Notes under the pieces: generated by a model | Told to the model about the DNA's origin: nothing | Databases searched by the model: none | What the model saw: only the letters and a program-made list of their open reading frames with translations | Part shown: positions 1 to 64,000 of the stretch, one piece after another | Layout of the letters: every line of letters starts with the position of its first letter | How positions within the stretch are numbered: the first letter of the stretch is position 1 | Position numbers and translations under genes: made by a program | Origin: a virus | Lineage: Duplodnaviria > Caudoviricetes | DNA length: 64,000 nt | Virus record (IMG/VR): IMGVR_UViG_3300036766_002286 | Reading direction: 5' to 3' (one strand)

Positions 1-824
1 TTGATCTAAGTGATCAGGTAGTAGAGCAAGTTATTAGACCGACTGGTCTAATTGACCCAGAGGTTATAATTAAGCCCACTTCTGGCCAAATAGACGATCT
101 TATTGAGGCTATACAGGTAAGAATAAAAAACAGCGAGCGTGTTTTGGTGACAACATTAACTAAAAAAATGGCAGAAGACTTGTCAGAATATTTAGTAAAT
201 CAAAATCTCAAAGTTAGGTATTTGCATTCTAATATTAATACCGTTGAACGTATCGAAATTTTACGGTCTTTGCGTCTGGGCGAATTCGATGTACTTGTAG
301 GTATTAATTTATTACGAGAAGGCTTAGATCTTCCAGAAGTTTCTCTTGTTGCTATTTTAGATGCCGATAAGCAGGGTTTTTTACGTAGCCAAACTTCTCT
401 TATACAGATGTGTGGCCGGGCCGCTCGTAATGTGAATGGGCAGGTTATTATGTATGCCGATGTAATTACGCCCGCCATGAAAAATGCAATAGCTATAACA
501 AAGCGGCGCCGAAAACAACAAATTGCCTATAATCGTAAACATAATATAGATCCAAAGACCGTACAAAAAGCAATTGGAGATATCTTATCACTATTGCGGA
601 AAACAGACGATAAAAGCTCGCATCCAAAAAACGTAAAAGACATTCTTGACCGCGAAACTAAACTACAAGAGTTAGCGTTATTGCCTCAAGGTGAGTTAGC
701 ACTTTTAATACAAACTCTTACCGAAGAAATGGGTCAAGCTGCCTCCAACTTAAGCTTTGAAAAAGCAGCTCAACTCCGTGATGAAATAAAAGAACTGAGG
801 CGCGAATTACGCGACGCACAATAA
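1..824 (+). CDS. uvrB: Excinuclease ABC subunit B, C-terminal part (5' truncated by window edge)
   Basis: The frame is open from position 3 ([12 protein letters not shown]). It carries [34 protein letters not shown] and a C-terminal UVR motif ([11 protein letters not shown]). Confidence 0.97.
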
Positions 825-831
825 GCGACTT

Positions 832-3666
832 ATGACTAAAAACAAAATTACTATACGTGGAGCGCGTGAACACAACTTAAAAAATATTAGTCTCGAAATA
901 CCAAGAGATAAGCTGGTTGCTGTCACTGGACTTTCTGGATCAGGTAAATCTAGTTTGGCTTTCGACACCATATACGCCGAAGGACAAAGACGCTACGTAG
1001 AATCTCTTAGCTCATACGCTCGCCAATTCCTAGGCCAAATGGACAAGCCAGACGTAGATTTAATAGATGGACTTTCACCTGCGATAGCAATTGACCAAAA
1101 ATCATCATCCCATAATCCCAGATCAACGGTTGGAACTATTACAGAAGTTTATGATTATTTGCGACTACTCTATGCCCGTATCGGAGTGCAACACTGCATT
1201 AAAGATTCTACTAAATTATCAAAACTTTCCTTACAACAACTAGTTGATCATGTTTTACAGTTCCCAGATTCAACGCGTTTTTTGGTATTAGCTCCAATTG
1301 TGAGAGGACGTAAAGGTGAGTATGTTACATTATTAACAACAATTTCTGCTCAAGGATTTACAAGAGCACGCATAGACGGAGAAACTGTAGAAATTAATGA
1401 TTTTCTAAAACAAACTAAACGCCTAGCGCGCTATGAAACCCATACCATAGAAATCATTGTAGACAGGCTGGTGTCTAAAAAAGGTATACAACGCAGGCTC
1501 ACTGATTCTTTAGAAACAGCACTTAAGCTAGCTGACGGAGTAGCCCAAGCAGAAATACAAGCAACAAACGAATCTATTACTTTGAGTGCTAATCTTTCTT
1601 GTCCTAAATGCGCAACTAGCTACGAAGAGCCAGTACCTCGTAATTTCTCATTCAACTCTCCTTATGGTGCCTGTGAAACTTGTTTGGGGCTTGGTACTAG
1701 TTTTGAAGTAGACCCCGAGCTAATAATTCCAGACCCAAACCTAAGCATTGCTGCTGGCGCCCTCGCTCCGTGGCGTACGGCCCATACTCAATATTTTATT
1801 CGTACATTACACGTAATTGCCCAAGCCCACAATATTGATCTTTCTGAAAAATGGTCAAAGCTACCGAAAAAGGCGCAAAATATTATTCTACATGGTGGCG
1901 CTGATAACATCCAGGTAAAATATAAAAATAAATATGGACGTACCCGTGAATATAGTACATCATACGAAGGTATAGTTCCATGGATAAAACGTCGTCATAA
2001 AGATGCTGACAGTGATCACGCGCGTGATCTCTACGAGAGCTACATGCGTACTGTACCATGTTCTGCTTGTTTAGGCGCTCGTTTGAAACCAACTTCATTA
2101 GCGGTACTTATTAATGGTAAAAGTATTTCAGACGTGACAGCAATGTCGATTTCTGATTCAGCTAAATTTCTAAAAACTCTAAAATTAAATAATAAAGATT
2201 CTTTAATTTCAAAAAGTATAACTAAAGAAATAAATGCACGTCTGGGTTTTCTGTTGGACGTCGGCCTAGATTATTTAACCTTAGCCAGGTCTGCTGCTAC
2301 TTTGGCCGGCGGGGAATCACAGCGAATCAGACTTGCTAGTCAGATAGGTTCTGGTCTAGTGGGCACTTTATATGTGTTAGACGAGCCCTCTATAGGACTT
2401 CATCAACGCGACAATCACCGGTTAATTACTACTTTAAAAAAATTACGAGATCTTGGTAATACCGTTCTCATAGTAGAGCACGACGAAGATACAATTAGAG
2501 CCAGCGACTGGATAGTAGATATTGGTCCGGGTGCTGGTGAACACGGAGGTAAAGTAGTTTACAATGGGCCAGTAAAAGGAATTTTGAAAGTAAAAAATTC
2601 ACTTACCGGGCAGTATCTTTCCGGTAAAAAATCTATTGAAACCCCCCAAATCAGGCGCACACCTTCTAAAGAGTTTATTAAAATCAGAGGCGCTCGTGAG
2701 CATAATTTAAAAAATCTAAATGTTAAAATACCTCTAGGTTGTTTTGTGGCCGTAACCGGTGTATCTGGAAGCGGCAAGAGTACTTTAATACGAGATATTT
2801 TACTTCCTTCGATGATGCAAAAGATATATAAGTCAAAGCAAGCCCCAGGACATCATACCGGAGTTGATGGTATAGAACACATAGATAAAGTGATCGACAT
2901 GGATCAGTCTCCTATTGGGCGTACACCACGCTCAAACCCTGCTACTTATACTGGAGTATTTGATGATATACGCAAATTATTTGCTTCCACCCCCGAGTCA
3001 AAACTTAGAGGATATTTACCAGGTCGTTTCAGTTTCAATGTGCCAGGTGGCCGGTGTGAGGCTTGTAATGGCGACGGCACCCTAAGAATAGAAATGCATT
3101 TTTTGCCAGATGTGTATGTACCGTGTGAAACATGTAAAAGTGCCAGGTATAATAGAGACACCTTGGAAATTACATTTAAAGGTAAAAATATTTCTGAAAT
3201 TCTAAATATGCCTATTTCTAAGGCAGCAGAGTTTTTTGCTAACCAACCGAGAATATCTCGTTTCATGCAAACACTTATGGATGTGGGTTTAGGTTATGTT
3301 CGTTTAGGACAAGCTGCCCCAACGTTATCTGGAGGAGAAGCTCAAAGAGTAAAGCTAGCCACCGAGCTAGCCAAACGGGGTACTGGCCACACTATATATT
3401 TACTAGACGAACCCACCACAGGTTTGCACTTTGAAGACGTTAGGCGCCTTCTTGTAGTATTATCTAGACTAGTAGACCAAGGAAATACCGTATTGGTCAT
3501 TGAACATAATTTGGATGTAATTAAAACCGCAGACTGGATAATAGATCTGGGTCCAGAAGGCGGATCCGGCGGTGGAACAGTGGTAGCACAAGGTACTCCA
3601 GAAACAGTTGCAAAAATACCTGCTTCCCATACCGGGAAATATTTAGCTGAACTACTAAAAAAGTAA
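832..3666 (+). CDS. uvrA: Excinuclease ABC subunit A
   Basis: Two ABC modules ([35 protein letters not shown]) plus Zn fingers; 944 aa. Confidence 0.99.
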
Positions 3667-3672
3667 ATACAT

Positions 3673-5520
3673 ATGAAACGCCCCGACGTAATTATACCGA
3701 CTTCTCCAGGATCCTATCAATTTAAAGATGCCTCTGGTCGTATTATTTATGTAGGTAAGGCTCTTAATTTACGCTTGCGTCTAAATAGTTATTTTGGCAA
3801 TCAAGCTACAATGTCGGAGCGTACCACTGCCATGGTAAATCAAGCAAATAGTGTTGAATGGATAGAAGTAACCAACGAAATAGAAGCCTTACTTCTAGAA
3901 CATAGTTTGATTAAACATCATAAACCCAGGTTTAATATTCGTCTTAGAGACGATAAAAGTTATCCATTTCTTAGTGTGACAGTTGCAGAAAAATGGCCGA
4001 GGGCAGCTGTTACACACTCACACAAGCAAAAAGGTGTTAAATACTTCGGTCCATACCCACAGGCACATGCAATGCATAGTACCTTAGATCTGTTATTACA
4101 AAGCTTTCCAATACGTTCTTGCTCTGAGGCAAAATTTAAGCAACATGAAAATCTAGGCAGCCCGTGCTTATTATATCATATAAAAAAATGTTCAGGCCCA
4201 TGCATTAAAGCTGTAACCCAGGATCAATACGCCTCGTATGTCAAAGATTTCACAGATGTTTTAGCCGGAAAACCAAACGAGGTATCTATACAGCTTACAC
4301 AAAAAATGCAAAACGCCGCTTCCGATCTAGAGTTCGAAAAAGCAGCAAAATTTCGTGATCAACTTAATGCAGTACAAACTATCACGAGTAAGCAATTAAT
4401 GGTAGCCAACTTTACTGAAAATATGGATGTAATAGGTATTGCGTATGACACTCTACAAGTTTGTGTGCAACTATTTTTTGTACGCAACGGCTATGTGATA
4501 GGAAAAAATAGTTATGTTATTGACCTAGTTGAAGACATAACTAAGGCTATGCTTACTAGTCGTATAATCGAACGCCTATATGATAATGATGCAAGCCTAA
4601 GTATCCCTGACACTATTTTAGTACAAGTAGAGCCTACAGAAAAAACTATTTTAGAAAAATGGCTTTCGCACTCTCTACAATCCCGGGTTCAGATTTTAGT
4701 TCCGCAGCGTGGAGATAAAAGAAAACTTCTTGAATTAGTTACTCAAAATGCCAGCCAAGAAATGAATCGCAATCGTATACGTCGAGCTTCTGACCAAACC
4801 ACCAGATCAAAAGCGTTAGCCGAACTACAAATTTTACTTAAAATGCCGGTGGTACCTTTGCGCATTGAATGTTATGATATGGCACATTTACAAGGCACTG
4901 ATTATGTAGGTTCTATGGTAGTAATGGAAGACGGCCTGCCCGTAAAATCTGAGTATAGGCGTTTTAAAATTAAAACTGTTCCTGGTAATGACGACTATGC
5001 TGCCATGCGCGAAGTCTTAACCAGGCGCCTGACTGCTTATCTTAATGCGCTTTCGACTTTAACTTCTGATACAAAGTTTTCGTATCCGCCACAACTGATA
5101 TTAGTGGACGGTGGAAAGGGCCAACTAGAAATAGCCCGCCAAGTTGTTAGTGACCTAGGCCTCATCGGTACCATCTCTATAGCCGCCCTAGCGAAACAAT
5201 TTGAAGAAGTATTTATTGTAGGAGATCCTGATCCTATAAATATCTCACGTAATTCAGAGGCGTTATTTATGTTACAAACCATACGTGACGAGGCTCACAG
5301 GTTTGCAAATAAATTTCATCGCGAACTTAGAGACAAGCGCATGATAAAAAGCGCACTAGACGATATACCAGGGCTGGGGGCCAGTCGCGCTAAACGTCTT
5401 ATAAAAGCTTTTGTAAATGTAAACGGAGTCAAAAAAGCAACAAAAGAAGAACTTGCTGGCTTACTCTGGTTACCAGCGGCTGTGGCTGATAGCATATATA
5501 AGAAATTTCACAGTCACTAA
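3673..5520 (+). CDS. uvrC: Excinuclease ABC subunit C
   Basis: GIY-YIG N-terminus (IIYVGKALNLR), RIECYD, DGGKGQ, RDEAHRFA and HhH. The last 2 codons and the stop come from the adjacent IS end. Confidence 0.98.
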   Translation: MKRPDVIIPTSPGSYQFKDASGRIIYVGKALNLRLRLNSYFGNQATMSERTTAMVNQANSVEWIEVTNEIEALLLEHSLIKHHKPRFNIRLRDDKSYPFLSVTVAEKWPRAAVTHSHKQKGVKYFGPYPQAHAMHSTLDLLLQSFPIRSCSEAKFKQHENLGSPCLLYHIKKCSGPCIKAVTQDQYASYVKDFTDVLAGKPNEVSIQLTQKMQNAASDLEFEKAAKFRDQLNAVQTITSKQLMVANFTENMDVIGIAYDTLQVCVQLFFVRNGYVIGKNSYVIDLVEDITKAMLTSRIIERLYDNDASLSIPDTILVQVEPTEKTILEKWLSHSLQSRVQILVPQRGDKRKLLELVTQNASQEMNRNRIRRASDQTTRSKALAELQILLKMPVVPLRIECYDMAHLQGTDYVGSMVVMEDGLPVKSEYRRFKIKTVPGNDDYAAMREVLTRRLTAYLNALSTLTSDTKFSYPPQLILVDGGKGQLEIARQVVSDLGLIGTISIAALAKQFEEVFIVGDPDPINISRNSEALFMLQTIRDEAHRFANKFHRELRDKRMIKSALDDIPGLGASRAKRLIKAFVNVNGVKKATKEELAGLLWLPAAVADSIYKKFHSH

Positions 5521-5700
5521 AAACATAGAAAAACGTTCCCCTGATTAGGCTGTATTTTTTATGTTCTTTTCGATGAGGCACCTATTATCTGATGTCTTAT
5601 CTAGCCCGTCTGTATTTGGGCGTATTGGTATTATCGCAGCAAATGATCGGCGACCGAGAGCGCGGTACGCTTTCGGGTCGGTTGCCCATTTCTGGGTAAA
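5510..5700 (-). ncRNA. Candidate omegaRNA scaffold overlapping tnpB 3' end (boundaries approximate)
   Basis: DNA conservation with copy 2 continues past the stop to the element end. Both copies have a GCCC-N10-GGGC hairpin. The position is typical for TnpB guide RNAs. Confidence 0.5.
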
Positions 5701-7161
5701 CCGTTCGTCGATGTTATGCAGGATTCGACTACGACCGTATTGCAACCTCGCACTCGGTAACGTCCGTCGTGACTTCACTGTACGAGCAGCTTCAATATCG
5801 GCGTGCCCTTTTCGTCCACAAAATTTGCAACGAAAATCTTCTTTAACTCTATTTCGGTCGTCTACGAAACCACAACCGACACATTCCTGTGACGAATACG
5901 GTGCGGGAACGATAGTGACTTCAAGCCCTCTGTCTTGGGCAAGGTCTTGAAGTTTCCGTTTCACCTGGGCGCGACCAGTACGACTAATAACTCTGTTCAA
6001 ACATCTAGAGAGGCCCCCGTGACGAAAATCTAGTTCCTCGACAACAAGAACACTTGGGTCATAAAGGTCTACAATACGGTTCAAGGTTCGGTTGATCTCG
6101 TTTTTCGCATACGCCCTGATACGGGATTGCATTGCACGATATCGGTGCGAGTTGTTAGGTTTTATCCCTTGACGTTGTAAGGAGGCGGTAAGGGTAGTGA
6201 GTTCACTATCAATGTTCAAAAGCCAGGTGTAAAACGACCGTCCCATCAGATCGCCTTCGGAGGTAGCAAACAACGTTTTCATGCCCCAGTCTAATCCAAC
6301 CACACCACCAGTTGGGATGGGACGGTATTCTGGTGTGGCGTCTTTTATCATACGGATGACCACAGGTCCAGTTTTCGGGACCGTGATTTGGGTCGCATTG
6401 GTCCAGACACCGCAGCGTTCTTGTTCATGAAACGTGGAGCGCACCGGGAGCAAAATGGGCTTACCTTTAGTCAGAGTGGAGAACCGTATCCAGTAATCAA
6501 ACGACTCAGCAGTTTTAGGGGGTTCCCATTGACAGACAGGCCCGTCAAGTTTCATCGTTCGTACTTTAGACAGGTTCGGTAGCCGAACAAGGTGTTTGCG
6601 GACATGTTTCACGATACAGCGTAATAATTTCATGTCCTCAACACTGACCACATCAAACGTGCCAGCAACTTTTTGATGCTTTCCTGTAGCCTCATCAAGA
6701 ACCGAACCTGGCACAAGATAGGTGCCATCCTGTTCAGTGTGGTACCAATGTTGGGAAGCGTTCACATAAAGCAACCGATTTTTACGCTCAAAAGACAGGT
6801 GAGAAAGATTCTTTACAATCTCACGCACCGAAATTTCCACAAGGGCAGCCCACGAGGATAGTGTTTCGCAGGCTTGATTGTTCGCGCTCCGTTTGTAGCG
6901 CTCCGATAATATGGTCTCTAAAAGTTTTGGGTCAGCGCAGTTGTAAATCTTTTTACCTGACAGTACACGGCGATACTGCATCGCGCACGCTTTCACCAGG
7001 AGTGGCACATAAGCGCGATAGACGTCACAGATCTGTTGTTCTTTACCGGCGTTCAGCGCACAAGGCATTTCAAAAGTGCGTAACACCCGACCCTTGGGCT
7101 TTGCTTTACGGGTTAGTTTTTTTGTTATGACTGTTGTGGATACTGGATCGGACAACTTCAT
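5545..7161 (-). CDS. tnpB: RNA-guided endonuclease TnpB-family protein (538 aa)
   Basis: RuvC-I GLDWG, RuvC-II VVEELDF, Zn ribbon CVGCG..CKFCG and RuvC-III HADIEAA. Confidence 0.92.
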   Translation of the reverse strand: MKLSDPVSTTVITKKLTRKAKPKGRVLRTFEMPCALNAGKEQQICDVYRAYVPLLVKACAMQYRRVLSGKKIYNCADPKLLETILSERYKRSANNQACETLSSWAALVEISVREIVKNLSHLSFERKNRLLYVNASQHWYHTEQDGTYLVPGSVLDEATGKHQKVAGTFDVVSVEDMKLLRCIVKHVRKHLVRLPNLSKVRTMKLDGPVCQWEPPKTAESFDYWIRFSTLTKGKPILLPVRSTFHEQERCGVWTNATQITVPKTGPVVIRMIKDATPEYRPIPTGGVVGLDWGMKTLFATSEGDLMGRSFYTWLLNIDSELTTLTASLQRQGIKPNNSHRYRAMQSRIRAYAKNEINRTLNRIVDLYDPSVLVVEELDFRHGGLSRCLNRVISRTGRAQVKRKLQDLAQDRGLEVTIVPAPYSSQECVGCGFVDDRNRVKEDFRCKFCGRKGHADIEAARTVKSRRTLPSARLQYGRSRILHNIDERFTQKWATDPKAYRALGRRSFAAIIPIRPNTDGLDKTSDNRCLIEKNIKNTA

Positions 7162-7275
7162 ACTAATACTATGCCTATTTAGATAGTTTATGCAACTATC
7201 TAAAGCAACATAGTTCCGTAAAACTAGGAACTAGTACGGAACACCTTAGACTATATGCTATAGTATATTTAAATC

Positions 7276-7318
7276 AAAAAAGACCAGTTATAGCACGAAG
7301 TGCACTACAACTGGTCTT
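7276..7318 (-). terminator. Intrinsic terminator downstream of tyrS
   Basis: Minus strand AAGACCAGTTGTAG-loop-CTATAACTGGTCTT followed by a T run. Confidence 0.75.
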
Positions 7319-7332
7319 CTTATTTATAAATG

Positions 7333-8610
7333 CTAAGATTCAACATCTAGTAAATGGTGGGATGTTTTCCCTTTTTGTAACAAAATCCAACGATTTTGCA
7401 GTAACGAGATATCACTGAGGTGCGTGTGCGCACCCAGCGCTATACCATTAGCTCGCACGCTATGCTGTGTTAGTAAAGTGCTTGCTTGCTTGTTAGATTC
7501 AGCAAGACCACTATTAACTAGTACGCGTCTAAGATCCTGAGGCACAGTCAGATTTATTTTAGTGCTGCCTATTTCCGTAGAAATAGTCTTTAATACCTCA
7601 AAACTGGCCTCTAGAGGATTGCCGTTAAATAGCGTGTCCACTACCGTCATAGCATCGTCGGAAGCTCGTTTACCATGTACAGCTAACGTGAGCTCGCAAG
7701 CAAGCGTACGCTGAGCAATACGAGTGTGCGGATTTTTCTTCTGAGCTTCTATTACTTGGGTTATCTCGTCTATATTTAACAGAGATAGTCGCGGCAATAA
7801 TTGTACAGCATCAGCATCACTCAACTGCATCCAATGTTGAAAAAATACAAATGGCGAAGTGCGTTTTGCATCAAGCCAAATAACTTCGTTCGTGGTTTTA
7901 CCCATCTTTGTTCCGTCGTTTTTGGTAACCAACGGCCAGGTAAGACCATGAACTAAAGCACCTTCATTTTTTCTGATCAACCCGATCCCAGCGGTAATAT
8001 TGCCCCACTGGTCAGAGCCTCCTAACTGCATTTCACAACCAAACTGCTTAAATAGTTGATGAAAATCGTTAGCTTGCAAAAGCATGTAACTAAATTCAGT
8101 AAATGATAGCCCGTTCTTACTGGCCAATCTATTTTTTACCGACTCTTTAGACAGCATTTGGTCAACAGTTATGTGCTTACCAATGTCACGAAGAAATGTT
8201 AAAACATTTAAATTATTCGTCCATGATGCGTTATTAACTATTATTGCTTGACTAGCACCCGGCTCGAAGTCCAATATTTGTTCAAACTGTTTACTGATAG
8301 AAGCTACATTATGTTGCAGTAAATCAGTATCCAGTAAATTACGCTCAAGGCTCCGGCCGGAGGGATCTCCCACCATGCCGGTTGCTTCTCCTATTAAAAC
8401 AATAGGAGTATGCCCACGTAGTTGTAGGCGCCGTAACGTAATTTGTCCTAGTAAATGTCCAATATGCAGCGAATCCGCCGTAGGGTCAAAACCTACGAAC
8501 GCACTAATTGGTGTACTCATACGCCCACTTAAAGCAGGTCGATTTGTTGAGCCCCGTATTAGTCCTCTAAGCGCGAGTTCGCTAACAATATCTTTGTTAG
8601 TGTTTTTCAT
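7333..8610 (-). CDS. tyrS: Tyrosine--tRNA ligase
   Basis: GFDPTADSLHIGH (HIGH motif), QLGGSDQWGNI, KMGKT and a C-terminal S4-like domain. Confidence 0.97.
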   Translation of the reverse strand: MKNTNKDIVSELALRGLIRGSTNRPALSGRMSTPISAFVGFDPTADSLHIGHLLGQITLRRLQLRGHTPIVLIGEATGMVGDPSGRSLERNLLDTDLLQHNVASISKQFEQILDFEPGASQAIIVNNASWTNNLNVLTFLRDIGKHITVDQMLSKESVKNRLASKNGLSFTEFSYMLLQANDFHQLFKQFGCEMQLGGSDQWGNITAGIGLIRKNEGALVHGLTWPLVTKNDGTKMGKTTNEVIWLDAKRTSPFVFFQHWMQLSDADAVQLLPRLSLLNIDEITQVIEAQKKNPHTRIAQRTLACELTLAVHGKRASDDAMTVVDTLFNGNPLEASFEVLKTISTEIGSTKINLTVPQDLRRVLVNSGLAESNKQASTLLTQHSVRANGIALGAHTHLSDISLLQNRWILLQKGKTSHHLLDVES

Positions 8611-8741
8611 AGAAAGTTCCCTTTTTAAGAGAGGAATATTTATATACTATACTTATTGGCGCAAACCCGTGGTCGCCAATTATACTGAAACTTTGCAGAT
8701 ACTCTTAGCCAAAGTTGCTGTTTAACTATTCAATAGCTCAT

Positions 8742-8776
8742 GTGCGTATAAAAGGGCTTTTGGCACTATATATAGT
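8742..8776 (+). promoter_or_regulatory. Putative leaderless promoter GTGCGT-16bp-CACTAT-7bp-ATG
   Basis: Same architecture recurs at more than 12 gene starts in the window. Confidence 0.55.
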
Positions 8777-10087
8777 ATGGAAGCATCTTTGCCTACAACT
8801 GCTCTGTTTACAGATCGTTATGAGCTAACTATGCTAGACACTGCTGTTAGGGCCGGTTATGCCGATACCCCAGCATGCTTTGAAGTATTTACCAGAAATT
8901 TGCCAACAGGTCGCAGGTACGGAGTGGTTGCTGGTATTAGCAACATACTTGAAGCAATTGCAACTTTTAAATTTGATAAAGATACTCTTGCGTGGTTAGA
9001 GGGTCAAAACTTTTTATGTACGGAAACTTTAGATCGCTTATCTAAGTACAATTTTAGTGGTAAAATTGATGCATATCGGGATGGAGAACTGTATTTTCCA
9101 TACAGCCCCATTTTGACACTAGAAGCTGCTTATGGCGATGGTATAATTCTTGAAACTATAATTTTATCAATCCTTAATCACAGCTGTGCAATTGCTTCCG
9201 CCGCCTCAAGAATGCATGAAGCGGCTAACTTTCGTCCTTTGATAGAAATGGGCAGCAGGCGTACACATCCCAATGCTGCAGTCGATGCAGCGCGCGCTGC
9301 CTATATTGCTGGCTTCGCATCAACATCTAATTTAGCTGCAGGTAAACTTTACAATATTCCAACTGTCGGTACCGCTGCGCACGCTAGTATTTTAGCTGCC
9401 CCAAGCGAGCGAGAAGCATTTGATGCTCAGATTGCTGCCCAAGGAGTTGCTACAACATTACTAGTAGACACCTTTGATACTACAATAGGAATTCAAACTG
9501 CAATAGCCGCAGCCAACCATTTTGGAGCAGTCGGTCCAGGTGCCATCCGAATAGATTCAGGGGATCCTATTACACAAGTTCCGGTAGCCCGAAAATTGCT
9601 TGATTCGCTTGGAGCTAAAACTACGAAAATTGTTTTGACTGGAGATCAAGATGAGTACTCTATACAGCGGTGCGCGGCCCTTCCGGTAGATGTTTTTGGT
9701 GTAGGTACATCCCTGGTTACGGGCTCTGGTCATCCAGCTGCGGGTTTAGTGTATAAACTAGTATCAATACAAGATGCTTCAGGCATCTCGCGTAATGTAG
9801 CTAAAAAGTCAATAGGAAAAATATCTACTGGCGGTCGCAAGGTAGCCTGGCGTGAATATGGCTCAGACGGTTTTGCTACCGGCGAATATTTTACAAACAA
9901 TCAAAACGCACCAATAGTAACTAATATGAGACAATTGCAAGCATGCGTATTTGATAAGGGTTTGACAGATGCGGCTGGTGATATAGAAGATGCCCGTATC
10001 CGGCATGCTTTATCCTTAGCTGAAATGTGTGCATCTGATCTAGATATATCACCAGGAGCTCCAGCTTTTATCGGAAAACAAATCTAA
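8777..10087 (+). CDS. pncB: Nicotinate phosphoribosyltransferase
   Basis: LFTDRYELTM, EMGSRRTH, TSNLAAG, GTAAH, LLVDTFD, IRIDSGD and VYKLV motifs. Confidence 0.95.
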   Translation: MEASLPTTALFTDRYELTMLDTAVRAGYADTPACFEVFTRNLPTGRRYGVVAGISNILEAIATFKFDKDTLAWLEGQNFLCTETLDRLSKYNFSGKIDAYRDGELYFPYSPILTLEAAYGDGIILETIILSILNHSCAIASAASRMHEAANFRPLIEMGSRRTHPNAAVDAARAAYIAGFASTSNLAAGKLYNIPTVGTAAHASILAAPSEREAFDAQIAAQGVATTLLVDTFDTTIGIQTAIAAANHFGAVGPGAIRIDSGDPITQVPVARKLLDSLGAKTTKIVLTGDQDEYSIQRCAALPVDVFGVGTSLVTGSGHPAAGLVYKLVSIQDASGISRNVAKKSIGKISTGGRKVAWREYGSDGFATGEYFTNNQNAPIVTNMRQLQACVFDKGLTDAAGDIEDARIRHALSLAEMCASDLDISPGAPAFIGKQI

Positions 10088-10102
10088 ACACAAGGAGACT
10101 AT

Positions 10103-10282
10103 ATGATATATCGACCAGGCGAGCGAGCACCAGCAATTCGTCATGCTATCGACTATTACAGCCGAGGCGCGAACCACGATGCTGGTCTTACAGTAATGGA
10201 AGCAAACCAAGAATTAGATAAACTAATTAGAGATAGTGAGCTGTTAGAGCTTTTATTAAAACAATCTAAACAGGAGGGATAA
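10103..10282 (+). CDS. Small hypothetical protein (59 aa, not in ORF track)
   Basis: AAGGAG RBS precedes MIYRPGERAPAIRH...KQEG*. Its stop overlaps the next ATG. It shares an EA..EL..L helix with the neighbouring proteins. Confidence 0.7.
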   Translation: MIYRPGERAPAIRHAIDYYSRGANHDAGLTVMEANQELDKLIRDSELLELLLKQSKQEG

Positions 10283-10599
10283 TGGAACCACAGATCGAGA
10301 CAATCAAACGATTAATTGATGTCAGAGAATGGGAAAAGAAGTACCAGACGGTGGATATAGACATCAACTCCGAAACTGTTGCAGAAGCCACTGCGCAGTT
10401 GCAGGCGTTGCTAGACGAGGTGACAAAGTGGCGCGAAGTTGCAGGTCAACGCAAAAGTTTGCTTAATGAGGTACTGCAGCGTTCAGAGTTTATCTTTCCG
10501 GGTTCTTATCAAGACATTCAACTAAGAGACAGAATCGAGTCGGCATGTAAAGCAGTGCCTGGCGAGCAAAGCGAACAATCCGGACAAAAAACAGCATGA
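10282..10599 (+). CDS. Hypothetical protein
   Basis: GGAGG RBS; translationally coupled to its neighbours. Confidence 0.75.
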   Translation: MEPQIETIKRLIDVREWEKKYQTVDIDINSETVAEATAQLQALLDEVTKWREVAGQRKSLLNEVLQRSEFIFPGSYQDIQLRDRIESACKAVPGEQSEQSGQKTA

Positions 10600-10865
10600 C
10601 CGCCCAACAGTTCGTTACGCGGCACCCGGATTTGATTAATGCGATTCAGTATGATGGTACAAATATGCAGGAAATTTTAACTTGGTGCAGAACCATAACA
10701 AGAGAGTTGACCGTGCTCACTGTATGGATTCCACAAATGTCTGTCGGATGTTGGGCTGTAGAACTAGAGCCCGAGGTTCCGAATTGGTGCAATCGAGTTG
10801 AGATTATGAAAAATGATCATTTTATTGCCAAGTACAGGCCGGCCGAAGCAAGCGAACAAATCTAA
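10596..10865 (+). CDS. Hypothetical phage-like protein
   Basis: ATGA overlap; INAIQYDGTN..EI..W resembles a common small phage-protein motif. Confidence 0.7.
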   Translation: MTAQQFVTRHPDLINAIQYDGTNMQEILTWCRTITRELTVLTVWIPQMSVGCWAVELEPEVPNWCNRVEIMKNDHFIAKYRPAEASEQI

Positions 10866-10877
10866 ACAGGAGAAATA

Positions 10878-11123
10878 ATGGAAACACAAACTGACGCAAT
10901 CACCGAATGTATTAGACTCGTCGCAAAGCACTTACCAGCAATCGGGCCAGTAGCACCAAAGGACGCTACAGAGCAGCTCCGGGTGTTGTTAGAAACCAAC
11001 TCGCAACTTCAAACTTATGTCACCGAACTAGAGAGTCTTATTCTCACCATTGTTAGTGGAGGCAATCCGGACAGCGAGCAAGAGAAATTATTGTATAAAC
11101 TCAATCCTGGGGAAGGCACATGA
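10878..11123 (+). CDS. Hypothetical protein
   Basis: GGAG RBS; its stop overlaps the pncA start. Confidence 0.7.
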   Translation: METQTDAITECIRLVAKHLPAIGPVAPKDATEQLRVLLETNSQLQTYVTELESLILTIVSGGNPDSEQEKLLYKLNPGEGT

Positions 11124-11725
11124 TCGTTAGAACTGCTACCACCGAGCAATCTGCCAGAGCCTTAGTTATAGTAGATCCTCAGCGCGATTTTGCAGAACTC
11201 GGCAGTCTAGCTGTAGTAGGCGGTAATAAGACAGCAGAGAATATTGCAAACTATGCCTACGGACATGCAGACGTATACAGACTAATTGTAGTAACTCGTG
11301 ACTGGCATCCAGCTTTGTTAGTAAGTCATTTTTCTAATACCCCAGATTATATTGATAGTTGGCCTGCGCACTGCGTACAAGGTACTTTTGGTGCCGAATT
11401 TATCACTCCCATAGCTAATTTACTTACTTCTGGAAAAATAGACGTTGTAGTCTCTAAAGGACAACATTCAGCTGCTTATTCAGGATTTGAAGGATCTGAT
11501 GACTCTGGTAATTCTTTAGATCAAATTCTTTCTGGAATTTCGCAAGTAGACATTTGCGGTATTGCCACTAGTCACTGTGTACGTGCTACAGCTATTGATG
11601 CTTATAATAATGGTTATAGTGTTACAGTATTTACAGATCTATCAGTCGGCGTCACTGATGAGCTGCATACAAAAACCTTATCTGAGTTACATAATATGGG
11701 TATTAAACTAGCTACTTCAGTATAA
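11120..11725 (+). CDS. pncA: Nicotinamidase/pyrazinamidase (isochorismatase family)
   Basis: IVDPQRDF, TRDWH, WPAHCVQGT, KG..YSGF and GIATSHCV motifs. Confidence 0.93.
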   Translation: MIVRTATTEQSARALVIVDPQRDFAELGSLAVVGGNKTAENIANYAYGHADVYRLIVVTRDWHPALLVSHFSNTPDYIDSWPAHCVQGTFGAEFITPIANLLTSGKIDVVVSKGQHSAAYSGFEGSDDSGNSLDQILSGISQVDICGIATSHCVRATAIDAYNNGYSVTVFTDLSVGVTDELHTKTLSELHNMGIKLATSV

Positions 11726-11841
11726 GTTTAAATAATTTCATACCTAAAGATCCGTATTGTTAGGGCACTGACCGTGATATGTATAGGAAAACTGTCTATA
11801 GCTATTCAATAATGAATTAAATAATTATAGGTACTAAATAC

Positions 11842-11876
11842 TTGTTTTTCACTAAAACCCGCTCACTGTATAAGCT
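11842..11876 (+). promoter_or_regulatory. Putative leaderless promoter TTGTTT-16bp-CACTGT-7bp-ATG
   Basis: Recurring motif; no SD sequence. Confidence 0.55.
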
Positions 11877-13553
11877 ATGTCTACAGCCACCAAAATCAGC
11901 AAAATAATAGTTAGTTTCTTGCTATGCCTAGCTGTGCTATCATTGAATTTAGATTCTTCTGCTGGTGCTCAAAGTATTATTGTAACTAAGACCTCATCTA
12001 CGTTTACCAAAGCTGCCGCTCTTTCTGCAGAAAAACTTGCCAATCAAAAAACTGCTATTCTTGCCCCGCAAAAGGTCACCACAACCACAACCACGATCGC
12101 TCCTAGAAAAACCACTACCACTACTACAGTTCGAAGAACTACTACCACTACTACAGTTAGAAGAACTACTACCACTACTACAGTTCAAAGAACTACTACC
12201 ACTACTGTTCCAAAAACTACCACCAATACCATCCCGGCCGCTGAACTTGCCGACCTAGCTGCACAAAAAAAGGCCGCAGACTATGCAGCCAAAAATCCAG
12301 CCGCTCCTCAAGTTAGCAGCAACACCATCAAGGGTTTTGTCGGATGTACCTATGTATCTAGAGAAGGCGCTGCTAGGCAAGTAGACTGTGCTGGCACCAA
12401 TGTTGTTATAGATATATTTCAAGCATGTAAAATTACTCGATTCGATACGTCTCTTGCTTTAACCGAAAAATCTCGTGAGGATTTTGCTACGTTTCTTAGA
12501 GACTTAGTGACAGCTCGTGATAATCATTCTCTTGTAAGCTACTATATTACCTTTACGGGAAATACTTCCCATAATATCGGCAACCAATGCCCCAGTATGT
12601 CAGCACCTTATATTTATATTGACGAGCATACTCTTGCGATGGATCGTGCTATATTTTCACAAAACCATTCTCCAGGCTCGCTTGCTGGTTTCAACGTAAC
12701 TCGTAAAGGCATCTCAACCGGCGATTTAGAACGAGCGCAGGTTACCTATGTCGATTGGTACATGGTAGCAACAGAATGCGTATCGGTTTGTTCTACCACA
12801 ACAACAGTACCTGTTACAACAACTACAAGCACAACACTACCACCCTTCTGCGGTACTCCAGGACACGCTCCGTGCCCCACCACCACGACTATTTCGCCTA
12901 CACCGGGTTCCTCCGGCTCCACGGGTTCCTCTGATTCTACAACATCAACAACTTTCCCAACTAATCCCATTACAGATAACCCATGGACCGCAACGGATCC
13001 TAATGTTAGTATTCGGGTGTATGTAGATACGCCTGCTAAATTCGTTGTTGGCGGTAACTATATGCCACAAAAAGTTACAGTTACTAGGGTTGTCCTTTAC
13101 TGTGGTGCCATAGAGTGCCCACCCACATTAGTACTTGGTTCATATGTCGGAACCTTAACTCAAAGCTCGACTAATCCTAATACCTATAAAGACTGTTCAA
13201 ATTCTATTTCGCTCAACTGTGCTTGGAAAAGTCTTGTAACTAACCCATCTAGTTTTAGTAGTAGTAGTAGTAAGTCTGGGGAAATGAGAATAGGTTTCTA
13301 TTCACCAACCCCATACAATATTTTTGCGAAAACGTCAGTGCTTCTAACTAGTAACATTACTCAATTTGAACGTTGGTATCGTTCAGATCTTTGCGGAGGA
13401 GCGGCTGAAACTGCTCTATCTCCAGATGGCTGTTATGTATTAAAGTCCATTGATAGAACCGATACTAGTGATTTCGTTTTATATGTTAATGGCCTATTAC
13501 AGACATCCCATGATATTTTACGCGCAGTCGTAGGTTCTGTAGGCTCAAAATAA
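11877..13553 (+). CDS. Secreted Thr-rich, Cys-containing protein (paralog of 14577-16265)
   Basis: Signal peptide, poly-Thr linkers and a C-terminal domain shared with the paralog. Confidence 0.85.
   Translation: MSTATKISKIIVSFLLCLAVLSLNLDSSAGAQSIIVTKTSSTFTKAAALSAEKLANQKTAILAPQKVTTTTTTIAPRKTTTTTTVRRTTTTTTVRRTTTTTTVQRTTTTTVPKTTTNTIPAAELADLAAQKKAADYAAKNPAAPQVSSNTIKGFVGCTYVSREGAARQVDCAGTNVVIDIFQACKITRFDTSLALTEKSREDFATFLRDLVTARDNHSLVSYYITFTGNTSHNIGNQCPSMSAPYIYIDEHTLAMDRAIFSQNHSPGSLAGFNVTRKGISTGDLERAQVTYVDWYMVATECVSVCSTTTTVPVTTTTSTTLPPFCGTPGHAPCPTTTTISPTPGSSGSTGSSDSTTSTTFPTNPITDNPWTATDPNVSIRVYVDTPAKFVVGGNYMPQKVTVTRVVLYCGAIECPPTLVLGSYVGTLTQSSTNPNTYKDCSNSISLNCAWKSLVTNPSSFSSSSSKSGEMRIGFYSPTPYNIFAKTSVLLTSNITQFERWYRSDLCGGAAETALSPDGCYVLKSIDRTDTSDFVLYVNGLLQTSHDILRAVVGSVGSK
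12111..12209 (+). repeat. In-frame 27-bp tandem repeat (~3.7 copies) encoding TTTTTTVRR
   Basis: Unit ACTACTACCACTACTACAGTT(A/C)(G/A)AAGA. Confidence 0.9.
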
Positions 13554-13648
13554 TTTAATAAGATTAAACATAGCCACAACTCTTTCATAAGGCATCAACT
13601 ATTTTTTGAGTATATGGCAATATCTGCATTTTCTGGACTATATTTTAT

Positions 13649-14464
13649 ATGGATTTGTATACTGTACTCTTGCATTTTCTACGTAAGCATTTATTAAAAA
13701 TTACAGCTGTTGTTACGATATGCATATTAGTATTAGCAACCGCTATCGTATCCACGCATTCGCTAGTACCCTCATTTTTTAGATCTGATTCCGACAATAC
13801 AAATTCTACTGCGACTTGTTTAGCTGATCAAAGCTGCACAGAAGAGCCAGACGTAGATGTAAGTCTACAGGGAGCCATAGCGCGACACACCCTCGGTACT
13901 TATATTGTTTCTGATTTACAATATATGTTACTAGACACTTCGGAAGTATCTATTCTATTTAAAGAACTTCTAGGCGAACCAAATTCCACTCAAAATGGCG
14001 AATTAATAATAGACGATGCAATAGCTGGATATCTACCTGCAGTAAACGCTTTTAGTAATATAAGTAGCGGCGGGTCTTGGCGTAAAGTTTGGGAGTTCTC
14101 CGAAGGAGTGTCCTTGTATAACGAAATTTTTATTACAGGTTCTTTGAATCAATCTATTACATTTGTTAAGCAGTGGGATAAGTATACTCAAGATCAAGGC
14201 ATGCAACCACTCGCAATAAAAGAATATCCTGATAATATTATACCAGATTCTCTTGGATCGCTAGAAAAGTCTTATAAATTTATTTTCAAGTCACCGGCTC
14301 AAGAAACTCTAGAGTGCGGTAGTCAAACTATTACAGCACAAGGACGTGTAATACTGGTTGTTACTTATATCACTGGTGCTTCGTGTGTGCCAATTCCCAC
14401 CTCCATTCCTATTATACTTATTGAACGTATTTTGCCGCGTGTAAAAATATTAGCACCGCTATAA
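13649..14464 (+). CDS. Membrane-anchored/secreted hypothetical protein
   Basis: N-terminal hydrophobic helix; preceded by GACTAT-7bp-ATG. Confidence 0.75.
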   Translation: MDLYTVLLHFLRKHLLKITAVVTICILVLATAIVSTHSLVPSFFRSDSDNTNSTATCLADQSCTEEPDVDVSLQGAIARHTLGTYIVSDLQYMLLDTSEVSILFKELLGEPNSTQNGELIIDDAIAGYLPAVNAFSNISSGGSWRKVWEFSEGVSLYNEIFITGSLNQSITFVKQWDKYTQDQGMQPLAIKEYPDNIIPDSLGSLEKSYKFIFKSPAQETLECGSQTITAQGRVILVVTYITGASCVPIPTSIPIILIERILPRVKILAPL

Positions 14465-14576
14465 ATAATTAACCGGTTTGTTACTATAATTACGTACATA
14501 TTCTATATTAATTGCTAGTATAATAATTTACGTAAAAGTTACTTGTTTTTATGTAAATGCCACAATAGTTCAAAGT

Positions 14577-16265
14577 ATGTACACAAAAACTATTTCCAGA
14601 AAATTCCTCACAGGTGCTTTGCTTTTTGCAACTATACTACTATCTAGCCCGACTTTTGTAGTTCGAGCGGAACCTTTACAGCAACCAAACACAAGTGCTA
14701 GCGTGCCACAAAGGGCCCCCACAGCTACCACAGTAGCCCCAAAAAAGACCACCACAACTACCATTGCTCCTAAAAAAGTCACCACAACTACTGCAACCCA
14801 ACGCCCTATAATCGCCGATAGGCTAGCTATAAAGACAACCATTGCTCCAGCGGCTAAATATCTAAATATTGCTGCAATAAACGCAGCAGAAATGGCGGCC
14901 TACGAAGCCTCTAAGAAGGTCATGACCGCATCGCCCCTTCCAAGCGTTTCTGCGGTATCTAGAGTCTCTAGTTGCGATCCCAGTGCACCAGGGGATCCTA
15001 GCTTAGCCTGTGCGGCATTGCTACCTACAAAAATATTATTCCCAGATACGGGTACTTTTGGTATTGTAGATATTTTTGCATCCACCGGAACTGTTCCCCT
15101 TCAAGGCAAAGCTATTTTAGGCGCCGCTCGGCCTGGTCTTGTGGCGGCCGAAAACACCATGGAAACTAAAGCTGATTCCATGCTTGCAAGTGCTATAATA
15201 GACCCCACTGCTTCATACATTATTACTTTCACCGGAGGGTTCACCTTTGCAAATCAGCAAGGTTTGAATGATACCCTCGGTTTAGATCGAGCACGTGCTT
15301 CTGCTGAAGATTTGAATAGGGGCATCTGCGGTAGTAAGAAATGTCCTAATACAGAAATTGTAGAATCTTCAGGAGCTTGCCATATCGGAGTTCTTTGTAT
15401 AATAATAAAATCTGCCACAACGAGTGGTGACAGAGCCACTACCGCAGCTTTTGCTATAAAACCGGGCAAGTGTATACCTGGCAATTCTCAGTGCCCTGTT
15501 ACAACCACAACTACGAGTTCATCTCCGCCAACACTACCTCCGAATTGCAATACTCTAGGACATGCTCCATGCCCCACTATACCATCCACAACTACACCCA
15601 ATTCCGGCTCGCCGAGTACAACAACCAGCAACCCTTCTAGTTCTATTTCTGATCGTACTTATATTAATCCTAGATTTATAAACCCCGAGACTGATGAAAT
15701 ATGGACAGTGACAGATCCTAACGTAGAAGTACGTGTATACATTTTTGCTCCAACAAAGTTTATCGTAGGTGGTAGCTACATGCCACAAAACGTTACTGTT
15801 ACCAAAGTTGTTCTTTTTTGTAATAATGTTGCATGTCCACCAATTTTCGAACTAGATTCTTTTGCAGGAACTATGACTCAGAGTTCAGAGGGCACTTACA
15901 AAATGTGTACCACTTTAAGCTCGATGGGTTGTGCTTGGAGACCTTTTAGTGCCAATCCGTTTAATTTTAGTTCATCCCCCAGTTCGGGACTGCAATTAGA
16001 TTTTTATTCGCCTACCCCATTTAATAATTATGTCATCACTACAGTCGGAGTAACTAGCCGTATCAAACAATATTATCCCATCTTTTTCCCCACCTCTAGT
16101 GGGGCATGTTCACTTCCTGAATCTGCTAATACGCCAGATGAATGTTATTATATGGAACCTTTCGGTATAGACACTATTAGCGAATTTATATTATACGACG
16201 GCACACTTCGCAAGGCAGGCTCTACCATACAACGCGTTGTTGTGGGAACAGTGGGCACTAGATGA
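14577..16265 (+). CDS. Secreted Thr-rich, Cys-containing protein (paralog of 11877-13553)
   Basis: Signal peptide; WTVTDPNVEVRVY..KFIVGGSYMPQ matches WTATDPNVSIRVY..KFVVGGNYMPQ in the paralog. Confidence 0.85.
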   Translation: MYTKTISRKFLTGALLFATILLSSPTFVVRAEPLQQPNTSASVPQRAPTATTVAPKKTTTTTIAPKKVTTTTATQRPIIADRLAIKTTIAPAAKYLNIAAINAAEMAAYEASKKVMTASPLPSVSAVSRVSSCDPSAPGDPSLACAALLPTKILFPDTGTFGIVDIFASTGTVPLQGKAILGAARPGLVAAENTMETKADSMLASAIIDPTASYIITFTGGFTFANQQGLNDTLGLDRARASAEDLNRGICGSKKCPNTEIVESSGACHIGVLCIIIKSATTSGDRATTAAFAIKPGKCIPGNSQCPVTTTTTSSSPPTLPPNCNTLGHAPCPTIPSTTTPNSGSPSTTTSNPSSSISDRTYINPRFINPETDEIWTVTDPNVEVRVYIFAPTKFIVGGSYMPQNVTVTKVVLFCNNVACPPIFELDSFAGTMTQSSEGTYKMCTTLSSMGCAWRPFSANPFNFSSSPSSGLQLDFYSPTPFNNYVITTVGVTSRIKQYYPIFFPTSSGACSLPESANTPDECYYMEPFGIDTISEFILYDGTLRKAGSTIQRVVVGTVGTR

Positions 16266-16267
16266 TC

Positions 16268-16546
16268 TTACAAATATAATTTTATTGCAGCGATAGCTTC
16301 TTTCATTTTGTAATAGCAATCCCGCATAGCTGCAATAGGTGTAGAAAACTCTATACTTTTTATTAGGCTATTAGCTACGTCCCCGTCTCGCAACCACGCA
16401 CTACAGAACCACGCACCGCTTTGGTAGTTCAATGCAAAATCACATTCTTGTAACTCAAACCATTTGGTATACTGATGCAAATCTGAAGATCCGAGTTCAA
16501 AAGTACTTACTGTGTTATCTACATCTATTTCTTGAGCGTCTATCAT
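16268..16546 (-). CDS. Hypothetical protein
   Basis: 92-aa ORF converging on the upstream gene. Confidence 0.6.
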   Translation of the reverse strand: MIDAQEIDVDNTVSTFELGSSDLHQYTKWFELQECDFALNYQSGAWFCSAWLRDGDVANSLIKSIEFSTPIAAMRDCYYKMKEAIAAIKLYL

Positions 16547-16700
16547 ATCTCATACAGTACGTAACTGTCATCTGTTCGCATGAGATCAAAGTTATGTTTT
16601 GTGAAAGAATTGTTCAAAAATCTGGCCATTATAAAGCTTTTCGTATTAGAACAATATAAACTACTTAATAGCTGTACACATTGTGCTTTATCCTGAGATA

Positions 16701-17297
16701 TCAAAGTATCTCTTGTTTATACCGTTCCCACCCATGCCCGGCTGTGAGGGGATCTAAAGTTTTAAATAAATAATTTTTCTTCATTAGTACACCAGGATTA
16801 CCTGTGAGTTCACAAATTTCTGCAGAACGTTTTTCGAACTCATAGACTATTTTCTGCATTAACTCTCGTTGCTCATTTTGCTCGTCTCTCTTATTTTCAA
16901 GTACAACACGCGCTGACATACATTCAGCAGTATTGTGATGTGCTTCCATTAGCTCCAACCACGCCGCAATCTTATCTCTATCTTCCTGTGTCCTTACCAC
17001 GCCGATGGCCGGACACTCAAATTCAGATTTAAATTTTATACAGCACGGAGATTGTAATTCTGGTAAATCGAAATAATAACGCAGTGTTCCAAACTTTTCT
17101 TTAACCTGATGAACTTCATAATCAGGGTTAACTGCAGCCAACCTCTGATCCAGACCGATAATAAGGTCATACCAACCGCGATCGCATCTAAGTTCACGCC
17201 CCCATTCGGTGGGTATACGTTGTAGTATTTGTCTAAGCCCCTCAGCGTGTTTGCCAGCATCTTTTGGGACAGGCATCGAACTAATTATTTCATTCAT
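16701..17297 (-). CDS. Hypothetical phage-like protein (QVKEKFGxLRxY family)
   Basis: GWYDLI..QVKEKFGTLRYY and S..ICE.TG.PG motifs; promoter GTGCCT-16-CACTAT-7-ATG. Confidence 0.8.
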   Translation of the reverse strand: MNEIISSMPVPKDAGKHAEGLRQILQRIPTEWGRELRCDRGWYDLIIGLDQRLAAVNPDYEVHQVKEKFGTLRYYFDLPELQSPCCIKFKSEFECPAIGVVRTQEDRDKIAAWLELMEAHHNTAECMSARVVLENKRDEQNEQRELMQKIVYEFEKRSAEICELTGNPGVLMKKNYLFKTLDPLTAGHGWERYKQEIL

Positions 17298-17355
17298 GTA
17301 TTTAATAGTGCCTAGGTCTAATTTCTAGGCACCCATCTTATTCATCTATTGACAG

Positions 17356-17389
17356 CAGATCAGTACTTATATGTATAAGCACTGATCCG
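17356..17389 (-). other. Stem-loop (possible terminator or RNA structure)
   Basis: Minus strand CGGATCAGTGCTTATA-CA-TATAAGTACTGATCTG; the mismatches become G-U pairs on this strand. Confidence 0.5.
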
Positions 17390-17590
17390 GGGTTTAAATT
17401 ACTATTTTTATATTAGCAGAATCCATAATTGGCATTTGAGCGCACATCCAATAAATGCTTATATAAGAGCATATTTAACTAAAGTAACTTTGCTTGAATT
17501 TCTAAACAATTTTGTACCACATAATCATATACTATGTAAGTTTATATTTTTAGACCGGCTACATGCAAAGCAGCAGTAATACAGTAAGTA

Positions 17591-17809
17591 CTATTTGTTT
17601 ATAGGAGTATTAGCACATGATTTAGCAATTTCTCTTGCAAGTTGTGCTGACCAAGCAGCTACACAGCTAGCCCGCGAATATGCAGCGTCACTATCACCAT
17701 ATTCTACAGTTTCCAATAAATCAAGCAGTTCTCTTTGAATACGAGAAACATCAGCGTGAATTTTCTTTTTATTTAATGTCTTTACTTCCTTAACAGGCTC
17801 TTTGCTCAT
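17591..17809 (-). CDS. Hypothetical protein
   Basis: GGAG RBS before the ATG at 17809 (MSKEPV...). Confidence 0.65.
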   Translation of the reverse strand: MSKEPVKEVKTLNKKKIHADVSRIQRELLDLLETVEYGDSDAAYSRASCVAAWSAQLAREIAKSCANTPINK

Positions 17810-17941
17810 TATATGTTCTCCTACAAGTTCTGGCACGACTTTTATCGTAATTTAATACTGTAGGGGCGTTTTTAGTATAAGCAAACAGTAATTTATTTTA
17901 ATTGTTTTCTAGTTGTTTTTGCGCTGTTCATCTATCTTCCT

Positions 17942-19012
17942 TCAGTTTGCTGCAATCTCACTAAATTGTTTGGATCTATTTTGGGCTATTAGAGGGTCAA
18001 TAACCAAGCTGAGTTCGCCATTTAAGACCTTTTCTAGCTGGAATATGGTAAATTCTATTCGGTGGTCAGTTATACGGTTTTCTTTTACGTTGTAAGTGCG
18101 GATTTTTTCACTACGGCCTCCTCGCCCTACTTGGGCTTCACGCATCTGTGCCTGGCTGGTACGGGCTTCTTCTTTCTTTAATTTTAGAAGTCGTGACCGC
18201 AACACCCGCATCGCGCTTATTTTGTTACGTAGCTGGCTACGTTCGTCTTGAATCGCAACCACCAAACCCGTCGGTATGTGAGTAATTCTAACAGCAGAGT
18301 CAGTAGTATTAACTCCTTGTCCACCATGCCCGCTTGCCCTATATACATCTACTCTAAGGTCTTTTTCATCTATTAGCAACTCTGTTTCAGCTGCTTCTGC
18401 TAGTACTATCACAGTCGCAGTTGATGTGTGTACTCGTCCTTGTTTTTCAGTCGCACTCACTCGTTGCACTCGATGGGTGCCACCCTCAAAGCACATCTGT
18501 TCCCACACATCATGGCCCTTAATAACAAATATGACCTGGCTTATACCCCCCAGGTTAGATTTCTTTATAGACAGTACATTTGTGTTCCATTTATTATTTT
18601 GAGAAAATTTAATATACATATCAAACAGATCTCTAGCGAATAAGTTGGCATCTTCCCCGCCCTCAGCGCCCCGAATTTCAACAATAACATTTTTTCCATT
18701 ATTTGTATCTATTGGTAGTATCAACATATGCAGCTCTTGTTCCAGCTGATTAATTGTATTAGTAATAGAAAATAGTTCTGTCTCCAAGTATGTCTGTTCA
18801 AAAGAATTAGCACCAAGCATAAGTTCTTGAATTTCTAGTACAGTGCTAGCTGCGGACTTAAGTTTTCTAATACATTTTATGAGAGGAGTTCTGTGGGCAT
18901 AAAGCATAGACACTTCTCGCAACTTATCAGGATTCTCTAATATGGAGGGCTCGCCCATACTAGTTTCTAATGTAAGGTAATCTTCTATAATATCATCAAA
19001 CAGGGCATACAC
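17942..19012 (-). CDS. prfA: Peptide chain release factor 1 (PxT motif altered to SAT)
   Basis: EIRGAEGGEDA, HRVQRV, GGQGVNTTDSAVR and RSEKIRTYN motifs. Confidence 0.95.
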   Translation of the reverse strand: MYALFDDIIEDYLTLETSMGEPSILENPDKLREVSMLYAHRTPLIKCIRKLKSAASTVLEIQELMLGANSFEQTYLETELFSITNTINQLEQELHMLILPIDTNNGKNVIVEIRGAEGGEDANLFARDLFDMYIKFSQNNKWNTNVLSIKKSNLGGISQVIFVIKGHDVWEQMCFEGGTHRVQRVSATEKQGRVHTSTATVIVLAEAAETELLIDEKDLRVDVYRASGHGGQGVNTTDSAVRITHIPTGLVVAIQDERSQLRNKISAMRVLRSRLLKLKKEEARTSQAQMREAQVGRGGRSEKIRTYNVKENRITDHRIEFTIFQLEKVLNGELSLVIDPLIAQNRSKQFSEIAAN

Positions 19013-19224
19013 GTTCCACTGTTTGTTTCAGGTATCTTTTGTGTCTACCTTGGGGATATTAGATAAATTGCTCATAGCTATTATAGTGCTGTGTATATTC
19101 TTTTAGGCACTTAACGATTCATTTTGCAAAACCCCGCCCATGCTGGTAGTACCGGACCCGTTAATTACATTTGAATCAGTAATAATAGCCGTAATAGTAT
19201 TAGGTATTCAAAAGGATTTATATT

Positions 19225-19428
19225 ATGACCCCCAAAGCAGCCATCTCCCTACAGGACTCGCGACTGCGTGCCGGCCAACGCGCTTTTAAAACGTTAGAAC
19301 GTTATCGTCCAGATCTGGCTGATTTGATTAGAGACACCAAGAATAACCCATTTTATGATGATAAAAAACTTCCCGCTTTTTATAACGAAGTACACAGGCT
19401 GCTAAAAGAAAACCCCACAGAGCAATAA
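19225..19428 (+). CDS. Small phage-like hypothetical protein
   Basis: AAGGA RBS; R.GQ..F..L...RPDLA......PFY motif. Confidence 0.7.
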   Translation: MTPKAAISLQDSRLRAGQRAFKTLERYRPDLADLIRDTKNNPFYDDKKLPAFYNEVHRLLKENPTEQ

Positions 19429-19432
19429 GACA

Positions 19433-20950
19433 TCAACTAAATATATCCGCGCCAGATCTAAGTATAGCGCCCGCAAAGTCGTCTTTAGTTAGTGTTCTAA
19501 GTTCTAAATCACTAGACTGCGCAGTGACTCTACTACCTTGGCGCATTATGGCAGCTTCAAGTATGTTACGCATAAAACGACCATTACCAAAATTGGGTTG
19601 CGCCGAAGTCACGCCAAGCCTGTGGGCGAGTGCTTCTTGCACAGATCTTTCTATTACAAAACCTCTAAGGCTAGATAAGTGATCTAATATTTCTCCCAGT
19701 TCTTTAATGGTATACGAAGGAAATTCTACGACCCGCACAAAACGACTTCGAAGACCGGGGTTAGAGTTAATAAATTCTTCCATTTGAATAGAATATCCGG
19801 CCACTATAACTACAAATTCTTCACGATAATCTTCCATAAGTTTTAGCAGTGTATCTATGGCTTCTCGTCCGGCATCTCGAACTCCTTTTTCATTTGTAAG
19901 AGTATAAGCTTCGTCAATAAATAAAACGCCACCTATTGCACGCTTTACAGCGTCCATGACCCGCTTGGCTGTTTGTTCATTCCCTTCTGTTACCAGATCC
20001 CCTCGGTGTACTTCAACAAGATGCCCAGAGCTTAGAATATTAGACTGCGCTAATATATTTCCGATAATGCGGGCAACCGTGGTTTTAGCAGTACCTACAG
20101 GACCTTTAAATACCATGTGTTGTCCCATTCCAGAAGTGTTAAGTCCCAACTTGTCACGTCTTTCTGTCAAGGCGGTATTATGTAACCATAATTTCACAGT
20201 TTTCTTTACTTCTGTTAATCCTATTAATGAATCTAGTTCTTTATATCCGTCTTGTATTTCTAGATCAGGCTCTAATTTTAACACACTTAAGTCTATATCA
20301 CCAGAATCCATAGTGCGCTCTCCTGTTTTTATTAGTGCATTCTCTGCTAGTAATGCCACAACCCTGGAATTTTGCAGGTTCCCCACACCACGTGCACCGC
20401 GCAATAATTCAATTGCTTTTTTTTCAAATGTAGCAGTTACTGGAGTATGGCTTCTCTCTACAATGTCTAATAGTTGTTCGGCCATTTGCTCTGGCGTTAA
20501 AGATCTTACCCGCACATGAGAAAAATGTCTATACAGATCCGGGTTCATAGCATGCAGTCTCATAACAGCTGTCTTGTCTCCGGCCAATAATACAGTAACG
20601 TCTGTTGTAGTAACAATTAACAAATGCAGCATATCCAATACCGCCACTGTATGTATATCAGCATAAAGATTATCAAGGTCACTTATGAATAGTACTCCAC
20701 CACTTGCTTTACTCCAAGCTTCTTTTAATACCCCAACGGCTTCGGCTGCACAACTTGCGGCGAACTCAGAGGCCAGCATGTAATATACGTTCCCATTTTT
20801 TCTTTGTGCTAATTCAACTGCTGTCTCAGTTTGTCCACAACCTAAAGGTCCCATTATGCATAGGTGGGCTGGTTCACTAGGCGGCGCGTAAGCTTCTAGC
20901 ACCGTTTTTAGCTCTGGTTGTTGACGTATTTGGATGACTAGGTCTATCAT
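19433..20950 (-). CDS. SpoVK/CbbX/EccA-like AAA+ ATPase with two AAA modules
   Basis: C-terminal module HMVFKGPVGTAKTTVAR, GGVLFIDEAY, NPGLRSRF and FGNGRF; N-terminal module degenerate. Start uncertain (20950 or 21001). Confidence 0.88.
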   Translation of the reverse strand: MIDLVIQIRQQPELKTVLEAYAPPSEPAHLCIMGPLGCGQTETAVELAQRKNGNVYYMLASEFAASCAAEAVGVLKEAWSKASGGVLFISDLDNLYADIHTVAVLDMLHLLIVTTTDVTVLLAGDKTAVMRLHAMNPDLYRHFSHVRVRSLTPEQMAEQLLDIVERSHTPVTATFEKKAIELLRGARGVGNLQNSRVVALLAENALIKTGERTMDSGDIDLSVLKLEPDLEIQDGYKELDSLIGLTEVKKTVKLWLHNTALTERRDKLGLNTSGMGQHMVFKGPVGTAKTTVARIIGNILAQSNILSSGHLVEVHRGDLVTEGNEQTAKRVMDAVKRAIGGVLFIDEAYTLTNEKGVRDAGREAIDTLLKLMEDYREEFVVIVAGYSIQMEEFINSNPGLRSRFVRVVEFPSYTIKELGEILDHLSSLRGFVIERSVQEALAHRLGVTSAQPNFGNGRFMRNILEAAIMRQGSRVTAQSSDLELRTLTKDDFAGAILRSGADIFS

Positions 20951-21010
20951 GCAGATCACTGTCCGCCCCAACAGCTGGGCGTCAATGATACAAAATAGCA
21001 ACTATTCGCT

Positions 21011-21295
21011 TTAAGTACCAGTAGGCAAGATACCTATGCCAGTTGGTACATTGGAATCAGAATACACACAAAGCAGTCTACGGGCAGTAACTACACGCTG
21101 TGCACTAGAACATATAACTATACTAACAGAGTCTTCGTTTATCTCTTCTAATACGACTTCTAGAGGCGCGTGTGTAGTATTAAGAAAATAATGATCACCT
21201 AGAATTAGTTCTGCGGCCTGTATAAGTTTTGTTAGCATGTGTGCTCCTAGAAGTAAGTTAATAATAACAGTACCATACCTTTTAAGATATGCCAC
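21011..21295 (-). CDS. Hypothetical protein
   Basis: ORF directly upstream of the AAA gene; start uncertain. Confidence 0.5.
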   Translation of the reverse strand: MAYLKRYGTVIINLLLGAHMLTKLIQAAELILGDHYFLNTTHAPLEVVLEEINEDSVSIVICSSAQRVVTARRLLCVYSDSNVPTGIGILPTGT

Positions 21296-21442
21296 CAGCT
21301 TATATCACTATTTCAACAAATTTTCACTCGTAACCTAATTGAGCAAAAAACCTAATTTTCTGAGAAAGGAACCAGACATACATAATGGTCATATTCAGCT
21401 AAAATAATCAGTTGTATTAGAATTTAATATATTTTGAGAGAT

Positions 21443-21478
21443 TTGACAATATCCCATAAACAGTGACAATATCCGGGT
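21443..21478 (+). promoter_or_regulatory. Putative leaderless promoter TTGACA-16bp-GACAAT-8bp-ATG
   Basis: Consensus -35 with the recurring 16-bp spacer. Confidence 0.65.
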
Positions 21479-22030
21479 ATGAAAGGCGATAGTCATATTT
21501 GCAAAAAATCTTCAGGATTAATTGTAGATACAGGCCAAGGTCCTTGGGGAATAGGTACAGCTGCTTTTTCACAGGACTATCTTTTTCGCTACAGGCTATC
21601 GCGCATTTTTGATGAGGCGCTTCCTCGTATAAATTTTCTTATGTTAAATCCGTCAACTGCTGATGCTTTCAAATTAGATCCTACGGTACGCCGCTGTATG
21701 GGTTTTGCAAAACTCTGGGGCATGGGCACTGTTGAGGTAACTAATATATTTGCCTATCGGTCTACTGATCCTAAAGAATTATACAAAGTAACAGATCCTG
21801 TAGGTTCTTACAATAATAAAGCTATTTTGGCCGCATCTTCAGCTGCATCCATGACAGTATTAGCCTGGGGTGCTCATGGTTCCCTTCACGATCGTGCGCA
21901 TGCTGTTATTGACATGCTGCGCGCAAATGGGCATATAACCCACGTATTGAAGCTCACCAAAGTCGGACAACCCATGCATCCTTTATATATGTCTGCTGAC
22001 ACCAAGCCCTTCCTCTGGCCGCCCGCGTAA
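21479..22030 (+). CDS. DUF1643 family protein
   Basis: YRLSR, FLMLNPSTAD..DPT, NIFAYRSTDP, LAWG and PMHPLY motifs. Confidence 0.9.
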   Translation: MKGDSHICKKSSGLIVDTGQGPWGIGTAAFSQDYLFRYRLSRIFDEALPRINFLMLNPSTADAFKLDPTVRRCMGFAKLWGMGTVEVTNIFAYRSTDPKELYKVTDPVGSYNNKAILAASSAASMTVLAWGAHGSLHDRAHAVIDMLRANGHITHVLKLTKVGQPMHPLYMSADTKPFLWPPA

Positions 22031-22118
22031 TGCCTTTAGGAGCTTGTATAAAGCATCAAAGCCGTGTTACAGCTAAAGAGGGGTTCTCGGGCCTTAGTGC
22101 GGTCTCCTGGTGAGATAC

Positions 22119-22153
22119 TTGCGCTATTTTAAGGTGCCTACACTGTAATATAT
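22119..22153 (+). promoter_or_regulatory. Putative leaderless promoter TTGCGC-16bp-CACTGT-7bp-ATG
   Basis: Recurring motif. Confidence 0.55.
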
Positions 22154-22444
22154 ATGGCCACTATCAGACAGTTCTTACACAGCATTACAACTTTAATATC
22201 TTCTGTATCTATCAAATTATTTATGATCATACGTACTTCTATTTCTACGTGTTTATTTCCTCAACCACGTCCAACATATGCTCGAGCGTCCAAATCACGT
22301 CGTGGAGTAGGCACCCTAGAGTACGTACTAATGGCCGCAGTGGGTATTGGGGCTTACGTACTTGTCGATAAATTCTTTTTAGGCAATGGTGGATTTATTA
22401 GTAAGATCACGAAAAATGTTGGCGATATGTTTGGTGGCGGCTAG
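22154..22444 (+). CDS. Flp/type IVb-like pilin precursor
   Basis: RRG|VGTLEY with E at +5 and Y at +6, followed by a hydrophobic helix and a short C-terminus. Confidence 0.7.
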   Translation: MATIRQFLHSITTLISSVSIKLFMIIRTSISTCLFPQPRPTYARASKSRRGVGTLEYVLMAAVGIGAYVLVDKFFLGNGGFISKITKNVGDMFGGG

Positions 22445-22627
22445 TAGTTATTTATTAAAGATTTCTAAATCGCCACGCAGAAGATTGTAGTTCATTAAGA
22501 CCGGGTTCCTTGTGTGTAACAATACCTAAATACTTTATTAAATATGGTAATTATTTGTAATTTTTATTTTCTTAAAAACCAGCACACTTGTATGCCAGCT
22601 ATTCAAACTGCGTGCACAGTATACTAT

Positions 22628-22999
22628 ATGCATTCCTCTCAAAAACATACGTCCAATATTTTAGGTACTGTTACTATAGATATGATAGAACAAGCAATGC
22701 GTGCAAGCTCCGACGATTTGCTTGTTATCCCTTTTTTAAATACAATCCCAGGATCCCCTGAGTTTCTTATAGCCTTGGGGCACCTTCTTGCTGCAAGCCA
22801 CACTATGCTACCAAACGGGTCTCCTCTACTAGCATGGTATACATCGACACAAGTTGACGCTAACTGGCGCGACAACTGTCCGTGCGTGCCGGCATCAGTC
22901 TGGGGAGAGCTTATCATCAGAGAACGTTTATATAAAAGCAATGATACAACTACATGTCCAATGCAAAGATTGCTGGAATTGCGTCACTTACCCATATAG
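22628..22999 (+). CDS. Hypothetical protein
   Basis: CACAGT-7bp-ATG supports a start at 22628. Confidence 0.55.
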   Translation: MHSSQKHTSNILGTVTIDMIEQAMRASSDDLLVIPFLNTIPGSPEFLIALGHLLAASHTMLPNGSPLLAWYTSTQVDANWRDNCPCVPASVWGELIIRERLYKSNDTTTCPMQRLLELRHLPI

Positions 23000-23045
23000 C
23001 CATGTACCGATACTAGAGGTAAGCACCTTTTGGAGAATACTTTAT

Positions 23046-23708
23046 ATGTTAGATGCAGCAGTGACTCTTCTGGATGATATAGATGATGTTTTGAATCTCA
23101 AGCACTGTAATCGCACAGTTACCGCCCAAGTTCAAGAGTTCTCTAGTGATATTGCTGTATTTAAAACTTCTAATGGAGATCTCGCCACAGTACCTGTTAC
23201 AGATTTTTACCCTAATCATCTTTGGGAAAAAGGCGTTTCTTATCATATGCTTGTAACTAATGAAAAGCCCTTAAAACTATCAGCAACCAGACCTGAGCTA
23301 GTAGAGCTTCTTTTAGAAGGTTTTATTCCAGAAATTAGAGACGGTCGTGTATTCATAGTTGCAATTGAGCGCCAAGTGGGGGTAAGAACAAAAGTAGCTG
23401 TAGCAGCTACGCGCTCGGATGTGGATCCCGTCGGAGCCTGTTTAGGGCGTAGTGCTTATAGGTTGAAAAAGATGTCAGCTATGTTACTTGGAGAAAGACT
23501 GGATATAGTAGCCTATCATGCTGACCCTGATAAGTTTTTAACTAATGCGCTAGCGGTAAGTCATACGGAAGTTAGACAACAAAACGACGGCACTACTTTA
23601 GTATTAGTGCCTATACATCAACTAGCAGCAGCTCTTGGTGGCGGCAACTTAAATGTTGCACTTGCTTCCAGACTTACCGGCCGCAAACTAGTACTTCAAG
23701 GTGTATAG
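23046..23708 (+). CDS. nusA: NusA-like protein (S1+KH1+KH2, no N-terminal domain)
   Basis: SATRPELVELLL..IPEI.DG, RTKVAV, DPVGACLG, GERLDIV and NVALASRLTG motifs. Confidence 0.8.
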   Translation: MLDAAVTLLDDIDDVLNLKHCNRTVTAQVQEFSSDIAVFKTSNGDLATVPVTDFYPNHLWEKGVSYHMLVTNEKPLKLSATRPELVELLLEGFIPEIRDGRVFIVAIERQVGVRTKVAVAATRSDVDPVGACLGRSAYRLKKMSAMLLGERLDIVAYHADPDKFLTNALAVSHTEVRQQNDGTTLVLVPIHQLAAALGGGNLNVALASRLTGRKLVLQGV

Positions 23709-23830
23709 CGCCGGTTGTTCCTTAGATACTATGTTTTATAGTTAAATACCACTTTTTATAAATAAGTTGGCTTTATATTAGAAGCCACAACTGTTATATT
23801 TACTTATTCACATCCAGGAAAGGTCTATAT

Positions 23831-25681
23831 ATGACCAACCCGCCTTATTGGGGATTCGATCCCCCCGCTACACCGCGAGTCGCAATACAACCGGACTCAA
23901 TAGCGGCAACCGACGCCTATGATACTGAACACGGTGATGCTGTAGAAGATACAGAATCTAGTGTACAGACGCATCTACCACGTCAAGAGCAAGCAGTTAA
24001 AGTTTCACCAACAGCACTTCTGCGCCAAAGAGTAACTTCGGCTATACGTAGCACCTTAAGTGCTGTACATAATGCAGATTCTACCGTTGCATTGCAAATA
24101 ATTCAACGTATTGAATCTTCACGTAAAGTGCTAAGTGCACTTACCCCGGAATATCGAGAAATTGTATTAGCTGTATTAGAGGTTCTTAAGCACGAAGCTT
24201 CAGTATTATCTACTGGCCGTCTTAATTTATATAGTTTGCCTATTCTAGAAGAGTATGCACAAGAAGTTAAAGACGAAATTTTCTTTGTTACTGATGAGGT
24301 TGGGGTTTCAACTCCAGCAGATCCACACGCCTACTGGCAAGATATGGTAGAAATTGTGCAACGCGCAGCTACTAAACATGCCGCGTTAACTCTCGCTCAA
24401 GGTATTGAAGATAAAAAACCTTTGTTCGACCTGATGCCTTTGTATCGTAAAGTTGAACCGCCCACGTCTGTAAAAGCTATTAGTCGTGAACGCGGCACCA
24501 AAACAGCCAAAGAAGTAGCCGAGGAGCACCGTGTAATAAGCTCCAGTAAAGCTGCTTATAGATTTTCATCTGGACTGCGAAGTTTAGACGGTAGCTATAC
24601 TGGGACTAATGAAGCTCTAGGTTTCATATCACCAGGAACTTTTGTAGTTGTGATGGGCCAGACCGGAACCGGTAAGAGTTCGTTTGCGAACTCTATAGTT
24701 CCATCTATTAGTATGGATCTAAAAAACTGGGGTTTGGAACACGGCAAACAAGTACTTTTTCACACAGAAGAAGAAACTATTGACAAAATCCGCGGCTTTC
24801 GCATGGATAAAGGTCAAAAGTATCATCATCTGTCAGACAATATGATAGTTAAAGACTGTGGTACCAGTCGTCGCCAACTTGCTTATACACTGTATGATCT
24901 TGTTAAGACAGCCGAAGAAATATCACGGTTTAATAAACGACCTATTGTTGAGTATTTGCCCTACGTAGTTCAAATAGACTACCTTCAAGCAATTCAAGAG
25001 TCTACGGACAGAGATCCAGCAACAGCAGCAGCAATAACTGCAGAGTTTTTTCTCCGCGGAGTTTGCGCCTGGAACCCAGATGAAATGCATAAATTCTCAG
25101 GAGTTAATTTTCTTGAGTATGCAGGAATTCCGTGGCCAGAGGGCATGACTGATCACCGCGTTGCGGTGGTAGCTTATGCGCAGCTTATCAAGATTGATGA
25201 AGCTACACAATATTACCAATCAGGTCGTAAAGGTGTTCAGCTAAGCGACTTCACGTTGTTTGATCAAGACAATAATCCTTACTGGAAAGTTCAAGACGGC
25301 GATCTTCGTTTGTTTGATAAATCACAAATGCGTGGTTCAGGTATCATAGCCCAGAACGCACATGCGATCCTTATCTTACATCGTTCGGTTCCGTATAACA
25401 ACCCAGCAGTAAGAGATGCATTGGGAGAGCTACACCTTCAAGATACTAGAGCGCGGGTTTTGTACAATAAAAGCCGCAGCGGTTCTAGCAGGGTTTACGC
25501 TCCTTTACGTTTTGACGTGCAAGCTGACGGCGGTCGAGCTCAGTTCTTCGATGAAGCAGCTGAGGACGCACTCTCACGCGGTACTCTTAAAAATATAGAT
25601 CCCTCCTATCAAGATCCAGGAGATCCTATATTACCGATTCGTCCATTTAGAAATAAATTGGCGGAAACTCGGTACATATAA
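23831..25681 (+). CDS. Divergent DnaB/SF4-type replicative helicase
   Basis: Walker A GQTGTGKS, IDYLQ, AQL, MRGSGIIAQNAHAILILHR and KSRSG motifs. Confidence 0.8.
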   Translation: MTNPPYWGFDPPATPRVAIQPDSIAATDAYDTEHGDAVEDTESSVQTHLPRQEQAVKVSPTALLRQRVTSAIRSTLSAVHNADSTVALQIIQRIESSRKVLSALTPEYREIVLAVLEVLKHEASVLSTGRLNLYSLPILEEYAQEVKDEIFFVTDEVGVSTPADPHAYWQDMVEIVQRAATKHAALTLAQGIEDKKPLFDLMPLYRKVEPPTSVKAISRERGTKTAKEVAEEHRVISSSKAAYRFSSGLRSLDGSYTGTNEALGFISPGTFVVVMGQTGTGKSSFANSIVPSISMDLKNWGLEHGKQVLFHTEEETIDKIRGFRMDKGQKYHHLSDNMIVKDCGTSRRQLAYTLYDLVKTAEEISRFNKRPIVEYLPYVVQIDYLQAIQESTDRDPATAAAITAEFFLRGVCAWNPDEMHKFSGVNFLEYAGIPWPEGMTDHRVAVVAYAQLIKIDEATQYYQSGRKGVQLSDFTLFDQDNNPYWKVQDGDLRLFDKSQMRGSGIIAQNAHAILILHRSVPYNNPAVRDALGELHLQDTRARVLYNKSRSGSSRVYAPLRFDVQADGGRAQFFDEAAEDALSRGTLKNIDPSYQDPGDPILPIRPFRNKLAETRYI

Positions 25682-25689
25682 AGAATTAT

Positions 25690-25730
25690 AATAAGGACCG
25701 TCACATGTTCGTGACGGTCCTTATTTTTTT
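25690..25730 (+). terminator. Intrinsic terminator
   Basis: AATAAGGACCGTCAC-ATGTTC-GTGACGGTCCTTATT followed by a T run. Confidence 0.9.
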
Positions 25731-25809
25731 AAGACCCTAGCTCTTTTGGTTACATATTTAGCCGCTATGGTATAGTTTAATAATTTACTTATTTATCTAT
25801 AGGAGTATT

Positions 25810-26307
25810 ATGACAAGCCCACAACTAGAAGAATTTCGCAAAGACCTGGTAGTAGCTAGATTTGCCGCCCTCGAGTTTGGAAAGTTAACTACTACTATTC
25901 TAGGCAGTCTCTCGAATGATTGGTTTTTTGATGCCCCATCCGCAGAAACTGAAATACCTATGCCGGTATTAGATATGCCTGATGAAAAACGCGCTTCACT
26001 TATGTTAACTATTTTAGATGAAATGCTTGAAGCTTTAGCTTTAGCAATTGCCGAAAACGACACCCCACAAGAAGCATCTATTCGTTTAACTCCATTATGG
26101 ACCGAGCTATTTGCACTACACGCACCCATGATCAATAAAGATTGGCAAGATAGCCTACCATCTTTAGTAGAAGATCGCATAGCTATATTAGAAGAGGTAA
26201 CCGGAACTAGTCGTCAAGAAATTCTTGAAGCGACTCTCGCATCCGACACCCGTTGGCTAAAAGCCTTGTCAGCTTTTAGTATTGGTGTTGATGATTTGAA
26301 ATACTAA
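25810..26307 (+). CDS. Hypothetical protein
   Basis: AGGAG RBS; 165 aa, acidic and predicted helical. Confidence 0.8.
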   Translation: MTSPQLEEFRKDLVVARFAALEFGKLTTTILGSLSNDWFFDAPSAETEIPMPVLDMPDEKRASLMLTILDEMLEALALAIAENDTPQEASIRLTPLWTELFALHAPMINKDWQDSLPSLVEDRIAILEEVTGTSRQEILEATLASDTRWLKALSAFSIGVDDLKY

Positions 26308-26317
26308 ACATCTCTAA

Positions 26318-28645
26318 TTAACCTTTTAATTTCAAAGGTGCCAATGACAATTTTAACATTCTAGTCATATCTGCAAACTTTACAGTTATAGTAGTTTCAG
26401 GCTCATTGCCGGATATACACATAACTATACCTTCTCCGAACTTATTGTGTATCACAATATCTCCTACAATAACCTGACTAACAGTAAGTGTCGTTCCTGC
26501 CTTCGGCACATACTTTTTTTCAACTGGAAAAAATGGATCATCTGAATCTTCCAAATCTGTCCGTTTTTTATTTTTAGATGCTCCCCATGAATATTTATTA
26601 CCTCCACCCCACTGATTACCATATCCCCGTTTTTGCAAACCTTGTCCGCTTTTATCAATCTCTTCTACAGCTGCTGGTAAAGATTTCAAATAGCGAGACC
26701 GCTCAATATCATGCATCCAGCCGTTTCCTACCGGACGAGATAGAACGTGCGTGAAAGTTAAATTCTCACGTGCTCTTGATGCCGCTACAAATAATAAACG
26801 CCGCTCTTCTTGAATAGAGCTTTCAGATAAAGTGTACAGTGACCTATATTCTGACGGCCCGCCGTTTGATATAAAGCGTTGATGAGGAAACATTCCTTCT
26901 TCCACACCTATAACATATACCGCATCAAACTCTTTACCTTTCGCTGCGTGCGCACTCATCAGACACACTCTAGCTCCGACATCTTCTTCTACTACATCTT
27001 CACCAGAACTAAGTGAGCAACTATTTAGAAACAGTTCTACTAATCTGATATTATCTAAAACTACTCCATCTTGATCTACCAAGGTATCTGCTTTAAATTT
27101 GGTAGCAGCCACTACTAATTCTTCTAAGTTTTCTATCTTGTCCTCCCCATTTGCCCCGCTGTGTTCTCGCACGTATTTCTCTAAGCCAGATGTCATTATA
27201 CATCGTATTGCTTTATCCGGTCCACCAGAAATTATAGCATTTTTAATATTATCAATATCAGCCAGAAAAGATGTCCAAGTCTCTCCACGTTTTCCACTAA
27301 TAGTTTTGTCTGTCAACATTTCTTGAATAGTATCAAGTAAATTATTACCGTTTGCCCGTGTTATTATTTGTTCTATAGATTTTTGCCCAAGCCCGCGCTT
27401 AGGTGCTGAACTCGCCCTAATTAGTGCCAAGGCATCTTGAGGGTTTAGTATTAATCGTAAGTAACTAAAAGTATCTTTTATTTCTGCGCGATCATAGAAG
27501 CGTAAAGTACCAATAGTAGTATATGTCAGACCAGCAATAGGTAGGGCTGCTTCAAGCCATCTGGTTTGTGAGTTAGTACGCATAAGCACTGCTACACTTT
27601 TATTAGGATCTAGTTTTTTTATATCTGTAGCTATAAAATCTGCTTCTTGTTCAGGGTCATCTACGCAAATAACTTTTACCGCATTACCAATACCAAGATT
27701 AGTAGTAAGCTCTGGTCTAAATTTTGCATCATTACCTGCTATAATACTTTTGCAAACATCTAAAACTTTTTGGGTTGACCTGTAATTTATACCCATACGA
27801 ACTACCCGTGCCCCAGGCCAGTCATGCACAAAAGTATCTAGCACCTCTGGCGAGGCTGAGCGAAATCCATAAATAGATTGATCAGCATCACCAACTACGC
27901 ACAAGTTTCCGTTGTCTGCTGATAAGCTTTGTAAGATACTGTATTGAACAGGATTAGTATCTTGGTATTCATCAACCAGAATATGTGTGAATCGTGTCTG
28001 GTACTTGAGCATAATATCGTGGTGTTTTTCAAACAGATCCACTACTCGCAGCAATAGATCATCAAAATCAAGTGCACCCAGGCGCACTAGCTGCTTACAA
28101 TAAGCATCATATATTTGTAATAATTGTGGCTCGGGGATAACGCGCCCTCCATTTTTTATGCGAGAAATTCTCGCAGCTAATTCTCGCACTTTAGCTGGAG
28201 TATCATACGCACCAGACATATTTTCTCCATCAACAACCCCTTTCAACACAACACGCACATCTTTAGAATCTAAAATAGTATAAGCTCTAGGCAACCCCGC
28301 AGCCAAGTGCTCTACGCGCAGCACTCTAGCACAAAAACTATGAAAGGTACATATCCACATACCTTTAACACGTTCTTCGCCTAATAGCACTCCAACCCGC
28401 TGCTTCATTTCTCCAGCTGCTTTATTAGTAAATGTCATAGCTAGCACACCATAGGCTCTGCAACTACCGGTTTCCATTAACGCAGCTATCCGTCTCGTAA
28501 GTACGGTTGTCTTGCCAGACCCAGGCCCCGCCACAACCGCTAAAGGACCTGACAGAGTTACTACAGCTTCACGCTGTTCACTGTTTAGGCCCTCAAGCAA
28601 ATATTCAGGCACTTGGAGAGAAAATTGTTCGACTATTTCATTCAT
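26318..28645 (-). CDS. pcrA: UvrD/PcrA-family SF1 DNA helicase
   Basis: AGPGSGKT, LVDEYQDTN, VGDADQSIYGFR, HAAKGKEF, EERRLLFVA and C-terminal H.KFGEG motifs. Confidence 0.93.
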   Translation of the reverse strand: MNEIVEQFSLQVPEYLLEGLNSEQREAVVTLSGPLAVVAGPGSGKTTVLTRRIAALMETGSCRAYGVLAMTFTNKAAGEMKQRVGVLLGEERVKGMWICTFHSFCARVLRVEHLAAGLPRAYTILDSKDVRVVLKGVVDGENMSGAYDTPAKVRELAARISRIKNGGRVIPEPQLLQIYDAYCKQLVRLGALDFDDLLLRVVDLFEKHHDIMLKYQTRFTHILVDEYQDTNPVQYSILQSLSADNGNLCVVGDADQSIYGFRSASPEVLDTFVHDWPGARVVRMGINYRSTQKVLDVCKSIIAGNDAKFRPELTTNLGIGNAVKVICVDDPEQEADFIATDIKKLDPNKSVAVLMRTNSQTRWLEAALPIAGLTYTTIGTLRFYDRAEIKDTFSYLRLILNPQDALALIRASSAPKRGLGQKSIEQIITRANGNNLLDTIQEMLTDKTISGKRGETWTSFLADIDNIKNAIISGGPDKAIRCIMTSGLEKYVREHSGANGEDKIENLEELVVAATKFKADTLVDQDGVVLDNIRLVELFLNSCSLSSGEDVVEEDVGARVCLMSAHAAKGKEFDAVYVIGVEEGMFPHQRFISNGGPSEYRSLYTLSESSIQEERRLLFVAASRARENLTFTHVLSRPVGNGWMHDIERSRYLKSLPAAVEEIDKSGQGLQKRGYGNQWGGGNKYSWGASKNKKRTDLEDSDDPFFPVEKKYVPKAGTTLTVSQVIVGDIVIHNKFGEGIVMCISGNEPETTITVKFADMTRMLKLSLAPLKLKG

Positions 28646-28864
28646 TATACTATACTACTGTACATATACCAGCCGTTTGGTCATCTAGCTGATATTTAGT
28701 CGTAATTCTATACTAATTACTTAGATTAATCTCTAATAACAGATGTTTTAATAAAATGCATCCAAAGGTTGTTTATGTGCTTTTCGCACCCACAGTAATG
28801 TACAGCTGTAATTAGCTATACATTCAAACTCAGTAAGGTCTCTAAGATCGACTTAGGAGTAATC

Positions 28865-30919
28865 ATGGTGAAAGTCACCAAAAAAATTAATACAAGTTCG
28901 TTTTATCTCGGCGGCTATGACGCAAAATCTTGCCCCGAACTCGTGAGAAAAAATGCTGACGATTCATTTACCGACGAAGACAAAGACGCATTTCCACCAG
29001 GAGATGTGGCGCGTATGGAAGCCGGAATAATATTTGAGTCAAAACTAGCGCTATTATGGGAAGCTGAACTGGGTGACCAGTTTTTTGCAGTACCACAATG
29101 CACTCGTACAGAAAAGTCTAAAAAACTGCGCGAAAAGATAACTACGGAAAAAATGCTCGACCCGGGAACGGTTCGTGTTATTTGGAACGCTAGGTTGCCA
29201 AAGATTAAAAAATCACATCAAACAGGTGAACCAGATGCTCTGCTCCACGGAGGAACAGACGCAGCCGGCACTCATCTGTGGATACCAGTTGATGTTAAGT
29301 CTCATGGCAGTTTAGAAGGACAGCGCACAACTTTAGGTACTTTAGTATCAACTCTTAAAGATCCGCTTTACACTAGTGCAACTCTAGTTGATTTAGGAAA
29401 AGGCATAGGCAAGAAATCTGATGCCATGCAGTTAGCGCACTATTACAGAATGTTAGAGCACCTAGGACATGCCACTCCAGAAATGATTGGCGGAATCATA
29501 GGTACAGAGCTAAAAATTATTTGGCACAAGCTAAATGAACCGCTCTATAAACACTCTGCATTAGCAGCCACTATTAGTGCTTTAGACTATTACGATCACG
29601 AATTTGCCTATAGGGTAGAGATCGTAAAAGCCGCCAAAAAAGGCGAAGCAATAGTAGGTCCTGAATGGAAACCAGAATGCGCGTCTTGCATTTGGCGCAC
29701 AATATGCCATGACCAATTAAAAATTGACATGGACCATATTACGCTTCTTGCAGGTATTACACCTCTAAGAGCAGCTGCTCACTATAGTGTAGGTATTACC
29801 CGCATCAGCGATGTTACACGCCTTGACTGGAAAACAGCTAAGCTTGTTGATGTCGGTATTGATGTACCAGCTTTTATTAAGTGGGCTAATACTGTACTTC
29901 CAGAAACACTAGTTGTTTCGTGGGAGGGAGCTGATCTAGCACTACGTGCAGGAACCTTTCCTGCCTTAGGTATAGTCACAGCCAAAGATGCATGCAAATT
30001 AGATCCAGTCACCGCAAGGTATGCTGGCACTAAAGTATGGAACCTAACAGATACCATAGATATTGCACGCGCCACCAAGGTAGCAAAGGTATTTCTAGCA
30101 CGAAATGTGCAATCCGTTACTCTCAATAGATCTGTTTACGAACAGGACATAGATATTGAAGATAGTAATGGATATGTTTATATGATTGGTGTACGCACAA
30201 GCGGATACAAAAATATTAACAGAGAAGACCGAGAAACCAGAACAGAGTACGTAGCTTTTGTTAACTGGGACAGCTCACCAGAAGGGGAAGCTAAAGTGTT
30301 CGCTGATTTTTGGCGTCACATACAGTTTTCCAGGTTTTATGCTAAACAGCGTAAATACGCCTACAGAATGTACTACTATACTAAACACGAGCCCTCGTCA
30401 TTTAAATCGCTCGCAACTAGACATAGTACACAGCCTAATGTACCCACAGTAGAAGATGTTGAAAAGCTATTTGGTTCAACATTACCCGCTCCAGTATTTT
30501 TGGATGATGCATTCACCTTAGAACAAGACGGTACTCCCTTCGGAGAAGTGCTTGACTTGTTTCCAATCATAACCACACAATTAGTGTGGCCAACCGAAGC
30601 ACTTACATTGAAAGATACCGCTAAATGGGTTCGTTTCTCATGGAGAGACTCAGATCCGGGCGGTGCTAACTCAATGGCATGGTACGCAGAAGCAGTTAAT
30701 AACCCTGATGAAGAAATTAGGGAAAAAAACCGGAAGCGTATTATTGACTACAACGCCGACGATGTTCACGCCCAAGTCGCAATTCGCGATTGGCTAACAC
30801 ATCTAGGAGCTGCCCGTCAACCCGGTAAAAAATTGCCAAACGTAGCATCATTAGATAGACGGTTTAAACACCGTATTCCTAATACAGTGCGTCGACACCC
30901 ATCTTTGGGTAACGTATAA
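28865..30919 (+). CDS. TM0106-family RecB-like nuclease with C-terminal RNase H-like domain
   Basis: GEPD..L, PVDVK, QLAHY, C..C.W...C, DIDIE and YNADDVHA...RDWL motifs. Confidence 0.82.
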   Translation: MVKVTKKINTSSFYLGGYDAKSCPELVRKNADDSFTDEDKDAFPPGDVARMEAGIIFESKLALLWEAELGDQFFAVPQCTRTEKSKKLREKITTEKMLDPGTVRVIWNARLPKIKKSHQTGEPDALLHGGTDAAGTHLWIPVDVKSHGSLEGQRTTLGTLVSTLKDPLYTSATLVDLGKGIGKKSDAMQLAHYYRMLEHLGHATPEMIGGIIGTELKIIWHKLNEPLYKHSALAATISALDYYDHEFAYRVEIVKAAKKGEAIVGPEWKPECASCIWRTICHDQLKIDMDHITLLAGITPLRAAAHYSVGITRISDVTRLDWKTAKLVDVGIDVPAFIKWANTVLPETLVVSWEGADLALRAGTFPALGIVTAKDACKLDPVTARYAGTKVWNLTDTIDIARATKVAKVFLARNVQSVTLNRSVYEQDIDIEDSNGYVYMIGVRTSGYKNINREDRETRTEYVAFVNWDSSPEGEAKVFADFWRHIQFSRFYAKQRKYAYRMYYYTKHEPSSFKSLATRHSTQPNVPTVEDVEKLFGSTLPAPVFLDDAFTLEQDGTPFGEVLDLFPIITTQLVWPTEALTLKDTAKWVRFSWRDSDPGGANSMAWYAEAVNNPDEEIREKNRKRIIDYNADDVHAQVAIRDWLTHLGAARQPGKKLPNVASLDRRFKHRIPNTVRRHPSLGNV

Positions 30920-30921
30920 AA

Positions 30922-30954
30922 CATAGGGGGTTCCAGTTATCTGGAGCCTCCTAT
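30922..30954 (+). terminator. Stem-loop terminator
   Basis: ATAGGGGGTTCCAG-TTAT-CTGGAGCCTCCTAT immediately after the stop. Confidence 0.7.
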
Positions 30955-30999
30955 TGTATTTTAAATGGCATGCTATGATCTTAAGGCACAATATTTACT

Positions 31000-31356
31000 A
31001 TGATGAACACTCACACAAGTACAATTGAACAAGCAATAGGAGCAGGTCGTGCTGTTGCTATACTATTTACAGCCCCTTGGTGTGCGGCTGGTACTATTAT
31101 AGAACATATCTTACTTACTGAACATTTAGGCGGTACGGCGTTGGCTGTTATCAATATAGAAAATGACCCACATTTAGCTGATCGCTTTAAAATTGTTTCT
31201 CTTCCGACATTAATATGGTTCGCGGGCACCTATGAACAAGGGCGTCTACTCGGCGCTTTTTCAGCAGCTTTCGCCATAGATAGTATAAATAAAAGTCTTA
31301 AACAGCCAGCATCTGCAATAAGTAACACACAAGATGGTAAGGAAAGTGTTCAATGA
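31000..31356 (+). CDS. Thioredoxin-like protein with WCAAG instead of WCxxC
   Basis: FTAPWC, LADRFKIVSLPTLIWF and GRLLGA motifs. Confidence 0.8.
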   Translation: MMNTHTSTIEQAIGAGRAVAILFTAPWCAAGTIIEHILLTEHLGGTALAVINIENDPHLADRFKIVSLPTLIWFAGTYEQGRLLGAFSAAFAIDSINKSLKQPASAISNTQDGKESVQ

Positions 31357-31988
31357 TAGAAAATACAACTACACAACTAACAATACCAAGCATTGCCCTC
31401 GAACTACTAGCCACAACCAATGATATAGACTTAAAAGATATATCATGTCTAGAATTTGGCAACACAGTTGAAATTGACATGCATAACTTAGCTATTAACA
31501 ATCCAGCTTTAGCTCACCAGTTAGAAACATACTATAACTCTGCTCTCACCCTGTGGGACAACATGTCTGCTGGTCTGCCATACCAAGGCATTTTAGTTAA
31601 AGTACCTTTAGTAGATACTATACAAAAAGATTCTAAAGAAGACAGCTACCAGCTTACCTTAGAGCTCAAGGATTTAGACGCCATGCCGGCAACCAGAAAC
31701 TTAACAACCCTATTTCAGGCTTTACCACATCCAAGCAACATACCCTATCTAAAAGATCCTGCAACAATGACAGCGACAACAAAAAAGACATTAAAAACTC
31801 TCAATACTAAAATTTATGCTGATACCTGGCCTCTCTCTATGGGCGGCCCAAAACGCCCGGGCGAGCTATATAGAGAACTTACCTTGCATGCCAACTACTC
31901 CAAATGGCGCGACACACGCTCACGCCGTTTCACGCGAATGATAGTTACCGCCACCGAAGTATGGCCAGATCCCAAAACGACAAATTAA
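31353..31988 (+). CDS. Hypothetical protein
   Basis: ATGA overlap with the upstream gene; 211 aa. Confidence 0.7.
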   Translation: MIENTTTQLTIPSIALELLATTNDIDLKDISCLEFGNTVEIDMHNLAINNPALAHQLETYYNSALTLWDNMSAGLPYQGILVKVPLVDTIQKDSKEDSYQLTLELKDLDAMPATRNLTTLFQALPHPSNIPYLKDPATMTATTKKTLKTLNTKIYADTWPLSMGGPKRPGELYRELTLHANYSKWRDTRSRRFTRMIVTATEVWPDPKTTN

Positions 31989-32127
31989 TCATTTTATCTC
32001 AGGTTCACAGCATACTCACAAAACACATACAGGCATAAATAGTCTCAATCTCACATTTGAAGACACAAACCATTCACAACATAACATCCGAATCAGCTCT
32101 ATAAAACTTCTCAATAACGCTTAGATC

Positions 32128-32227
32128 TCGGCAAGTTACTTTCAAAACCACCAGCAAATCTCTTTAATTAACTTGCCGACCATTGCTACTTCAGAACATA
32201 TAATACAAAGCAAGCCTCGGCAAGCTA
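32128..32227. repeat. Three copies of TCGGCAAG(T/C)TA in alternating orientation
   Basis: Plus at 32128-32138, minus at 32169-32179 (perfect 11-bp inverted repeat, 30-bp spacer), plus at 32217-32227. Confidence 0.65.
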
Positions 32228-32651
32228 ATATAGAATACCAAACACCACAAACTCTATATAAAATATAAATAAAACCCACAACAACATTATGAACAAAATA
32301 GAGCAACCGACTCTAAATATTATCCTCAACAAAGAGGGTAACTACTATACATCTATCTACTTAACTCACTCTCTAATTAAGCTAGTAACAAACTTTCAAT
32401 CTCTAATCTAAGCATCATTTCTTACTATAATACTAGTCTTTAATATGCGGAAACTCACAAAATAATAACACAGCATCAAGCCTCTTTTATCATAATTCTT
32501 CTATCTCTCTTCTCTCTTGGTCCACACATCCTACTAGTTTCGTTCGTTTCAAAGCTACCTGGGTTTGCTTAAATCTCGGGCCACCGGTACCTCTTATTCG
32601 GATTTTAGGCGCGTCGCCAATCTCACAGGCGCCCGTTCAATAAGTTTCTAG

Positions 32652-33356
32652 CTAGCGGGTATTCGCGTCATTGTAGTTCACATTGTCTAAATTGGCGCCC
32701 ATAAACTTCGTACCCTCACAAATTGTGCTACCAAGATCTGCGCCACTTAGATTCGCGCTTGTCAGGTCTGCTCCACTCAAATCCGCCCACCTCAGGTCAG
32801 CGCCCCGCAGATCCGTATTACATAATACAGCTCGACTGAAGTTCGCGCTCGCAAAATCAGCGTACGACAGATTAGCATTTTTTAGTGCTGCATCGCTGAA
32901 ATCAGCCATCACCGCCCTTCCAAATGACATGTTGGCTTTTTCTAGTAATGCTCCAGAAAAATCAGCCTGGAGCGCGTTAGTGTTTATAAGTATTGCTCCT
33001 CGCAGGTCCGCGCCTACAAATGTTACATTCATAAGCAAAGCTTGCAACAAATTTACATTTAGCATTGTCACTTTCGTGAGGTCCGAACCCCACAGGTTTA
33101 CTCCTGCCATGTTGGCGCCTGTAAAATTTGCTCCTCGCGCATCAACAGCGTCCAAAGTTGCCATACTTAGATTAGCATTGCTCAAATCTGCCCCACATAA
33201 ATTAGTGTCATCCATGTCGGCTCTGCTCAGATCCGCTCCAAGAAGCTTCGCTCCTTTTAAGTTCGCACCCTGCAGATCTTTACCTATCCATGATTCACTC
33301 CAAACAAGTTTCATAGTGTCCGCGTTTCTGTCTATATATGTAACGTCCGCTTTCAT
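32652..33356 (-). CDS. Pentapeptide repeat protein (dispersed copy)
   Basis: A(N/D)Lxx repeats and N-cap TYIDRN; likely start MKADV. Confidence 0.93.
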   Translation of the reverse strand: MKADVTYIDRNADTMKLVWSESWIGKDLQGANLKGAKLLGADLSRADMDDTNLCGADLSNANLSMATLDAVDARGANFTGANMAGVNLWGSDLTKVTMLNVNLLQALLMNVTFVGADLRGAILINTNALQADFSGALLEKANMSFGRAVMADFSDAALKNANLSYADFASANFSRAVLCNTDLRGADLRWADLSGADLTSANLSGADLGSTICEGTKFMGANLDNVNYNDANTR

Positions 33357-33372
33357 AGGCTTTCTAGCTCTA

Positions 33373-33759
33373 TTAGCCACGCGCAGCATCGTCTGCTGGC
33401 GCATCACACCATTTTCCGTCAGTTCCGACAAGTTGTGTTGTACTTACCCCATTAACGTCCTTGGTATGCCACGCCCACTTACAACATGGAACGTTCATTT
33501 CATCTGAAACAGGGTGACCGCCTTTTAAAATTGTTTCACCCAGCTTAGGAAACAGTTCAAGAAATTTTACGATACAGTCATGGCATAGGTTCCACTCCAC
33601 GCCGGATTCTTCCATATGATCATCAAATCCTCCATAGTAACCAAAAATTTCAGGTCTTAAGTACCAGCCATTATCACAAAGATTTTTCTGCTGCGTACTC
33701 GCTTGTTTGTTTCCACAAGCAGAACATTCTACTAGTTCGGGGTTTGTTGTTGTATACAT
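33373..33759 (-). CDS. Hypothetical protein with Cys pairs
   Basis: GGAG RBS before 33759; CSAC and CHDC pairs. Confidence 0.7.
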   Translation of the reverse strand: MYTTTNPELVECSACGNKQASTQQKNLCDNGWYLRPEIFGYYGGFDDHMEESGVEWNLCHDCIVKFLELFPKLGETILKGGHPVSDEMNVPCCKWAWHTKDVNGVSTTQLVGTDGKWCDAPADDAARG

Positions 33760-33850
33760 GTTTAATTCTACGCTCCTACTACAGTATTTATATAAAATCT
33801 TAAGATGCTTATCGTGCCAAATAGTTTCAAGTAAGCATGTATATGTGATA

Positions 33851-34489
33851 CTATTTTTGTACCTCAAAGGTCAATTCTGTGCGGTCAATTTCTTGTTGCT
33901 GTCCAGTATTCATTTGACGCAGTATAACAGTGCCCTTATCAACCTCTTGCTCTCCTATGATTACTACTAAATTGGCCCCGCTGCGTCCAGCGGCTTTCAT
34001 TTGTGCTTTCATACTGCGATTATCATAGGCTCGGTCAGTTCTGATTCCAGCGTCTCTAAGTTCTTGACATATCTGGGCTGCGTTCATTCCGCCAGTAGTG
34101 TCTACAACAAACACGTCCACTGCCACACTCGGCGCACAAAATACTCCCTCAGCATTACATGCAAGCAGTGTTCGATCCAATCCCAAAGCAAATCCAACCC
34201 CAGGAGTACGGGGGCCGCCCAAAGTTTCTACAAGTTCATCATAGCGGCCACCGCCTCCAATTGCTGTGTTAGCTGATTTCAGAGCTGTCGAAACGAATTC
34301 AAAAGTGGTTCTCTGGTAATAATCAAGGCCACGCACCAGTCTGTCGTCTATACTAAATTTCACGCCTAAAGTATCAAGTATATTTATGATTGTCTCAAAT
34401 TGCCGTTTGGCGTTAATAGAAAGAAAATCGCGCATGTAGGGGGCTTCTGCGATAATTAGCTGGTCTGCCTCTCGTTTAGAGTCAAGCAT
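33851..34489 (-). pseudogene. hisS: Histidine--tRNA ligase C-terminal half only
   Basis: LDSK, LVRGLDYY, GGGGRYD, GFALGLDR and the anticodon-binding domain are present. Motif 1/2 region is absent upstream. Confidence 0.88.
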
Positions 34490-34618
34490 AAAAAGAAGTA
34501 GGAATTTCAGTCATGTCGCATACAAGGTCATCGTTTTGTTCATAATAATGAGTTTCCGAGATTTTGCAAATAGGTCAGATAATTCCATACACCTAGTATC
34601 GGCACTAGACGCCCTTCG

Positions 34619-34834
34619 ATGGAACTCGATGCTACTAAACCTTGTACTGCTCGCAGCCCCATAACTGGAAAAGTGGCCAGATTCACAACAACTTCCCCTG
34701 AGTTCTATACTCTATTAAAAGAGATTAGTGCCACGAAATTTAATAAAAAGCTTGGTCGAGAGCTCAACGCCTTAGCCCGCGCCGACGCTAAATGGCTCCC
34801 GGTATATGATGCTTGGCAAGTATCTAAAATGTAG
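34619..34834 (+). CDS. Hypothetical protein
   Basis: 71-aa ORF filling an intergenic gap. Confidence 0.5.
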   Translation: MELDATKPCTARSPITGKVARFTTTSPEFYTLLKEISATKFNKKLGRELNALARADAKWLPVYDAWQVSKM

Positions 34835-34866
34835 TTACGTATTAACTCAAGTATTAATTCTCATAC

Positions 34867-36060
34867 TCAAGATATTTTATGAAAATAAGGCTTGAGACGG
34901 GCAACAGTTTCTACTATGAGCTGTCTGTCTATTTCTGTTTCGCTAATGTTGCTCCATTCCCCGCGCTCCGGGGCATCTAGAAGCTCTGCTACAATTAAGC
35001 GCATATATTGCCCGGGCGCTGGAGGATTTTTACATATCATTGTCTTGCCGTTCGGTGTTGTCCAAAAAAGATAAGGTTCTTGCCCTTTGCTGTAAATTTC
35101 GCACAGCTGTGTCGCCGCTTGGAGTTCTTCGTGTTCGGACTTCGGAAAGTCTGCTTTAATTTTTGCAGTCAAATTAACTGCTACTGGTAAAATATGAAGA
35201 TGCGCGTGTTTGACCGTCTGCCCAACAACACCGTGCTCAAACATTGTAATAGGGCACGGAATCGTTGCGTTATTAGGCAGGTATTCTAGGCAAAGAGCGT
35301 GCGATACTTCTTTAGTTATATTAGACATTGATTTTGATTGCTTACTTGTAAGTGCCCCCATACATGAAACATGATCTTTTGGAATTATAAGCACATAACC
35401 GCCAACTATCTGGCCAAGAGTGGCAATTACATACCAGTCGCTATTTTCAGTAATAATGCGATCTACAAACTTTGTCCGGTCACAGAAAACACAATTATTA
35501 TTCATTATAAAAGTACAACCTGTTTTCGTTCGCTTTACTGATTCCTGTTTTGGCGCATTTCTCTCAATGCGTGTCCAAATTGGCCGATACCCCGGCAAGG
35601 CCAGCTGCCAGTTAGAACTTCCAGCCAGAAGTTTACCACCTCCCGCTGACCAAATATCAGCACATACTTTTCCTGCAACTTGTTCATTGAGTGCTTTCCA
35701 TACGGTGCGTCCGATGTTTTGTCGTTGAAATGCCGTCTCCACAGCAATCGCTCCAACCCACCAACATATTCCAGTAGGCTCCGCATCAGATATTTTAAGT
35801 AGGTCGCTGGTGATTGTGCCATTCACTAATAATCTATAGGCGTCCTCACTGATCGCAAACGCGTCTGCAAATCCTAATAAGGTTCCTTGCCGCCGCGCTG
35901 TAACTGCTTTTACTGCCCCAACTTCCCACCATTTCATGAATTCTGCTGTTGGCCATGCGTCCTCTCCAAATAGCTGTCGATCGAGTGCTAGAATCTCGGG
36001 CAGATCTTCCTTTACAGCTATTTTGATTTGCAGGGGTTCAGTTTTGGCCTTTTGTACCAT
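34867..36060 (-). CDS. GNAT acetyltransferase-like domain fused to HIT/CwfJ-like hydrolase
   Basis: N-half IAV...FQRQNIG (acetyl-CoA motif A); C-half CVFC, FEHG and HAHLHILP. Confidence 0.8.
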   Translation of the reverse strand: MVQKAKTEPLQIKIAVKEDLPEILALDRQLFGEDAWPTAEFMKWWEVGAVKAVTARRQGTLLGFADAFAISEDAYRLLVNGTITSDLLKISDAEPTGICWWVGAIAVETAFQRQNIGRTVWKALNEQVAGKVCADIWSAGGGKLLAGSSNWQLALPGYRPIWTRIERNAPKQESVKRTKTGCTFIMNNNCVFCDRTKFVDRIITENSDWYVIATLGQIVGGYVLIIPKDHVSCMGALTSKQSKSMSNITKEVSHALCLEYLPNNATIPCPITMFEHGVVGQTVKHAHLHILPVAVNLTAKIKADFPKSEHEELQAATQLCEIYSKGQEPYLFWTTPNGKTMICKNPPAPGQYMRLIVAELLDAPERGEWSNISETEIDRQLIVETVARLKPYFHKIS

Positions 36061-36062
36061 TT

Positions 36063-37235
36063 TTAAGACTCTAGCGGCAAGCTGTCTACCAGTACTCCTA
36101 AAATCTCACGTGCAATTCCACAAGCATAGCGATCTGTCATAGAGTCCACATAACGCACTGCAAGAAAAGCCGGATCCTCTAATTCGTCCGGTGTACTAAT
36201 ATTATAAGTTCCGCTGCTTGTCGGCTTTTGATCTAGTATAAACTTTGTATTTTCTATATAATAGTCAACCAAGCTTGTTAGTGTTCCTATAGCTCTTTTT
36301 GCCTGCTGTAGAGATGCCTCTCTTAGATATATATTTTCAAAATTGTATGTACGAAACAAATTTAATATGTCAGCTGCTTCTTTATCCATACTTATAAAAC
36401 CGTTCTTACGTGTAGATTCTAATAGTCTTTTCATGAAAAAATCTAATTGTGTTTTTTGAGTGACGCCGGTGGCCGCAGAGATAGCCGCAGGCAAGTCATC
36501 CACTGTGATAACGTTTGTACGTACCGCATCGTCCCAGTCATGACAAACATATGATATACGGTCACTCCATGCTACTAACACACCCTCAGGAGTCGCTGGA
36601 CACGGTCTTTTCCATGAATGATTACGTACTCCATCAAGTGTTTGTGTACATAAGTTTAAAGATCTAAGTACTACGCCTGCTCCCCACACAGCATGATCAA
36701 ACCCGCCTTTAATGTACGGCGCAAAGGCCTCCTCTGCTGGATGTCCAAAAGGCCCATGTCCGCAGTCGTGGCTTAATGCTATAGCTTCACATAATGATCT
36801 ATTTAATCCTAACATAGAGGCCATATGTTTTGCTAAATGCGAAACTTCTAATACGTGGGTAAGTCGTGTGCGTATCATGTCGTTTCTGGGGGCAATAAAA
36901 ACCTGACATTTTCCCGCCATTCTTCGAAACACCGAGGACGCTTGTATCTTTTCTACGTCTTTTTCAAAACATAGAAAAAAATCGTCCGGAGTCTCGCTCG
37001 AAAGTCTATCTCCAGTAATACTAGACATTGTAGCCCCCAAGGCTAAAGTCTGGGTTTTTGCAGCACACCTTTGTTCTTGGGTAGCTCTATACGGCTCAAT
37101 TCGTAATTTCTGTGCTCCCTCATGGGACACCGCAGCCCCCTCTGTCATTACGCCAACAGAGGTGAGTGTAGAAATCACTGTTTCATGAAAATTGTCTAGA
37201 TCATCCATTTCATATAATATTGTGCCGAGGTACAC
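36063..37235 (-). CDS. dgt: dGTP triphosphohydrolase-like HD protein
   Basis: FRRMAGKCQVF, RTRLTH, HDCGHGPFGH, DRISYVCHD and MTDRYA motifs; start uncertain. Confidence 0.9.
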   Translation of the reverse strand: MYLGTILYEMDDLDNFHETVISTLTSVGVMTEGAAVSHEGAQKLRIEPYRATQEQRCAAKTQTLALGATMSSITGDRLSSETPDDFFLCFEKDVEKIQASSVFRRMAGKCQVFIAPRNDMIRTRLTHVLEVSHLAKHMASMLGLNRSLCEAIALSHDCGHGPFGHPAEEAFAPYIKGGFDHAVWGAGVVLRSLNLCTQTLDGVRNHSWKRPCPATPEGVLVAWSDRISYVCHDWDDAVRTNVITVDDLPAAISAATGVTQKTQLDFFMKRLLESTRKNGFISMDKEAADILNLFRTYNFENIYLREASLQQAKRAIGTLTSLVDYYIENTKFILDQKPTSSGTYNISTPDELEDPAFLAVRYVDSMTDRYACGIAREILGVLVDSLPLES

Positions 37236-37292
37236 AATTAAGTCATATATGTTTTTATTTTACTATATTCAGACTTTATATATGAACAGTAA

Positions 37293-38936
37293 CTAAAAAC
37301 ATAGATCAACGTACCCTTTTAAGGCGGCGTTGTTTATGCTAATTTTGATGAGGCACTCATTGTCTGGAGTCTCACCTAGCCCGTCTGCATTTGGGCGTGT
37401 GGGTGTTATCGCAGCAAATACACGGCGATCGAGAGCGCGTAGCGTCTTCGGGTCAGTTCCCCATCTCTGGGTAAACTGTTCGTCAATAACTTGCAGGACT
37501 CGGGATTTACCGAACCGCAAACTCACACTCGGACGCGTTCGTCGTGACTTCACTGTGCGAGCAGCTTCGATATCGGCGTGCCCTTTTCGTCCACAAAATT
37601 TGCAACGAAAATCTTCTTTAACTCTATTTCGGTCATCTACGAAACCACAACCGACACATTCCTGTGACGAATATGGTGCGGGGACAACCACAACCTCAAG
37701 ACCTACGTCTTGACTAAGGTCTTGAAGTTTTTGTTTCACCTGGCTGCGACCAGTACGGCTAATGATTCTGTTCAAACGTTTTGAGAGTCCGCCGTGACGA
37801 AAATCTAGTTCCTCGACAACAAGCATGCTCGGATCATAGAGGTCTACGATACGGTTCAAAGTCCGGTTGATCTCATTTTTCGCATACGCCCTGATCCGTG
37901 ACTGCATTGCTCGGTAGCGGTGTGAATTGCTAGGTTTAATTCCTTGACGCTGTAAGGCAGCAGTCAAGGCTGTGAGTTCACTATCAATGTTCAAAAGCCA
38001 GGTATAAAACGACTGTCCCATAAGATCGCCTTCGGAGGCGGCAAACAAGGTTTTCATGCCCCAATCAAGTCCTACTACTCCACCAGTAGGTATTGGGCGG
38101 GTTTCGGGGGTAACATCTTTCACCATACGGATGATCACAGGCCCAGTTTTAGGGACCGTGATTTGAGTCGCGTTAGTCCACACCCCGGTGCGTGCCTGTT
38201 CGTGAAATGTGGAACGTACCGGTAAGAGTATTGGTTTACCTTTAGTTAAAGTAGAGAACAGGAGCCAGTAGTCAAACCTATCAGCAGATTTGGATGCTTC
38301 CCATTGGCATACGATCCCGTCAAGTTTCATGGTGCGCGAATGCCGTAAGTTCGGGAGCCTCACTCGATGTTTACGGACGTGTTTCACAATTGAGCGCAAC
38401 AACTTCATGTCCTTGACACTAACCACATCAAACCTATCAGCAACTTTCACATACTTTCCTGTAGTCTCGTTGAGAACCGAACTTGGCACAAGGTAAGTAC
38501 CGTCAGATTCTGTGTGATACCAATGCTGAGCAGCATTCACATAGAGCAGCCGGCTTTTATCTTGGTGAGACAAGTGTGTAAGACTTTTGATAATCTTACG
38601 CACCTCAACACCAACAAGAGCAGCCCAGGAAGACAATGTTTCGCAGGCTTGATTATTCGCACTGCGTTTGTAACGTTCCGATAGGGTGGTTTCCAGAAGT
38701 TTTGGATTAGCACAGTTATATATCTTCTCCCCTGATAATACTCGTTGATACTGCATCGCGCAAGCCTTGACAAGTAGCGGCACATAAGCATGATAGACAG
38801 CACGAACTTGTTCCTCTTTACCGGCATTCATCGCGTGCACCATCTCAAAAGTACGTAAGACCCGGCCTTTAGGTTTTGCTTTACGAGACGGCTTCTTAGC
38901 CACAGCTACGGTCACGGACGCTACATTGACGGTCAT
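37293..38936 (-). CDS. tnpB: RNA-guided endonuclease TnpB-family protein (547 aa)
   Basis: Same RuvC and Zn-ribbon motifs as copy 1; clearly paralogous. Confidence 0.92.
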   Translation of the reverse strand: MTVNVASVTVAVAKKPSRKAKPKGRVLRTFEMVHAMNAGKEEQVRAVYHAYVPLLVKACAMQYQRVLSGEKIYNCANPKLLETTLSERYKRSANNQACETLSSWAALVGVEVRKIIKSLTHLSHQDKSRLLYVNAAQHWYHTESDGTYLVPSSVLNETTGKYVKVADRFDVVSVKDMKLLRSIVKHVRKHRVRLPNLRHSRTMKLDGIVCQWEASKSADRFDYWLLFSTLTKGKPILLPVRSTFHEQARTGVWTNATQITVPKTGPVIIRMVKDVTPETRPIPTGGVVGLDWGMKTLFAASEGDLMGQSFYTWLLNIDSELTALTAALQRQGIKPSNSHRYRAMQSRIRAYAKNEINRTLNRIVDLYDPSMLVVEELDFRHGGLSKRLNRIISRTGRSQVKQKLQDLSQDVGLEVVVVPAPYSSQECVGCGFVDDRNRVKEDFRCKFCGRKGHADIEAARTVKSRRTRPSVSLRFGKSRVLQVIDEQFTQRWGTDPKTLRALDRRVFAAITPTRPNADGLGETPDNECLIKISINNAALKGYVDLCF

Positions 38937-39031
38937 GGAGTGACCGGTAAAGCATTCACGAAAGTTTGTGCATAGACACCTGCGGAACGACAGTCGACTC
39001 GAACCGAAACCGGGTACTCGAACAACTTCAT
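38933..39031 (-). pseudogene. Remnant of IS607-type TnpA N-terminal HTH
   Basis: MKLFEY...RSAGVYAQT.FVNALPVTP* resembles the MKLxExAxxxGVxxxTAxxWFxxGxLPV start of IS607 serine recombinases. ATGA overlap with tnpB. Confidence 0.6.
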
Positions 39032-39093
39032 ACCTATACTATGCCTTACCTAGTAGATTATGCAACTATATAACACAATAAAGTTCCATAAAA

Positions 39094-39846
39094 CTAGGAA
39101 CTAGTACTAACACTTCCATCAGGCATAGTAGCACCTCTTAACTTGGCGTCTTTTAAGTTTGCTACACCCATATTAGCCTTATACAAGTTAGCCCCCTCCA
39201 GATTAGCTCCATGGAACTCGTTCTTATACAAAAGCGAAACAAAGTAAGCACCCTCGAGGTTAGCGCCACGCATGTCTGCGTCATTAAAATTAGCTCCGTG
39301 TATCTGGCTTCTTCGTAGATCAACACAGCCAAGGTCTGTGTTCTTAAAGTCAACATTAAACATATGGGTATCTATCATATTTGCTCCAAACATATCTGCA
39401 CCCTTAAAATAACAATTCTGCATAGATGCCCCTTGTAAATCCATCCGTCTCATTTTTGCATCTATAAAAGCACAAGTTTTTAATGTTGCTATTCTTGTCT
39501 TGCTTCCTCCTAAGACGGCGTCTGTCAAATCTGCGTTTTCAAATGACATATCTATCATAGTTACTTGTGTTAAATTAGCACCTCTGAGGTCTGCTTCTAT
39601 TAAACGCCCGTTGCCCAGTTGTGCCCCAGCAAGGTTAGCGTGTTGTAAATTCACTTTTGATAGTATAAAGTATTCTAGTCTAATTCTGGTCAAATCTTCT
39701 CCACTCAGGTCAATCTCTCACACATCACGCGTTATTTTCATATTCAAAAGTTCTGGTTTCAAAGCTTTTAATAACTGTCCTTATATATGTTGACGCCAGT
39801 CAGCAAGCTTTTCTAATAGTAGTTCTCGATTACATTTTTCCAACAT
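39094..39846 (-). pseudogene. Pentapeptide repeat protein, disrupted
   Basis: ATG at 39846 is in frame, with internal TAA (39781-39783) and TGA (39718-39720). The native tail HI* is displaced to 37276-37284 by the IS. Confidence 0.8.
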
Positions 39847-39886
39847 AGTAGCTCCAATAACGACCACTGCCCACTATCAGCGCCAA

Positions 39887-40348
39887 GTGTATACTCTAAA
39901 AGGAGCATTCATGGACGTAAATGATTTTATACAGCAGGAGTGCATTATGCAGCAAGCAGACACTCCAGAAGACTTTTGCCGTATGCGTGAGCTATACACT
40001 CTTGTACAGACCTATTCACCTATTCAAATATTAGAAAATCTTATTGAACTGGGAAATATTTTAGATCCCACAATCACTTCTTTTCGTGTGTTCCAAGCTT
40101 CATTTTCAAGTGGTCGTACTGCAATCGCTCCTGAGAATATTAGCCGCCAAATAACTTTGCTCAGTGAGCATATAAATGGTCTTACTATTCCGATAGCAGC
40201 TGACGCGGCTTTGTATATTTACCATCGTTTCGAAGATATACACCCGCTTCGCGACGGCAACGGCAGAATAGGTGCGGTTTTATATAATGCACTTTGCGGA
40301 ACTCTAAGTGATCCTACTTTTCCAGCAGAATCTATATACTGGCAATAA
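39887..40348 (+). CDS. Fic/Doc family protein
   Basis: HPLRDGNGRIG motif; likely start at ATG 39911 after AAGGAG. Confidence 0.88.
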   Translation: MYTLKGAFMDVNDFIQQECIMQQADTPEDFCRMRELYTLVQTYSPIQILENLIELGNILDPTITSFRVFQASFSSGRTAIAPENISRQITLLSEHINGLTIPIAADAALYIYHRFEDIHPLRDGNGRIGAVLYNALCGTLSDPTFPAESIYWQ

Positions 40349-40376
40349 CACCACAGTAATTATTCTTCCGCCACCA

Positions 40377-41567
40377 TTAACAATAAGTAGTTGCAAAGCT
40401 TTTTGCATCCTCGGTAAGCTGCCCAATACCTGCAAATAATTTTCTATTATTCTGGATAGATAGACACGCAGTTTTATACCAGGCAGGTGCCGCTCTATAA
40501 GCCGCCACCACTTTCCATGTTCCTGGTATAACAATAGTAGGCTGAACTGTAATGTTCGTGGCCCAGACATTTCCGGACTCAACTTGAAATTTTATCGTTA
40601 CTACTGTTCCTAAATTTCCTGCCCGCATATCACTCCAAGGCCCTTGTCCGCTCCATAAGTTCCCTAGACCATAAAATACGGGTTTCCCATTTACAAGTTC
40701 AGCTGATTGCAGTACGTGTGCATGATGTCCTATTATAGCATCAACAGCCCCGCTTGCGGTAATACTCTTTGCTAACTCTTTTTGTTGGCTATTCGGTGTT
40801 TGCGAATACTCGGTCCCCCAGTGTATCGATACAATTACTATATCAGCGATTTTTTTCGCAGCCAAAGCATCCTTAATTATGGCACGCGCTTCTAGAAGAT
40901 TTATTATCCATGACTTATCTTTTGGTAGCATTATGCCGTTTGTAGAAAAAGTGTACGCTAAATGTGCCACAGTGATGCCATTAATTTCAAACATGCCTCT
41001 TCCGGCGTCTTCAGCATTTGTCCGCGTCCCAGCAGTCTGCATTCCCAGTTTTCTAAAAGTGTTTATGGTAGAAAATACTCCAGCACTACCCATATCTAAA
41101 GAATGATTAGATGCTGTGCTGCATCCATCAAAACCTACTTTTTTCAAGGACGTCGCAAGTTCACTTGGAATAGAAAATATAGGGTATCCTTGTGGCGCAA
41201 GATCCGTAAGAGGTGTTTCCATGTGACAAATATTTATATCAGCAGTAAGTATCTCAGTAAGTCCACTAAGTTCTTCATTAAAATCATAGCCTTTTTGAAC
41301 ACTTGCTCGTTTTACTAATGATGGGTGCGCTAGTATGTCACCACTAAAACCTATAATAACCTCTTTAGTGTCTATAGGTATCATTTTTATTTTTGCTATA
41401 AACTCATCATGCTTAGACATTTCTTTTTTGAAAAAAGCTGTATTTGTGACACCGCCAGAGTCATAGGCAAGCAGGCCTACCAGCAATACCCACGCATATT
41501 TTATTCGCATAGCTATATTATGCTTCACAAGCTTCTTGCGCCTATTGCTTATAAAAGATCTAAGCAA
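40377..41567 (-). CDS. CapA (PGA_cap) family metallophosphatase-like protein
   Basis: GDIL, HMETP, ASNHSLD, SIHWGTEY, GHHAHV and YGLGN motifs; N-terminal hydrophobic segment; start uncertain. Confidence 0.9.
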   Translation of the reverse strand: MLRSFISNRRKKLVKHNIAMRIKYAWVLLVGLLAYDSGGVTNTAFFKKEMSKHDEFIAKIKMIPIDTKEVIIGFSGDILAHPSLVKRASVQKGYDFNEELSGLTEILTADINICHMETPLTDLAPQGYPIFSIPSELATSLKKVGFDGCSTASNHSLDMGSAGVFSTINTFRKLGMQTAGTRTNAEDAGRGMFEINGITVAHLAYTFSTNGIMLPKDKSWIINLLEARAIIKDALAAKKIADIVIVSIHWGTEYSQTPNSQQKELAKSITASGAVDAIIGHHAHVLQSAELVNGKPVFYGLGNLWSGQGPWSDMRAGNLGTVVTIKFQVESGNVWATNITVQPTIVIPGTWKVVAAYRAAPAWYKTACLSIQNNRKLFAGIGQLTEDAKSFATTYC

Positions 41568-41609
41568 GCTTGTTGTTTTTCGTCATAATAGGGCACTGTA
41601 TTATATTAT

Positions 41610-41993
41610 ATGAAAAATAAGGATAAAAAAGATATAAAAAGCACCCACCCCTCCGCCTGGCACAGACATACTATACAGCATGTTAACACACTAATGTATT
41701 ATGATGGAGTTCAGCTTTTTGATGCTCAAGATTCTTCTGGTAAGTACTATGTAGCTATCAATAATACTAGCAACGATCTTATAACTCAACATGATGAATA
41801 TATTGTAATCGAGGTAGTTTTAGAAGATCTGGAAAAATTTCGCGAAGGACTTATAGATTCAGGCACTCTTCTAGACTCTCGTCCTAGTAGTGTATGGTTT
41901 CTTGCTCGTTTTGTAAACGATCTTGCCGCACCTATAGTTATAGAAGCTCAAACTTCGCCACTACCCGCATTCCCTAGAGGCGTTATTTTATGA
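41610..41993 (+). CDS. Hypothetical protein
   Basis: 127 aa with YYDGVQLF motif. Confidence 0.7.
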   Translation: MKNKDKKDIKSTHPSAWHRHTIQHVNTLMYYDGVQLFDAQDSSGKYYVAINNTSNDLITQHDEYIVIEVVLEDLEKFREGLIDSGTLLDSRPSSVWFLARFVNDLAAPIVIEAQTSPLPAFPRGVIL

Positions 41994-42014
41994 GTCAGTA
42001 AAAGGAGATATTTT

Positions 42015-42446
42015 ATGGGAAAATACGCTAAAGACCTGCCGATAGATATAGCTGTTGGCGATGTGCTTCGTGTGCGTACTTATGAAGGGCTCTATAGAAA
42101 TCCAGAAACACGCCACTACACACCCACACCAAAATTTGAAGGCAACACTACGGTTCTTTCAACTATACCAATGCCGTGGGTTGTTCGTCTAGGGCCTCGT
42201 TGGGAAGTAGTATTAGCTTGTTTTCCTAGAACAGTTTTTTACTGCAAGCTGCGCAGATGTGAACACAGACTATATGATAGGAGGGCCTCTTTTTCTAACG
42301 AAGATGAACTTGTGCTATTATTAGATCGCGCCGATCCTCTACGGCCTTATGGATCATCCGGGCCTACTTTTAAAGAAGCTTTAGAAATGTCTTTAGACGT
42401 TTTTGCTCTTAGTGAAGGTATTGACGATATTACTTGGGAATGGTAA
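42015..42446 (+). CDS. Hypothetical protein
   Basis: AAGGAG RBS; 143 aa. Confidence 0.75.
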   Translation: MGKYAKDLPIDIAVGDVLRVRTYEGLYRNPETRHYTPTPKFEGNTTVLSTIPMPWVVRLGPRWEVVLACFPRTVFYCKLRRCEHRLYDRRASFSNEDELVLLLDRADPLRPYGSSGPTFKEALEMSLDVFALSEGIDDITWEW

Positions 42447-42641
42447 AAAATAGCTGCCTCTTAATATTATTATCCTAGAGGACGCTGAACATATGCTGTG
42501 GTTCATAGAACACTCAAGAAGTAAGTAAGCCTAAATATCTTAAAACTCTTCCAACAGGTTTATCTCCTAACCTCCATGCATATACTAATATATTATGTAT
42601 AGTACATTATTATGAGACTAACTATCTAGGAGAATAACAGT

Positions 42642-42872
42642 ATGGATACTAATGATTTATACAGACAACTACAGCGTCTCTCAGAAGAGTTTCGCGAATT
42701 CCAAGATAAACTTGGAGGCGAGCGCCTCACCAGAATCAAAAGCCTGGAAGAGCAGGTTGAAAATCTACAACGTGAAAATAAGCAAAAAACCCAAGCGATA
42801 TCAGATCTATCAGCCAAAGTAGAAAACCTTTCTATACGCGCAGCTGGAGTCCTTCGTCCCTCCCAACAGTAA
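42642..42872 (+). CDS. Small coiled-coil protein
   Basis: AGGAG RBS; heptad pattern. Confidence 0.7.
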   Translation: MDTNDLYRQLQRLSEEFREFQDKLGGERLTRIKSLEEQVENLQRENKQKTQAISDLSAKVENLSIRAAGVLRPSQQ

Positions 42873-42951
42873 TATTATATGAAGATTTCCAGCAGAAACT
42901 GTGTCCCAGTATAGCTTATAAACCGCATAACACTATGCATTTATATCGCTA

Positions 42952-42986
42952 TTGCATAAAATATAGTCTCGGTAACTATATTATAT
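42952..42986 (+). promoter_or_regulatory. Putative leaderless promoter TTGCAT-16bp-AACTAT-7bp-ATG
   Basis: Recurring motif. Confidence 0.55.
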
Positions 42987-43775
42987 ATGTTCAACACTTT
43001 ATTTCACAAATTATTAAGTTCTCTCGGTGCTCTTCTTATCAGCGGTCTAGCTATATTAATCTTCTTCAGTTCCACGGTTTTAGCCGAACCAATTTCTAAG
43101 CCGCCCATTCAAGAAATTCTCGTAATAGGGTACTCCACAAAAGGCGTGCCTGTTATCGCCAAACGCTACGGCAATCTCGGTGGTAAAGTTGTTGTTGCTA
43201 TTGGTTCTATTCATGGTAACGAAAAATCTGGATTAAGTATTACAAAAGCATTAGCAGCTCTTGGCGAAAAACAAGGATACACTTTATGGATTATTGATCG
43301 CGCCAATCCTGATGGGACTGCTTTAGACCAAAGGGGGAATGCACGCGGAGTAGATCTTAATCGTAATTTTAATGTAGGTTGGAAAAAAATTCCATGTATA
43401 AGTTCTGCAAAAAACTGCTCCGGTCCCTATTCAATGTCCGAGCCAGAGACCACAGCCCTAGCTGCTTTTATGCTTCAGGTTCAGCCTCGTATGGTGATTT
43501 TTTACCACTCAGTCGGTAATACTATAGATACTTATACAGCTGCTGTTGCCTCGCCTAAAGCTCTGGCTGTCTACAGCAAAGTATCAGGTATACCAAGAGG
43601 CACAGTATCTTGCGGCCCAGCCGGATGTACAGGCACCGCAACTAAGTATATTTTTACAAACATTCCAACATCAACACCATTTGTTATTGAACTTCCTTGT
43701 GATTCTAAATGTCTAACTCCAACAGACATTCAACGCCACGTTCGCGCCTTTTGGGCCGCAGCCGCACAGGCGTAG
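42987..43775 (+). CDS. Secreted M14-family zinc carboxypeptidase (MpaA-like)
   Basis: Signal peptide; HGNE, NPDG, RGNARGVDLNRNF, EPET, YHS and IEL motifs. Confidence 0.9.
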   Translation: MFNTLFHKLLSSLGALLISGLAILIFFSSTVLAEPISKPPIQEILVIGYSTKGVPVIAKRYGNLGGKVVVAIGSIHGNEKSGLSITKALAALGEKQGYTLWIIDRANPDGTALDQRGNARGVDLNRNFNVGWKKIPCISSAKNCSGPYSMSEPETTALAAFMLQVQPRMVIFYHSVGNTIDTYTAAVASPKALAVYSKVSGIPRGTVSCGPAGCTGTATKYIFTNIPTSTPFVIELPCDSKCLTPTDIQRHVRAFWAAAAQA

Positions 43776-43878
43776 TTACTTTCCATTCTAGATTTCGTTC
43801 TTTATTTAAGTATATAAAGTTCTTGGCTCTTATATTGCCAGATTAACATAAATAAGTACAGACTGTCTTACAAGTTCA

Positions 43879-44646
43879 TTATTTACGAGGGTTTCTGCTA
43901 TCATCCGGCATAGTAGTGCCTTCCGTGGCCGCTTTACTAAAATCAGTATAACTTGTTATTGCTTTTAGTAGATTAGCCCCGCGTAGGTTAGTGTTTTCCA
44001 GGTTTGTTCTTATCAGCTTTGCTTTAAACATGTTTGACCGCTCTAAGTCAGCATTTGTCAGATCTGCTTCTATAAATACCGCTTTTTGTAGGTCGCCTAA
44101 ACTAAGATTCGCATATGTGAGATTTGCACCTGTAAAATCTGCGTGTCGAGCTCTTATTCCTACCATAACTGCCGCAGTTAGGTCCGCTCTCGCCAGGGTT
44201 GCCTCACACATCTCTGCTTCATTAAAGTGCGCTTGGATTAAGGTAGCTTTATTCATATTTGCTCCAGTAAAGCGCGCATGGCGTGCTGATATATTAGAAA
44301 GGTTTGCAGAAAGTAGAGTTGTCCTACAAAAGTCTGCAGAATGTGTATTAGCATGAAAAAGATTTACACATGATAAGTCAGCTTCTGATAAAGATGTCAT
44401 ATACATCTGTGCTCCTGACAAGTCAGCATTAGTTAGATTGGCACCACGCATGCTTGCATGACTCAAATCAGCCCCCGCCAGGTTCGCTCCCATCAACTTA
44501 GTTTTCTCCAGATTGGTGCGCGATAGGTCCATATCATGCATATCTATATCAGGTAAGTTTAATCCAGACAGATCCGCGCCTGCTAAGCTTTTTCCTGCTT
44601 TTATATATTCCATAACATCATTTCTGTCTAATCTAAAAATATTCAT
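43879..44646 (-). CDS. Pentapeptide repeat protein (dispersed copy)
   Basis: N-cap LDRNDVMEYI, pentapeptide repeats and C-cap MPDD. Confidence 0.95.
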   Translation of the reverse strand: MNIFRLDRNDVMEYIKAGKSLAGADLSGLNLPDIDMHDMDLSRTNLEKTKLMGANLAGADLSHASMRGANLTNADLSGAQMYMTSLSEADLSCVNLFHANTHSADFCRTTLLSANLSNISARHARFTGANMNKATLIQAHFNEAEMCEATLARADLTAAVMVGIRARHADFTGANLTYANLSLGDLQKAVFIEADLTNADLERSNMFKAKLIRTNLENTNLRGANLLKAITSYTDFSKAATEGTTMPDDSRNPRK

Positions 44647-44880
44647 ACGTATCCACTGTCTGTTTATTTATAATAAATCATAATAGCATATTACTATGTG
44701 CCAACTAGTAAAAATAGCTTTTATACACAAACAACGCAATAACCACTATATAATTAATATTTCGTGTATTTCATCATAATATTTAATTTTTTATCATAAA
44801 ATATATGTTAAAGATCCGTGCATTTTCAGTTATTTCCAGTACAATATATAATATAATATATCATAGACACGGAGTATTTT

Positions 44881-45177
44881 ATGAGTAATGAAGTGATTTG
44901 GACCTGGATTCTATTAGGCTGCGAGCTAGTAGGTGTTGTAGGCATGCTTCTTATAGGTGCTCGTAGGGCCTCAGGCTGGGGCTGGCTGCTCGTTGTGGCC
45001 CATTCTATACCCTGGCTCGTTTATTCTATTGCTTTCAACAAGCCCGGCTTCATTGCTATGAGCGCTATGTGGATTATTGTCCATACCCGCAACATGCACC
45101 TGTGGCACCGCCACACAAAGTTATCTACTTCTAATTCTTCAGTCTTGTGTGAAGCATGCAGTACTGAGCTTGTCTAA
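44881..45177 (+). CDS. Small membrane protein
   Basis: GGAG RBS; three hydrophobic segments. Confidence 0.75.
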   Translation: MSNEVIWTWILLGCELVGVVGMLLIGARRASGWGWLLVVAHSIPWLVYSIAFNKPGFIAMSAMWIIVHTRNMHLWHRHTKLSTSNSSVLCEACSTELV

Positions 45178-45216
45178 AGGCTATCCAAGTACCATAAATG
45201 GTATAAATATTATCAA

Positions 45217-46521
45217 CTATTCGTAGCGCAGGGCCTCTACCGGGTCCAGGTTAGCAGCTCTGCGCGCCGGCAACAGCCCCGCTAACATGCCTATCAGCGT
45301 GGTGACTATAATTACTATGAGGCTAATTCCTACGGGCACGCTTACCACATTGCGTGCACTCACTCCGCTGTCTATAAGTTGGTTATCGAGTATCTTGTTT
45401 ACTAGCAGAACTACGCCGAAAGATAGAGTTACCCCTATTACGCCGCCTATAAAACCTAAGATACTAGCTTCAATAGTAAATAAGCGTCTTATAGTCTTTT
45501 TGGTAGCTCCGATTGCGCGCATTATACCAATTTCTCGTGTGCGCTCTAGGATGGACATTACCAGTGTATTTATTACTCCTACGGCTGCAACTAATAGTGC
45601 TATGGCGCCAATTCCGCCCAGGACTGCTCCAATAATAGTGAATGCTGTTTGTTGAGCCTTTATCTCGTCTCGTCCGTTTGCTGCTCCTACTTTCAGGGCT
45701 TTTATATCAAGCATTACTTGGGTGATGTTTTTCTTGTTGTCAACACTTACATAAATGCTCGGATACCCGTTACGAGATAAGTTATTTTCTGTTACACATA
45801 TGGGTTACGTATTTGGACCGCCCCCGCTGCAGCGTTCAAAGCTTGGATCTAGAGTTTCGGCTAAGGCCGAAGTCATTTCTATTGATTTTTCACCATCTGT
45901 GTTAGCAATTCCAATAATAGTTAAAGTAATGGACGCTATAGTTATGCCCATATCTTTTCTTGGGTTCAAGGTAATTATTAAACCTATTGCTGAGTCGTAA
46001 GCTTTCTTGTATCCAAGTTCATCGGCTAGTCCTGTTGAAATAATTATCCCATTTGAATTATCAGAGTCTGCTAACGGCCGCCCGGCCGCCATTTCTCTGA
46101 TGCTTGTACCATTAGGCTTGTATCCTACAATCTGTATGTTTTTTAGGGAAAGCTCAGCATTACCAGCGACAAGCGATTCAAAGTTTTGTACACTTAAATA
46201 TGGGGTAACGCTATTAATGTGTGCAATTTTTTCTAACTCAGCCACTAAAGTTTCAGTTAATTTGGTTCCTGTTCCGTCACTCCAGTTACTGTAGCTAGCT
46301 TCCCGGTAGCTAACGCCCGTGTTTGGGGTAACTATTATGCGTCGGTCTTCTCCAGTTTTTTCAAAAGAGGTAGTTAGAAAGCTTTTTGCACTCGTAACTA
46401 ATGATAGCATTACTGTTACTGATACTGATCCTATAACTATTGCAAATATGGTCAGAATGGTACGCATTTTCTGGCGTCTCAGGTTGCGTCCTCCAGTCTT
46501 AATTTGATCGCTTATTTTCAT
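45217..46521 (-). pseudogene. MacB/FtsX-like ABC permease with one in-frame TAA (45805-45807)
   Basis: The two ORFs share a frame and the sequence between them is open (PNT*PICVTENN...). ERTREIGIMRAIGA and PARRAANLDPVEALRYE motifs. Confidence 0.88.
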
Positions 46522-47269
46522 AGTGCTGTCCCGTTTTCTGTAAGTTTTCCGTCTCTAATTGTGAGTACTCGCGTAGCTTTATTAGCTATTGTAAAGTCAT
46601 GGGTGATTATAATTAAGGTAATACCGTATTCAGCATTCAAGCGTATTAGCTCTCCCAGAACCTCTTTTCCTCGAGCCGAATCCAGGTTCCCAGTCGGTTC
46701 GTCAGCAATTATTATTGCAGGGTTTTTAATCAGCGCGCGTGCAATGGCTACTCGTTGGCGTTGTCCGCCTGATAGTTCTGTTGGTTTATGTTTTGCTCTG
46801 TCTGCTATACCTATTTTTGTTAAAGCCGCCATACCAAGTTCGCGCCACTGTTTTTTGTTTCCTTTTCCTCCTATTATTAAAGGCGCTATAACGTTTTCTA
46901 ATGCCGTTTCATGTGTTTGTAGGTTGAAAGACTGAAACACAAAGCCTATATAAGAATTGCGGTAGTTGGACAGTTTCTTGTCCCGCGCACTAGTCAAGTC
47001 CAAGCCATCTACTATTACTCCGCCAGCGTCTGGTTTATCCAAACCCCTATCACGTTTGCCAGTGTAGATTTCCCAGATCCAGACGGCCCTGTAATAGCTA
47101 TAAAGTCACCCCGATTTATGGTTAAAGATATACCATCTAAGGCAGCTATGGTTTCACCGCCTAGTTTATATTTTTTTACCAAATTTAGGCATTCTATGAA
47201 AGGTTTTTCGCTGCTCTCCGTTGTTTTATTAAGTATATAATCACGTATAGTATCATTTTTTTCTAACAT
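46518..47269 (-). pseudogene. LolD/MacB-like ABC ATPase, frameshifted near 47045
   Basis: GPSGSGKST lies in one frame; LSGGQRQR and ADEPTGNLD lie in another. Adding one G to the G4 run restores IGGLDKPD. Confidence 0.88.
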
Positions 47270-47357
47270 TCAGCCCGTCCTCGCCAAGATTGTATTGTGG
47301 GCTCCAAGCTATATTTAGCAAGTAGGTGTTTTTCTAGTGTTTAGTAGCCGTCTTCTG

Positions 47358-47908
47358 CTATACGATATTTTTCAATAGATGTCTACCAAGCGTCCCGTCC
47401 GGCATTATTGTGTCTTCTAAATTTGCTTCCATTATATTTGCAGAATAAGGTTTGCTTTTAAAAATATGGCATCCCAAAGCTGAGCGCCTTTCAAGTTTGC
47501 GCCTATTAGATTAGCCCCCACGAAATTGGCATCCGGGCAAAAAGCGTTTTCAAGGTTCACATAAGATAAATCGGCGCCTTCCAAATCAGCATTAAGGAGT
47601 CTCACCCCGATCATATTAGTTGCACTCAGATCTGCTCCGTGTAAATTAGTCCTTTCCAGCAAAGACATACATAGGTTAGCACCTTTTAACCTGCTGAAAG
47701 ATAAATTCGCGTTTCTAATAGCACAATAAGACAAGTTTGCGTAAGTAAAGTCAGTGTCTGAGAGGTTCGCGCCATACAAGTTACAGCGGGAAAAATCACT
47801 TCCAGCCAAGTCCACACCAGTAAGACAAACTCTGCCATTTTGTATAGTTTGGGCGAGCGTCATAACTTCCCCATCTCTAGTTACATATTCGATAGCTGAT
47901 TTAGTCAT
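47358..47908 (-). pseudogene. Pentapeptide repeat protein (array #21), frameshift near 47448
   Basis: N-cap EYVTRDG; the tail ANIMEANLEDTIMPDGTLGR lies in another frame, stop at 47358-47360. Confidence 0.85.
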
Positions 47909-47921
47909 TTTACTCTTGATT

Positions 47922-48539
47922 TCATGGTAAGTTATAATAGTTTAATAATCTTGTTTGCACCAAACCATCTGGCATTATTACAATTTCTAAGTTAGCTTCT
48001 TCAATGTTTGTATTTCGAAGGTTCGCTTTGAAAAATGTCACCAGCTTAAAACTAGCATACTTGAAGTTAGCTCCTCTAAAGTCTACTCCCCCAAATAAAG
48101 CTCCCTCACAGGTAACATTTTCCAGATTCACTCCTACCATCGTAGCTCCATCTAAATTGGTACTATCAAGATTTGCATTAGTCAAATTCGCACCCGTCAA
48201 GTCCGATCCGCGCATGTCAGCACAACTAAGGTTTGTGCCAGTTAAGTTCGCATCTAAGAAAGTAGCACCTCTTACGCTAGCATGTCTTAAACTAGCATAA
48301 CTAAGGTCTGCTCTATTTAATGTAGCCCCTGTTAAATTAGCATATCTTAAAAGAGCTTGATTAAGATTCGCCTCGGATAGCTTGCTATTTGCCAGATTAA
48401 CGTTGAATAGGTCAGCATTACTAAAATCAGCTCCGACTAGGTCCATATCAGCTAAACATATATTATCATCAAAGGTGTGGCGTTCTAGTACTATTATTTC
48501 CCCATCTCTGCTCAAGTATCGAACGTCTGGATTTTTCAT
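47922..48539 (-). CDS. Pentapeptide repeat protein (array #20)
   Basis: RYLSRDG ... MPDG. Confidence 0.95.
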   Translation of the reverse strand: MKNPDVRYLSRDGEIIVLERHTFDDNICLADMDLVGADFSNADLFNVNLANSKLSEANLNQALLRYANLTGATLNRADLSYASLRHASVRGATFLDANLTGTNLSCADMRGSDLTGANLTNANLDSTNLDGATMVGVNLENVTCEGALFGGVDFRGANFKYASFKLVTFFKANLRNTNIEEANLEIVIMPDGLVQTRLLNYYNLP

Positions 48540-48544
48540 TTTAT

Positions 48545-49084
48545 TTAACTGTGATTTGTCCCAGTCGGCATACTAGCACCTTCAAGTATTACGCCACGCA
48601 GGTCTGTCTGAAAAAGGTTCGCCTTAAATAATGTCGCCCAAGTCAGATTAGCATTTTGAAGAGTAGCTCCCTTAAGATCCGCCCCCACAAATTTTGTCAT
48701 CCAGCACCCAGCCCCAGTCAAATTAGCGCCTCTAAGATTCGCACCTTCAAAATTAGCGTTGTGAAGCACCGCATATTTCAAGCTAGTCGAAGTTAGGTCA
48801 GCATTTTTAAGGTCGGCTCCGTATAAATCAGCAAAATCAAGATTTGCATCAGTTAAGTTACTGTTGGTGAGCTTACTAAATTTCAAATTAACTTTACTAA
48901 AGTTAGCCCCGGTCAGATCCGACCCTTGCAAATAAGCCCCATCTAGGTTGATGTTTCTAAAATCCGCACCTTTCAGATCCATATAAGGCATACACACGTC
49001 ATCAGGGTATGGATATGATGAACCACAGAGTACTAGTTTTACTTTTAGACCGTCTCTGCTCAAATATTCATCTTTGTTTTTCAT
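48545..49084 (-). CDS. Pentapeptide repeat protein (array #19)
   Basis: EYLSRDG ... MPTG. Confidence 0.95.
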   Translation of the reverse strand: MKNKDEYLSRDGLKVKLVLCGSSYPYPDDVCMPYMDLKGADFRNINLDGAYLQGSDLTGANFSKVNLKFSKLTNSNLTDANLDFADLYGADLKNADLTSTSLKYAVLHNANFEGANLRGANLTGAGCWMTKFVGADLKGATLQNANLTWATLFKANLFQTDLRGVILEGASMPTGTNHS

Positions 49085-49130
49085 TCCACTCCCTCCTAAT
49101 ACTATTACCGCTTTTACATGTTTTAGTATA

Positions 49131-49664
49131 TTATATATGTACAGTTCCGTCTGGCATTATGCATCCCATCATTCGAGCGCCTGTAAAATCAGTTCCAATA
49201 ATATTGGCTCCACGCAAGTCAGCATATTCTAGGTTCACGTCGCGCAACGTTGCTTTAAATAAATTTGCTTTGTGAAACTCTGCTTTGTATAAATTTGCGC
49301 CACGCAGCGTTGCGTGTCTTAGGTCACAACCAGTCCAGTTGCTATGGTCACATGCAGCTTTCTCTAAGTTCGCGTAGCTCAAGTTTGCTCCCTCTAAGCA
49401 GGAACGTGCAAGCCGTGCTTCTTTCAAAGTTCCTTCAGTTAAATTGGCAGATGTTAAATTAGCACGCGCTAGCTTGGCCCCATTGAAATTAGTTTTCCTA
49501 GGGTCTCTGTCTACAAGACAAATATTATACACGTCTGTAAAACTTAAATTAGCCCCTGCTAGATCTACCCCCACTAAATGCGCACAGACTCCTCTTTCAT
49601 CTAGCTCTGAGCTTATTATTTTCCCAGTTGCGCTCGCAAACTCTGATCTAAGTTCTCTAGGCAT
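49131..49664 (-). CDS. Pentapeptide repeat protein (array #18)
   Basis: Start MPREL overlaps the upstream gene end; ends MPDGTVHI. Confidence 0.95.
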   Translation of the reverse strand: MPRELRSEFASATGKIISSELDERGVCAHLVGVDLAGANLSFTDVYNICLVDRDPRKTNFNGAKLARANLTSANLTEGTLKEARLARSCLEGANLSYANLEKAACDHSNWTGCDLRHATLRGANLYKAEFHKANLFKATLRDVNLEYADLRGANIIGTDFTGARMMGCIMPDGTVHI

Positions 49665-50196
49665 GTATAACACCATCTGGCATTATACATCCCGCCATAT
49701 AAGCACCCTTAAAGTCAGTTTCGATAATGTTGGCTCCAATCAAATTAGCCTTCTCTATGCTAGCGTACCTTAAGGTTGCTTTAAACAGATTTGCTTTAAC
49801 CAGGCTTGCCCCCTGAAGATGTGCATTTTTAAAGTTTGTATAACTCAAGTCAGCTCCTCTGAAATTACTATCATAGCACCAAGCGTACTCTAAATTTGCA
49901 CGAGCAAAATTTGCACCCTCTAAATTAGCATGTGCTATATTTGTACACCACAAATCAGCTCCCCGTAAGTCAGCATTACTTAAATTGGCATGGGGAAGAT
50001 AAGCATTTTTAAAGTTCGCATCGCAAAGGTTGCTGTGCGACAGGTCTGCTACCATCAAGTAACAATCAGTAAAATCACAACCACTCAGATCCATGTTCGC
50101 AAGTCCATGGCACACCCCAAATTCATTCACCTCTAAGCTAATCACTATACCTTCTCTGGTTGTGTACTGCGTTCTTAGTTTTTGAGATTTAGTCAT
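49657..50196 (-). CDS. Pentapeptide repeat protein (array #17)
   Basis: QYTTREG ... MPDGVIHA. Confidence 0.95.
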   Translation of the reverse strand: MTKSQKLRTQYTTREGIVISLEVNEFGVCHGLANMDLSGCDFTDCYLMVADLSHSNLCDANFKNAYLPHANLSNADLRGADLWCTNIAHANLEGANFARANLEYAWCYDSNFRGADLSYTNFKNAHLQGASLVKANLFKATLRYASIEKANLIGANIIETDFKGAYMAGCIMPDGVIHA

Positions 50197-50704
50197 GTAT
50201 GCTCCCGTCTGGCATTATGCATCCCCGCAAGTCAGCATCCATGAAATCAGCTCCAATAATATTTGCACCCGTCAAATCACTTCCCCGCATATCAGCATAT
50301 ACAAAACTACACTTAAATAAGTTTGCTTTACGAAAGTCTGTATTAGAAATAAGTGCCCAAGTAAAGCTCGCATATTTTAAGTCTGCTCCTCGAAAATTAG
50401 TATGTGAGCACCAAGCCTTATCTAAGGCTGCATAAGCTAAAGTCGCACCCTCTAAATTAGCCCCAAGAAGATGTGCGTGCGTCAAGTTGCATTTAGTCAA
50501 ATCTGCGCCAACCATAATAGTGTGGTTAAGAGACGCCTGGGATAGACCACTAGCTGTTAAGTCTGCTCCTGTTAGATTTATATAATCGAAATTTGTTCCC
50601 ACTAAATCCTTGTTCGCTAATCCTATGCAGATTCCGGCCTCATTACGATCTAGAGCAACCCTGGCCCCGGCACGAGTAGTATATTCCGCCCCCATGTTAG
50701 CCAT
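50189..50704 (-). CDS. Pentapeptide repeat protein (array #16)
   Basis: EYTTRAG ... MPDGSIHD. Confidence 0.95.
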   Translation of the reverse strand: MANMGAEYTTRAGARVALDRNEAGICIGLANKDLVGTNFDYINLTGADLTASGLSQASLNHTIMVGADLTKCNLTHAHLLGANLEGATLAYAALDKAWCSHTNFRGADLKYASFTWALISNTDFRKANLFKCSFVYADMRGSDLTGANIIGADFMDADLRGCIMPDGSIHD

Positions 50705-51155
50705 GTATGCTCCCGTCTGGCATTATACATCCATGCATTACTGTCTCATCAAAAATGCAGTTTATAATGTTTGCACCAGTTAAAACAGCCAAACTAAGAT
50801 CTGTTCTGCACATAGTTACTCCCAGCAGGTTTGCTTTCGTAAATATAGCCCCTCTACATGAAGCGTAGCTTAAATCACATCCAGCCATGTTAGCGCCAGA
50901 AAAATTCGCTCCCACCAAACTAGCCCTTTTTAAGCTCGTGTTACACATTTCTGCACCCTCAAAATTGGCATACGGCATCTTAATGTCCGCCAGCATCATA
51001 TTAGACAAGTTCACACCACGCACATTAATGTCACTCGATAAACCCACTTCAGCCCCAGACAACACCCGCACACCCTCTCTGCCTGCAACTGCGTAAGCTA
51101 AGACTTCCTCACGGGTAAACAAAATCGTATGGCGGCCAATTTTATATTTGCTCAA
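50697..51155 (-). CDS. Pentapeptide repeat protein (array #15)
   Basis: FTREEVL ... MPDGSIHG; TTG start with AAGGAG RBS. Confidence 0.93.
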   Translation of the reverse strand: MSKYKIGRHTILFTREEVLAYAVAGREGVRVLSGAEVGLSSDINVRGVNLSNMMLADIKMPYANFEGAEMCNTSLKRASLVGANFSGANMAGCDLSYASCRGAIFTKANLLGVTMCRTDLSLAVLTGANIINCIFDETVMHGCIMPDGSIHG

Positions 51156-51186
51156 TTTGCTCTCCTTTTAGACTCACTACTCATCT

Positions 51187-51203
51187 ATACTATTGCCGGC
51201 TAA
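51187..51203 (-). promoter_or_regulatory. Conserved internal promoter-like motif TTA(G/A)CC(G/C)GCAATAGTAT
   Basis: Also at 51995-52011 and 53073-53089 (partial at 49099-49111), each in an intergenic gap of the array. Confidence 0.65.
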
Positions 51204-51252
51204 CCTGCAAGACAAAGCATCTTACGCAACTGCAACACGCTCCACCACCAGC

Positions 51253-51963
51253 TTATTTATGTAAGCTCCCATCTGGCATGGTAGCACCACTAAGGTCAGC
51301 ATTTTTTAACTGTGATTTTCTTATCTCAGCCGAAGTCAAGTTTGCTCCTCTAAATACTACGTCTTCAAAAATTGCATTATGAAAATCAGCGTATTCTAGA
51401 TTAGCGTTGCTCATGTTTGTTCTAGTTAACCTACTATCCCGGAAACTGACACCAGACATGTAAGCACCTCGCACGTCTGCATCAGTTAAATTACAATTAT
51501 CTAAAGTGGAGCCCTCTAGATCCGTTATATACTTTTTTCCATCACCCGCCATATTGGCATTGGTCAAGTTAGCGCCCGTAAGGTTTGTATTTATAAGCGT
51601 AGCCCTGGTCAAATTGACGTTAATCAGGCTTGCATTTTCTAAATATGCTCCGTCTAAATCACAACCACTTAAAACACAATTGTCTAGTAATGCACCAGAC
51701 AAATTAGCATAATATAAACGTGCTTGTGTCAGATCACAGTTTGATAGATTAGCACCCCCCAACTTTGTCTCAACCAGATTGGCTTGCGACAGATTTGAGC
51801 CTAAAAAATTTACTCCTTGTAATTTCATTTCGCTCAAATCCATACCACTTAAACTCATACCAGCTGTGATCATATCCAGCACATCAGTACGGCTAGGCTG
51901 TTTTGCCTCGAAGCTCTTATTTTTGTCCAAAATTTCTTCCCGATTAAGTTTCCTATATATCAC
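51253..51963 (-). CDS. Pentapeptide repeat protein (array #14)
   Basis: LNREEIL / SRTDVL ... MPDGSLHK. Confidence 0.95.
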   Translation of the reverse strand: MIYRKLNREEILDKNKSFEAKQPSRTDVLDMITAGMSLSGMDLSEMKLQGVNFLGSNLSQANLVETKLGGANLSNCDLTQARLYYANLSGALLDNCVLSGCDLDGAYLENASLINVNLTRATLINTNLTGANLTNANMAGDGKKYITDLEGSTLDNCNLTDADVRGAYMSGVSFRDSRLTRTNMSNANLEYADFHNAIFEDVVFRGANLTSAEIRKSQLKNADLSGATMPDGSLHK

Positions 51964-52059
51964 TATGCTCTCCTTTTAATCCCTCTAGTTACATATACTA
52001 TTGCGGGCTAATCTACAAGAGAAACTGTTTTATATAGTAATAAATCATAGACCATCGTC

Positions 52060-52578
52060 TTACCTACAGATACTCCCATCTGGCATGGTGCATCCTCTCA
52101 AAAGAAAAGCCACAGTTAGGTCAGCACCTACAATATTAGCGCCGATCATGCTACTGTATTTCAAATCAGCTTTAGTTAGATTTGCACCATTTAGGTTTGC
52201 TTTATTGAAATTTGCTTTGTAAAAACTCGCTTTAGATAAATTGGCTCTCCTGAGGTCAGCTCCTTGAAAGTTGCAAGCTACACACCAAGCATCCTCTAAA
52301 TTTGCAGCACTTAAATCCGCTCCCTCAAAATTAGCATTCGCAAGGTCGGTGTACATTAAATTAGCACCAATTAAAGTAGCACCATGCAGGTCAGCCTGAT
52401 TCAAATTAGCATAGGTAAAATTAGCCCCCGTCAGGCCAGAGTGCGATAAATCTGCTCCAAATAAGGCTGTTTCACTAAAGTCGCAGCCCACTAAATCCAT
52501 GTTTGCTAACAATATATGACCTGATGTTTTATCTTTATATAAGTCAACTAAAACACCATCTCTGGTTTTATACTGCAT
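52060..52578 (-). CDS. Pentapeptide repeat protein (array #13)
   Basis: QYKTRDG ... MPDGSICR; start 52578 or 52602. Confidence 0.95.
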   Translation of the reverse strand: MQYKTRDGVLVDLYKDKTSGHILLANMDLVGCDFSETALFGADLSHSGLTGANFTYANLNQADLHGATLIGANLMYTDLANANFEGADLSAANLEDAWCVACNFQGADLRRANLSKASFYKANFNKANLNGANLTKADLKYSSMIGANIVGADLTVAFLLRGCTMPDGSICR

Positions 52579-52594
52579 CCCAGCCCCACCTCCT

Positions 52595-53035
52595 CTACGC
52601 ATATTTGCGCACCATTGTTTCTATCCACGCCCTCTGTTCCTGAATTCCCCCATTCGGCATTATACACCCAAGCGCCTCAACTCCATCAAAATTACAATCT
52701 ATTACATTGGCTCTAAAAAAGTTTGCCTTCACTATATTCGCACCTTCAAAACTACACCTGAATAAGTTAGCTTTTTCAAACTCAGTCCCACAGCATCGTG
52801 AATAACTACAATCAGCAGAGCGCAAGTCAACCCCACTCAAATCGCTTCCGTTTAGTCTAGCTCCCTTTAAGTTAGCAAAACTTAAATTAGCCCCCGTAAA
52901 ATCGCAATAAGACATTTTAACATTTTCTAAATTACAATAAGATAAGTCTATCCCACGCACGTTTATCCCCATAAGGTCGCCCGCATCATCGACTATAAAC
53001 GACAAAATTTCTTCTCTACTGTATTTTCGAAACAC
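52595..53035 (-). CDS. Pentapeptide repeat protein (array #12)
   Basis: YSREEIL ... MPNG. Confidence 0.93.
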   Translation of the reverse strand: MFRKYSREEILSFIVDDAGDLMGINVRGIDLSYCNLENVKMSYCDFTGANLSFANLKGARLNGSDLSGVDLRSADCSYSRCCGTEFEKANLFRCSFEGANIVKANFFRANVIDCNFDGVEALGCIMPNGGIQEQRAWIETMVRKYA

Positions 53036-53118
53036 TATTCACCTCCAGGTCTCCCACTCGTCTATATCGAATATACTATTGCGGGTTAATTAAAACTAGT
53101 AGCTTATATCCAGCTATT

Positions 53119-53910
53119 TTACTCGAATTTACTTCCATCAGGCATAATCGCGCCCGCCACCTCAGCGAATTCGAAGTCACAATCGGTCATTATCGCACCT
53201 GTAAAATCAGCGTCTCTTAAGTCCGTCCGTCGAAAATCTATCTTGTCCAGATTAGCATAAATAAAGTTTGCCTTCACAAGTCTTGCATTATTGAATCTTG
53301 CCGAAGTAATCGTGGATTTAGTAAAACTACAATACTCGCACCTACCCCCAGCAAAAGTTACCTCTAACATGCGCGCGCCATCAAGTTGCCCATAAGACAC
53401 GTCTGCTTGCATTAAATTACTTCTAATAAGTTCCGCACCCCGTAAATCAGCCTTATGTAAAACTGCTGCCACAAAACTACAATCTATAATAGTTATTTTG
53501 GATAAGTCAGCTTCCGACAGCACGCTACCTGTAAAGTCTGTCTTGTTAAGATTTGCTTTACTAAATTTTGTTTTAACAAGGTTTGCATTACTGAATCTTG
53601 TTTCAGCTAGAGTAGTTCCTGTAAAATTAGCACTATGACCCTTAGTCGAATCAAAACTTGCACCCCGCAGGTCCGCTCCTTCAAAATTAGCACTAGATAA
53701 AATTAATTCTTTCAAATTTACACAACTAAGATTAGCCGACCTAAAATTAACACCAGTAAAGTTAACTTTATTTTCACTTAAAGCAACCCCACGGAAGTCG
53801 CAATGAGACAAGTCAAGATTAGCAGCACTGAATCCCCACACACCACAAGATAAAAAAGCAAAACCCCCATGTCTGTCAATATATTTTATATCAGTTCTCG
53901 TAGCTTTCAT
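53119..53910 (-). CDS. Pentapeptide repeat protein (array #11)
   Basis: KYIDRHG ... MPDGSKFE. Confidence 0.95.
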   Translation of the reverse strand: MKATRTDIKYIDRHGGFAFLSCGVWGFSAANLDLSHCDFRGVALSENKVNFTGVNFRSANLSCVNLKELILSSANFEGADLRGASFDSTKGHSANFTGTTLAETRFSNANLVKTKFSKANLNKTDFTGSVLSEADLSKITIIDCSFVAAVLHKADLRGAELIRSNLMQADVSYGQLDGARMLEVTFAGGRCEYCSFTKSTITSARFNNARLVKANFIYANLDKIDFRRTDLRDADFTGAIMTDCDFEFAEVAGAIMPDGSKFE

Positions 53911-53911
53911 G

Positions 53912-54415
53912 TTAGTTCCCCTGATCAAAATAATAAAAAGGATAGACAGTGCCGTCGGGCATAATAGCACCTCTCATATGGCAATTAATAAAGGTGGTGC
54001 CAAGAATGTTTGCGCCTTTCAAATTGGCATACTCCAAGACCGCAGAACCAGCCAAAGTAGCACCATATAAATTCACTTTAAATAGGTTTGCCCGTCTAAA
54101 ACTTACGGTATCAAGCACAGCGAAAGCAAGGTTAGCTCCTTGAAGTACTATATCTTCGCAACGCACCCTCTCAAGGGTTGCGCCTGTCAAATCCGCACCC
54201 TCTAAATCAGCTCTGTACATGGCAGCCCCGACCAACTTAGCCCCGTGTAGATTGGCGCCCTGTAGTTTTAGATAGCTAAGGTTAGTAAAACTTAAATCAG
54301 CATAGCTGAGGTCACAATCACGCAGGTCTTTACCTAGCCAAGGTCCACCCCACGGCAGTTCACATGAAGTACCTTCTCGGTCAATATATTTTATGTTTCC
54401 TCTTATATATTTCAT
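53912..54415 (-). CDS. Pentapeptide repeat protein (array #10)
   Basis: KYIDREG ... MPDGTVY. Confidence 0.95.
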   Translation of the reverse strand: MKYIRGNIKYIDREGTSCELPWGGPWLGKDLRDCDLSYADLSFTNLSYLKLQGANLHGAKLVGAAMYRADLEGADLTGATLERVRCEDIVLQGANLAFAVLDTVSFRRANLFKVNLYGATLAGSAVLEYANLKGANILGTTFINCHMRGAIMPDGTVYPFYYFDQGN

Positions 54416-54473
54416 GTTCTCTCCCTTATATTATTCTCCATTTTCACAGTTGTGTAATGCAGTCATTATAATT

Positions 54474-54971
54474 CTATTTATGTACGCTACCATCCGGCAT
54501 AACCATATCTGCCATGTTTGCCCTTGTAAAATCAGCGCCCATAATATTTGCACCCAGCATTGATGCTTCCCGCAAGTCAGCTCCTATAAAACTAGCTTTG
54601 AATAAGTTTGCTTTGGTTAAATCTGCAGCATATAAAGTTGCACCCAAAAAGTTACAATAACTAAGGTCCGCTCCTTCAAATATTGTGCGTTTGCACCCAG
54701 CATGGCTGAAGTCAGCCCCATGACAGTTTGCCCCGACTAGAATCGCACCCTTGAGATTGGCACGAGCAAAACAGCCATCTATAAGACAAGATCCTGTCAA
54801 ATCAACTTTCAGCATGACGGCGCGAGAAAAGTTAGCCCCGCGCAACGCGCAACGACTTAGGTCAGAAAAAGGAAGATTACACTCAGTAAGATTAATATTT
54901 TCTAAGTTTTCATCCATTCTTACATATGCAGGCTTCATATTTTTATCATAATAGAAAACGTCTGATTTCAC
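54474..54971 (-). CDS. Pentapeptide repeat protein (array #9)
   Basis: FYYDKN ... MPDGSVHK. Confidence 0.95.
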   Translation of the reverse strand: MKSDVFYYDKNMKPAYVRMDENLENINLTECNLPFSDLSRCALRGANFSRAVMLKVDLTGSCLIDGCFARANLKGAILVGANCHGADFSHAGCKRTIFEGADLSYCNFLGATLYAADLTKANLFKASFIGADLREASMLGANIMGADFTRANMADMVMPDGSVHK

Positions 54972-55019
54972 TGGGTTTTCTCCAGTAATTTATCATCATT
55001 CAATGCAATCTCTAAAATA

Positions 55020-55439
55020 TTACACATGCTTACTCCCGTCCACCATGATAGCACCTCTAAGTTCAATAGCGCGCTCGAAATCACAGTTTACTACATTAGC
55101 GCCAGTTAAGTCGGCATTCTGAAAATACGCCCCGCCTACTTCTGTTTCAAGCATATTAGCACCCTTTAGATTAGCGCTGCTCAAGTTACTGCTAGTAAAG
55201 TTTGTTTTAAATAAATTTGCTTTTTCAAATATTCCACCATTAAGATATCCACCTGTAAAATCGGCACTAGTCAGGTCTGCTCCACTAAAGTTTGTAAACA
55301 TACAACTTGCAAAAATAAAGCCAGCACCGCACAACACCGCCCCCCGCATGCTACAATAGGAGAAATCAACTCCTGCAAAGCCAGTATTCGCTAAAACACC
55401 CGGGTTTCCTTCCCTCTCAATATAGTTGATATTTTTCAT
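55020..55439 (-). CDS. Pentapeptide repeat protein (array #8)
   Basis: NYIEREG ... MVDGSKHV. Confidence 0.93.
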   Translation of the reverse strand: MKNINYIEREGNPGVLANTGFAGVDFSYCSMRGAVLCGAGFIFASCMFTNFSGADLTSADFTGGYLNGGIFEKANLFKTNFTSSNLSSANLKGANMLETEVGGAYFQNADLTGANVVNCDFERAIELRGAIMVDGSKHV

Positions 55440-55999
55440 AAGGTTTTGTCGCCGCGCTGAAACACACTATAACGGCTAAAGAAATCAAAAGTATAAATAC
55501 TGCCATCCGGCATTGTTGCTCTTTCCAAGCTAGCGCCTGTAAAATCAGCGCACCCGATGTTCGCGCCCTCTAAATTAGCACGGCTTAGATCCGCGCAACG
55601 TAGATCTGTTTTATAAAGGTTTGCTTTAAAAAAGTTTACATTATATAAGTGTGCATTTTCAAATATAGCACCCTCAAGATTTGCTCCTTCAAAGCTAGCG
55701 CTTCCACACACAGCCCCACTGAGGTTTGCGCCCCGCAAGTTCACGCCGCACAAATCAGCACCGGTCAGGTCTGTTTCCCTTAAGTTAGCAGCGCTAAGAT
55801 TTGCACCCCGAAGTATACTTCTAAACATGTTTGCTTTACAAAAATTTACTTCACTTAAATCAGCCCTGGTCAGCTCAGCTCCTTGAAAATCAGCACCCCG
55901 CAGATCTTCGTCCGACCGGGCTCGTCCCCACACCAGTTCCCGCAAAACACCCTCACGGTCTATATATTTGACATTAGTTTGCATTGCTGTGCTCTCCAA
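55436..55999 (-). CDS. Pentapeptide repeat protein (array #7)
   Basis: KYIDREG ... MPDGSIY. Confidence 0.95.
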   Translation of the reverse strand: MESTAMQTNVKYIDREGVLRELVWGRARSDEDLRGADFQGAELTRADLSEVNFCKANMFRSILRGANLSAANLRETDLTGADLCGVNLRGANLSGAVCGSASFEGANLEGAIFENAHLYNVNFFKANLYKTDLRCADLSRANLEGANIGCADFTGASLERATMPDGSIYTFDFFSRYSVFQRGDKTL

Positions 56000-56001
56000 A
56001 C

Positions 56002-56511
56002 CTACTCATGTCTGCTCCCATCTGGCATTATAGCTCCCAAAAGGTTGCAACCAGTAAAGTTTGTGCCCGCTATATCTGCACCAAAAAAACTAGCTCCCGT
56101 ACAATTGGCATTTGTAAAATCGCTACCCTTAAGGTTAGCCTTCGTAAAGACACAATTTTCTAAATTTGCCTTAAACAAGTTAGCCCCTTGTAAATGAGCG
56201 CCCAATAAGCTTGCATCAAACATAGACACCCCACTAAGATCACAGTGAGCAAGATTTGCCTTATCAAGCAATATGAAAGGCATGTCGGCCCCATGAAAGT
56301 TAGCTCCGACCAAATTAGCTCCTTCAAGATTAGCATTCTCTAAATTAGCACAGGTGAAGTTAGCACCTCTAAGGTCTCTTCCATTAAGAGTCACACTAAA
56401 TAAGTAAGCCCAAGATAAATCAATTCCAACAAGGTTAGTACCCTTTTTTACCATAACAGTTTTCCCTGCCTTATCAAGATATATAAAATCATACTTTGCC
56501 CCATTATACAT
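56002..56511 (-). CDS. Pentapeptide repeat protein (array #6)
   Basis: IYLDKAG ... MPDGSRHE. Confidence 0.95.
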   Translation of the reverse strand: MYNGAKYDFIYLDKAGKTVMVKKGTNLVGIDLSWAYLFSVTLNGRDLRGANFTCANLENANLEGANLVGANFHGADMPFILLDKANLAHCDLSGVSMFDASLLGAHLQGANLFKANLENCVFTKANLKGSDFTNANCTGASFFGADIAGTNFTGCNLLGAIMPDGSRHE

Positions 56512-57178
56512 GTATACTCCCGTTTGGCATGATGGTTTCAGTTAGAATTGCATCATGTAGCCTCGAGATTTTCAAGCTCGCACCGAAAAGATTTGCATGA
56601 GAAAAATTTGTGCAAGTAAAAGTCCCTTTAGTCAAGTTAGCTTTCTCCAAGTCAGCATTCGAGAAATCAGCATTTGTTGAATCAGCGCCCTCTAAATCAG
56701 CTCCCCGCATGTCTGCAAAACTAAAATCTGCTTCAGCTAAGACTGCCTCGCACAAGAATGTTCGATGCTTATCATCCGCACCACACATAATAGCATTGCT
56801 AAAACAGGCCTGGTATAAATAAGCCTTACTAAAACTTGCTTTAGTTAAATTAGCATAAGTGAAACTACAACCGATGGCTTGTACTTTATATAAGACAGCT
56901 CCAGCTAAGTGAGCATTCGAGAAATTAGCAGACATTAGATTTGTCTCAGAAAGATTGGCTTTAGTTAGATCACAGTTTGACATATCAGCATTTTTACAAT
57001 TAGCACCCGCCAAGTCCGCTCCCGCCAAAGATAAACCTTTAAAATCTATGTCATGTAAATCAAGATCCCATAATACAGCATCTGCCAAGCTTTCTTTGTT
57101 TTCTATAGCATCAAGCACTTCAGATCTAGTAAATATCCGATCGTCAGGATGTCTAAAGTCGTAGCTACCTTCAGGCAT
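56504..57178 (-). CDS. Pentapeptide repeat protein (array #5)
   Basis: FTRSEVL ... MPNGSIHV. Confidence 0.95.
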   Translation of the reverse strand: MPEGSYDFRHPDDRIFTRSEVLDAIENKESLADAVLWDLDLHDIDFKGLSLAGADLAGANCKNADMSNCDLTKANLSETNLMSANFSNAHLAGAVLYKVQAIGCSFTYANLTKASFSKAYLYQACFSNAIMCGADDKHRTFLCEAVLAEADFSFADMRGADLEGADSTNADFSNADLEKANLTKGTFTCTNFSHANLFGASLKISRLHDAILTETIMPNGSIHV

Positions 57179-57671
57179 GTATACTCCCATCTGGCATAAC
57201 TGCACCCCTAAGGTTAGTATTAGTAAAGTTACAACCCTCTATATATGCACCAAAAAAATTAGCATACCTACAATCGGCAGATGAAAAATCAGCGCCCTTA
57301 AGGTTAGCCTCCGTAAAATCAGCCTCGTCCGCACGTACGCCTCTTAACGTAGCTCCTTGTAAATTAGCGCCCCGCAAATCTGCTCGCTGCATATCAGCAT
57401 CCGTTAGATCACAATTATGTAGATCTGCTCTATTAAATGAAGTGTCCATCAAGACAGCCGCAATCATACTTGATCCACTAAGGTCAGCGCCGCTCAGGTC
57501 AGCGGCTATAAAGTCAGCACGCGCCAAACGGGCGCCCATAATATCTCTTCCACTGAGATCACAACCAGATAACTCACAACCAGATAAATCAATTCCCACC
57601 AAACTAACACCCTTTTTTAAAACAGCAGCCTTATCATTACTATCAATATAGTCAATATCTTGATTTTTCAT
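57171..57671 (-). CDS. Pentapeptide repeat protein (array #4)
   Basis: DYIDSND ... MPDGSIHA. Confidence 0.95.
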   Translation of the reverse strand: MKNQDIDYIDSNDKAAVLKKGVSLVGIDLSGCELSGCDLSGRDIMGARLARADFIAADLSGADLSGSSMIAAVLMDTSFNRADLHNCDLTDADMQRADLRGANLQGATLRGVRADEADFTEANLKGADFSSADCRYANFFGAYIEGCNFTNTNLRGAVMPDGSIHA

Positions 57672-57841
57672 ATTAGGTAAACACTCCCATCTAGCATAAT
57701 AGCGTCTTTAAGGTTTCTTCCCTCGAAGTTTACTTCAGTAAAACTAGTATAAGATAAATCAATTCCCTCAAGACTTTCGTTTTTTCTCAAAACATGTGGG
57801 TTATCATCCTCATCAGTATATTCAATATCATGATCATTCAT
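57668..57841 (-). CDS. Minimal pentapeptide repeat protein (array #3, 57 aa)
   Basis: EYTDEDD N-cap, ~5 pentapeptides, MLDGSVY; coupled to both neighbours. Confidence 0.75.
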   Translation of the reverse strand: MNDHDIEYTDEDDNPHVLRKNESLEGIDLSYTSFTEVNFEGRNLKDAIMLDGSVYLI

Positions 57842-58607
57842 AGATACTCCCATCGGGCATAGTAGCCCCACTCAAGTTAGCACCCTTAAATACTATACCC
57901 GCAAATTGGTCCATACTTAAACTAACTCCCCTAAAAACCCCGCCAATTAAATTAGCATAGCTAGAATGACACTTGGTTAAATTTGCCCCTCTTAGCTTTG
58001 CACCCTCAAACCTGGTATTTGCAAGGTCTGTTTTAGATAGGTTCGCTTCGCATAAAGTAGCATACTTAAAATTTGCATTGCTTAAATTACAGTCTTCTAG
58101 GTCCGCTAGAGTTAGGTTCGCGCGGGTGAAATCAGCCCCTGCTAGGTGTCTTTCTCGTATATCTGCCCTTGTTAAATTGGCATCGCGAAAATTAGTGTAA
58201 GTAAATATCTTCTTCCAACTCGCGTCGTTTTTGTCCCCAATCATAATTGCACCAACTAAGATAGCTTTTTGGAAATTGGCATCTCTGATGTCTGTTTTAG
58301 TCATATTGGCTTCAAAAAAATTAGCATTTTTTGCAACGCATTCTCGCATATTAGCTCCAGCTAAACTACAATTAGACATGTTAGCCGAATCGAGACTAGC
58401 TCTTAGTAGCTGCGCACGAGTCAAGTCACACCTAACCAGATTAGCATTTTGTAGTTGAGTTGCCCCCAACATAGCCCCGGACAGGCTAATCCCAGAAAAA
58501 TCAATACCATTTAAATCAAGTCCCGTCAAATTACAATCCGCCAAAGTACCTCTGTTAGCTATAATTTCTAAAACCTGTTCACGAGATAAGCTCTTGCCGT
58601 TTTTCAT
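57834..58607 (-). CDS. Pentapeptide repeat protein (array #2)
   Basis: LSREQVL ... MPDGSIYE. Confidence 0.95.
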   Translation of the reverse strand: MKNGKSLSREQVLEIIANRGTLADCNLTGLDLNGIDFSGISLSGAMLGATQLQNANLVRCDLTRAQLLRASLDSANMSNCSLAGANMRECVAKNANFFEANMTKTDIRDANFQKAILVGAIMIGDKNDASWKKIFTYTNFRDANLTRADIRERHLAGADFTRANLTLADLEDCNLSNANFKYATLCEANLSKTDLANTRFEGAKLRGANLTKCHSSYANLIGGVFRGVSLSMDQFAGIVFKGANLSGATMPDGSIYE

Positions 58608-58743
58608 ATAAATATTCTCCCTTTAGTGTTTGTAAAGCCCAGTTTAACTAAATTTACCATATGAACACTTGCTGCTAGCACGTGATAAACAATCATTATT
58701 AGTATGTTTTTATGATTTAAGACCATACAATGCTCAAAGCGAA

Positions 58744-59243
58744 CTATTTATGAATACTCCCATCTGGCATAATAGCGCCAAAAAGTTTACAACCAGTAAA
58801 GTCGCATCCCTCTATATCTGCTCCTTTAAAATTAGCACCACACAAGTCAGCACCTGTGAAATCAACTTTTTTAAGATTGGCACCAGTTAAGTCAACATAA
58901 TCTAGAATTGCATAAACTAATTTCGCACTATACATACTAGCCCCAATCAAAGTAGTCCCGTACAGCTCAGCTTCAGTTAAATTTGCGTAATTAAGGTTTG
59001 CTTTATTTAAGGTTACTTGCGACAGGTTTGTTTTAATCATGGTAGCAAAAGTTAAATCAGCACCTTCAAGGTCTGTGTGTGCTAAGTCACTCGCATCAAA
59101 GTTACAACCTCTAAGATCTCTACCCACAAGCTTTGCATTGTGTATCAGACAATACGATAAATCAATTCCTACAAGATTAGCATCCCCCGCAAAATAGCAA
59201 ACTTTCCATCTATATCCATATACTTAACATCAAATTTTGTCAT
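58744..59243 (-). pseudogene. Pentapeptide repeat protein (array #1), frameshift in a G5 run near 59185
   Basis: AAGGAGG RBS plus MTKFDVKYMDIDG in one frame; DANLVGIDLSY...MPDGSIHK in another. Confidence 0.85.
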
Positions 59244-59405
59244 TACACCTCCTTTTCTAGCTATTTTATTCTAGCTCGATTTTTCTGTATTCACCCGGCC
59301 CTTTCGTCCTACTTGTTTTCCGTATATAGAGGTACTATAAGGGCAAATCTTCGTTTATATATTCTATAAAATATATAACAGCCCTACCCAAATATTTCAA
59401 GATAC

Positions 59406-59433
59406 TTGCGTCTGACATCCTCGCCCCAATAGT
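59406..59433 (+). promoter_or_regulatory. Putative promoter TTGCGT-16bp-AATAGT for the rightward small-gene operon
   Basis: Recurring motif in the divergent gap. Confidence 0.55.
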
Positions 59434-59470
59434 ACAGCTATACTACAAAAATTATAAACGGAGGTTTGTC

Positions 59471-59824
59471 ATGAGTGATCGAAAAGCCCGCAACGCAGCT
59501 AGCGCTTCAGCCCTGGAAGTATACAAAGCAGCTGAGCTTCTAGCTTCTGTAGAATATCAGGCTGTATTGAAACCCGCTGAAGCCATTTATCAAGCTGTCA
59601 GTAGAGCCGCACATCGCGCCTATCAGGAGACCCATTATTCAATTGGCAACAGCGAATCCAGAGCAGCCCAGGAAGCCGCTTTTAACACTCTTTTATGCGA
59701 CGCCGCCAAGTCTAGAGATACTATTGTTGCTCCAGCAAAAGCTAGGTACCATGCAGTTGTTGCCGCCGCATTCGCTGTATATATTGAAACCACAGCCAAA
59801 ATCGCGAGTGGAGATTTATCATGA
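59471..59824 (+). CDS. Ala-rich helical protein, paralog 1 of 3
   Basis: GGAGG RBS; ends YIETTAKIASGDLS. Confidence 0.85.
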   Translation: MSDRKARNAASASALEVYKAAELLASVEYQAVLKPAEAIYQAVSRAAHRAYQETHYSIGNSESRAAQEAAFNTLLCDAAKSRDTIVAPAKARYHAVVAAAFAVYIETTAKIASGDLS

Positions 59825-60186
59825 ATGATCGTAAAGACCGTAGAGCAGCAATCGTTGCCGCCCAAGCTATATATCAAACCATCCAAAGTCAAGCATTTGA
59901 AGAGTATAGAGCCGTAGAACTCCCAGCCACCGCCGCATATGAAGTTTGTCGGAACACAGCTGTCCCAGGCGCAAACGATCTAGGGGCTGTGCATCCTAGA
60001 GACTTCATGCAACACGAAATCGCCCAAGCACTCGCAGCCGGACGTCAAATGTTCCTAGCTGATGCTCTAGCAGCTAGAGACGCCACAATCGCTCCCGCCA
60101 AAGCCAAATATCAAGCAACTGTGGCCACCGCATTTGCTGCGTATATCGAAGCTTGTGCAAAAATCGAAAGCGGAGACTTATCATGA
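59821..60186 (+). CDS. Ala-rich helical protein, paralog 2 of 3
   Basis: ATGA overlap; ends YIEACAKIESGDLS. Confidence 0.85.
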   Translation: MNDRKDRRAAIVAAQAIYQTIQSQAFEEYRAVELPATAAYEVCRNTAVPGANDLGAVHPRDFMQHEIAQALAAGRQMFLADALAARDATIAPAKAKYQATVATAFAAYIEACAKIESGDLS

Positions 60187-60524
60187 GCTCCCGCGGCACA
60201 ATTCGACCTGGCCTCGAGCCCGCCAAAAGCATATTGAAAGCCGCCCAAGATCAAACTTCTGCAAGATATAAGCCCATACTACAAGCAGCTCAAACTAAAT
60301 ATTTCGCGGGCTGTGCTGCAGCTAAGCAAGCCCTTATGGAAACCCTTGATGCTGATCACACTTATGCTCAAAAGTTAGCCTATGAAACTATTATACAAGG
60401 TCTAAAAGACACTAGAAACGCTACTATCCGCGCCGCCGAAGCCGAATATAATACAGCCATGACTAGTGCTCTTGCTATATATATTGAAACCGCAGCCAAA
60501 ATCACCACAGGAGATTTATCATGA
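60183..60524 (+). CDS. Ala-rich helical protein, paralog 3 of 3
   Basis: ATGA overlap; ends YIETAAKITTGDLS. Confidence 0.85.
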   Translation: MSSRGTIRPGLEPAKSILKAAQDQTSARYKPILQAAQTKYFAGCAAAKQALMETLDADHTYAQKLAYETIIQGLKDTRNATIRAAEAEYNTAMTSALAIYIETAAKITTGDLS

Positions 60525-60730
60525 GCAGTAACGCAAAAGACACTCTAACCGATATCTATACTTTACGTATCGATATTTATGATGCCTTAAAAAAGTTCCA
60601 AGATTCTCAAAATATTAAAGTTAGTGACGAAGATTGGATGATTTTAGTTAAACACGCTGATATTTTAGCAGAGGTTTTAGTTCAAGCAGCCGCATCTGCA
60701 GCCGACATTAGCCGCTATTCAAGATACTAA
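60521..60730 (+). CDS. Hypothetical protein
   Basis: GGAG RBS; ATGA overlap. Confidence 0.7.
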   Translation: MSSNAKDTLTDIYTLRIDIYDALKKFQDSQNIKVSDEDWMILVKHADILAEVLVQAAASAADISRYSRY

Positions 60731-60752
60731 AGTCAGCTAATAGGAGGCATTA

Positions 60753-60974
60753 ATGAGCATAGACAACCAACCAATAATATTAAACGAAACACAAGTTATT
60801 CAATATCAAGACATATTATGGCCTTTAGCAGATAGTTTTGATGATATTGACTTGTCCGAAGCGACCGCTCCCGGTGTTACGTTAACAACAGAGGATATAG
60901 ACACATTCATCTCTGAATTCATAGAGGCAGTAACAAAACTTTCCGCTCTCAAACTACAAATAGAAATAGGTTAA
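60753..60974 (+). CDS. Small acidic hypothetical protein
   Basis: AGGAGG RBS. Confidence 0.72.
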   Translation: MSIDNQPIILNETQVIQYQDILWPLADSFDDIDLSEATAPGVTLTTEDIDTFISEFIEAVTKLSALKLQIEIG

Positions 60975-60978
60975 TATA

Positions 60979-61176
60979 ATGAGCGATAGTCAATGGCAAC
61001 TGATAGATGAATACGGATGTGATAGATGTGGCCGTACTGTTGAAAATGGCTCAGGACACTATTCAGATGACGAGACTGATGACCGCATCTGCGCTGACTG
61101 TGCGTCACTTGCCGCCCCAATTATATACGAAACAATACATTCCGAAGCTAGTAATCGCCACAATAGTACACTATAA
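60979..61176 (+). CDS. Small putative Zn-finger protein
   Basis: CDRC...CADC. Confidence 0.68.
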   Translation: MSDSQWQLIDEYGCDRCGRTVENGSGHYSDDETDDRICADCASLAAPIIYETIHSEASNRHNSTL

Positions 61177-61191
61177 CCAAAGGAGCTAATC

Positions 61192-61470
61192 ATGAGTAAA
61201 GATAAACTGAAAATTACCATACCAAAAGCAACAAAACGCACTGAGTCTGTGGCTCTCTGGCTCCAGGAGAAGTTTCATTCGAAGATGTTGACGATAACTG
61301 CTGCTTGCGTCGTAATATGTGACCAATGTGGCCGAAGTGATACAACCCAATACAAGACTATTGCCCTCGCTATTGAAGGCACAACGAAAGAAGGCTGGCA
61401 ACACAATGAAGTCAACGGAACAGCCGACGAATCAATTTGTCCTGAATGTCTCACAAAAGGAGCAAAATAA
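61192..61470 (+). CDS. Small putative Zn-finger protein
   Basis: AAGGAG RBS; CDQC...GW...CPEC. Confidence 0.75.
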   Translation: MSKDKLKITIPKATKRTESVALWLQEKFHSKMLTITAACVVICDQCGRSDTTQYKTIALAIEGTTKEGWQHNEVNGTADESICPECLTKGAK

Positions 61471-61883
61471 TGAGCGAAACAAATGAAGTAAACATAATTC
61501 CAGAAGTTTCCAAGCCAGAGATTAAAATAAAAACTAAAGCGGAACTCGCAACAGTTCTTGATGCAACTGAAGCTCTCTTAGATAAAGCCACAGTTGACGC
61601 CAAGTCCACTGATGCTGCTTTTGATAAAGCTAGCAAGCGTTGGAATAAAGTTTGGGAGGCCCGTGTCGCATCTGACGCCACCTGCATTTACCCAGTTGAT
61701 GATTCAGTCCCTGTAAGCTATGAGGCCCTAGATGCCGAATATACTAAAGTTCGAGAAGATTGTGAGAGCGTCAGAACAATCAGAGATCAAGCAAGAATTG
61801 CTCGCAATAAAGCAGCAGCTGGCTTAGAAAAAGCACTCAGTGCCCGGGATCGAGCAAAAGTTGCTTTTGATCAAGCTGTATAG
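61470..61883 (+). CDS. Ala-rich coiled-coil protein
   Basis: AAGGAG RBS; TAATG overlap. Confidence 0.75.
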   Translation: MSETNEVNIIPEVSKPEIKIKTKAELATVLDATEALLDKATVDAKSTDAAFDKASKRWNKVWEARVASDATCIYPVDDSVPVSYEALDAEYTKVREDCESVRTIRDQARIARNKAAAGLEKALSARDRAKVAFDQAV

Positions 61884-61924
61884 TAGTTTATAAAATATAA
61901 CACACAATAACAGGAGAACACACT

Positions 61925-62491
61925 ATGAATCAAAAAACTGAATACGTAAATACTTACACAACTAAGGACGGTACGACAGTCGAGCTGGTCCGTGACCCGC
62001 ACACCGATATCATATATCTATCTAGAAGGGAGCTGGCTGGCGCAGATTTTAGTAAAGCTAATTTGCGAAATGTCGATATGTCTCATAGTTTTTTGGACGG
62101 CGCTAACTTCACTTGTGCAGATCTCAAGTATGCTAACCTAGAGGGAGCTACTTTAACTAATGCAAACCTATCTCAAGTAGACCTTACTGTGGCAAACTTA
62201 ACCAATACAAACCTGTCAGGTGCAAATCTAAACTCTGCTAATTTATCCGCCAGTAATCTACGTTTCGCATATTTGGTAGGCGCAACCCTAATTAAAGCTA
62301 ATTTAACTGAAGCGAAACTTACTGATACTATGTGTCTTAGCTGTGATTTCACTGCTGCTGATCTGTCTTATGCTAAACTTAAAAGAACGGATTTCACCTG
62401 TGCTAACTTAACAAATGCTGTCTTTGTAGGCGCCCGTCTAATTGAGCCCATTTTTAATGACGCCATTATGGTCAATAATAAATTCAATTAA
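61925..62491 (+). CDS. Pentapeptide repeat protein (plus-strand cluster #1)
   Basis: TYTTKDG N-cap; ends ARLIEPIF. Confidence 0.95.
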   Translation: MNQKTEYVNTYTTKDGTTVELVRDPHTDIIYLSRRELAGADFSKANLRNVDMSHSFLDGANFTCADLKYANLEGATLTNANLSQVDLTVANLTNTNLSGANLNSANLSASNLRFAYLVGATLIKANLTEAKLTDTMCLSCDFTAADLSYAKLKRTDFTCANLTNAVFVGARLIEPIFNDAIMVNNKFN

Positions 62492-62516
62492 TATAAAACT
62501 ACTAGGAGAACACACC

Positions 62517-63089
62517 ATGGATCAGGAAATTGAGAATATAACTACTTACACAACCAGGCAAGGCGTGGTTGTAGAGCTACAATATGATAACGAATCCCTC
62601 GATGCAGGTCCTCAGCTAGCCAATATGGATCTGGCTGGAGCGAACTTTAATAATACTGATTTACATTTTGCGGACTTGTCACATAGCAATATGGTAGGCT
62701 GCAACCTATCTAATGCTTATATAATGGGCGCCACACTTGTTGGTGTTAATTTGACTAATGCTAATCTAACTAACGCTGATTTAATAGACACTAATTTAAC
62801 CAATGCAATCCTTGAGGGCGCTAATCTAACCGACGCCACCATGTCTGAGAGTAATTTAAAAAACGCTAATTTAACTAAAGCCATCCTAATTAGAGCTAAC
62901 TTAACTGAAGCTAAACTTACTAATACTGTATGCATAGCTTCAGATTGCACTAATGCTAGCTTTGCTTACGCTAAACTTAAAAGAACCGACCTCACCAGAG
63001 CTAATTTAACGGGCGCCGATTTACAAGAAGCTCGTCTAATTGAGCCCATTTTTACTGACACCATTTTAAGTAATACTATATTTAACTAA
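62517..63089 (+). CDS. Pentapeptide repeat protein (plus-strand cluster #2)
   Basis: GGAG RBS; TYTTRQG; ends ARLIEPIF. Confidence 0.95.
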   Translation: MDQEIENITTYTTRQGVVVELQYDNESLDAGPQLANMDLAGANFNNTDLHFADLSHSNMVGCNLSNAYIMGATLVGVNLTNANLTNADLIDTNLTNAILEGANLTDATMSESNLKNANLTKAILIRANLTEAKLTNTVCIASDCTNASFAYAKLKRTDLTRANLTGADLQEARLIEPIFTDTILSNTIFN

Positions 63090-63103
63090 CAGGAGAATAC
63101 ACC

Positions 63104-63568
63104 ATGGGTAGAAAAATCGAGTATACAGACGCCAAAGGGGTATCTCAAACTCTTGACTCAGAAAAATCCCACGCTAACAAGGATTTGACCAAAGCATCAT
63201 TAGCTAGTGCGAATTTAGTTAAATTGGATCTTATTGGAGCTACTCTATCCAGGGCCAATCTATCTAAAGCTCTCCTATTTGGTTCCAACTTGTCTTATGC
63301 TACTCTTATCGCAACAGACCTCTCGAACGCCAATTTATCCGGCCCCTCAAAAAAGGGAGCATTGCTGATTAAGGCCAATCTTAATGAAGCTAATCTAGAG
63401 AACGCTAAATGCGCCGGTTGTGACTTCACTGATGCTGACTTGTCTTATGCTAATCTTAATGGCGCCGATTTTTCCCAAACAAACCTCACTAATGCCAATC
63501 TAGCCGGCGCCAGGTTGCATGAAACTGTTTTCACAGATGCCATATTAACTAACGTCAAATACAGCTAG
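63104..63568 (+). CDS. Pentapeptide repeat protein (plus-strand cluster #3)
   Basis: EYTDAKG; ends ARLHETVF. Confidence 0.95.
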   Translation: MGRKIEYTDAKGVSQTLDSEKSHANKDLTKASLASANLVKLDLIGATLSRANLSKALLFGSNLSYATLIATDLSNANLSGPSKKGALLIKANLNEANLENAKCAGCDFTDADLSYANLNGADFSQTNLTNANLAGARLHETVFTDAILTNVKYS

Positions 63569-63589
63569 ACCCCAGCCTAGAAGAACACT

Positions 63590-63808
63590 ATGAACGATAG
63601 TTTACAACCAAAATTAAGCTCAGTGCAACTAGCAAAAGCCCATGCCCTTTTTGATACGTTGTGGATGACAGTAAATGATACTACACTTTGGAATAATGGC
63701 CTCCCAGTCGGTATGACAGCCGAAAGCTTAGATGTGCTCATATCTCAAACCAAAGACACTCTCAACGAGCTGCTACTACTTAAAACAGAAGTCCACACCA
63801 ACCAATAA
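63590..63808 (+). CDS. Hypothetical protein
   Basis: 72 aa; its leader resembles those of neighbouring genes (AGAACACT-ATG). Confidence 0.6.
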   Translation: MNDSLQPKLSSVQLAKAHALFDTLWMTVNDTTLWNNGLPVGMTAESLDVLISQTKDTLNELLLLKTEVHTNQ

Positions 63809-63823
63809 CAACGGAGAACCACA

Positions 63824-63949
63824 ATGACTGCTCATCATATCTTCCCCGAAGCTGTATTTGTAGACGCGCGTGACGGCGAGCTTGTCATTCACACTTGTTT
63901 CACTCGCTTCACCCAGTTTACCGGTAGTAGTGGACTTGATCCGCTGTGA
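63824..63949 (+). CDS. Short hypothetical ORF (41 aa; possibly truncated or frameshifted)
   Basis: GGAGAACCACA-ATG leader like those of upstream genes. Confidence 0.35.
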   Translation: MTAHHIFPEAVFVDARDGELVIHTCFTRFTQFTGSSGLDPL

Positions 63950-64000
63950 CTGTTTTACCTACCGACGCAATCACGCACTTAATTGATTGCTACGACTCAT

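Follow-up and report, generated by a model that had tools for sequence, protein, structure and literature searches.

The DNA examined here (the window, 64,000 nucleotides) raises the question of what kind of replicon can interleave actinobacteria-like repair and translation genes with genes of quite another ancestry. An earlier note, made from the letters alone, had proposed a giant extrachromosomal element or a jumbo phage with captured host genes. The window is part of a 616,293-bp JGI contig from one sediment metagenome, which confirms a large replicon, and the capture of host genes on it is supported, whereas the jumbo phage is not. The DNA is also AT-rich as proposed, with a GC content of 0.414 that is even along the whole 64 kb, versus 0.49-0.73 at related UvrA loci, and Pfam searches recovered the genes that had been named (uvrBAC, tyrS, pncB/pncA, prfA, DUF1643, pcrA, dgt and half of hisS).

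Genes lie on both strands at a coding density of 84%, and tandem repeats are few (three short arrays per 64 kb). The window holds no tRNA, no Rfam match and, by Pfam, no ribosomal protein; the absence of tRNAs is uninformative, with a single one in about 200 kb taken from real actinobacterial chromosomes. The genes form two interleaved classes, Acidimicrobiia-type and backbone. A second assembler independently yielded a Logan contig (28,262 bp, even depth of about 40) that covers 6,253 to past 25,900 with zero differences to the window and joins tyrS and prfA to the backbone cluster. Overall, the sequence comparisons support a mosaic replicon, in which repair and translation genes of Acidimicrobiia are combined with the backbone of an unclassified lineage.

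Repair and translation genes of Acidimicrobiia type

The window begins with a uvrB-uvrA-uvrC block on the plus strand (3..5520, Pfam; gaps of 7 and 6 nt), consisting of the uvrB C-terminus (3-824; 703 aa at full length on a Logan contig), uvrA (832-3666) and uvrC (3673-5520). The same tight order occurs in the related loci L001 and L002. UvrA has intact Walker A and zinc-finger motifs and is 78% identical to that of L001. In the UvrA tree, a check that the earlier note had proposed, it is the sister of L001 (SH-aLRT 96) within a 100%-supported Ilumatobacteraceae clade. The gene order of L002 is polA-rpsA-coaE-uvrB-uvrA-uvrC-rapZ-gap-pgk-tpi, of which the window keeps only uvrBAC; its flanks differ, and a TnpB-type insertion directly follows uvrC. 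The PolA encoded upstream of the window has a 3'-5' exonuclease domain and lacks the 5'-3' exonuclease domain, a make-up that is shared with the backbone relative L097 and unlike that of L002.

All translation genes in the window are of the Acidimicrobiia type. The tyrS gene (7333..8610, minus strand, Pfam) stands in an orphan context and encodes a TyrS with the HIGH motif that is 58% identical to that of relative G001 and 48-52% to those of G004 and G005. The prfA gene (17942..19012, minus strand, Pfam and alignment) encodes an RF1 in which, according to the alignment, the codon-recognition tripeptide is SAT instead of P-x-T. This RF1 is 58% identical to that of G001, has a best match of 60% among 5.8 billion proteins and sits on a terminal branch of length 0.98. 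Its gene is surrounded by unknown genes, with no prmC, rho or rpmE beside it, and relatives G002 and G005 have prfA-prmC. Of hisS only the 3' half is present (33851..34489, minus strand, Pfam), corresponding to residues about 207-416 of a 421-aa HisS and 63% identical to G001; the N-terminal 206 residues have no match anywhere in the window. Next to it lie a GNAT-HIT fusion and an HD-type dGTPase (34867..37235, minus strand, Pfam); the latter, dgt (36063-37235), is 44-53% identical to G001-G005 and is matched by the PADLOC dGTPase model (E 1.7e-40).

RF1, TyrS, UvrB, UvrC and the HisS fragment are closest to G001 in each case, and each is more distant from G002, G004 and G005 than G001 is. The genes of this class have long branches and are fully AT-ameliorated, their GC3 of 0.28-0.37 being the same as that of the remainder of the window. 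The actinobacterial affinity read from the letters therefore holds for part of the set: UvrA/B/C, TyrS, RF1 and the HisS fragment are nearest to Ilumatobacteraceae or Acidimicrobiia, and Dgt is similar, with a weaker and ungraded affinity. It does not hold for PcrA, which is 36-38% identical to Acidimicrobiia PcrA versus 45-48% to an unclassified family, and pncB has no match in G001-G005. The NAD-salvage genes pncB (8777-10087) and pncA (11120-11725) lie on the plus strand with a small ORF in between (8777..11725, Pfam). The loss of usual neighbours is borne out, since rpsA-coaE, rapZ-gap-pgk-tpi and prmC of the relatives are missing beside uvrBAC and prfA. Taken with the sequence affinities, the loss supports an origin of several of these genes in Acidimicrobiia of the Ilumatobacteraceae type and their detachment from native operons.

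A backbone shared with large unclassified contigs

The second class is represented by a cluster at 22544..31988, with genes on both strands in the order u151, KH protein, DnaB-like ATPase (DnaB_C-like, 23831-25681, plus strand), u165, PcrA (26318-28645, minus strand), TM0106-type nuclease (RNase_H_2, 28865-30919, plus strand), thioredoxin-like protein and u211. The Pfam matches of the ATPase, PcrA and the nuclease agree with the divergent DnaB-type helicase, pcrA and nuclease read earlier. The gene described as nusA-like encodes a KH-only protein without the N-terminal or S1 domain of NusA, and NusA was rejected for it.

The order of the cluster is kept at 29-65% identity in L093, L095/L096, L101 and L107, and partly in L097, all unclassified contigs of 135-810 kb with a GC content of 0.43-0.71. 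It is absent from 151 Acidimicrobiia, 401 Actinomycetota and 5 Nanopelagicales genomes, and searches of G001-G005 recovered neither the DnaB-like ATPase nor the nuclease. Judged by gene order, protein identity and, for PolA, domain make-up, the replication and recombination genes are those of a family of large replicons that is unclassified. About 105 kb of these relatives, with roughly 60 distinct genes, contained no translation gene. What they do encode are type IV pili, SecA, RuvAB, SSB, a PMT_2 glycosyltransferase, MgtC and large surface proteins. Their pilB/C/T/M genes separate the KH gene from that of the DnaB-like ATPase, a junction at which the window has no such operon. The RuvB and SecA of the relatives are deep-branching and equidistant from all phyla, and one contig, L101, sits in a MAG labelled Candidatus Paceibacterota.

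The family was also sought in collections of mobile DNA. Neither the DnaB-like ATPase nor the nuclease had a tblastn match in 50,697 phage records, the ATPase had no match in 72,556 plasmids, and the family as a whole had no IMG/VR match by protein patterns or motif scan. In the language-model Atlas, the neighbours of the ATPase are mostly viral helicases, and in a PHROGs search with 20 un- or poorly annotated ORFs it weakly matched helicase family phrog_19 (E 5e-15). Besides it, only two small ORFs gave weak matches, one of them to a Lar-like anti-restriction family, and the phage-like small genes that had been reported are unsupported.

Paralogue arrays, insertions and decayed genes

Pentapeptide-repeat genes, on which the earlier note is silent, number 26 in the window. 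Twenty form a head-to-tail array (47432..59127, minus strand, with PF00805 in every member), and six more, also with PF00805, lie at 32652-33431, 39094-39693, 43879-44646 and 61925-63568. Identity to the best paralogue is 37-50%, and most members have an MPDGS-type C-terminal cap. A paralogue array also occurs on L097. A second family comprises a pair of secreted paralogues rich in Thr and Cys (558 and 562 aa), whose genes flank a 271-aa ORF (11877..16265, plus strand). Their translations show signal peptides and poly-Thr linkers, the identity of their C-terminal halves is 43%, and none of the three products has a Pfam or PHROG match.

Two TnpB-type insertions, likewise passed over in the earlier note, lie at 5510..7110 (minus strand; Pfam, with PADLOC matches of the Cas12f-like TNB type) and 37286..38885 (minus strand, Pfam) and are 79.9% identical over 1.6 kb. 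The first is located exactly at the end of synteny with the relatives and has a GC3 of 0.47 versus about 0.3 elsewhere; Logan assemblies break at both copies. A MacB-type ABC transporter operon (45217..47269, minus strand; Pfam and three-frame reading) is decayed: the ATPase is frameshifted near 47,040, and the permease is interrupted by an in-frame TAA at 45,805-45,807. The remaining features are an AAA+ ATPase with AAA_lid_6 (minus strand) and a DUF1643 gene (21479-22030, plus strand) at 19433..22030 (Pfam), a region with weak PADLOC matches only; a Fic-domain protein, CapA (PGA_cap), two unknown ORFs and an M14 carboxypeptidase at 39887..43775 (Pfam); and a stretch of coupled small ORFs without an assigned function (59471..61883, plus strand) with no Pfam match and no convincing PHROG match.

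The nature of the replicon

We tentatively read the replicon as a giant, non-viral extrachromosomal element in, or permanently contacting, a low-GC Acidimicrobiia host. Host genes (uvrBAC, tyrS, prfA, the hisS fragment and probably dgt) arrived as pieces cut from conserved operons and then drifted on long branches to the AT-rich composition of the replicon. In such an element useful ones would be retained, i.e., nucleotide excision repair, the modified release factor, TyrRS and NAD salvage, and useless ones such as half of hisS and the macB operon would be left to decay, while the element's own pentapeptide-repeat and secreted Thr-rich families would have expanded. The size of 616 kb, the Logan contig joining both gene classes, the lost operon context with its broken genes, and the paralogue arrays here and on L097 are consistent with such an element. 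So are a backbone order kept across contigs of widely differing GC and absent from the actinobacterial genomes searched, translation genes that are all host-derived and lacking in the sampled relatives, and the mostly viral neighbours of the ATPase. On the other hand, the window contains no virion gene and, by Pfam, no plasmid replication-initiator, partition or conjugation gene. The pili, SecA, RuvAB, SSB, glycosyltransferase and MgtC of the relatives also argue against an element, with RuvB and SecA no nearer to one phylum than to another, as would be expected for a separate cellular lineage, as do the Paceibacterota label of one relative and the FtsH and Toprim proteins listed in the 10 kb upstream.

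The closest parallel is with Borgs, extrachromosomal elements of Methanoperedens archaea (PMC9605863, PMC11208441), with which the replicon shares the 0.6-1 Mb size class, many genes related to one host lineage at lower GC, mostly hypothetical genes, multicopy families, a conserved backbone common to the elements and a fit to neither the plasmid nor the virus class. Unlike Borgs, it is bacterial and its backbone relatives have SecA, RuvAB and pilus genes. Its genes on both strands and near absence of tandem direct repeats, where Borgs have one coding strand per replichore and pervasive repeats, also count against an element of exactly that type. With somewhat more reserve, it could represent the first described bacterial family of Borg-like elements, of 0.4-0.8 Mb, with a GC content of 41-71% that tracks the hosts and a shared replication and recombination backbone. 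This member, in low-GC Acidimicrobiia, would then stand out by assimilated core genes, including a complete uvrABC and a hybrid (SAT) release factor, and by its very many pentapeptide-repeat genes. Inocles, found in oral Streptococcus as giant extrachromosomal elements of about 350 kb, are, as far as the description in PMC12340149 goes, likewise a large bacterial element family from metagenomics that is missing from plasmid and phage databases; compared by that description, the present replicon differs in host phylum, has almost double the size and bears core genes of its host. Chromids and megaplasmids are also large secondary replicons with core-type genes. Chromids have the composition of the chromosome and plasmid-type replication and partition genes; none of the latter was seen in the window, and the GC content of the nearest donor-type genomes exceeds that of the replicon by 8-30 points.

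Almost as good a fit, though in our view doubtful, is an ultra-small bacterium that depends on a host and belongs to an unclassified CPR-like lineage, with the replicon as all or most of its chromosome. Its backbone would be native, and actinobacterial host DNA, taken up for instance via pili, would have replaced some native genes and left other pieces as debris. Episymbiotic Patescibacteria, e.g., Saccharibacteria on Actinobacteria (PMC10633639, PMC12206443), have replicons of 0.6-0.8 Mb, and contigs of 0.4-0.8 Mb are in line with genome sizes of bacteria of this kind. Their type IV pili have counterparts in the backbone relatives, their large surface proteins and actinobacterial host link are also paralleled, and transfer from host to symbiont is plausible. 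The PilB/PilC/PilT/PilM, SecA, RuvAB, SSB and glycosyltransferases of the relatives, their deep-branching rather than host-like RuvB and SecA, the absence of the family from phage, plasmid and IMG/VR collections, the secreted proteins in the window and FtsH upstream all suit a cell. However, the link to Patescibacteria is the MAG label of L101 and not marker genes. With at least five separate loci in 64 kb, host-derived genes are far more frequent than in usual episymbiont reports, the translation genes seen are all host-type, one of them a useless half gene, and the roughly 60 distinct genes of the relatives include none. A GC spread of 43-71% within one family, with some relatives at 61-71%, is unusual, and the pentapeptide-repeat expansion, no known trait of Patescibacteria, and the coding density of 84% are unlike streamlined genomes.

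It is unlikely that a reduced, AT-shifted and fast-evolving Ilumatobacteraceae descendant has the replicon as its chromosome, with vertically inherited repair and translation genes, a foreign island comprising the backbone and PolA, and a gene order scrambled by insertion sequences. Such descent would explain why, apart from PcrA, all universal housekeeping genes tested have their nearest counterpart in G001. It would also replace five or more transfers by only one or two, namely the contiguous 9.5-kb cluster and PolA. Host-restricted bacteria typically show long branches, AT shift, pseudogenes and TnpB copies, and one TnpB copy here lies where synteny breaks after uvrC. Yet hisS is truncated with its N-terminal half not in the window, rpsA, coaE, rapZ, gap, pgk, tpi and prmC are gone from every conserved junction, and the replication-type genes PolA and PcrA are of the foreign class. 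The lack of any RF1 above 60% identity among 5.8 billion proteins means that no intermediate relatives are known, which also argues against this descent.

A jumbo or mega phage of Actinobacteria with host-derived auxiliary genes is very improbable. Huge phages can carry aminoacyl-tRNA synthetases and release factors, here too found outside host operons and at a GC content below that of host relatives. PolA with its 3'-5' exonuclease, the phage-like helicase with its mostly viral Atlas neighbours, Toprim, thioredoxin and nuclease resemble a T7-type replication set, and one ORF is weakly Lar-like. Nevertheless, no capsid, portal, terminase or tail gene was matched by Pfam or PHROGs among the ORFs of the window (64 of 616 kb), the backbone is not found in the phage and IMG/VR collections, and the relatives have pilus, SecA and RuvAB genes, so a recognisable phage was rejected. 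A complete uvrABC, FtsH upstream, Sec-signal surface proteins and a CapA homologue are further differences from huge phages. Misassembly of an Acidimicrobiia genome with that of another organism into a chimera would place gene classes of differing ancestry side by side, but is scarcely credible with GC and GC3 uniform over both classes, the second assembler's contig bridging them, and 49-72% GC in donor-type relatives versus 40-42% in the window's genes.

Whichever reading holds, the KH / DnaB-like / PcrA / TM0106-nuclease / thioredoxin cluster offers a practical metagenome marker for the whole family. If the replicon is a cell, it would reveal an unclassified ultra-small lineage whose host is named by its host-derived core genes as Ilumatobacteraceae-type Acidimicrobiia, in a group of bacteria whose hosts are rarely known. 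If it is the extrachromosomal element that we tentatively prefer, it would extend Borg-type biology, in which giant non-viral replicons assimilate host core genes, to bacteria, with globally abundant freshwater and sediment actinobacteria as the host group. An entire excision-repair system, along with an altered release factor, could then reside outside the chromosome.

Gene content and composition of the window

Pfam confirmed the genes that the earlier note had named by recognition. The window opens with the 3' end of uvrB, followed by uvrA and uvrC on the plus strand. Past uvrC come tyrS, pncB, pncA, prfA, an AAA+ ATPase, DUF1643, a KH-domain protein and a DnaB_C-like ATPase, after which lie PcrA, a 684-aa RNase_H_2 (TM0106-type) nuclease and a thioredoxin-like protein, and then half of hisS, a GNAT-HIT fusion and a dGTPase. 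Genes for Fic, CapA and an M14 peptidase, two TnpB-type genes, a decayed MacB-type ABC operon and 26 pentapeptide-repeat genes had not been listed. GC content is 0.414 and uniform along the window, 84% of which is coding; TAA (38), TAG (16) and TGA (16) all serve as stop codons. The window contains no tRNA and no Rfam family, and PADLOC assembled no defence system, giving generic matches only (dGTPase, GajB-like for PcrA, Fic, HIT). The genes listed in the 10 kb before the window include a Toprim protein, FtsH, full-length UvrB and a PolA with 3'-5' exonuclease and polymerase domains only.

This DNA was seen in a single DNA run, from one sediment metagenome, with no RNA dataset listed. Its proteins are encoded on a 616,293-bp JGI/IMG contig and, in the Logan data of that run, on contigs of 77.9, 58.9 and 28.3 kb; the Logan assemblies end at both TnpB copies. 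Neither viral_contigs nor metagenome_contigs contained an exact match to a 41-mer from the window.

Reading the sequence by eye, we noted a -10-like box (CACTAT, CACAAT, GACAAT or TAGTAT type) ending 6-8 nt before the ATG in at least 12 genes; examples lie upstream of 8777, 11877, 13649, 14577, 17297, 21479, 28645, 31000, 41610 and 42987. Other genes have GGAG-type ribosome-binding sites. The genes with a box belong to the backbone and unplaced classes, and none is of Acidimicrobiia type. This suggests that their transcripts may be leaderless, as is common in Actinobacteria.

A mosaic with old, fast-diverging host-type genes and some decaying acquired genes

Across 185,579 species genomes, the best matches of UvrA were Acidimicrobiales. 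Identity was 78% and 74% to two of these loci (L001 and L002, respectively) and 61-68% to other Actinomycetota. A maximum-likelihood tree placed the window UvrA as sister to L001 (support 96), both inside an Ilumatobacteraceae-type clade (support 100%), with a terminal branch of 0.28 for the window vs 0.12 for L001. Both Walker A motifs and the zinc fingers are intact. UvrA matches in a phage collection are host DNA under phage names.

The other genes of this class were compared with Acidimicrobiia genomes, among which G001 is the closest for most genes. RF1 and TyrS are each 58% identical to G001, and 49-52% and 48-52%, respectively, to other relatives; UvrB and UvrC follow the same pattern. 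The HisS fragment reaches 63% with G001 (54-62% with others) and Dgt 48% (44-53%). For RF1, TyrS, UvrB, UvrC and the HisS fragment, the window is more distant from the relatives G002, G004 and G005 than G001 is; the match of Dgt is weaker. The terminal branch of RF1 is 0.98, and no RF1 above 60% identity was found among 5.8 billion proteins. GC3 of the Acidimicrobiia-type genes is 0.28-0.37, equal to that of the window's unknown genes, whereas donor-type genomes have 49-72% GC; these genes are thus old residents of the replicon and not recent arrivals.

RF1 (17942-19012, minus strand) retains its GGQ motif, and its residues 186-188 are SAT (in the context RVQRV-SAT-E) vs P(A/V)T in seven relatives. 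Because the first residue of SAT is Ser, as in the RF2 motif SPF, the stop-codon specificity of this SAT-type RF1 may be altered.

The usual operon contexts have been lost. From the order polA-rpsA-coaE-uvrB-uvrA-uvrC-rapZ-gap-pgk-tpi at L002, the window retains uvrBAC alone, with gaps of 7 and 6 nt; rpsA and coaE are missing on the upstream side, and a TnpB gene lies directly 3' of uvrC. The prfA gene, followed by prmC in G002 and G005, is flanked on both sides by unknown genes. Only the 3' half of hisS is present (33851-34489, minus strand), as an open 212-aa ORF corresponding to residues about 207-416, i.e., the end of the catalytic core plus the anticodon-binding domain; the N-terminal 206 residues have no match anywhere in the window. 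The MacB-type ABC operon (45217-47269, minus strand) is decaying: a frameshift near 47,040 splits its ATPase, and its permease is broken by an in-frame TAA at 45,805-45,807. Beside the hisS fragment, a 164-aa ORF (33373-33867, minus strand) gave a weak match to a Lar-like restriction-alleviation PHROG (E 1e-4).

The replicon is a mosaic in which host-type genes are long resident and fast diverging, and some acquired genes are decaying. Chromosomal fragments would have been taken up repeatedly from an Ilumatobacteraceae-type partner; those that paid (excision repair, TyrRS, the altered RF1 and NAD salvage) would have been kept and the remainder lost. An insertion sequence is located at a synteny break, the TnpB gene next to uvrC.

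Backbone cluster, paralogue families and TnpB copies

The backbone cluster (22544..31988) has a different affinity, being a foreign set of replication and recombination genes. Its DnaB-like ATPase has about 95 relatives (35-62% identity), and no relative with a solved structure by sequence. The contigs of these relatives reach 810 kb (ENA ERZ28669063 ctg75563); two other large ones measure 696 kb and 450 kb (JGI Ga0334999_0000001). The relatives repeat the window order, i.e., a u151-like ORF, KH, DnaB-like ATPase, PcrA, TM0106 nuclease, thioredoxin and a u211-like ORF, then SSB, with backbone proteins 29-65% identical to those of the window. In most of them the KH and DnaB-like genes are separated by a type IV pilus operon, which is absent from the window. 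PcrA is 45-48% identical to the backbone family vs 36-38% to PcrA of Acidimicrobiia. The 810-kb relative (ENA contig L097) encodes a PolA with the exonuclease-plus-polymerase make-up. The GC contents of backbone-relative loci are 0.43, 0.46, 0.61 and 0.71. Searches of 151 Acidimicrobiia, 401 Actinomycetota and 5 Nanopelagicales genomes did not recover the family, nor did searches of phage records, plasmids and IMG/VR, and alignment-based scans of metagenome_contigs and viral_contigs for the DnaB-like family returned false pattern matches only.

The ORFs of u151 (22544-22999) and the KH protein (22854-23708) share about 146 nt, which each reads in its own frame. The homologous regions at L105, another backbone-relative locus, also overlap in two frames (9338-10364), and in L097 they are separate genes; the overlap could be a frameshift site or reflect mis-called starts. 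A second, GC-rich Logan contig, from the sediment run that yielded the window (X1), matches a short stretch of the DnaB-like gene, at about 24.9-25.0 kb, and then diverges, so that a GC-rich member of the family may be present in the same sediment sample.

The 26 pentapeptide-repeat genes are stand-alone and encode 127-283 aa. Twenty form a head-to-tail array (47432-59127, minus strand); the others lie at 32652, 39094, 43879 and 61925-63568. Identity to the best paralogue is 37-50%, and an MPDGS-type cap ends most of the proteins. In 31 relatives of G001, such genes number only a few per genome. L097 has six or more paralogues in tandem at 14.7-21.9 kb, between its DnaB-like and nuclease genes; these encode 230-260 aa, share 50-70% identity and are of a family other than the pentapeptide repeats. 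Arrays of paralogues are thus a recurrent trait of the replicon family.

Two further paralogues (11877-13553 and 14577-16265) are secreted proteins with signal peptides and poly-Thr linkers and are not virion proteins. They share a Cys-rich C-terminal domain that resembles no known family, and one linker is encoded by a 27-nt tandem repeat (12106-12229).

The TnpB (Cas12f-like) copies (5510-7110 and 37286-38885) are 79.9% identical over 1.6 kb and flank a 30-kb segment. Their GC3 is 0.45-0.47, against about 0.3 elsewhere in the window, which suggests that they arrived later. We saw no TnpA, and 151 Acidimicrobiia genomes contained no TnpB relative and gave no host link.

Nature of the replicon

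We tentatively favor a giant extrachromosomal element. The replication genes are of one lineage, whereas all translation and excision-repair genes in the window are of another, and the borrowed genes came as operon fragments, one of them a useless half gene. In relatives, none of the roughly 60 distinct genes that surround the backbone is a translation gene, the GC range of the family spans 30 points, and the paralogue arrays are large.

Somewhat unlikely, by our assessment, is the symbiont cell of a deep lineage. RuvB of the backbone relatives is 51-52% identical to that of all five Acidimicrobiia and scores equally against RuvB of Pseudomonas, Thermus and Thermotoga, and SecA is likewise equidistant; judged from these comparisons, both look like genes of an independent deep lineage and not like captured host genes. 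One relative was binned as Paceibacterota, the contig sizes suit ultra-small bacteria, and FtsH lies upstream of the window. The missing tRNAs were dropped as an argument against a cell, control loci of real chromosomes having a single tRNA in about 200 kb. A reduced Acidimicrobiia cell, descended from Ilumatobacteraceae and carrying a foreign island, would require the smallest number of transfers. The truncated hisS and the absent essential neighbours speak against such a cell, however, and we consider it doubtful.

The jumbo phage that the earlier note had also proposed was not borne out, and phage DNA is very improbable. Twenty unannotated or poorly annotated ORFs were compared with PHROGs. 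The DnaB-like ATPase hit a helicase family (phrog_19, E 5e-15), and the other matches were weak and confined to two small ORFs. The two large unknowns at 11.9-16.3 kb are secreted proteins, and genes for SecA, RuvAB, pili and glycosyltransferases occur in backbone relatives. A chimeric contig can practically be dismissed: one Logan contig (depth ~40) spans 6,253 to past 25,900 with zero differences, so the gene juxtapositions are not a single-assembler artefact.

Literature searches yielded no description of such elements in Actinobacteria, nor of expanded pentapeptide-repeat families in Patescibacteria. The closest concept is the Borg type of giant element, which the replicon resembles in size, host-related genes at lower GC, a conserved backbone and multicopy families, although it has neither the strand-pure replichores nor the pervasive tandem repeats of Borgs. 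The replicon belongs to no phage, plasmid or chromid family among those compared, and may alternatively represent an unusual symbiont genome.

Follow-up and report, generated by a model that had tools for sequence, protein, structure and literature searches.

IS607-type elements are moved by a serine recombinase, and in IS607, IS1535 and ISC1926 this enzyme has an N-terminal DNA-binding domain, the ends carry short subterminal repeats, and strands are exchanged across a 2-bp identical sequence (PMC6188088; PMC4058570). In the literature up to 2026, reviews and experimental work alike, IS607 elements are said to insert strictly at GG, and most core substitutions abolish transposition in the best-studied element (PMC13565253, PMC13521648). 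In CboIStron the transposon-adjacent motif (TAM) is TGGG, the right end is TCGG, the core is GG, and the guide starts directly after the core (bioRxiv 10.1101/2023.11.20.567912), while in ISXfa1 the core nucleotide belongs to the scaffold (PMC10711439). The RAGATH-18-associated IS607 TnpBs (ISFba1), of about 387 aa, have the motifs AGGAG or GAGGG and an RNA in a described Rfam family (PMC11061315). The initial annotation of the DNA analysed here took GG, in characterised cases, to be both core and part of the TAM. This holds for the cores, but not for the TAMs, as an IS607 TnpB TAM ending in AG (AGGAG) has been published (PMC11061315).

The window, by which we mean the whole 64-kb stretch of DNA analysed, carries two copies of a tnpB-bearing element, and our analysis supports placing it among the non-autonomous IS607 elements, with a core other than GG. 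We consider it likely that both copies were inserted by TnpA through core crossover, with homing by TnpB.

Two tnpB elements under constraint

The features of the two copies and of the genes that they interrupt are as follows.

39094..39693, minus strand: pentapeptide-repeat gene, 199 aa (Pfam PF00805)
39110..39113, minus strand: GTGT immediately flanking copy 2 on the left, the predicted TAM, present at 11/11 independent left junctions of the subtype
39109 to 37286, minus strand: copy 2 of the element, flanked by GTGT at its left end and closed by ACTGT at its right end
39032..39109, minus strand: non-coding left end of copy 2, homologous to copy 1 and to the elements L001, L162 and L163
39014..39031, minus strand: what is left of tnpA, the serine recombinase gene: its first six codons (MKLFEY) and then sequence that is out of frame
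37293..38936, minus strand: tnpB of copy 2, 547 aa (Pfam PF07282)
37286..37500, minus strand: predicted omega-RNA scaffold, overlapping the tnpB 3' end, its last bases ...ACUGU at 37286
37266..37285, minus strand: predicted guide and target of copy 2, 20 nt, starting TCATATATAAAGTCTG, directly after the right end
37276..37285, minus strand: T CAT ATA TAA, the end of the pentapeptide-repeat gene separated from it by copy 2, giving ...SVHI* on removal of the element
7241..7244, minus strand: GTGT immediately flanking copy 1 on the left
5510..7240, minus strand: copy 1, 1731 bp long; its tnpB (538 aa) is at 5545-7161
5490..5509, minus strand: copy 1 guide and target (predicted), starting GAAATTTCTTATATATGC
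3673..5520, plus strand: uvrC (Pfam UvrC domains)

The order of parts is left end, serine recombinase gene remnant, tnpB, putative omega-RNA scaffold and right end. In the left end of copy 2 there are several TAGT repeats and a motif, ACTAGTTCC, that is also found in the autonomous Mycobacterium-type elements L006 and L007. A scan of the left end for promoters and terminators gave no signal above shuffled sequences, and no terminal inverted repeat joins the two ends of the element.

PF07282 is the only domain detected in the window TnpB, and a profile comparison with the PDB gave matches to chains of TnpB and Cas12f. Copy 2 has an intact RuvC D-E-D triad (D291, E375, D455) and a CxxC...CxxC zinc finger; the catalytic residues and the four Cys are invariant across 12 homologues. 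With dN/dS of 0.12-0.14 at dS of about 1, purifying selection acts on tnpB. The 3' end appears to be constrained as well: an alignment of seven elements gives, for the last ~215 nt, a conserved fold of 28 pairs (93% paired), in which compensatory pairs number 10 as against 1-5 in slid controls, consistent with an omega-RNA scaffold. A search of Rfam with the element RNA returned no match at the gathering threshold or at E <= 1. Positions 37276-37290, which span the right end and guide, are complementary over 15 nt to positions 37475-37489; this is seen in copy 2 only, and we judge it to be due to chance.

Copies 1 and 2 differ at ~20% of DNA positions, with dS of about 0.9, and are therefore not recent duplicates of one another. 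A third copy (P0002) lies on the same 616-kb contig as the window.

Such old copies, maintained by purifying selection in a window that has no tnpA, could be immobile, domesticated TnpB genes retained for a host function, their ends being relics. We regard this as unlikely. The RuvC triad is intact, unlike in nuclease-dead TldR-type derivatives, and the ends and RNA scaffold are conserved to the last base in at least seven genomic contexts. Domestication also sits poorly with the 9-nt gene tail orphaned by copy 2, which has not decayed, and which suggests that the insertion of copy 2 is much younger than the split of the copies.

Element boundaries and the interrupted genes

Both junctions of copy 2 are found in the sequence as initially described, the left one, ATGCCTGATGGAAG-TGTT-AGTACTAG, starting at 39126 and the right one, GTTAC-TGTT-CATATATAA, spanning 37293-37276, both on the minus strand. 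The same is true of the copy 1 junctions, AAGG-TGT (7247-7241) and GAC-TGT (5517-5510), of the GTGT with which both left flanks end (39113-39110; 7244-7241), and of the two predicted guide strings, each of which directly follows ACTGT. The copy 2 guide string occurs once in the window, preceded by CTGT.

Alignment of the two copies sets the limits of the element: homology on the left runs from GTACTAG, and on the right it ends exactly after ACTGT. Across seven elements, right-side homology again ends exactly at 37286, after ACTGT, and left-side homology among elements starts 1-2 nt past GTGT. All that the two junctions have in common is the 3-nt core, extended by chance to 4 nt in copy 2, and the target site is not duplicated. 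The crossover core common to both ends is predicted to be TGT, the last bases of GTGT. A core of GT or TGT had been proposed at the outset; TGT is indeed common to both junctions, and sequence alone cannot separate TG from GT as the exchanged dinucleotide. An argument from palindromic states does not separate them either, each option having one such state (TA or AT).

The insertion site of copy 2 is in the last four codons of the pentapeptide-repeat gene, which at present ends in MPDGSVSTSS*, its last codons being supplied by the element. All 14 of the 14 pentapeptide-repeat paralogues in the window have a tail of the format M[PV][DN]G plus four residues and a stop. Among nine excision models, only the one keeping exactly one GTGT yields a tail of four residues, the third being His, and then a stop. 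The result is MPDGSVHI*, to which the right flank contributes only 9-10 nt; His and a stop in that frame have a chance probability of ~1.5e-3. The excision product originally put forward is thereby reproduced, and the paralogue ending in MPDGTVHI* with which it had been compared is present at 49157-49131. Recombination between the cores of copy 2 would give ...GGAAGTGT joined to TCATATATAA, and so bring MPDGSVHI* back.

It is very unlikely that GTGT belongs to the element, as its first four bases, and that the rebuilt pentapeptide tail is a coincidence. The invariance of GTGT at 11/11 left junctions is what element-internal sequence would show. However, removing GTGT together with the element gives MPDGIIYKV*, which fits 0/14 paralogues, whereas keeping it gives MPDGSVHI*; position -5 is variable; and in characterised IS607 elements the motif is derived from the target, with the core common to the right end. 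We therefore place GTGT in the flanking target.

For copy 1, the last codons of uvrC (..FH/SH*) come from the right end of the element, read on the opposite strand. UvrC relatives, the closest of which is 69% identical, end in ..(K/R)FH plus 0-15 residues, and because UvrC tails vary past ..FH, neither KKFHSH* nor the predicted KKFHTLDYML* is preferred. The element boundaries account for two altered gene ends, those of the pentapeptide-repeat gene and of uvrC. No orthologue of the pentapeptide-repeat gene was found for an empty-site comparison, the best identity being 35-37%. A single sequencing run contains the stretch, a sediment metagenome that is the probable source sample; none of its contigs, which as assemblies drop rare variants, joins across the element.

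Core co-variation and the serine recombinase link

The junctions were also followed in about 30 relatives. GTGT is present at 11/11 independent left junctions of the subtype, one of them in a contig from the source metagenome that departs from the window sequence at 39113, and all right ends of the subtype that could be defined close in ACTGT. TGT stands at both junctions of every complete copy, while position -5 of the left flank varies, with G, A, C and T all occurring. Different junctions in other copies would have spoken against the boundaries as first drawn; every further copy of the subtype that could be found has TGT at both junctions, GTGT on the left flank and ACTGT closing the right end.

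In sister subgroups both ends change together, GTCT being found with ACTCT and GTAT with ACTAT. The wider clade can thus be described by a left flank GTNT and a right end CTNT, in which N is identical and is G, C or A. A matching ACT-N-T follows tnpB at 22/26 loci, as compared with 12/78 for the other letters (Fisher p = 2e-10). Such co-variation of the middle letter at both ends is expected of a crossover core. Mapped on the TnpB tree, the core letter has changed at least five times, and the GG-type relatives L047 and L048 form a distant outgroup. One exception is L018, whose left junction is GTCC; this fits either a core at -3/-2 or a later point mutation. Characterised IS607 elements have a GG core; the window junctions read GTGT and ACTGT.

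No resolvase match is found anywhere in the 64-kb window. Directly upstream of tnpB in the relatives there are ORFs of ~195 aa, and a Resolvase domain (PF00239) was detected in 8/8 of those tested, all of them beside TnpB relatives at 30-39% identity. The TnpA N-terminus in eight relatives is (M/V)KLSEYA or a close variant. The first 5-6 codons of tnpA are kept in both window copies, as MKLFEY in copy 2 and as MKLSD in copy 1, where they are joined in frame to tnpB (MKLSD...). In L164, whose TnpB is 60% identical, the C-terminal half of the recombinase (residues 94-187) is kept at 60-64% identity. As tnpA is only a remnant here and is present in relatives, we class the window copies as non-autonomous derivatives. 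Their initial assignment to IS607 is supported by the upstream serine recombinase of the relatives together with the tnpA start codons in the window copies.

It is hardly credible that the copies are instead IS200/IS605-type, with Y1 single-strand insertion 3' of GTGT(T) and no common core, the right-end TGT being the usual resemblance between target and right-end cleavage site: this reading predicts the same empty site, motif and guide as the IS607 model, so that junctions alone are compatible with it, and TnpB-only elements are common in IS605, but the upstream ORFs tested in relatives encode serine recombinases and not the Y1 (HUH) transposase of IS200/IS605, the start codons of that recombinase are kept in the window copies, and position -2 co-varies strictly at both junctions, as a double-strand crossover core predicts.

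Proposed mechanism and comparison with known systems

Under the IS607 model, the ancestor of each copy would have been inserted by the serine recombinase TnpA, in a crossover joining the core of a circular form of the element (...AC-TGT-T...) to an identical core within a GTGT target site. Core-to-core crossover would leave one core per junction and no target-site duplication. By analogy with IS607 and IS605, TnpB would then be loaded with an RNA ending in ...ACUGU plus about 16-20 nt of right flank. The loaded protein would cut the empty joint, that is GTGT or GTNT with the matching target, and repair would copy the element back. The occupied site would escape cutting because it reads CTGT, with C in place of G at -4. 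Crossover chemistry, nuclease activity, the motif read by TnpB and guide length are inferences in this scheme.

TnpB may require GTGT, but because N at -2 is fixed by recombination, GTNT or less may be enough for cutting. The middle letter of the T-N-T core in this IS607 branch, which includes elements of Actinomycetota, Thiotrichaceae and the present sediment organism, has switched several times among G, C and A. More tentatively, it is quite possible that this branch left the GG core behind and now recombines at T-N-T, with GTNT always matching CTNT. In the simplest reading, TnpB of the branch would need no more than G at -4, T at -3 and perhaps T at -1, leaving -2 free, and the recombinase core could therefore drift with nuclease homing intact. 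If TnpB instead reads position -2 and has co-evolved with it at every switch, that would be just as new. A natural TGT/TCT/TAT clade would show how the match between a small serine recombinase and its partner guide-RNA nuclease survives a change of core; it would offer ready-made variants for tests of core reprogramming, and GTNT would give compact TnpB editors a further motif that is T-rich and G-poor. Our literature search found no non-GG IS607 core, which is no proof that such cores are undescribed, as ISfinder entries lay outside the search.

Set against described systems, the window elements resemble ISDra2 and IS608 in having TnpB and, as predicted here, an RNA overlapping the tnpB 3' end, a right-flank guide and a left-flank motif; the Y1 transposase, single-strand peel-and-paste movement and lack of a core common to the junctions that characterise ISDra2/IS608 are unsupported for the window elements. 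As in ISFba1, there is an IS607-linked TnpB and, by prediction, a 5' target-adjacent motif and a guide RNA that comes from the right end, but neither the motifs, nor the protein size, nor the Rfam family of ISFba1 fits. IS607, IS1535 and ISC1926 have reported GG ends and GG insertion, in contrast to the clade described here, which ends in CTGT, CTCT or CTAT and, including the autonomous L006 and L007, inserts at GTGT, GTCT or GTAT.

With CboIStron and ISXfa1, the autonomous relatives have in common the order of serine recombinase, tnpB and (predicted) 3' guide RNA, and the window elements likewise lack terminal inverted repeats and target duplication, and have the core at both junctions. In both cases the left-flank motif contains the core and the guide follows right after it (as predicted for the window elements), and the right end departs from the motif by one upstream difference, TGGG/TCGG in CboIStron and GTGT/CTGT here. 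Unlike CboIStron and ISXfa1, the window copies have neither tnpA nor a group I intron, their TnpB is about 540 aa long with RuvC-I at residue 291, as compared with about 390-410 aa, and their core is T-N-T (TGT), not GG.

Modelled excision of copy 2 from the interrupted gene

The pentapeptide-repeat gene that carries copy 2 of the TnpB element (39109-37286, minus strand) reads ...ATG CCT GAT GGA AGT GTT and then passes into foreign DNA; the element ends in ...TAGTTACTGT at 37286, followed on the minus strand by TCATATATAA. The features concerned are:

39693-39094, minus strand: pentapeptide-repeat gene (Pfam PF00805)
38936-37293, minus strand: tnpB ORF of copy 2, 547 amino acids, sole Pfam match PF07282 (Cas12f1-like TNB domain)
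7240-5510, minus strand: copy 1 of the element, with 76-87% DNA identity to copy 2 over the stretches compared and 81% protein identity

The initial annotation proposed that removing copy 2 restores the C-terminus MPDGSVHI*, and every string it quoted, the paralogue tail MPDGTVHI* (49157-49131) among them, is present at its stated position. In all 14 further pentapeptide-repeat genes in the window, M[PV][DN]G is followed by a tail of four residues and a stop; the first tail position is Ser in 12 and the third is His in 11. Such strict conservation of the tail suggests that the C-terminus carries a functional motif. When nine junction models of copy 2 were translated, a paralogue-type tail, MPDGSVHI*, came from only one, in which the left flank, one GTGT and the right flank are joined; the model without GTGT gave MPDGIIYKV*, and models in which extra bases were kept broke the frame. 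As only the one-GTGT model fits the paralogue tails, and the chance that a random flank would place His and the stop in the correct codons is ~1.5e-3, the proposed reconstruction stands.

Copy 1 lies antisense at the extreme end of uvrC (identified with Pfam), behind the conserved ..FH. Because UvrC tails are variable beyond this point, the site speaks neither for nor against the excision model. Across 5.8 billion clusters, no UvrC is closer to this one (window 3673-5520) than 69% identity, and the host organism is therefore without a close sequenced relative.

Several other features of the window were recorded. At 47400-59100 on the minus strand, at least 14 pentapeptide-repeat genes are densely arrayed, and almost all of them end in MPDGS[IV]Hx*. 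Genes for an HD-domain phosphohydrolase (dGTPase-like) and a Fic/DOC-domain protein lie beside copy 2, at 36063-37235 and 39887-40348. ACC/ACT-rich tandem repeats of ~27 nt (12083-12214 and 14720-14803) probably sit in a coding region for Thr/Pro-rich repeats. A perfect 10-nt inverted repeat (39037-39046 / 39121-39130) joins the pentapeptide-gene flank to the left-end interior of copy 2; it is probably due to chance, since copy 1 has a weaker form with different spacing and the related locus L001 has none.

Junctions and co-variation of the core

In pairwise alignments, homology between copies 1 and 2 starts on the left with GTACTAG and stops on the right exactly after ACTGT. Copies 1 and 2 and the related loci L001, L082, L162, L163 and L164, seven elements in all, retain the right end ...ACTGT in full; homology stops after it, and the following base is T or G. 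On the left, GTGT flanks both copies, L001, L162 and L163, as well as a further copy in the source metagenome, whose contig follows the window as far as 39113 (the first G) and then continues with 255 different letters. The same motif precedes Mycobacterium-type relatives, autonomous or truncated (L006, L007, L033, L174, L177), which brings the count to 11 of 11 independent insertions. Any of G, A, C and T occurs at position -5, and the base after GTGT is constant inside each subgroup, so this base belongs to the element. At L177 (375-1667, Mycobacterium sp. SM1), L007-type left-end (GTGT) and right-end (..AACTGT) fragments are separated by about 1 kb of unrelated DNA; the locus may be a MITE-like derivative or one replaced internally.

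This layout recurs elsewhere in the TnpB clade, in subgroups with a different middle letter in the core, written here as T-N-T.

Table. Junction variants in other subgroups of the TnpB clade
GTCT left, ...ACTCT right: five independent sites of a gut-metagenome element, L140, L145, L126, L134 and others
GTAT left, ...ACTAT right: L146, L150, L157, L034, L037, L094, L099, L101

Across 26 loci with a recognisable left-end motif, ACT-N-T was sought within 270 nt after tnpB. The matching letter was found in 22 of the 26, against 12 of 78 for non-matching letters (Fisher p = 2.3e-10). Two of the four exceptions (L019, L146) are loci cut short, L089 differs at one base of its right end (GCTCT), and the fourth is L110. 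On the TnpB tree the core letter requires at least five changes, among them one between A and C in a clade supported at 97/97, and the GG-type loci L047 and L048 (GGGG left, ..GCGG right) form a long-branched outgroup. That the letter is identical at both junctions and changes jointly is expected from the 2-bp overlap of a serine recombinase; judging from the junctions, the crossover overlap may be TG or GT. A sole left junction, at L018 (3180-3200; right end ..ACTCT), has GTCC instead of GTCT, which may hint at an overlap at positions -3/-2 or reflect later mutation.

Lost recombinase, TnpB and predicted guide RNA

Relatives were drawn from scans of genome and metagenome collections (160 loci, mostly 30-39% identity). 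At many of these, a ~195-amino-acid ORF on the same strand ends just upstream of tnpB, and the Resolvase catalytic domain was detected in 8/8 of those tested. The recombinases of relatives start with (M/V)KLSEYA; in the window copies, ATGAAGTTGT(T/C)CGA.. directly after the left end yields MKLFEY (copy 2) and MKLSD (copy 1), the latter fused in frame with TnpB. L164, whose TnpB is 60% identical, retains recombinase residues 94-187 at 60-64% identity; at 2323-2897, an ISL3-family transposase fragment (PF01610) truncates the recombinase gene from upstream, so that only the C-terminal half is left. No recombinase gene was found within the 64-kb window. The upstream recombinases of relatives and the retained start codons indicate that the window elements are internal-deletion derivatives of an autonomous IS607-type element.

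Across 12 homologues, TnpB keeps D291, E375, D455 and its four zinc-finger cysteines without exception, and a profile search against structures matched TnpB and Cas12f over the RuvC/zinc-finger part. Pairwise dN/dS among copies 1, 2 and L001 is 0.12-0.14, indicating purifying selection on TnpB, and dS is ~0.9-1.1, so neither window copy is a recent duplicate of the other. The orphan tail of 9 nt at copy 2 is intact, which suggests that this copy inserted much later than the two copies split. The family is rare, with 34 matches among 5.8 billion clusters. Both window TnpBs (37293-38936 and 5545-7161) are ~540 amino acids long with RuvC-I at residue 291, compared with ~190 in TnpB of ISDra2 size; Pfam detects the TNB domain alone, the N-terminal ~280 residues matching no model. 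The copy 2 tnpB runs to 7 nt from the right end (37293-37330) with an additional ...LKGYVDLCF, an extension also present in a third copy outside the window (P0002), and that of copy 1 ends sooner, 34 nt short of the right end.

The consensus structure predicted for the final ~215 nt, through ACTGT, comprises 28 pairs (93% paired). It has 10 compensatory pairs, compared with 1-5 in controls that shift the partners by 1-3 columns; Rfam returned no family match for this 3' RNA region. Within the window, the predicted guide strings of both copies occur only at their own sites, directly preceded by CTGT. By mapping from characterised IS607 elements, the TnpB motif would be GTGT, the RNA scaffold would end in ..ACUGU and the guide would start at 37285 (copy 2) or 5509 (copy 1), with C rather than G at position -4 protecting the occupied site from self-targeting. 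The comparative data support the earlier proposal of a GTGT motif and of predicted guides starting after the right end. Recombination already fixes the base at position -2, so TnpB may either recognise it or be indifferent to it.

Comparison with known IS607 systems

We file the window elements as non-autonomous members of the IS607 family, in a subgroup with a variant core. TAGT occurs ~5 times in the 80-nt left end (window 39032-39109) and a single time close to the right end, and autonomous relatives have it too (L006 3310-3370); by analogy with the known subterminal recombinase-binding repeats of IS1535, these are candidate counterparts. In CboIStron, TnpA inserts at TGGG with GG strict, TnpB needs TGGG, the scaffold ends in ..UCGG, and self and empty site are told apart by the base before the core (bioRxiv 10.1101/2023.11.20.567912); in ISXfa1 the core nucleotide is part of the scaffold (PMC10711439). 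Another IS607 group has the TnpB motifs AGGAG and GAGGG (PMC11061315). GG cores have been reported for IS607, IS1535 and ISC1926 (PMC6188088, PMC4058570), ISXfa1 (PMC10711439) and CboIStron (bioRxiv 10.1101/2023.11.20.567912), whereas the window elements and their clade have a T-N-T core. A 2026 review describes IS607-family integration as strictly at GG, and most core substitutions abolish transposition of CboIStron (PMC13565253, PMC13521648). No description of a T-N-T core was found in the literature searched, ISfinder lying outside that search. The clade-wide co-variation offers a series of naturally occurring variants of core and motif.

Follow-up and report, generated by a model that had tools for sequence, protein, structure and literature searches.

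A tandem array of 21 diverged pentapeptide-repeat genes within a larger family on a 616-kb replicon

HetL of Nostoc sp. PCC 7120 (PDB 3DU1, NF047416) is a stand-alone cytoplasmic pentapeptide-repeat protein (PRP) of about 240 amino acids, whose N-cap is helical and whose long Rfr helix carries insertions. It is encoded by a single gene of a cyanobacterial developmental circuit and acts by protein–protein competition, not by DNA mimicry. MfpA, Qnr, AlbG, McbG and EfsQnr are topoisomerase-protecting cytoplasmic proteins with the Rfr fold, 180–220 amino acids in length, that occur singly. MfpA, Qnr, AlbG and EfsQnr dimerise through a C-terminal helix to form a DNA-length rod, McbG and AlbG are immunity factors that protect their producers, and PipB and PipB2 are PRP-containing effectors. 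Acquired immunity genes are known to occur as diversified tandem arrays. Np275 and Np276 of Nostoc punctiforme (2J8I, 2J8K) are small stand-alone PRPs from adjacent genes (PMC8145042). Cyanobacterial genomes, for example that of Cyanothece 51142, hold tens of PRP paralogues, mostly dispersed and many of them exported or membrane-bound (PMC8145042 and general knowledge). In the Parachlamydiaceae, F-box and BTB-LRR families show lineage-specific amplification and have been read as host-interaction repertoires (PMC4209131). In the literature that we searched, we found no published description of a PRP array as large as the one reported here.

The array lies in a 64-kb window, by which we mean the whole stretch of DNA that was analysed. 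An open reading frame listing and a register-based scan identified 21 consecutive head-to-tail PRP genes on the minus strand at 47432–59243 (about 12 kb) and six more outside the array (Table 1), the same counts as in the original prediction. PRP genes make up 95% of the array's length and 23% of that of the whole window. The family extends past the window, with six further PRPs in the adjoining 9.5 kb, and the array is part of a far larger PRP family on a 616-kb replicon. Every full-size member scanned matched Pfam PF00805 (E values of 6e-30 to 2e-49), and the array proteins range from a stub of 57–67 amino acids to 263 amino acids. No transmembrane or signal-like segment was found in the PRPs (maximum 19-residue Kyte-Doolittle hydropathy of 1.57), nor any recognisable secretion signal, and Pfam and NCBIfam scans, the latter of ten members, detected no domain other than the pentapeptide/beta-helix repeat families. 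The description of stand-alone beta-helix PRPs with conserved caps and diverged surfaces that lack signal peptides is borne out. Three members call for qualification: g01 has no MPDG cap, g19 is a head-plus-tail stub, and three-frame translation placed g21 in two frames, split at a G5 run near 59188–59192.

Table 1. Positions and properties of the PRP genes and the putative promoter region in the window
Feature	Coordinates	Strand	Length (aa)	Properties
Putative promoter region	59244..59470			Divergent intergenic region upstream of array and of a plus-strand run of small genes
g21	58744..59243	-		First array gene; subgroup B; head ATG 59243, body from 59127; body PF00805 E 2e-32
g20	57834..58607	-	257	Long type; subgroup C; helical N-cap and two loop insertions; Pfam E 2e-49
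g19	57668..57871	-	57-67	Stub; N-cap-like head (40% identity to g18 head) and MLDGS tail, hardly any repeats; no Pfam match
g18	57171..57671	-	166	Subgroup B; pI 4.45; overlaps g19 by 4 nt
g17	56504..57205	-	224-233	Long type; subgroup C; net charge -14
g16	56002..56511	-	169	Subgroup B; ATG within g17 cap codons (8-nt overlap)
g15	55436..55999	-	182-187	Type I head YIDREG; modelled short-type representative; AF2 pLDDT 88.4
g14	55020..55439	-	139	Head YIEREG; tail IMVDGS; overlaps g15 by 4 nt
g13	54474..54971	-	165	
g12	53912..54415	-	167	Head YIDREG
g11	53119..53910	-	263	From ATG 53910, same length in Logan gene call; type I head and long body; Pfam E 7e-43
g10	52595..53035	-	146	Subgroup D; REEIL helical head; short body
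g09	52060..52602	-	172-180	Subgroup A; 47% identity to g05
g08	51253..51963	-	236	Long type; subgroup C; Pfam E 4e-49
g07	50697..51155	-	152	Subgroup D
g06	50189..50704	-	171	Subgroup A; 8-nt overlap junction
g05	49657..50196	-	179	Subgroup A; 8-nt overlap junction; Pfam E 2e-35
g04	49131..49676	-	177-181	Subgroup A; 8-nt overlap junction
g03	48545..49084	-	179	Head YLSRDG; tail MPTG
g02	47922..48539	-	205	Head YLSRDG
g01	47432..47908	-	158	Last array gene; head YVTRDG; Pfam E 6e-30
g24	43879..44646	-	255	Dispersed; helical head; NCBIfam HetL 130 bits, below cut-off
g23	39094..39693	-	199	Dispersed; MPDGS tail
g22	32652..33431	-	259	Dispersed
g25-g27	61925..63568 (61925-62491, 62517-63089, 63104-63568)	+		Subgroup E; 48-51% identical; type I heads; tail ends F/Y-N/S

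The PRP array is real, old and selected. Collapse of repeats during assembly was ruled out because the most similar array copies are no more than 77–80% identical (across 135–142 nt) and because an independent Logan assembly of the one run that contains the array has it on one contig of 58,927 bp (depth about 40x), without a difference anywhere in the array. The run probably represents the source sample itself, which makes this a check by another assembler but not by another sample; the sequence was found in one sample only. The tightly packed minus-strand run looks like an operon, with junction gaps of −38 to +136 nt, overlaps of 8 nt at four junctions and of 4 nt at two, and a GGAG-type site or coupled start retained by each gene. 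Where several of the genes meet, the codons for the cap (ATG CCA GAY GGG AGC ATA CAT G) double as the start region of the following gene, with its ATG and a GGGAG ribosome-binding site, so each duplicated unit carries its own start and is coupled translationally to its neighbour. We list the divergent intergenic region as a putative promoter because a consensus scan found promoter sites no more frequently than in shuffled sequence.

Comparison of the genes shows that the array grew in place through tandem duplication of units of one or two genes. The subgroups follow one another in the orders B-C-stub-B-C-B and D-A-C-D-A-A-A, copies of the DNA repeat families D11 and D16 lie 526–1573 bp apart (about one or two genes), and members of subgroups A, B, D and E find their best match in a neighbour in this genome, not in any of 227 external PRPs. 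The predicted expansion in situ therefore stands for at least four subgroups; monophyly of all 27 genes is not demonstrable because consensus repeats dominate the scores, and 15 of the 33 members score at least as high against a generic external PRP as against any paralogue. The copies are old, with 24–51% amino acid identity between paralogues and dS of 1.0–2.5 or saturated between the closest ones. The array is therefore not a recent accordion, and the idea of a library that expands and contracts found no recent copies in its favour. Selection was assessed by separating core from outward-facing residues. The three exposed positions (dN of 0.55–0.74) evolve approximately 2.5 times faster than the core positions (i and i−2; dN of 0.22–0.36), and both classes evolve more slowly than synonymous sites. 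Identity is 63–69% at fold-determining positions versus 29–37% at surface positions.

AlphaFold models of one short-type and one long-type protein (g15 and g20; pLDDT of 88.4 and 86.6) are both capped Rfr beta-helices. The g15 model has about seven coils and a beta-hairpin N-cap, the g20 model combines a helical N-cap with loops, and neither has a C-terminal helix. The array PRPs are thus predicted to be right-handed four-sided beta-helices of about 5–11 coils with a conserved hydrophobic core and end caps. Two kinds of head were found: a beta-hairpin with the motif Y-x-x-[RK]-x-G (type I) and a REEVL-like alpha-helix (type II). The type I motif is present in 15 of the 33 PRPs of this genome and in 4 of the 227 external PRPs, the latter being chance matches, which indicates that this head is specific to this genome among the sampled proteins. 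The tail that members share, M-P-D-G-S-x-H, closes the helix. The MPDG cap is not peculiar to the array, as it also terminates 26 of the 227 unrelated PRPs.

Foldseek searches ranked consensus solenoids, Np275/Np276 and HetL ahead of QnrB1 and MfpA. For the short type, the top matches were Np275/Np276 and the consensus solenoids based on them (4YCQ and others; E values of 8e-12, for a consensus solenoid, to 1e-10; about 40% identity). [quoted passage not shown] For the long type, the best PDB match was HetL (E value of 4.7e-15, TM-scores of 0.64/0.69, 28% identity), which was also among the best NCBIfam matches for all scanned members. However, the scanned members score 80–130 bits against a family cut-off of 260 bits, and a hundred or more tandem paralogues stand here in place of a single gene. 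The cyanobacterial sets share with this genome many diverged paralogues, many ending in an MPDG-type cap, but here the genes occupy 23% of the 64-kb window, in runs of up to 21, and none has a signal sequence.

The carrier is a 616-kb contig with Acidimicrobiia-like housekeeping genes, and its backbone is absent from all sampled actinobacterial genomes, phages and plasmids. The five nearest Acidimicrobiia genomes have just 1–4 Pfam matches each, and the copy-number comparison with related contigs found no PRP genes at the syntenic loci of backbone relatives, which points to a lineage-specific PRP expansion. We tentatively propose, at somewhat less than an even chance, that the array is a diversified cytoplasmic protein-binding repertoire for conflict between host and replicon. 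Its products would form a repertoire of rigid scaffolds whose surface differs from member to member, and each might have a protein partner of its own, which it would bind competitively or as a decoy, on the model of HetL. The site of action would be the cytoplasm, in the interplay of this replicon with a cell of Acidimicrobiia type, genes of which the replicon carries. This role is proposed by analogy with HetL and with the way in which amplified families of repeat proteins generally serve in conflicts, and the location because the PRPs contain no hydrophobic segment. The Parachlamydiaceae families similarly amplify one repeat scaffold to a large share of the genome, in tandem blocks of old, diverged copies. 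They differ in fold and organisms, and their eukaryote-type adaptor domains indicate a target pathway, whereas the array PRPs have no added domain.

Specific DNA mimicry is neither required by nor visible in these data. It is unlikely that, like MfpA, Qnr, AlbG and McbG, the PRPs act as B-DNA look-alikes that sequester type II topoisomerases, nucleases or DNA sensors. The fold is the same, with QnrB1, MfpA, AlbG and EfsQnr among the Foldseek matches (E values of 1e-5 to 1e-8), most members are mildly acidic and the long type has loop insertions, as Qnr does. However, all ten members tested fell far below the NCBIfam cut-offs (43–65 against 240 bits for Qnr; 28–52 against 360 for MfpA), both models lack the C-terminal dimerisation helix and a single helix of seven coils spans no more than some 35 Å. 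Charge is also uneven, with pI values of 4.1–8.1 and net charges of −14 to +2, several members lying between 0 and +2. The window contains no topoisomerase or mfpB-like GTPase gene, and 100 or more distinct surfaces would be superfluous for a single enzyme target. The missed cut-offs, the missing helix and the pI range therefore leave the predicted mimicry of DNA on gyrase unsupported.

Delivery out of the cell is decidedly unlikely as well. The carrier would then be a reduced, ultrasmall episymbiont on an Acidimicrobiia host, into which the PRPs would be exported or injected like PipB and PipB2. Backbone relatives (contigs of 0.13–0.8 Mb) carry type IV pilus genes, SecA, SSB and RuvB, one of them is labelled Candidatus Paceibacterota, and many genes look Acidimicrobiia-derived. 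Amplified repeat-protein families are also typical of host-dependent bacteria such as the Parachlamydiaceae (PMC4209131). Against this, the PRPs lack export signals, no secretion system was found within the window and the pilus cluster that the relatives have at the syntenic site is missing here. PipB/PipB2 NCBIfam scores were far below cut-off, and about 160 kb of DNA from this lineage contained no tRNA gene, which would be odd for a small cell genome.

We consider it highly doubtful that each PRP neutralises a different proteinaceous toxin or gyrase poison of competitors, like the members of orphan immunity-gene arrays. McbG and AlbG provide a precedent, AlbG is among the structural matches, the tandem diversified layout matches that of acquired immunity genes and the gene immediately downstream of the array is that of a MacB-type ABC exporter, in broken form. 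However, no toxin, microcin or polymorphic-toxin gene was found in or beside the array, no PADLOC defence model matched, and the members arose by internal duplication, not piecemeal acquisition. A functionless relic of runaway tandem duplication, as the stub g19, frameshifted g21, capless g01 and broken neighbours (ABC ATPase, MacB and half of hisS) might suggest, is very improbable given that 19 of 21 frames are intact at 50–75% amino acid divergence, that fold positions are conserved, that every gene keeps its start signal and that dN is below dS in both residue classes.

Smaller PRP arrays occur in other metagenome contigs: L108 (nine genes in 20 kb), L098 (six), L128 (five) and L127 (four). 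These also consist of head-to-tail, paralogous stand-alone PRPs with a conserved head particular to each array, and the tail in L098, MPDGTIHD, is as here. They differ from the array in their heads and are two- to fivefold smaller, with 35–46% identity to it through the repeats only.

An all-frame ORF listing combined with a register-based window scan found 21 successive minus-strand ORFs with pentapeptide periodicity, from g21 (the first gene) to g01 (the last), and six further pentapeptide-repeat protein (PRP) ORFs elsewhere in the window (see the table). This reproduces exactly the original count of 27, and the array as first observed stands in full. The array ends at 59243 because the head of g21, MTKFDVKYMDIDGKF, begins there. 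Within the array, 95% of the sequence belongs to PRP genes, and over the whole window 23%. Three members depart from the full gene structure: the stub g19 (57–67 aa) consists of a head and a tail and is nearly free of repeats, g01 has no C-cap and g21 lies in two frames over a G5 run. Every full-size member tested matched Pfam family PF00805 (E 6e-30 to 2e-49), the stub being the only tested member without a match. Hydropathy plots of the array PRPs contained no hydrophobic segment resembling a signal peptide or membrane anchor, and Pfam and NCBIfam scans of the members tested found no domains other than pentapeptide or β-helix repeat families, bearing out the earlier statement that signal peptides and catalytic domains are lacking. 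The array is also overlain by plus-strand ORFs, which are mirror frames that such a repeat is expected to produce. Rfam gave no match on either strand between 44 and 64 kb, and promoter and terminator scans returned no more sites than shuffled sequence.

Whether the array might be an assembly artefact, a concern raised with the original prediction, can be answered in the negative. The nearest array copies share at most 77–80% DNA identity over 135–142 nt, so the assemblers met no near-identical repeats that could be merged or multiplied. By protein look-up, the array was also recovered from an independent Logan assembly, on a contig of 58,927 bp. This contig agrees with the window without difference over 20,540 bases and, at a depth of about 40x, spans the whole 12-kb array unbroken, with 0 differences. 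The sequence is present in one DNA sequencing run only, from a sediment metagenome and probably the source sample, and no RNA run is listed as containing it; the Logan contig therefore represents a second assembler and not a second sample. Apparent joints in Logan contigs were rejected as rearrangements: they are 22–47-nt matches of paralogous cap regions on other contigs of equal depth. We also observed that a 35-nt stretch at the g19/g18 junction has an exact inverted copy about 23 kb downstream, beyond the window end. Six more PRP genes lie on the Logan contig within 9.5 kb past that end.

Alignment of all 27 proteins revealed a common build of a head, a variable number of pentapeptides and a tail. 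Among 743 in-register pentapeptides, position i-2 is alanine in 65%, position i is leucine, phenylalanine or methionine in 95% and position i-1 is asparagine or aspartate in 62%. A PRP is defined by eight or more contiguous A(D/N)LXX-type pentapeptides; the full-size members tested qualify, and g19 does not. We built AlphaFold (AF2) models of two members from paralogue alignments. The model of g15, of the short type (pLDDT 88.4), is predicted to have a β-helix of about seven coils, preceded by an N-terminal β-hairpin (residues 10–13 and 19–22) that bears the motif Y-I-D-R-E-G. The model of g20, of the long type (pLDDT 86.6), is predicted to have an N-terminal α-helix (residues 9–17), a longer β-helix than g15 and two inserted loops, of which one is modelled at low confidence. 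In both models there is a one-residue strand per five residues, Foldseek matches them to solved PRPs with probability 1.00, and the chain finishes at MPDGS-x-H or in a disordered tail. The predicted fold is the quadrilateral right-handed β-helix with four pentapeptides per coil. In the Foldseek searches, the short type lay nearest to consensus solenoids from Np275/276, followed by HetL and Np275/276, and the long type lay nearest to HetL (E 4.7e-15, TM 0.64/0.69); QnrB1, MfpA and AlbG came several orders of magnitude lower in both. A prediction of a g15 homodimer (two copies, with alignment A2) scored 0.00, which is evidence neither for nor against a dimer. The head motif Y-x-x-[RK]-x-G occurs in 15 of the 33 PRPs of this genome, with four chance matches among 227 external PRPs. 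M-P-D-G closes 26 of those 227, cyanobacterial and Anaerolineales ones included, and this tail is, judging from the sequences compared, generic and not peculiar to the array.

The original prediction proposed the array PRPs as candidate DNA mimics or decoys that could titrate host DNA-binding proteins, topoisomerases among them, with Qnr and MfpA as known DNA mimics acting on gyrase. Solved topoisomerase-protecting PRPs, such as Qnr, MfpA and AlbG, dimerise tail to tail through a C-terminal helix, reaching a DNA-like length. The AF2 model of g15 contains no helix beyond its last coil, and such a dimerising helix is absent from the predicted structures of both g15 and g20. Ten members tested against the curated NCBIfam cut-offs scored 42–65 bits for Qnr (NF033086; cut-off 240), 28–52 bits for MfpA (NF000349; 360) and 59–87 bits for the PipB/PipB2 models (274/354), and sub-threshold matches to HalA (20–43 bits against 250) arose from the repeats alone. 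HetL gives the long type its best structural match, yet the ten members likewise reached only 80–130 bits with the HetL model (NF047416), below its family cut-off of 260. Membership of g08 in the Alr5209 family, the sole model passed (113 positions), was rejected as the sum of four repeat matches. None of four PRPs tested with PADLOC matched a known defence-protein model. As the Qnr and MfpA cut-offs are missed and the C-terminal helix is lacking, the resemblance is one of fold and not of family. Considered as bulk charge only, the proteins range in pI from 4.1 to 8.1 and in net charge from -14 to +2, and the 64-kb window contains no topoisomerase gene. Together, these data do not bear out DNA mimicry; we leave it a modest probability, since function can converge on the PRP scaffold.

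The genes are tightly packed, with intergenic distances of -38 to +136 nt. At four junctions (g17/g16, g07/g06, g06/g05 and g05/g04), the cap codons of the upstream gene read ATG CCA GAY GGG AGC ATA CAT G, in which GGGAG forms a ribosome-binding site and CAT-G gives the ATG of the next gene, with an overlap of 8 nt. Two more junctions overlap by 4 nt, and the remaining ones have a GGAG-type site in a short spacer. Cap codons that double as the ribosome site and start of the next gene offer a neat route to long coupled arrays through duplication. All-against-all protein comparison defined five subgroups: A (g04, g05, g06 and g09; about 47% identity), B (g16, g18 and g21; about 47%), C, of the long type (g08, g17 and g20; 34–38%), D, short with a helical head (g07 and g10; 37%), and E (g25, g26 and g27; 48–51%). 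Along the array their order is B-C-stub-B-C-B and then D-A-C-D-A-A-A, and the DNA repeat families D16 and D11 are spaced 526–1573 bp apart, or about one to two genes. This order and spacing indicate growth by tandem duplication of one- and two-gene units. When 227 external PRPs are included in the comparison, every member of subgroups A, B, D and E matches a paralogue from its own genome best, which supports the expansion in situ that had been predicted. For 15 of the 33 members, however, the long or idiosyncratic ones included, generic external PRPs score as high as or higher than paralogues. These scores are dominated by consensus repeats, so sequence does not demonstrate a single origin of all 27, and the support for the predicted expansion covers the four subgroups.

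We then compared codons within four subgroups, separating core columns (i and i-2) from exposed ones (i-1, i+1 and i+2). Core columns had a dN of 0.22–0.36 and an amino-acid identity of 56–69%, and exposed columns a dN of 0.55–0.74 and an identity of 29–37%, whereas dS between subgroup paralogues was 1.0–2.5 or saturated. The array copies are therefore old, and the low dN of the core indicates that the β-helix fold is under purifying selection. The surfaces have changed about 2.5 times faster than the core, yet more slowly than synonymous sites. In this contrast of core with outward-facing residues, which had been suggested at the outset, dN/dS was thus not near 1 throughout, dN lying below dS in both classes. 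At such divergence, the codon comparison neither shows nor excludes positive selection. In a gene accordion, as in poxvirus K3L, recent expansion under selection leaves near-identical tandem copies that vary between close relatives. The expanding and contracting accordion originally envisaged is not what we see: dS is 1.0–2.5 or saturated, and the closest copies share at most 51% protein identity and, over short stretches, at most 80% DNA identity. Growth in place is supported by the subgroup matches and repeat spacing, but its recency is contradicted by a dS near saturation.

Searches for comparable arrays covered several collections. The five Acidimicrobiia genomes nearest by UvrA have only one to four Pfam PRP matches each. 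Among phages, PRPs occur in 459 of 50,697 records, with at most 11 match places per record among those listed, where one gene can hold several. In JGI metagenomes, a subgroup A query found a best match of 46% identity among the matches listed, and the same scan found at least four contigs with smaller PRP arrays, in which the N-terminal head is conserved and particular to the array (see the table). Because of these smaller arrays, the layout seems to be a recurrent but undescribed one, of which the present array is by far the largest among the matches listed. A word-index search with g05 found no orthologue; its best match (44% identity) covered repeats only, and many matches were PRP+DUF5758 proteins. 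The A2 profile matched 208,937 of 1.84 billion representatives at E ≤ 0.001, of which the best 150 are giant multi-repeat proteins, and the search is uninformative on where the head motif occurs. An exact 41-mer was not found in IMG/VR. Neither the literature searched nor the 2021 PRP review (PMC8145042) describes a comparable PRP array, in agreement with the original statement that no contiguous array of this size was known.

The window proteins lie on a contig of 616,293 bp that mixes two kinds of genes. One kind is Acidimicrobiia-like: the order uvrB-uvrA-uvrC is that of G001, a 1.3-Mb Acidimicrobiaceae metagenome genome, and identities to G001 are 78% for UvrA, 73% for UvrB and 58% each for UvrC, TyrRS and RF1, the closeness of TyrRS equalling that of G001 to another Acidimicrobiia genome. 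The G+C content of the window is 41%, compared with 49–72% in those Acidimicrobiia genomes. We also noted that the RF1-type release factor has S-A-T at the stop-codon-recognition tripeptide, where three Acidimicrobiia RF1s have P-A-T or P-V-T, and an intact GGQ. The other kind is a backbone block encoding a NusA-like KH protein, a divergent DnaB-type helicase, UvrD, a TM0106-type nuclease and thioredoxin, which is syntenic with contigs of 0.13–0.8 Mb and 29–71% G+C that also have genes for type IV pili, SSB, SecA, RuvB and a PMT-type glycosyltransferase. Sampling of about 1,000 Actinomycetota genomes found the helicase in none of them, and it has no relative in IMG/VR (by profile) or in phage or plasmid collections, and the nuclease is absent from the five nearest Acidimicrobiia genomes; on these counts (0 of about 1,000 and 0 of 5) we set aside an ordinary Acidimicrobiia chromosome. 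The carrier may be an ultrasmall symbiotic cell or a giant non-viral element. One backbone relative is in a bin labelled Candidatus Paceibacterota, and no tRNA genes were found in the window and about 95 kb of additional lineage DNA (about 160 kb in total). With its housekeeping genes nesting inside Acidimicrobiia, the carrier may be as interesting as the array. Four backbone relatives have 0 PRP genes at the syntenic site (counted on 22-kb loci), and the PRP expansion is therefore specific to this branch. In four relatives, a type IV pilus cluster of 8 kb (PilB, PilC, PilT, PilM and others) separates the NusA-like gene from the helicase; in the window, these genes are direct neighbours.

The reading that these results support best is that the array is a multigene family that is old, under selection and translationally coupled, and whose products are capped Rfr scaffolds with diversified surfaces. 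That the copies are intact and translationally coupled and have diverged surfaces argues that surface diversity on a fixed β-helix is what selection has favoured. HetL and the amplified repeat families of host-dependent microbes suggest, by analogy, that the array proteins would most probably be used as a repertoire of protein binders, which may serve the replicon in its dealings with an Acidimicrobiia-type partner. A further-reaching idea, which we regard as rather unlikely, is that the array is one block of well over 100 PRP genes, taking up more than one-tenth of the DNA of a 616-kb replicon of an undescribed kind. This replicon would have taken up repair and translation genes from its host and would be either an ultrasmall symbiont of Acidimicrobiia or a giant extrachromosomal element of non-viral nature. 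The PRPs would then form a combinatorial set of rigid decoys, every one with its own host protein as target, and be the main host-handling tool, much as giant viruses and intracellular bacteria use their amplified repeat families, here with the Rfr fold. PRPs are among the commonest bacterial repeat proteins and have a known role in only a handful of cases. About a quarter of a 64-kb stretch devoted to them amounts to a natural experiment, and if partners of the binder repertoire are found, dozens of related scaffold–target pairs would come at once. The scale of the PRP expansion, which extends beyond the window, the design of the array junctions and the odd carrier make the array worth following up.

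Several neighbouring genes deserve mention. Some genes beside the array are broken: an ABC ATPase is split by a frameshift, a MacB permease is divided between two ORFs, one for the periplasmic domain and one for FtsX, and of hisS the C-terminal half alone remains. These are not one assembler's errors, because the Logan contig has the same sequence. Two TnpB/Cas12f1-like genes, whose proteins share 81% identity and whose DNA shares 80% over 1.6 kb, are diverged copies of one IS-type element. Three tandem overlapping paralogues, Ala-rich and ending in G-D-L-S, stand at the head of a series of small, tightly coupled genes that diverges from the array; neither they nor a pair of longer paralogues matched Pfam, PHROG or PADLOC models. 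A small Fic-domain gene matches the PADLOC candidate defence models PDC-S04 (E 3.5e-8) and SoFic.

Positions of PRP genes and other features, in window coordinates unless another contig is named
Feature	Position	Strand	Description
PRP array	47432-59243	minus	g01–g21
Further PRP ORFs	32652, 39094, 43879	minus	ORF listing and register scan
Further PRP ORFs	61925, 62517, 63104	plus	ORF listing and register scan
D16 repeats	56007, 57176, 58749		DNA repeat family
35-nt stretch	57641-57675		g19/g18 junction
Inverted 35-nt copy	43570-43604		Logan contig record
TnpB/Cas12f1-like genes	5545-7161, 37293-38936	minus	538 and 547 aa
Paralogue pair	11877-13553, 14577-16265	plus	558 and 562 aa, 40% identical
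RF1-type release factor	17942-19012	minus	
NusA-like gene/helicase site	22854-23831		pilus cluster of relatives missing
Broken genes	33851-34489, 45217-47269	minus	
Split ABC ATPase	47015-47269/46518-47042		
Fic-domain gene	39887-40348	plus	
Three tandem paralogues	59471-60524	plus	117–123 aa, 32–44% identical
Array on metagenome contig L108	9239-17654		9 genes in 20 kb; conserved head, e.g. MEIKNKNGKVIKT
Array on metagenome contig L098	216-5242		6 genes in 6.5 kb; tail MPDGTIHD as in this array
Array on metagenome contig L128	4653-8476		5 genes
Array on metagenome contig L127	577-8025		4 genes

What the first reader, a model, noticed from the sequence alone, without database searches (positions are those of the whole stretch)
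49131..57871. The conserved MPDGSIH C-cap doubles as RBS plus start codon of the next gene (self-chaining module)
Seen on the minus strand: GACGGGAGCATAC-ATG-GCTAA (50704), GACGGGAGCATAC-ATG-ACTAA (50196), GATGGTGTTATAC-ATG-CCTAG (49664), AACGGGAGTATAC-ATG-TATAA (56511), GATGGGAGTATAC-ATG-CCTGA (57178) and GATGGGAGTATCT-ATG-AATGA (57841). In five of the six, the Gly-Ser codons give GGGAG 5 nt before an ATG formed from the His/Tyr codon. All six have an 8-nt gene overlap. Inference: any duplication or recombination at this conserved block yields a new, translationally coupled unit. This would let the array expand and shuffle, and may imply stoichiometric co-assembly.
Basis: partly seen in the sequence, partly recalled or inferred. 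Interest (0 to 1): 0.75.

Follow-up and report, generated by a model that had tools for sequence, protein, structure and literature searches.

The report
Protein cap encodes next gene's start
In a 21-gene tandem array of rod-shaped pentapeptide-repeat proteins on an uncultured giant replicon, the last nine codons of six genes also carry the ribosome-binding site and start codon of the next gene: an unusually systematic, codon-level-tuned example of an otherwise well-known kind of overlapping, translationally coupled genes.

Summary
All six junctions have the stated sequence, an ATGNNTRA 8-nt overlap, and (in five) GGGAG 5 nt before the ATG.

An independent gene caller on a second assembly picks the same six starts.

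The amino-acid cap is old and structural. HetL (PDB 3DU1) ends in the same IMPDGSIHD, and 63 of 65 MPDGSIH caps in other genomes stop one residue after His.

What is special here is the codon choice:
- GGG-AGY is used in 11 of 14 Gly-Ser caps. It is used in 4 of 60 caps elsewhere and in 0 of 55 Gly-Ser pairs elsewhere in the window.
- Among about 70 conserved columns of the paralogues, only the cap Gly departs from background codon use (p = 3e-4).

So the cap most likely serves as Shine-Dalgarno plus start for -8 translational coupling, a known class.

- GGGAG also sits in three caps followed by 96-136 nt spacers. The coupled versus uncoupled contrast is only suggestive (p = 0.03 post hoc; not significant on the strict subset).
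- No recombination tract at the cap was found.
- Co-assembly is untested.

No relatives of the array could be fetched.

The scan noted this same stretch once more (e1-5511855), not on other DNA.

The parts
47358..59243 (-). Tandem array of 21 pentapeptide-repeat (PRP) genes, g1 to g21. g1 and g21 are frameshifted.
   Evidence: ORFs. Pfam PF00805 hits at E 1e-21 to 1e-49. Caps listed. Gene calls of a second assembly.
57834..57860 (-). Cap of g2 (MPDGSIYE*). GGGAG at 57851-57847, ATG of g3 at 57841-57839, stop at 57836-57834. Overlap -8.
   Evidence: The Logan gene call for g3 starts here.
57171..57197 (-). Cap of g4 (MPDGSIHA*). GGGAG at 57188-57184, ATG of g5 at 57178-57176. Overlap -8.
56504..56530 (-). 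Cap of g5 (MPNGSIHV*). GGGAG at 56521-56517, ATG of g6 at 56511-56509. Overlap -8.
50697..50723 (-). Cap of g15 (MPDGSIHG*). GGGAG at 50714-50710, ATG of g16 at 50704-50702. Overlap -8.
50189..50215 (-). Cap of g16 (MPDGSIHD*, the same C-terminus as HetL). GGGAG at 50206-50202, ATG of g17 at 50196-50194. Overlap -8.
49657..49683 (-). Cap of g17 (MPDGVIHA*). No SD (GGTGT). ATG of g18 at 49664-49662. Overlap -8. This junction has the most structured predicted RNA.
   Evidence: Fold: -28 kcal/mol, unpaired probability 0.20.
55974..56028 (-). Cap of g6 (MPDGSRHE*) with GGGAG-N5-ATG. The ATG (56009) opens an 11-codon ORF whose stop overlaps the ATG of g7 (55984).
54968..55046 (-). Cap of g8 (MVDGSKHV*) with GGGAG-N5-ATG. 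The ATG (55027) opens a 19-codon ORF that ends in GTGA on the GTG start of g9 (54971). Its peptide resembles a type-A PRP head.
   Evidence: The resemblance (ILEIALNDDKL against VLEIIANRGTL of g2) was judged by eye.
57668..57697 (-). Cap of g3 (MLDGSVYLI*). GGGAG lies 12 nt before an ATGA (-4) start of g4.
58744..58770 (-). Cap of g1 with GGGAG but no start nearby (136-nt spacer).
52060..52086 (-). Cap of g13 with GGGAG but no start nearby (96-nt spacer holding a leader motif).
51253..51279 (-). Cap of g14 with GGGAG but no start nearby (97-nt spacer holding a leader motif).
51186..51198 (-). Exact 13-mer CNGCAATAGTATA in the leader of g15. Identical copies lie at 51994-52006 (before g14) and 53072-53084 (before g12), and a 2-mismatch copy at 49098-49110 (before g19). 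Taken as promoter or leader of separate transcription units.
   Evidence: Promoter function is inferred.
59471..60524 (+). A second tandem paralogue family of three genes (113-121 aa). Its conserved tail ..GDLS* reads GGAGAYTTATCATGA, that is SD plus an ATGA start of the next copy.

Best explanation
The array is read as several polycistronic units. In six junctions the last 27 nt of a PRP gene do two jobs.

As protein, they encode the HetL-type C-terminal beta-hairpin cap (I-M-P-D-G-S-I-H-x-stop).

As RNA:
- the Gly-Ser codons, chosen as GGG-AGY, form a GGGAG Shine-Dalgarno element;
- 5 nt later, the His or Tyr codon (CAT or TAT) plus a G-initial last codon forms the AUG of the next PRP gene;
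- the upstream stop then lies 5 nt past that AUG (-8 spacing, ATGNNTRA).

The downstream gene is probably translated in one of two ways. Either a ribosome that has just terminated is held by the SD and reinitiates, or a fresh ribosome binds once the upstream ribosome has opened local structure. Either way, successive PRPs would be made in linked amounts.

Shown here: the anatomy, the start positions, and a codon bias specific to the cap Gly-Ser.
Inferred: SD function, coupling, co-transcription.

The cap's amino-acid sequence is ancient. What this replicon added is the synonymous recoding and the ATG.
For: 1. Anatomy. Six exact -8 overlaps, five with GGGAG-N5-ATG.

2. Starts.
- Gene calls on an independent Logan contig use the same six ATGs.
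- With these starts, the conserved Tyr of the type-B head falls at residue 8-11, against 6-10 in copies with their own intergenic RBS.
- The extra in-frame ATG that GAT-GGN creates 4 codons upstream is absent where Asp is GAC or AAC.

3. SD use in this replicon.
- GGAG, GAGG or AGGA lies at -16 to -4 in 22 of 35 called genes, against 4 of 35 in a control window.
- g10's own intergenic RBS is also GGGAG-N5-ATG.

4. Codon signature.
- GGG at the cap Gly in 14 of 22 caps, against 21% in PRP bodies (p = 1.8e-5) and 8 of 88 caps in other genomes (p = 2.8e-7).
- AGY in 14 of 14 cap Ser, against 60% (p = 8e-4).
- GGGAGY in 0 of 55 Gly-Ser pairs elsewhere in the window.
- Among about 70 conserved alignment columns, only the cap Gly departs from background (p = 3e-4). 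The neighbouring Pro, Asp and His codons do not.
- An Asp-Gly context does not favour GGG.

5. Association.
- GGGAG goes with an ATG at +5: 7 of 11 against 1 of 11, p = 0.024.
- Ile before His is ATA in 5 of 5 coupled caps and 0 of 3 uncoupled caps, p = 0.018.

6. ATG formation. Elsewhere it almost never opens a gene: at most 2 of 88.

7. Precedent. The -8 spacing is a recognised enriched class, and intragenic SDs raise reinitiation in 4 of 5 E. coli pairs tested (PMC12548453, PMC6728339, PMC10666635).
Against: - There is no expression data of any kind. The host and its 16S rRNA tail are unknown.
- GGGAG persists in g1, g13 and g14, where nothing could use it as an SD.
- g17 is coupled without an SD.
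- The coupled versus uncoupled contrast is small-sample and partly post hoc: p = 0.03, or 0.15 on the strict Gly-Ser subset.
- g15, g16 and g17 are neighbours in one clade, so the six junctions are not six independent events.
- The literature reports lower reinitiation efficiency at -8 than at -4 or -1 (PMC10666635).
- No orthologous array could be fetched to test conservation.
Confidence: 0.72

Rival explanations
1. Self-chaining module. The conserved cap block is also the crossover site for unequal recombination. Because the block carries SD and ATG, every cap-to-cap exchange yields a ready-coupled unit. GGGAG is therefore kept in all caps, even terminal ones, by second-order selection in a shuffling array.
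For: - GGGAG is kept in three operon-terminal caps.
- The cap-start state is scattered over an old tree: 6 changes, no clustering.
- Both head types (type A: g5; type B: g3, g6, g16-g18) sit behind cap starts.
- Head and tail similarities disagree for g12 and g9, which hints at mosaicism.
- A second tandem family in the window carries SD plus start in its conserved tail.
- Earlier scan notes call the family recombining. Those notes are unverified.
Against: - No pair of paralogues shows a high-identity tract at or near the cap. Identities are 20-55% throughout.
- The conserved DNA block is only about 20 nt, which is short for homologous recombination.
- The Pro and Asp codons inside the block are near background, so the block is not homogenised.
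- Recombination between caps preserves an existing junction. It does not create coupling.
- Four caps with extended tails and the solitary PRP lack GGGAG. That fits use-dependent selection better than a universal plug.
Confidence: 0.2
2. Passive inheritance. The junction and its codons are a frozen accident of the founder gene, or are kept alike by gene conversion. The ATGs may be used, but GGGAG has no role.
For: - All copies descend from one family.
- GGGAG is present in uncoupled copies.
- g15-g17 are adjacent relatives.
Against: - Terminal branches have a median of 1.2 substitutions per site. Synonymous sites in about 70 other conserved columns are at background, so ancestry cannot hold one codon pair.
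- Flanking cap codons are not homogenised.
- GGG is rare (9%) in the same cap elsewhere.
Confidence: 0.08
3. GGGAG in the cap serves the upstream gene, for example as an SD-like pause that helps the C-cap hairpin fold or times termination. Its position before an ATG is secondary.
For: GGGAG is present in caps with no downstream start (g1, g13, g14).
Against: - It is absent from the same cap in 56 of 60 Gly-Ser caps of other organisms, which fold the same hairpin.
- It is absent from the caps with extended tails here.
- It co-occurs with an ATG at exactly +5.
Confidence: 0.06

Closest known systems
Co-directional gene pairs with -8 nt spacing (NTGNNTGA class) and an intragenic Shine-Dalgarno, coupled by termination-reinitiation (Huber et al. 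2019 PMC6728339; Huber et al. 2023 PMC10666635; Brown and Wade 2025 PMC12548453)
   Same: - Same strand.
- ATGNNTRA overlap.
- SD inside the 3' end of the upstream ORF, 5 nt before the start.
- Tight operon packing.
   Different: - Here the arrangement recurs in six (functionally perhaps eight) junctions of one paralogue array, about 30% of junctions against about 2.5% genome-wide in H. volcanii.
- It is built on a conserved structural motif of the protein.
- It has a measurable synonymous-codon signature.
- Coupling itself is not demonstrated here.
HetL (All3740, PDB 3DU1) and other stand-alone cyanobacterial PRPs ending in MPDG(S/T)xHx
   Same: - Identical C-terminus (..IMPDGSIHD).
- A two-stranded C-terminal sheet caps the beta-helix.
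- The stop falls one residue after His in 63 of 65 sampled caps (PMC8145042).
   Different: - Elsewhere the cap Gly is GGT or GGC (59 of 65) and GGG is rare.
- The CATG, when present, does not start a gene.
- These genes are mostly solitary: only 10 of 88 are followed by another PRP.
Np275/Np276 of Nostoc punctiforme (PDB 2J8I, 2J8K): adjacent PRP genes
   Same: Two neighbouring small PRP genes whose products were considered as parts of one helix (PMC8145042).
   Different: - In Np275/Np276 an in-frame repeat-like spacer suggests a split gene, and Np275 lacks a C-cap.
- Here each gene is complete, with both caps, and the next gene is in another frame.
The GDLS-tail paralogue trio in the same window (59471-60524, + strand)
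   Same: Tandem paralogues whose conserved C-terminal codons (GGA-GAY-TTA-TCA-TGA) provide SD and the start of the next copy.
   Different: - -4 (ATGA) rather than -8 spacing.
- An unrelated, unannotated protein family (no Pfam hit).
- Here the tail may be conserved because of the RBS rather than for structure.

Membership tests
Pentapeptide-repeat proteins (Pfam PF00805, Rfr fold) | At least eight contiguous A(D/N)LXX-type repeats | tested here: met
   PF00805 at E 5e-21 to 2e-49 for five array members.
Pentapeptide-repeat proteins (Pfam PF00805, Rfr fold) | Right-handed quadrilateral beta-helix | tested here: met
   AlphaFold2 model of g16: mean pLDDT 96, a strand every five residues. Sequence matches to solved PRPs. 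This is a prediction, not a solved structure.
HetL-type C-cap subgroup of PRPs | C-terminal I-M-P-D-G-(S/T)-x-H-x-stop forming a two-stranded antiparallel sheet on the last coil | tested here: met
   - g16's C-terminus is identical to 3DU1.
- Model strands at 162-163 and 169-170 flank the MPDGS turn.
- The HetL description is in PMC8145042.
Translationally coupled -8 overlapping gene pairs | Same-strand pair with ATGNNTRA stop-start overlap | tested here: met
   Six junctions.
Translationally coupled -8 overlapping gene pairs | Shine-Dalgarno inside the upstream ORF at functional spacing | tested here: met
   - GGGAG 5 nt before the ATG in 5 of 6 junctions.
- The same motif and spacing occur in g10's intergenic RBS.
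- 22 of 35 genes have an SD.
Translationally coupled -8 overlapping gene pairs | Downstream translation depends on upstream translation | not testable with these tools
   This needs reporters or ribosome profiling. The only hint is lower predicted accessibility of the SD-to-ATG stretch at coupled junctions (mean 0.45 against 0.64, Mann-Whitney p = 0.035). That comparison is confounded by coding context.
Translationally coupled -8 overlapping gene pairs | Both genes on one transcript | not testable with these tools
   No spacer exists at the six junctions, so a separate promoter is unlikely. No transcript data are available.
Overlapping pairs that encode subunits of one heteromeric complex | The two products bind each other | not testable with these tools
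   There is only a literature prior: 30-45% of pairs spaced -8 to +10 nt encode complex subunits, against about 6% of distant pairs (PMC10666635).

The most novel reading that the evidence does not exclude
The cap block is a portable connector kept by selection on the array as a whole. Cap-to-cap exchanges add, drop and reorder PRP modules while keeping each new neighbour translationally coupled. The short ORFs that start at the cap ATGs of g6 and g8 and end on the next gene's start are working relays that restore coupling after such rearrangements. The coupled neighbours would then be made in fixed ratios because they stack or pair into mixed beta-helix assemblies.
Probability: 0.12. Interest if true: 0.65.

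Novelty: new member of a known kind. Interest (0 to 1): 0.36.

Why it matters
- It fixes the start codons of six genes in a hard-to-annotate repeat family.
- It suggests that runs of these PRPs are made in linked amounts.
- It is a clean natural case of dual coding. A deeply conserved structural motif, whose amino acids cannot move, has had its silent positions retuned into a ribosome-binding site. The effect can be measured against 88 copies of the same motif in other organisms.
- It gives simple silent-mutation experiments for testing -8 coupling. CAT to CAC removes the downstream start without changing the upstream protein.
- It does not reveal what the PRP array is for.

Tried and rejected
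- **Whole genome.** None is held for this window.
- **Logan contig.** The Logan contig of SRR11714510 gives gene calls but no DNA. The other roughly 100 PRP genes of the replicon could therefore not be read.
- **Relatives of the array.**
  - The search for related loci with all 19 paralogues failed for lack of a conserved stretch.
  - With four paralogues it returned only generic PRPs at 31-46% identity from metagenomes and IMG/VR.
  - The word-indexed protein search found no close relative, nor the query's own sequence.
  - A search with the head region alone found no candidates.
  - An exact look-up found none of six proteins.
  - The exhaustive search was swamped by giant PRPs: 115,099 hits, the best 150 all multi-kilodalton repeat proteins.
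  - A junction-specific DNA pattern in IMG/VR hit three non-PRP places.
  - The scan's own notes hold no look-alike stretch in another genome.
- **MPDGSIH pattern in IMG/VR.** It hit mostly unrelated proteins.
- **L222.** This is the one outside case of a PRP ORF opening at the cap ATG. It more likely starts at a second ATG that restores the usual MxxDELL head.
- **Complex prediction.** Complex prediction on g15 with g16 returned 'no answer', with the controls not run. It is not used as evidence either way.
- **Rfam.** No match in 46-61 kb.
- **Promoter and terminator scan.** The sigma-70 and terminator consensus scan was not above shuffles.
- **Recombination.** Segment-wise identities show no recent conversion tract.
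- **Literature.** A search for the MPDG motif in PRP papers found nothing.

Full report
**What is there**

The minus strand between 47358 and 59243 carries 21 tandem genes for small pentapeptide-repeat proteins (PRPs), called g1 to g21 here.
- Five tested members hit Pfam PF00805 at E 5e-21 to 2e-49.
- Twenty-two caps of the form M-[PVL]-[DNT]-G occur in the window. Twenty-one are in the array and one is in a solitary PRP at 39126.
- The paralogues are old: 28-47% identical to g16, with terminal branches of about 1.2 substitutions per site.
- Earlier notes of this scan place the window on a 616-kb uncultured sediment replicon with more than 100 PRP genes. I could not read that DNA, because no genome is held.

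**Checking the observation**

All six quoted strings are present at the quoted places.
- In each, the upstream gene ends ..G-(S/V)-I-(H/Y)-x-stop.
- The ATG is made from the last two bases of CAT or TAT plus the G of the last codon.
- The overlap is exactly 8 nt (ATGNNTRA).
- GGGAG from GGG-AGY lies exactly 5 nt before the ATG in five junctions. g17 has GGT-GTT.
- Six of 20 junctions at -8 compares with 62 of 2511 pairs in Haloferax volcanii (PMC10666635), p = 6.5e-6.

**Are these the real starts?**

Four lines of evidence agree.
- A gene caller run on an independent Logan assembly (SRR11714510, 58.9-kb contig) calls exactly these six ATGs. It calls 52578 for g13.
- With these starts, the conserved Tyr of the type-B head (Y-x-x-R-[DE]-G) falls at residue 8-11. 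In copies that have their own intergenic RBS it falls at 6-10.
- The only other in-frame ATG, made by GAT-GGN four codons upstream, is missing where Asp is GAC or Asn AAC. The His-codon ATG is therefore the shared feature.
- This replicon uses Shine-Dalgarno sequences. GGAG, GAGG or AGGA lies at -16 to -4 in 22 of 35 called genes, against 4 of 35 in a control window. g10's own RBS is also GGGAG-N5-ATG.

**The cap is ancient; the codons are not**

- g16 ends in the same IMPDGSIHD as HetL (PDB 3DU1). HetL's C-end is a two-stranded antiparallel sheet on the last coil (PMC8145042).
- An AlphaFold2 model of g16 (pLDDT 96) puts strands at 162-163 and 169-170 around the MPDGS turn.
- A codon-neutral DNA pattern for MPDGSIH found 65 PRP caps in other genomes, mostly cyanobacteria. 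Sixty-three stop one residue after His.
- The amino-acid sequence and the stop position therefore predate this array.
- In those 65 caps the Gly codon is GGT 33, GGC 26, GGG 3, GGA 3.
- Over all 88 outside caps, GGG is 8, GGGAG is 4 of 60 Gly-Ser caps, and a cap ATG opens a long ORF in at most 2.
  - One is a PRP followed by an ABC ATPase (L025).
  - The other (L222) more likely starts at a later ATG.
- Only 10 of the 88 are followed by another PRP gene, usually after 56-380 nt.

**The codon signature in the window**

- GGG is the cap Gly codon in 14 of 22 caps, against 21% in PRP bodies (p = 1.8e-5).
- The cap Ser is AGY in 14 of 14, against 60% (p = 8e-4).
- GGGAGY is 11 of 14 in Gly-Ser caps, and 0 of 55 in Gly-Ser pairs elsewhere in the window.
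- I threaded codons onto the protein alignment and tested every column where nine or more paralogues share a degenerate residue. Of about 70 such columns, only the cap Gly stands out (GGG 12 of 19, p = 3e-4). Other conserved Gly columns hold GGG in 0-3 copies. The cap's own Pro, Asp and His codons are near background.
- Asp-Gly context does not favour GGG.
- This argues against shared ancestry, block-wide gene conversion and dicodon bias. It points to selection on the pentamer itself.

**Does the signature track coupling?**

Only partly.
- GGGAG goes with an ATG at +5: 7 of 11 caps against 1 of 11, p = 0.024.
- I also split caps by whether any start lies within reach. The first group is g2-g6, g8, g15-g17 and g19. 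The second is caps with long spacers or extended tails, plus the solitary gene. The split gives 8 of 10 against 3 of 12, p = 0.03. It was made after seeing the data.
- On the strict subset (Gly-Ser, 8-residue tail) it is 7 of 7 against 3 of 5, p = 0.15.
- Ile before His is ATA in all five coupled I-H caps and in none of three uncoupled ones (p = 0.018). However, g15-g17 are neighbours in one clade.
- g1, g13 and g14 keep GGGAG in front of 96-136 nt spacers, and I cannot explain this. The four caps with extended tails and the solitary PRP lack it.

**Short ORFs at two further caps**

g6 and g8 also carry GGGAG-N5-ATG.
- In g6 the ATG (56009) opens an 11-codon ORF whose stop overlaps the ATG of g7.
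- In g8 the ATG (55027) opens a 19-codon ORF that ends in GTGA on the GTG start of g9.
- The g8 ORF's peptide looks like the head of a type-A PRP, as if a gene had been deleted.
- They may be relics, or they may relay ribosomes to the next gene. Neither was tested.

**Mechanism**

The best reading is ordinary -8 translational coupling with an SD inside the upstream ORF.
- The -8 spacing is the third most enriched spacing in prokaryotes (PMC12548453).
- Removing intragenic SDs cut reinitiation by 60-100% in 4 of 5 E. coli pairs (PMC6728339).
- -8 is reported as less efficient than -4 or -1 (PMC10666635).
- Predicted accessibility of the SD-to-ATG stretch is lower at the six junctions than at independent starts (0.45 against 0.64, p = 0.035), and lowest at the SD-less g17 junction. 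This fits dependence on upstream translation, but it is confounded by coding context.

**The evolutionary inference**

Logically, unequal exchange between two caps keeps whichever junction lies downstream, so an array with coupled caps can expand without losing coupling.

I found no direct trace of such exchange.
- There are no recent duplicates and no high-identity tracts.
- The conserved DNA block is only about 20 nt.

Hints in its favour:
- The cap-start state is scattered on the tree.
- Heads and tails disagree for g12 and g9.
- Type-A genes occur both behind cap starts (g5) and behind homologous leaders that carry an exact CNGCAATAGTATA 13-mer (g12, g14, g15).
- A second, unrelated tandem family next door (59471-60524) has SD plus ATGA start in its conserved GDLS tail.

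That last point suggests a general rule for this replicon: tandem paralogues inherit their coupling junction.

**Co-assembly**

Short overlaps are enriched among subunits of complexes (PMC10666635). That is a prior only; nothing here tests binding.

**Verdict**

- The dual use of the cap is well supported by sequence evidence, but no expression evidence exists.
- The self-chaining and stoichiometry ideas remain open.
- The mechanism belongs to a known class. The instance is new and unusually clean.
- The same stretch was noted a second time by the scan (e1-5511855), not on other DNA.

Noticed in passing
window 59471-60524 (+): Three tandem paralogues (113-121 aa, no Pfam hit) end in ..(S/T)GDLS*, encoded as GGAGAYTTATCATGA. 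The conserved tail supplies SD plus an ATGA start for the next copy. This is the same principle as the PRP cap, in an unrelated family.
   Followed up: partly
window 55974-56009 and 54968-55027 (-): The cap ATGs of g6 and g8 open 11- and 19-codon ORFs that terminate on the start codons of g7 and g9. The 19-codon peptide resembles a type-A PRP head, as if an intervening gene had been deleted.
   Followed up: partly
window about 59185 (g1, G5 run), about 47440 (g21) and 47015-47042 (ABC ATPase): Three frameshifts at the edges of the array. The same split ORFs appear in the gene calls of the independent Logan contig, so they are probably real pseudogenes rather than errors of one assembly.
   Followed up: partly
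window 51186-51198, 51994-52006 and 53072-53084 (-); variant at 49098-49110: An exact 13-mer, CNGCAATAGTATA, sits in homologous leaders before the type-A genes g15, g14 and g12. It is probably the element's promoter or leader and would split the array into several transcription units.
   Followed up: partly
window 45805-47269 (-); L025 100-1414: The array is followed directly by a MacB-type ABC transporter (frameshifted ATPase, permease). In an unrelated high-GC metagenome contig, a PRP ending MPDGKKHD* overlaps an ABC ATPase gene by the same 8 nt. PRP plus ABC exporter may be a recurring pairing.
   Followed up: no
window 52595-52602 (-): A seventh -8 ATG (TAT-GCG-TAG) lies at the end of g12's extended tail, in frame with g13. 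The Logan caller prefers the later ATG at 52578, which has a strong GGAGGT SD.
   Followed up: partly
window 61925-63568 (+): Three PRPs of a subfamily without the MPDG cap are separated by 14-25 nt spacers and do not overlap.
   Followed up: no
array genes g2, g5, g12, g14, g15 against the rest: There are two head types: type A (..REE(V/I)L.. helix-like) and type B (Y-x-x-R-[DE]-G hairpin). Both combine with both tail signatures (G-C-I-M-P-D-G and G-A-I-M-P-D-G). g12 and g9 have heads and tails with different nearest paralogues, which hints at old mosaicism.
   Followed up: partly
window 39094-39126 (-): The solitary PRP cap MPDGSVSTSS uses GGA-AGT, not GGG-AGT.
   Followed up: no
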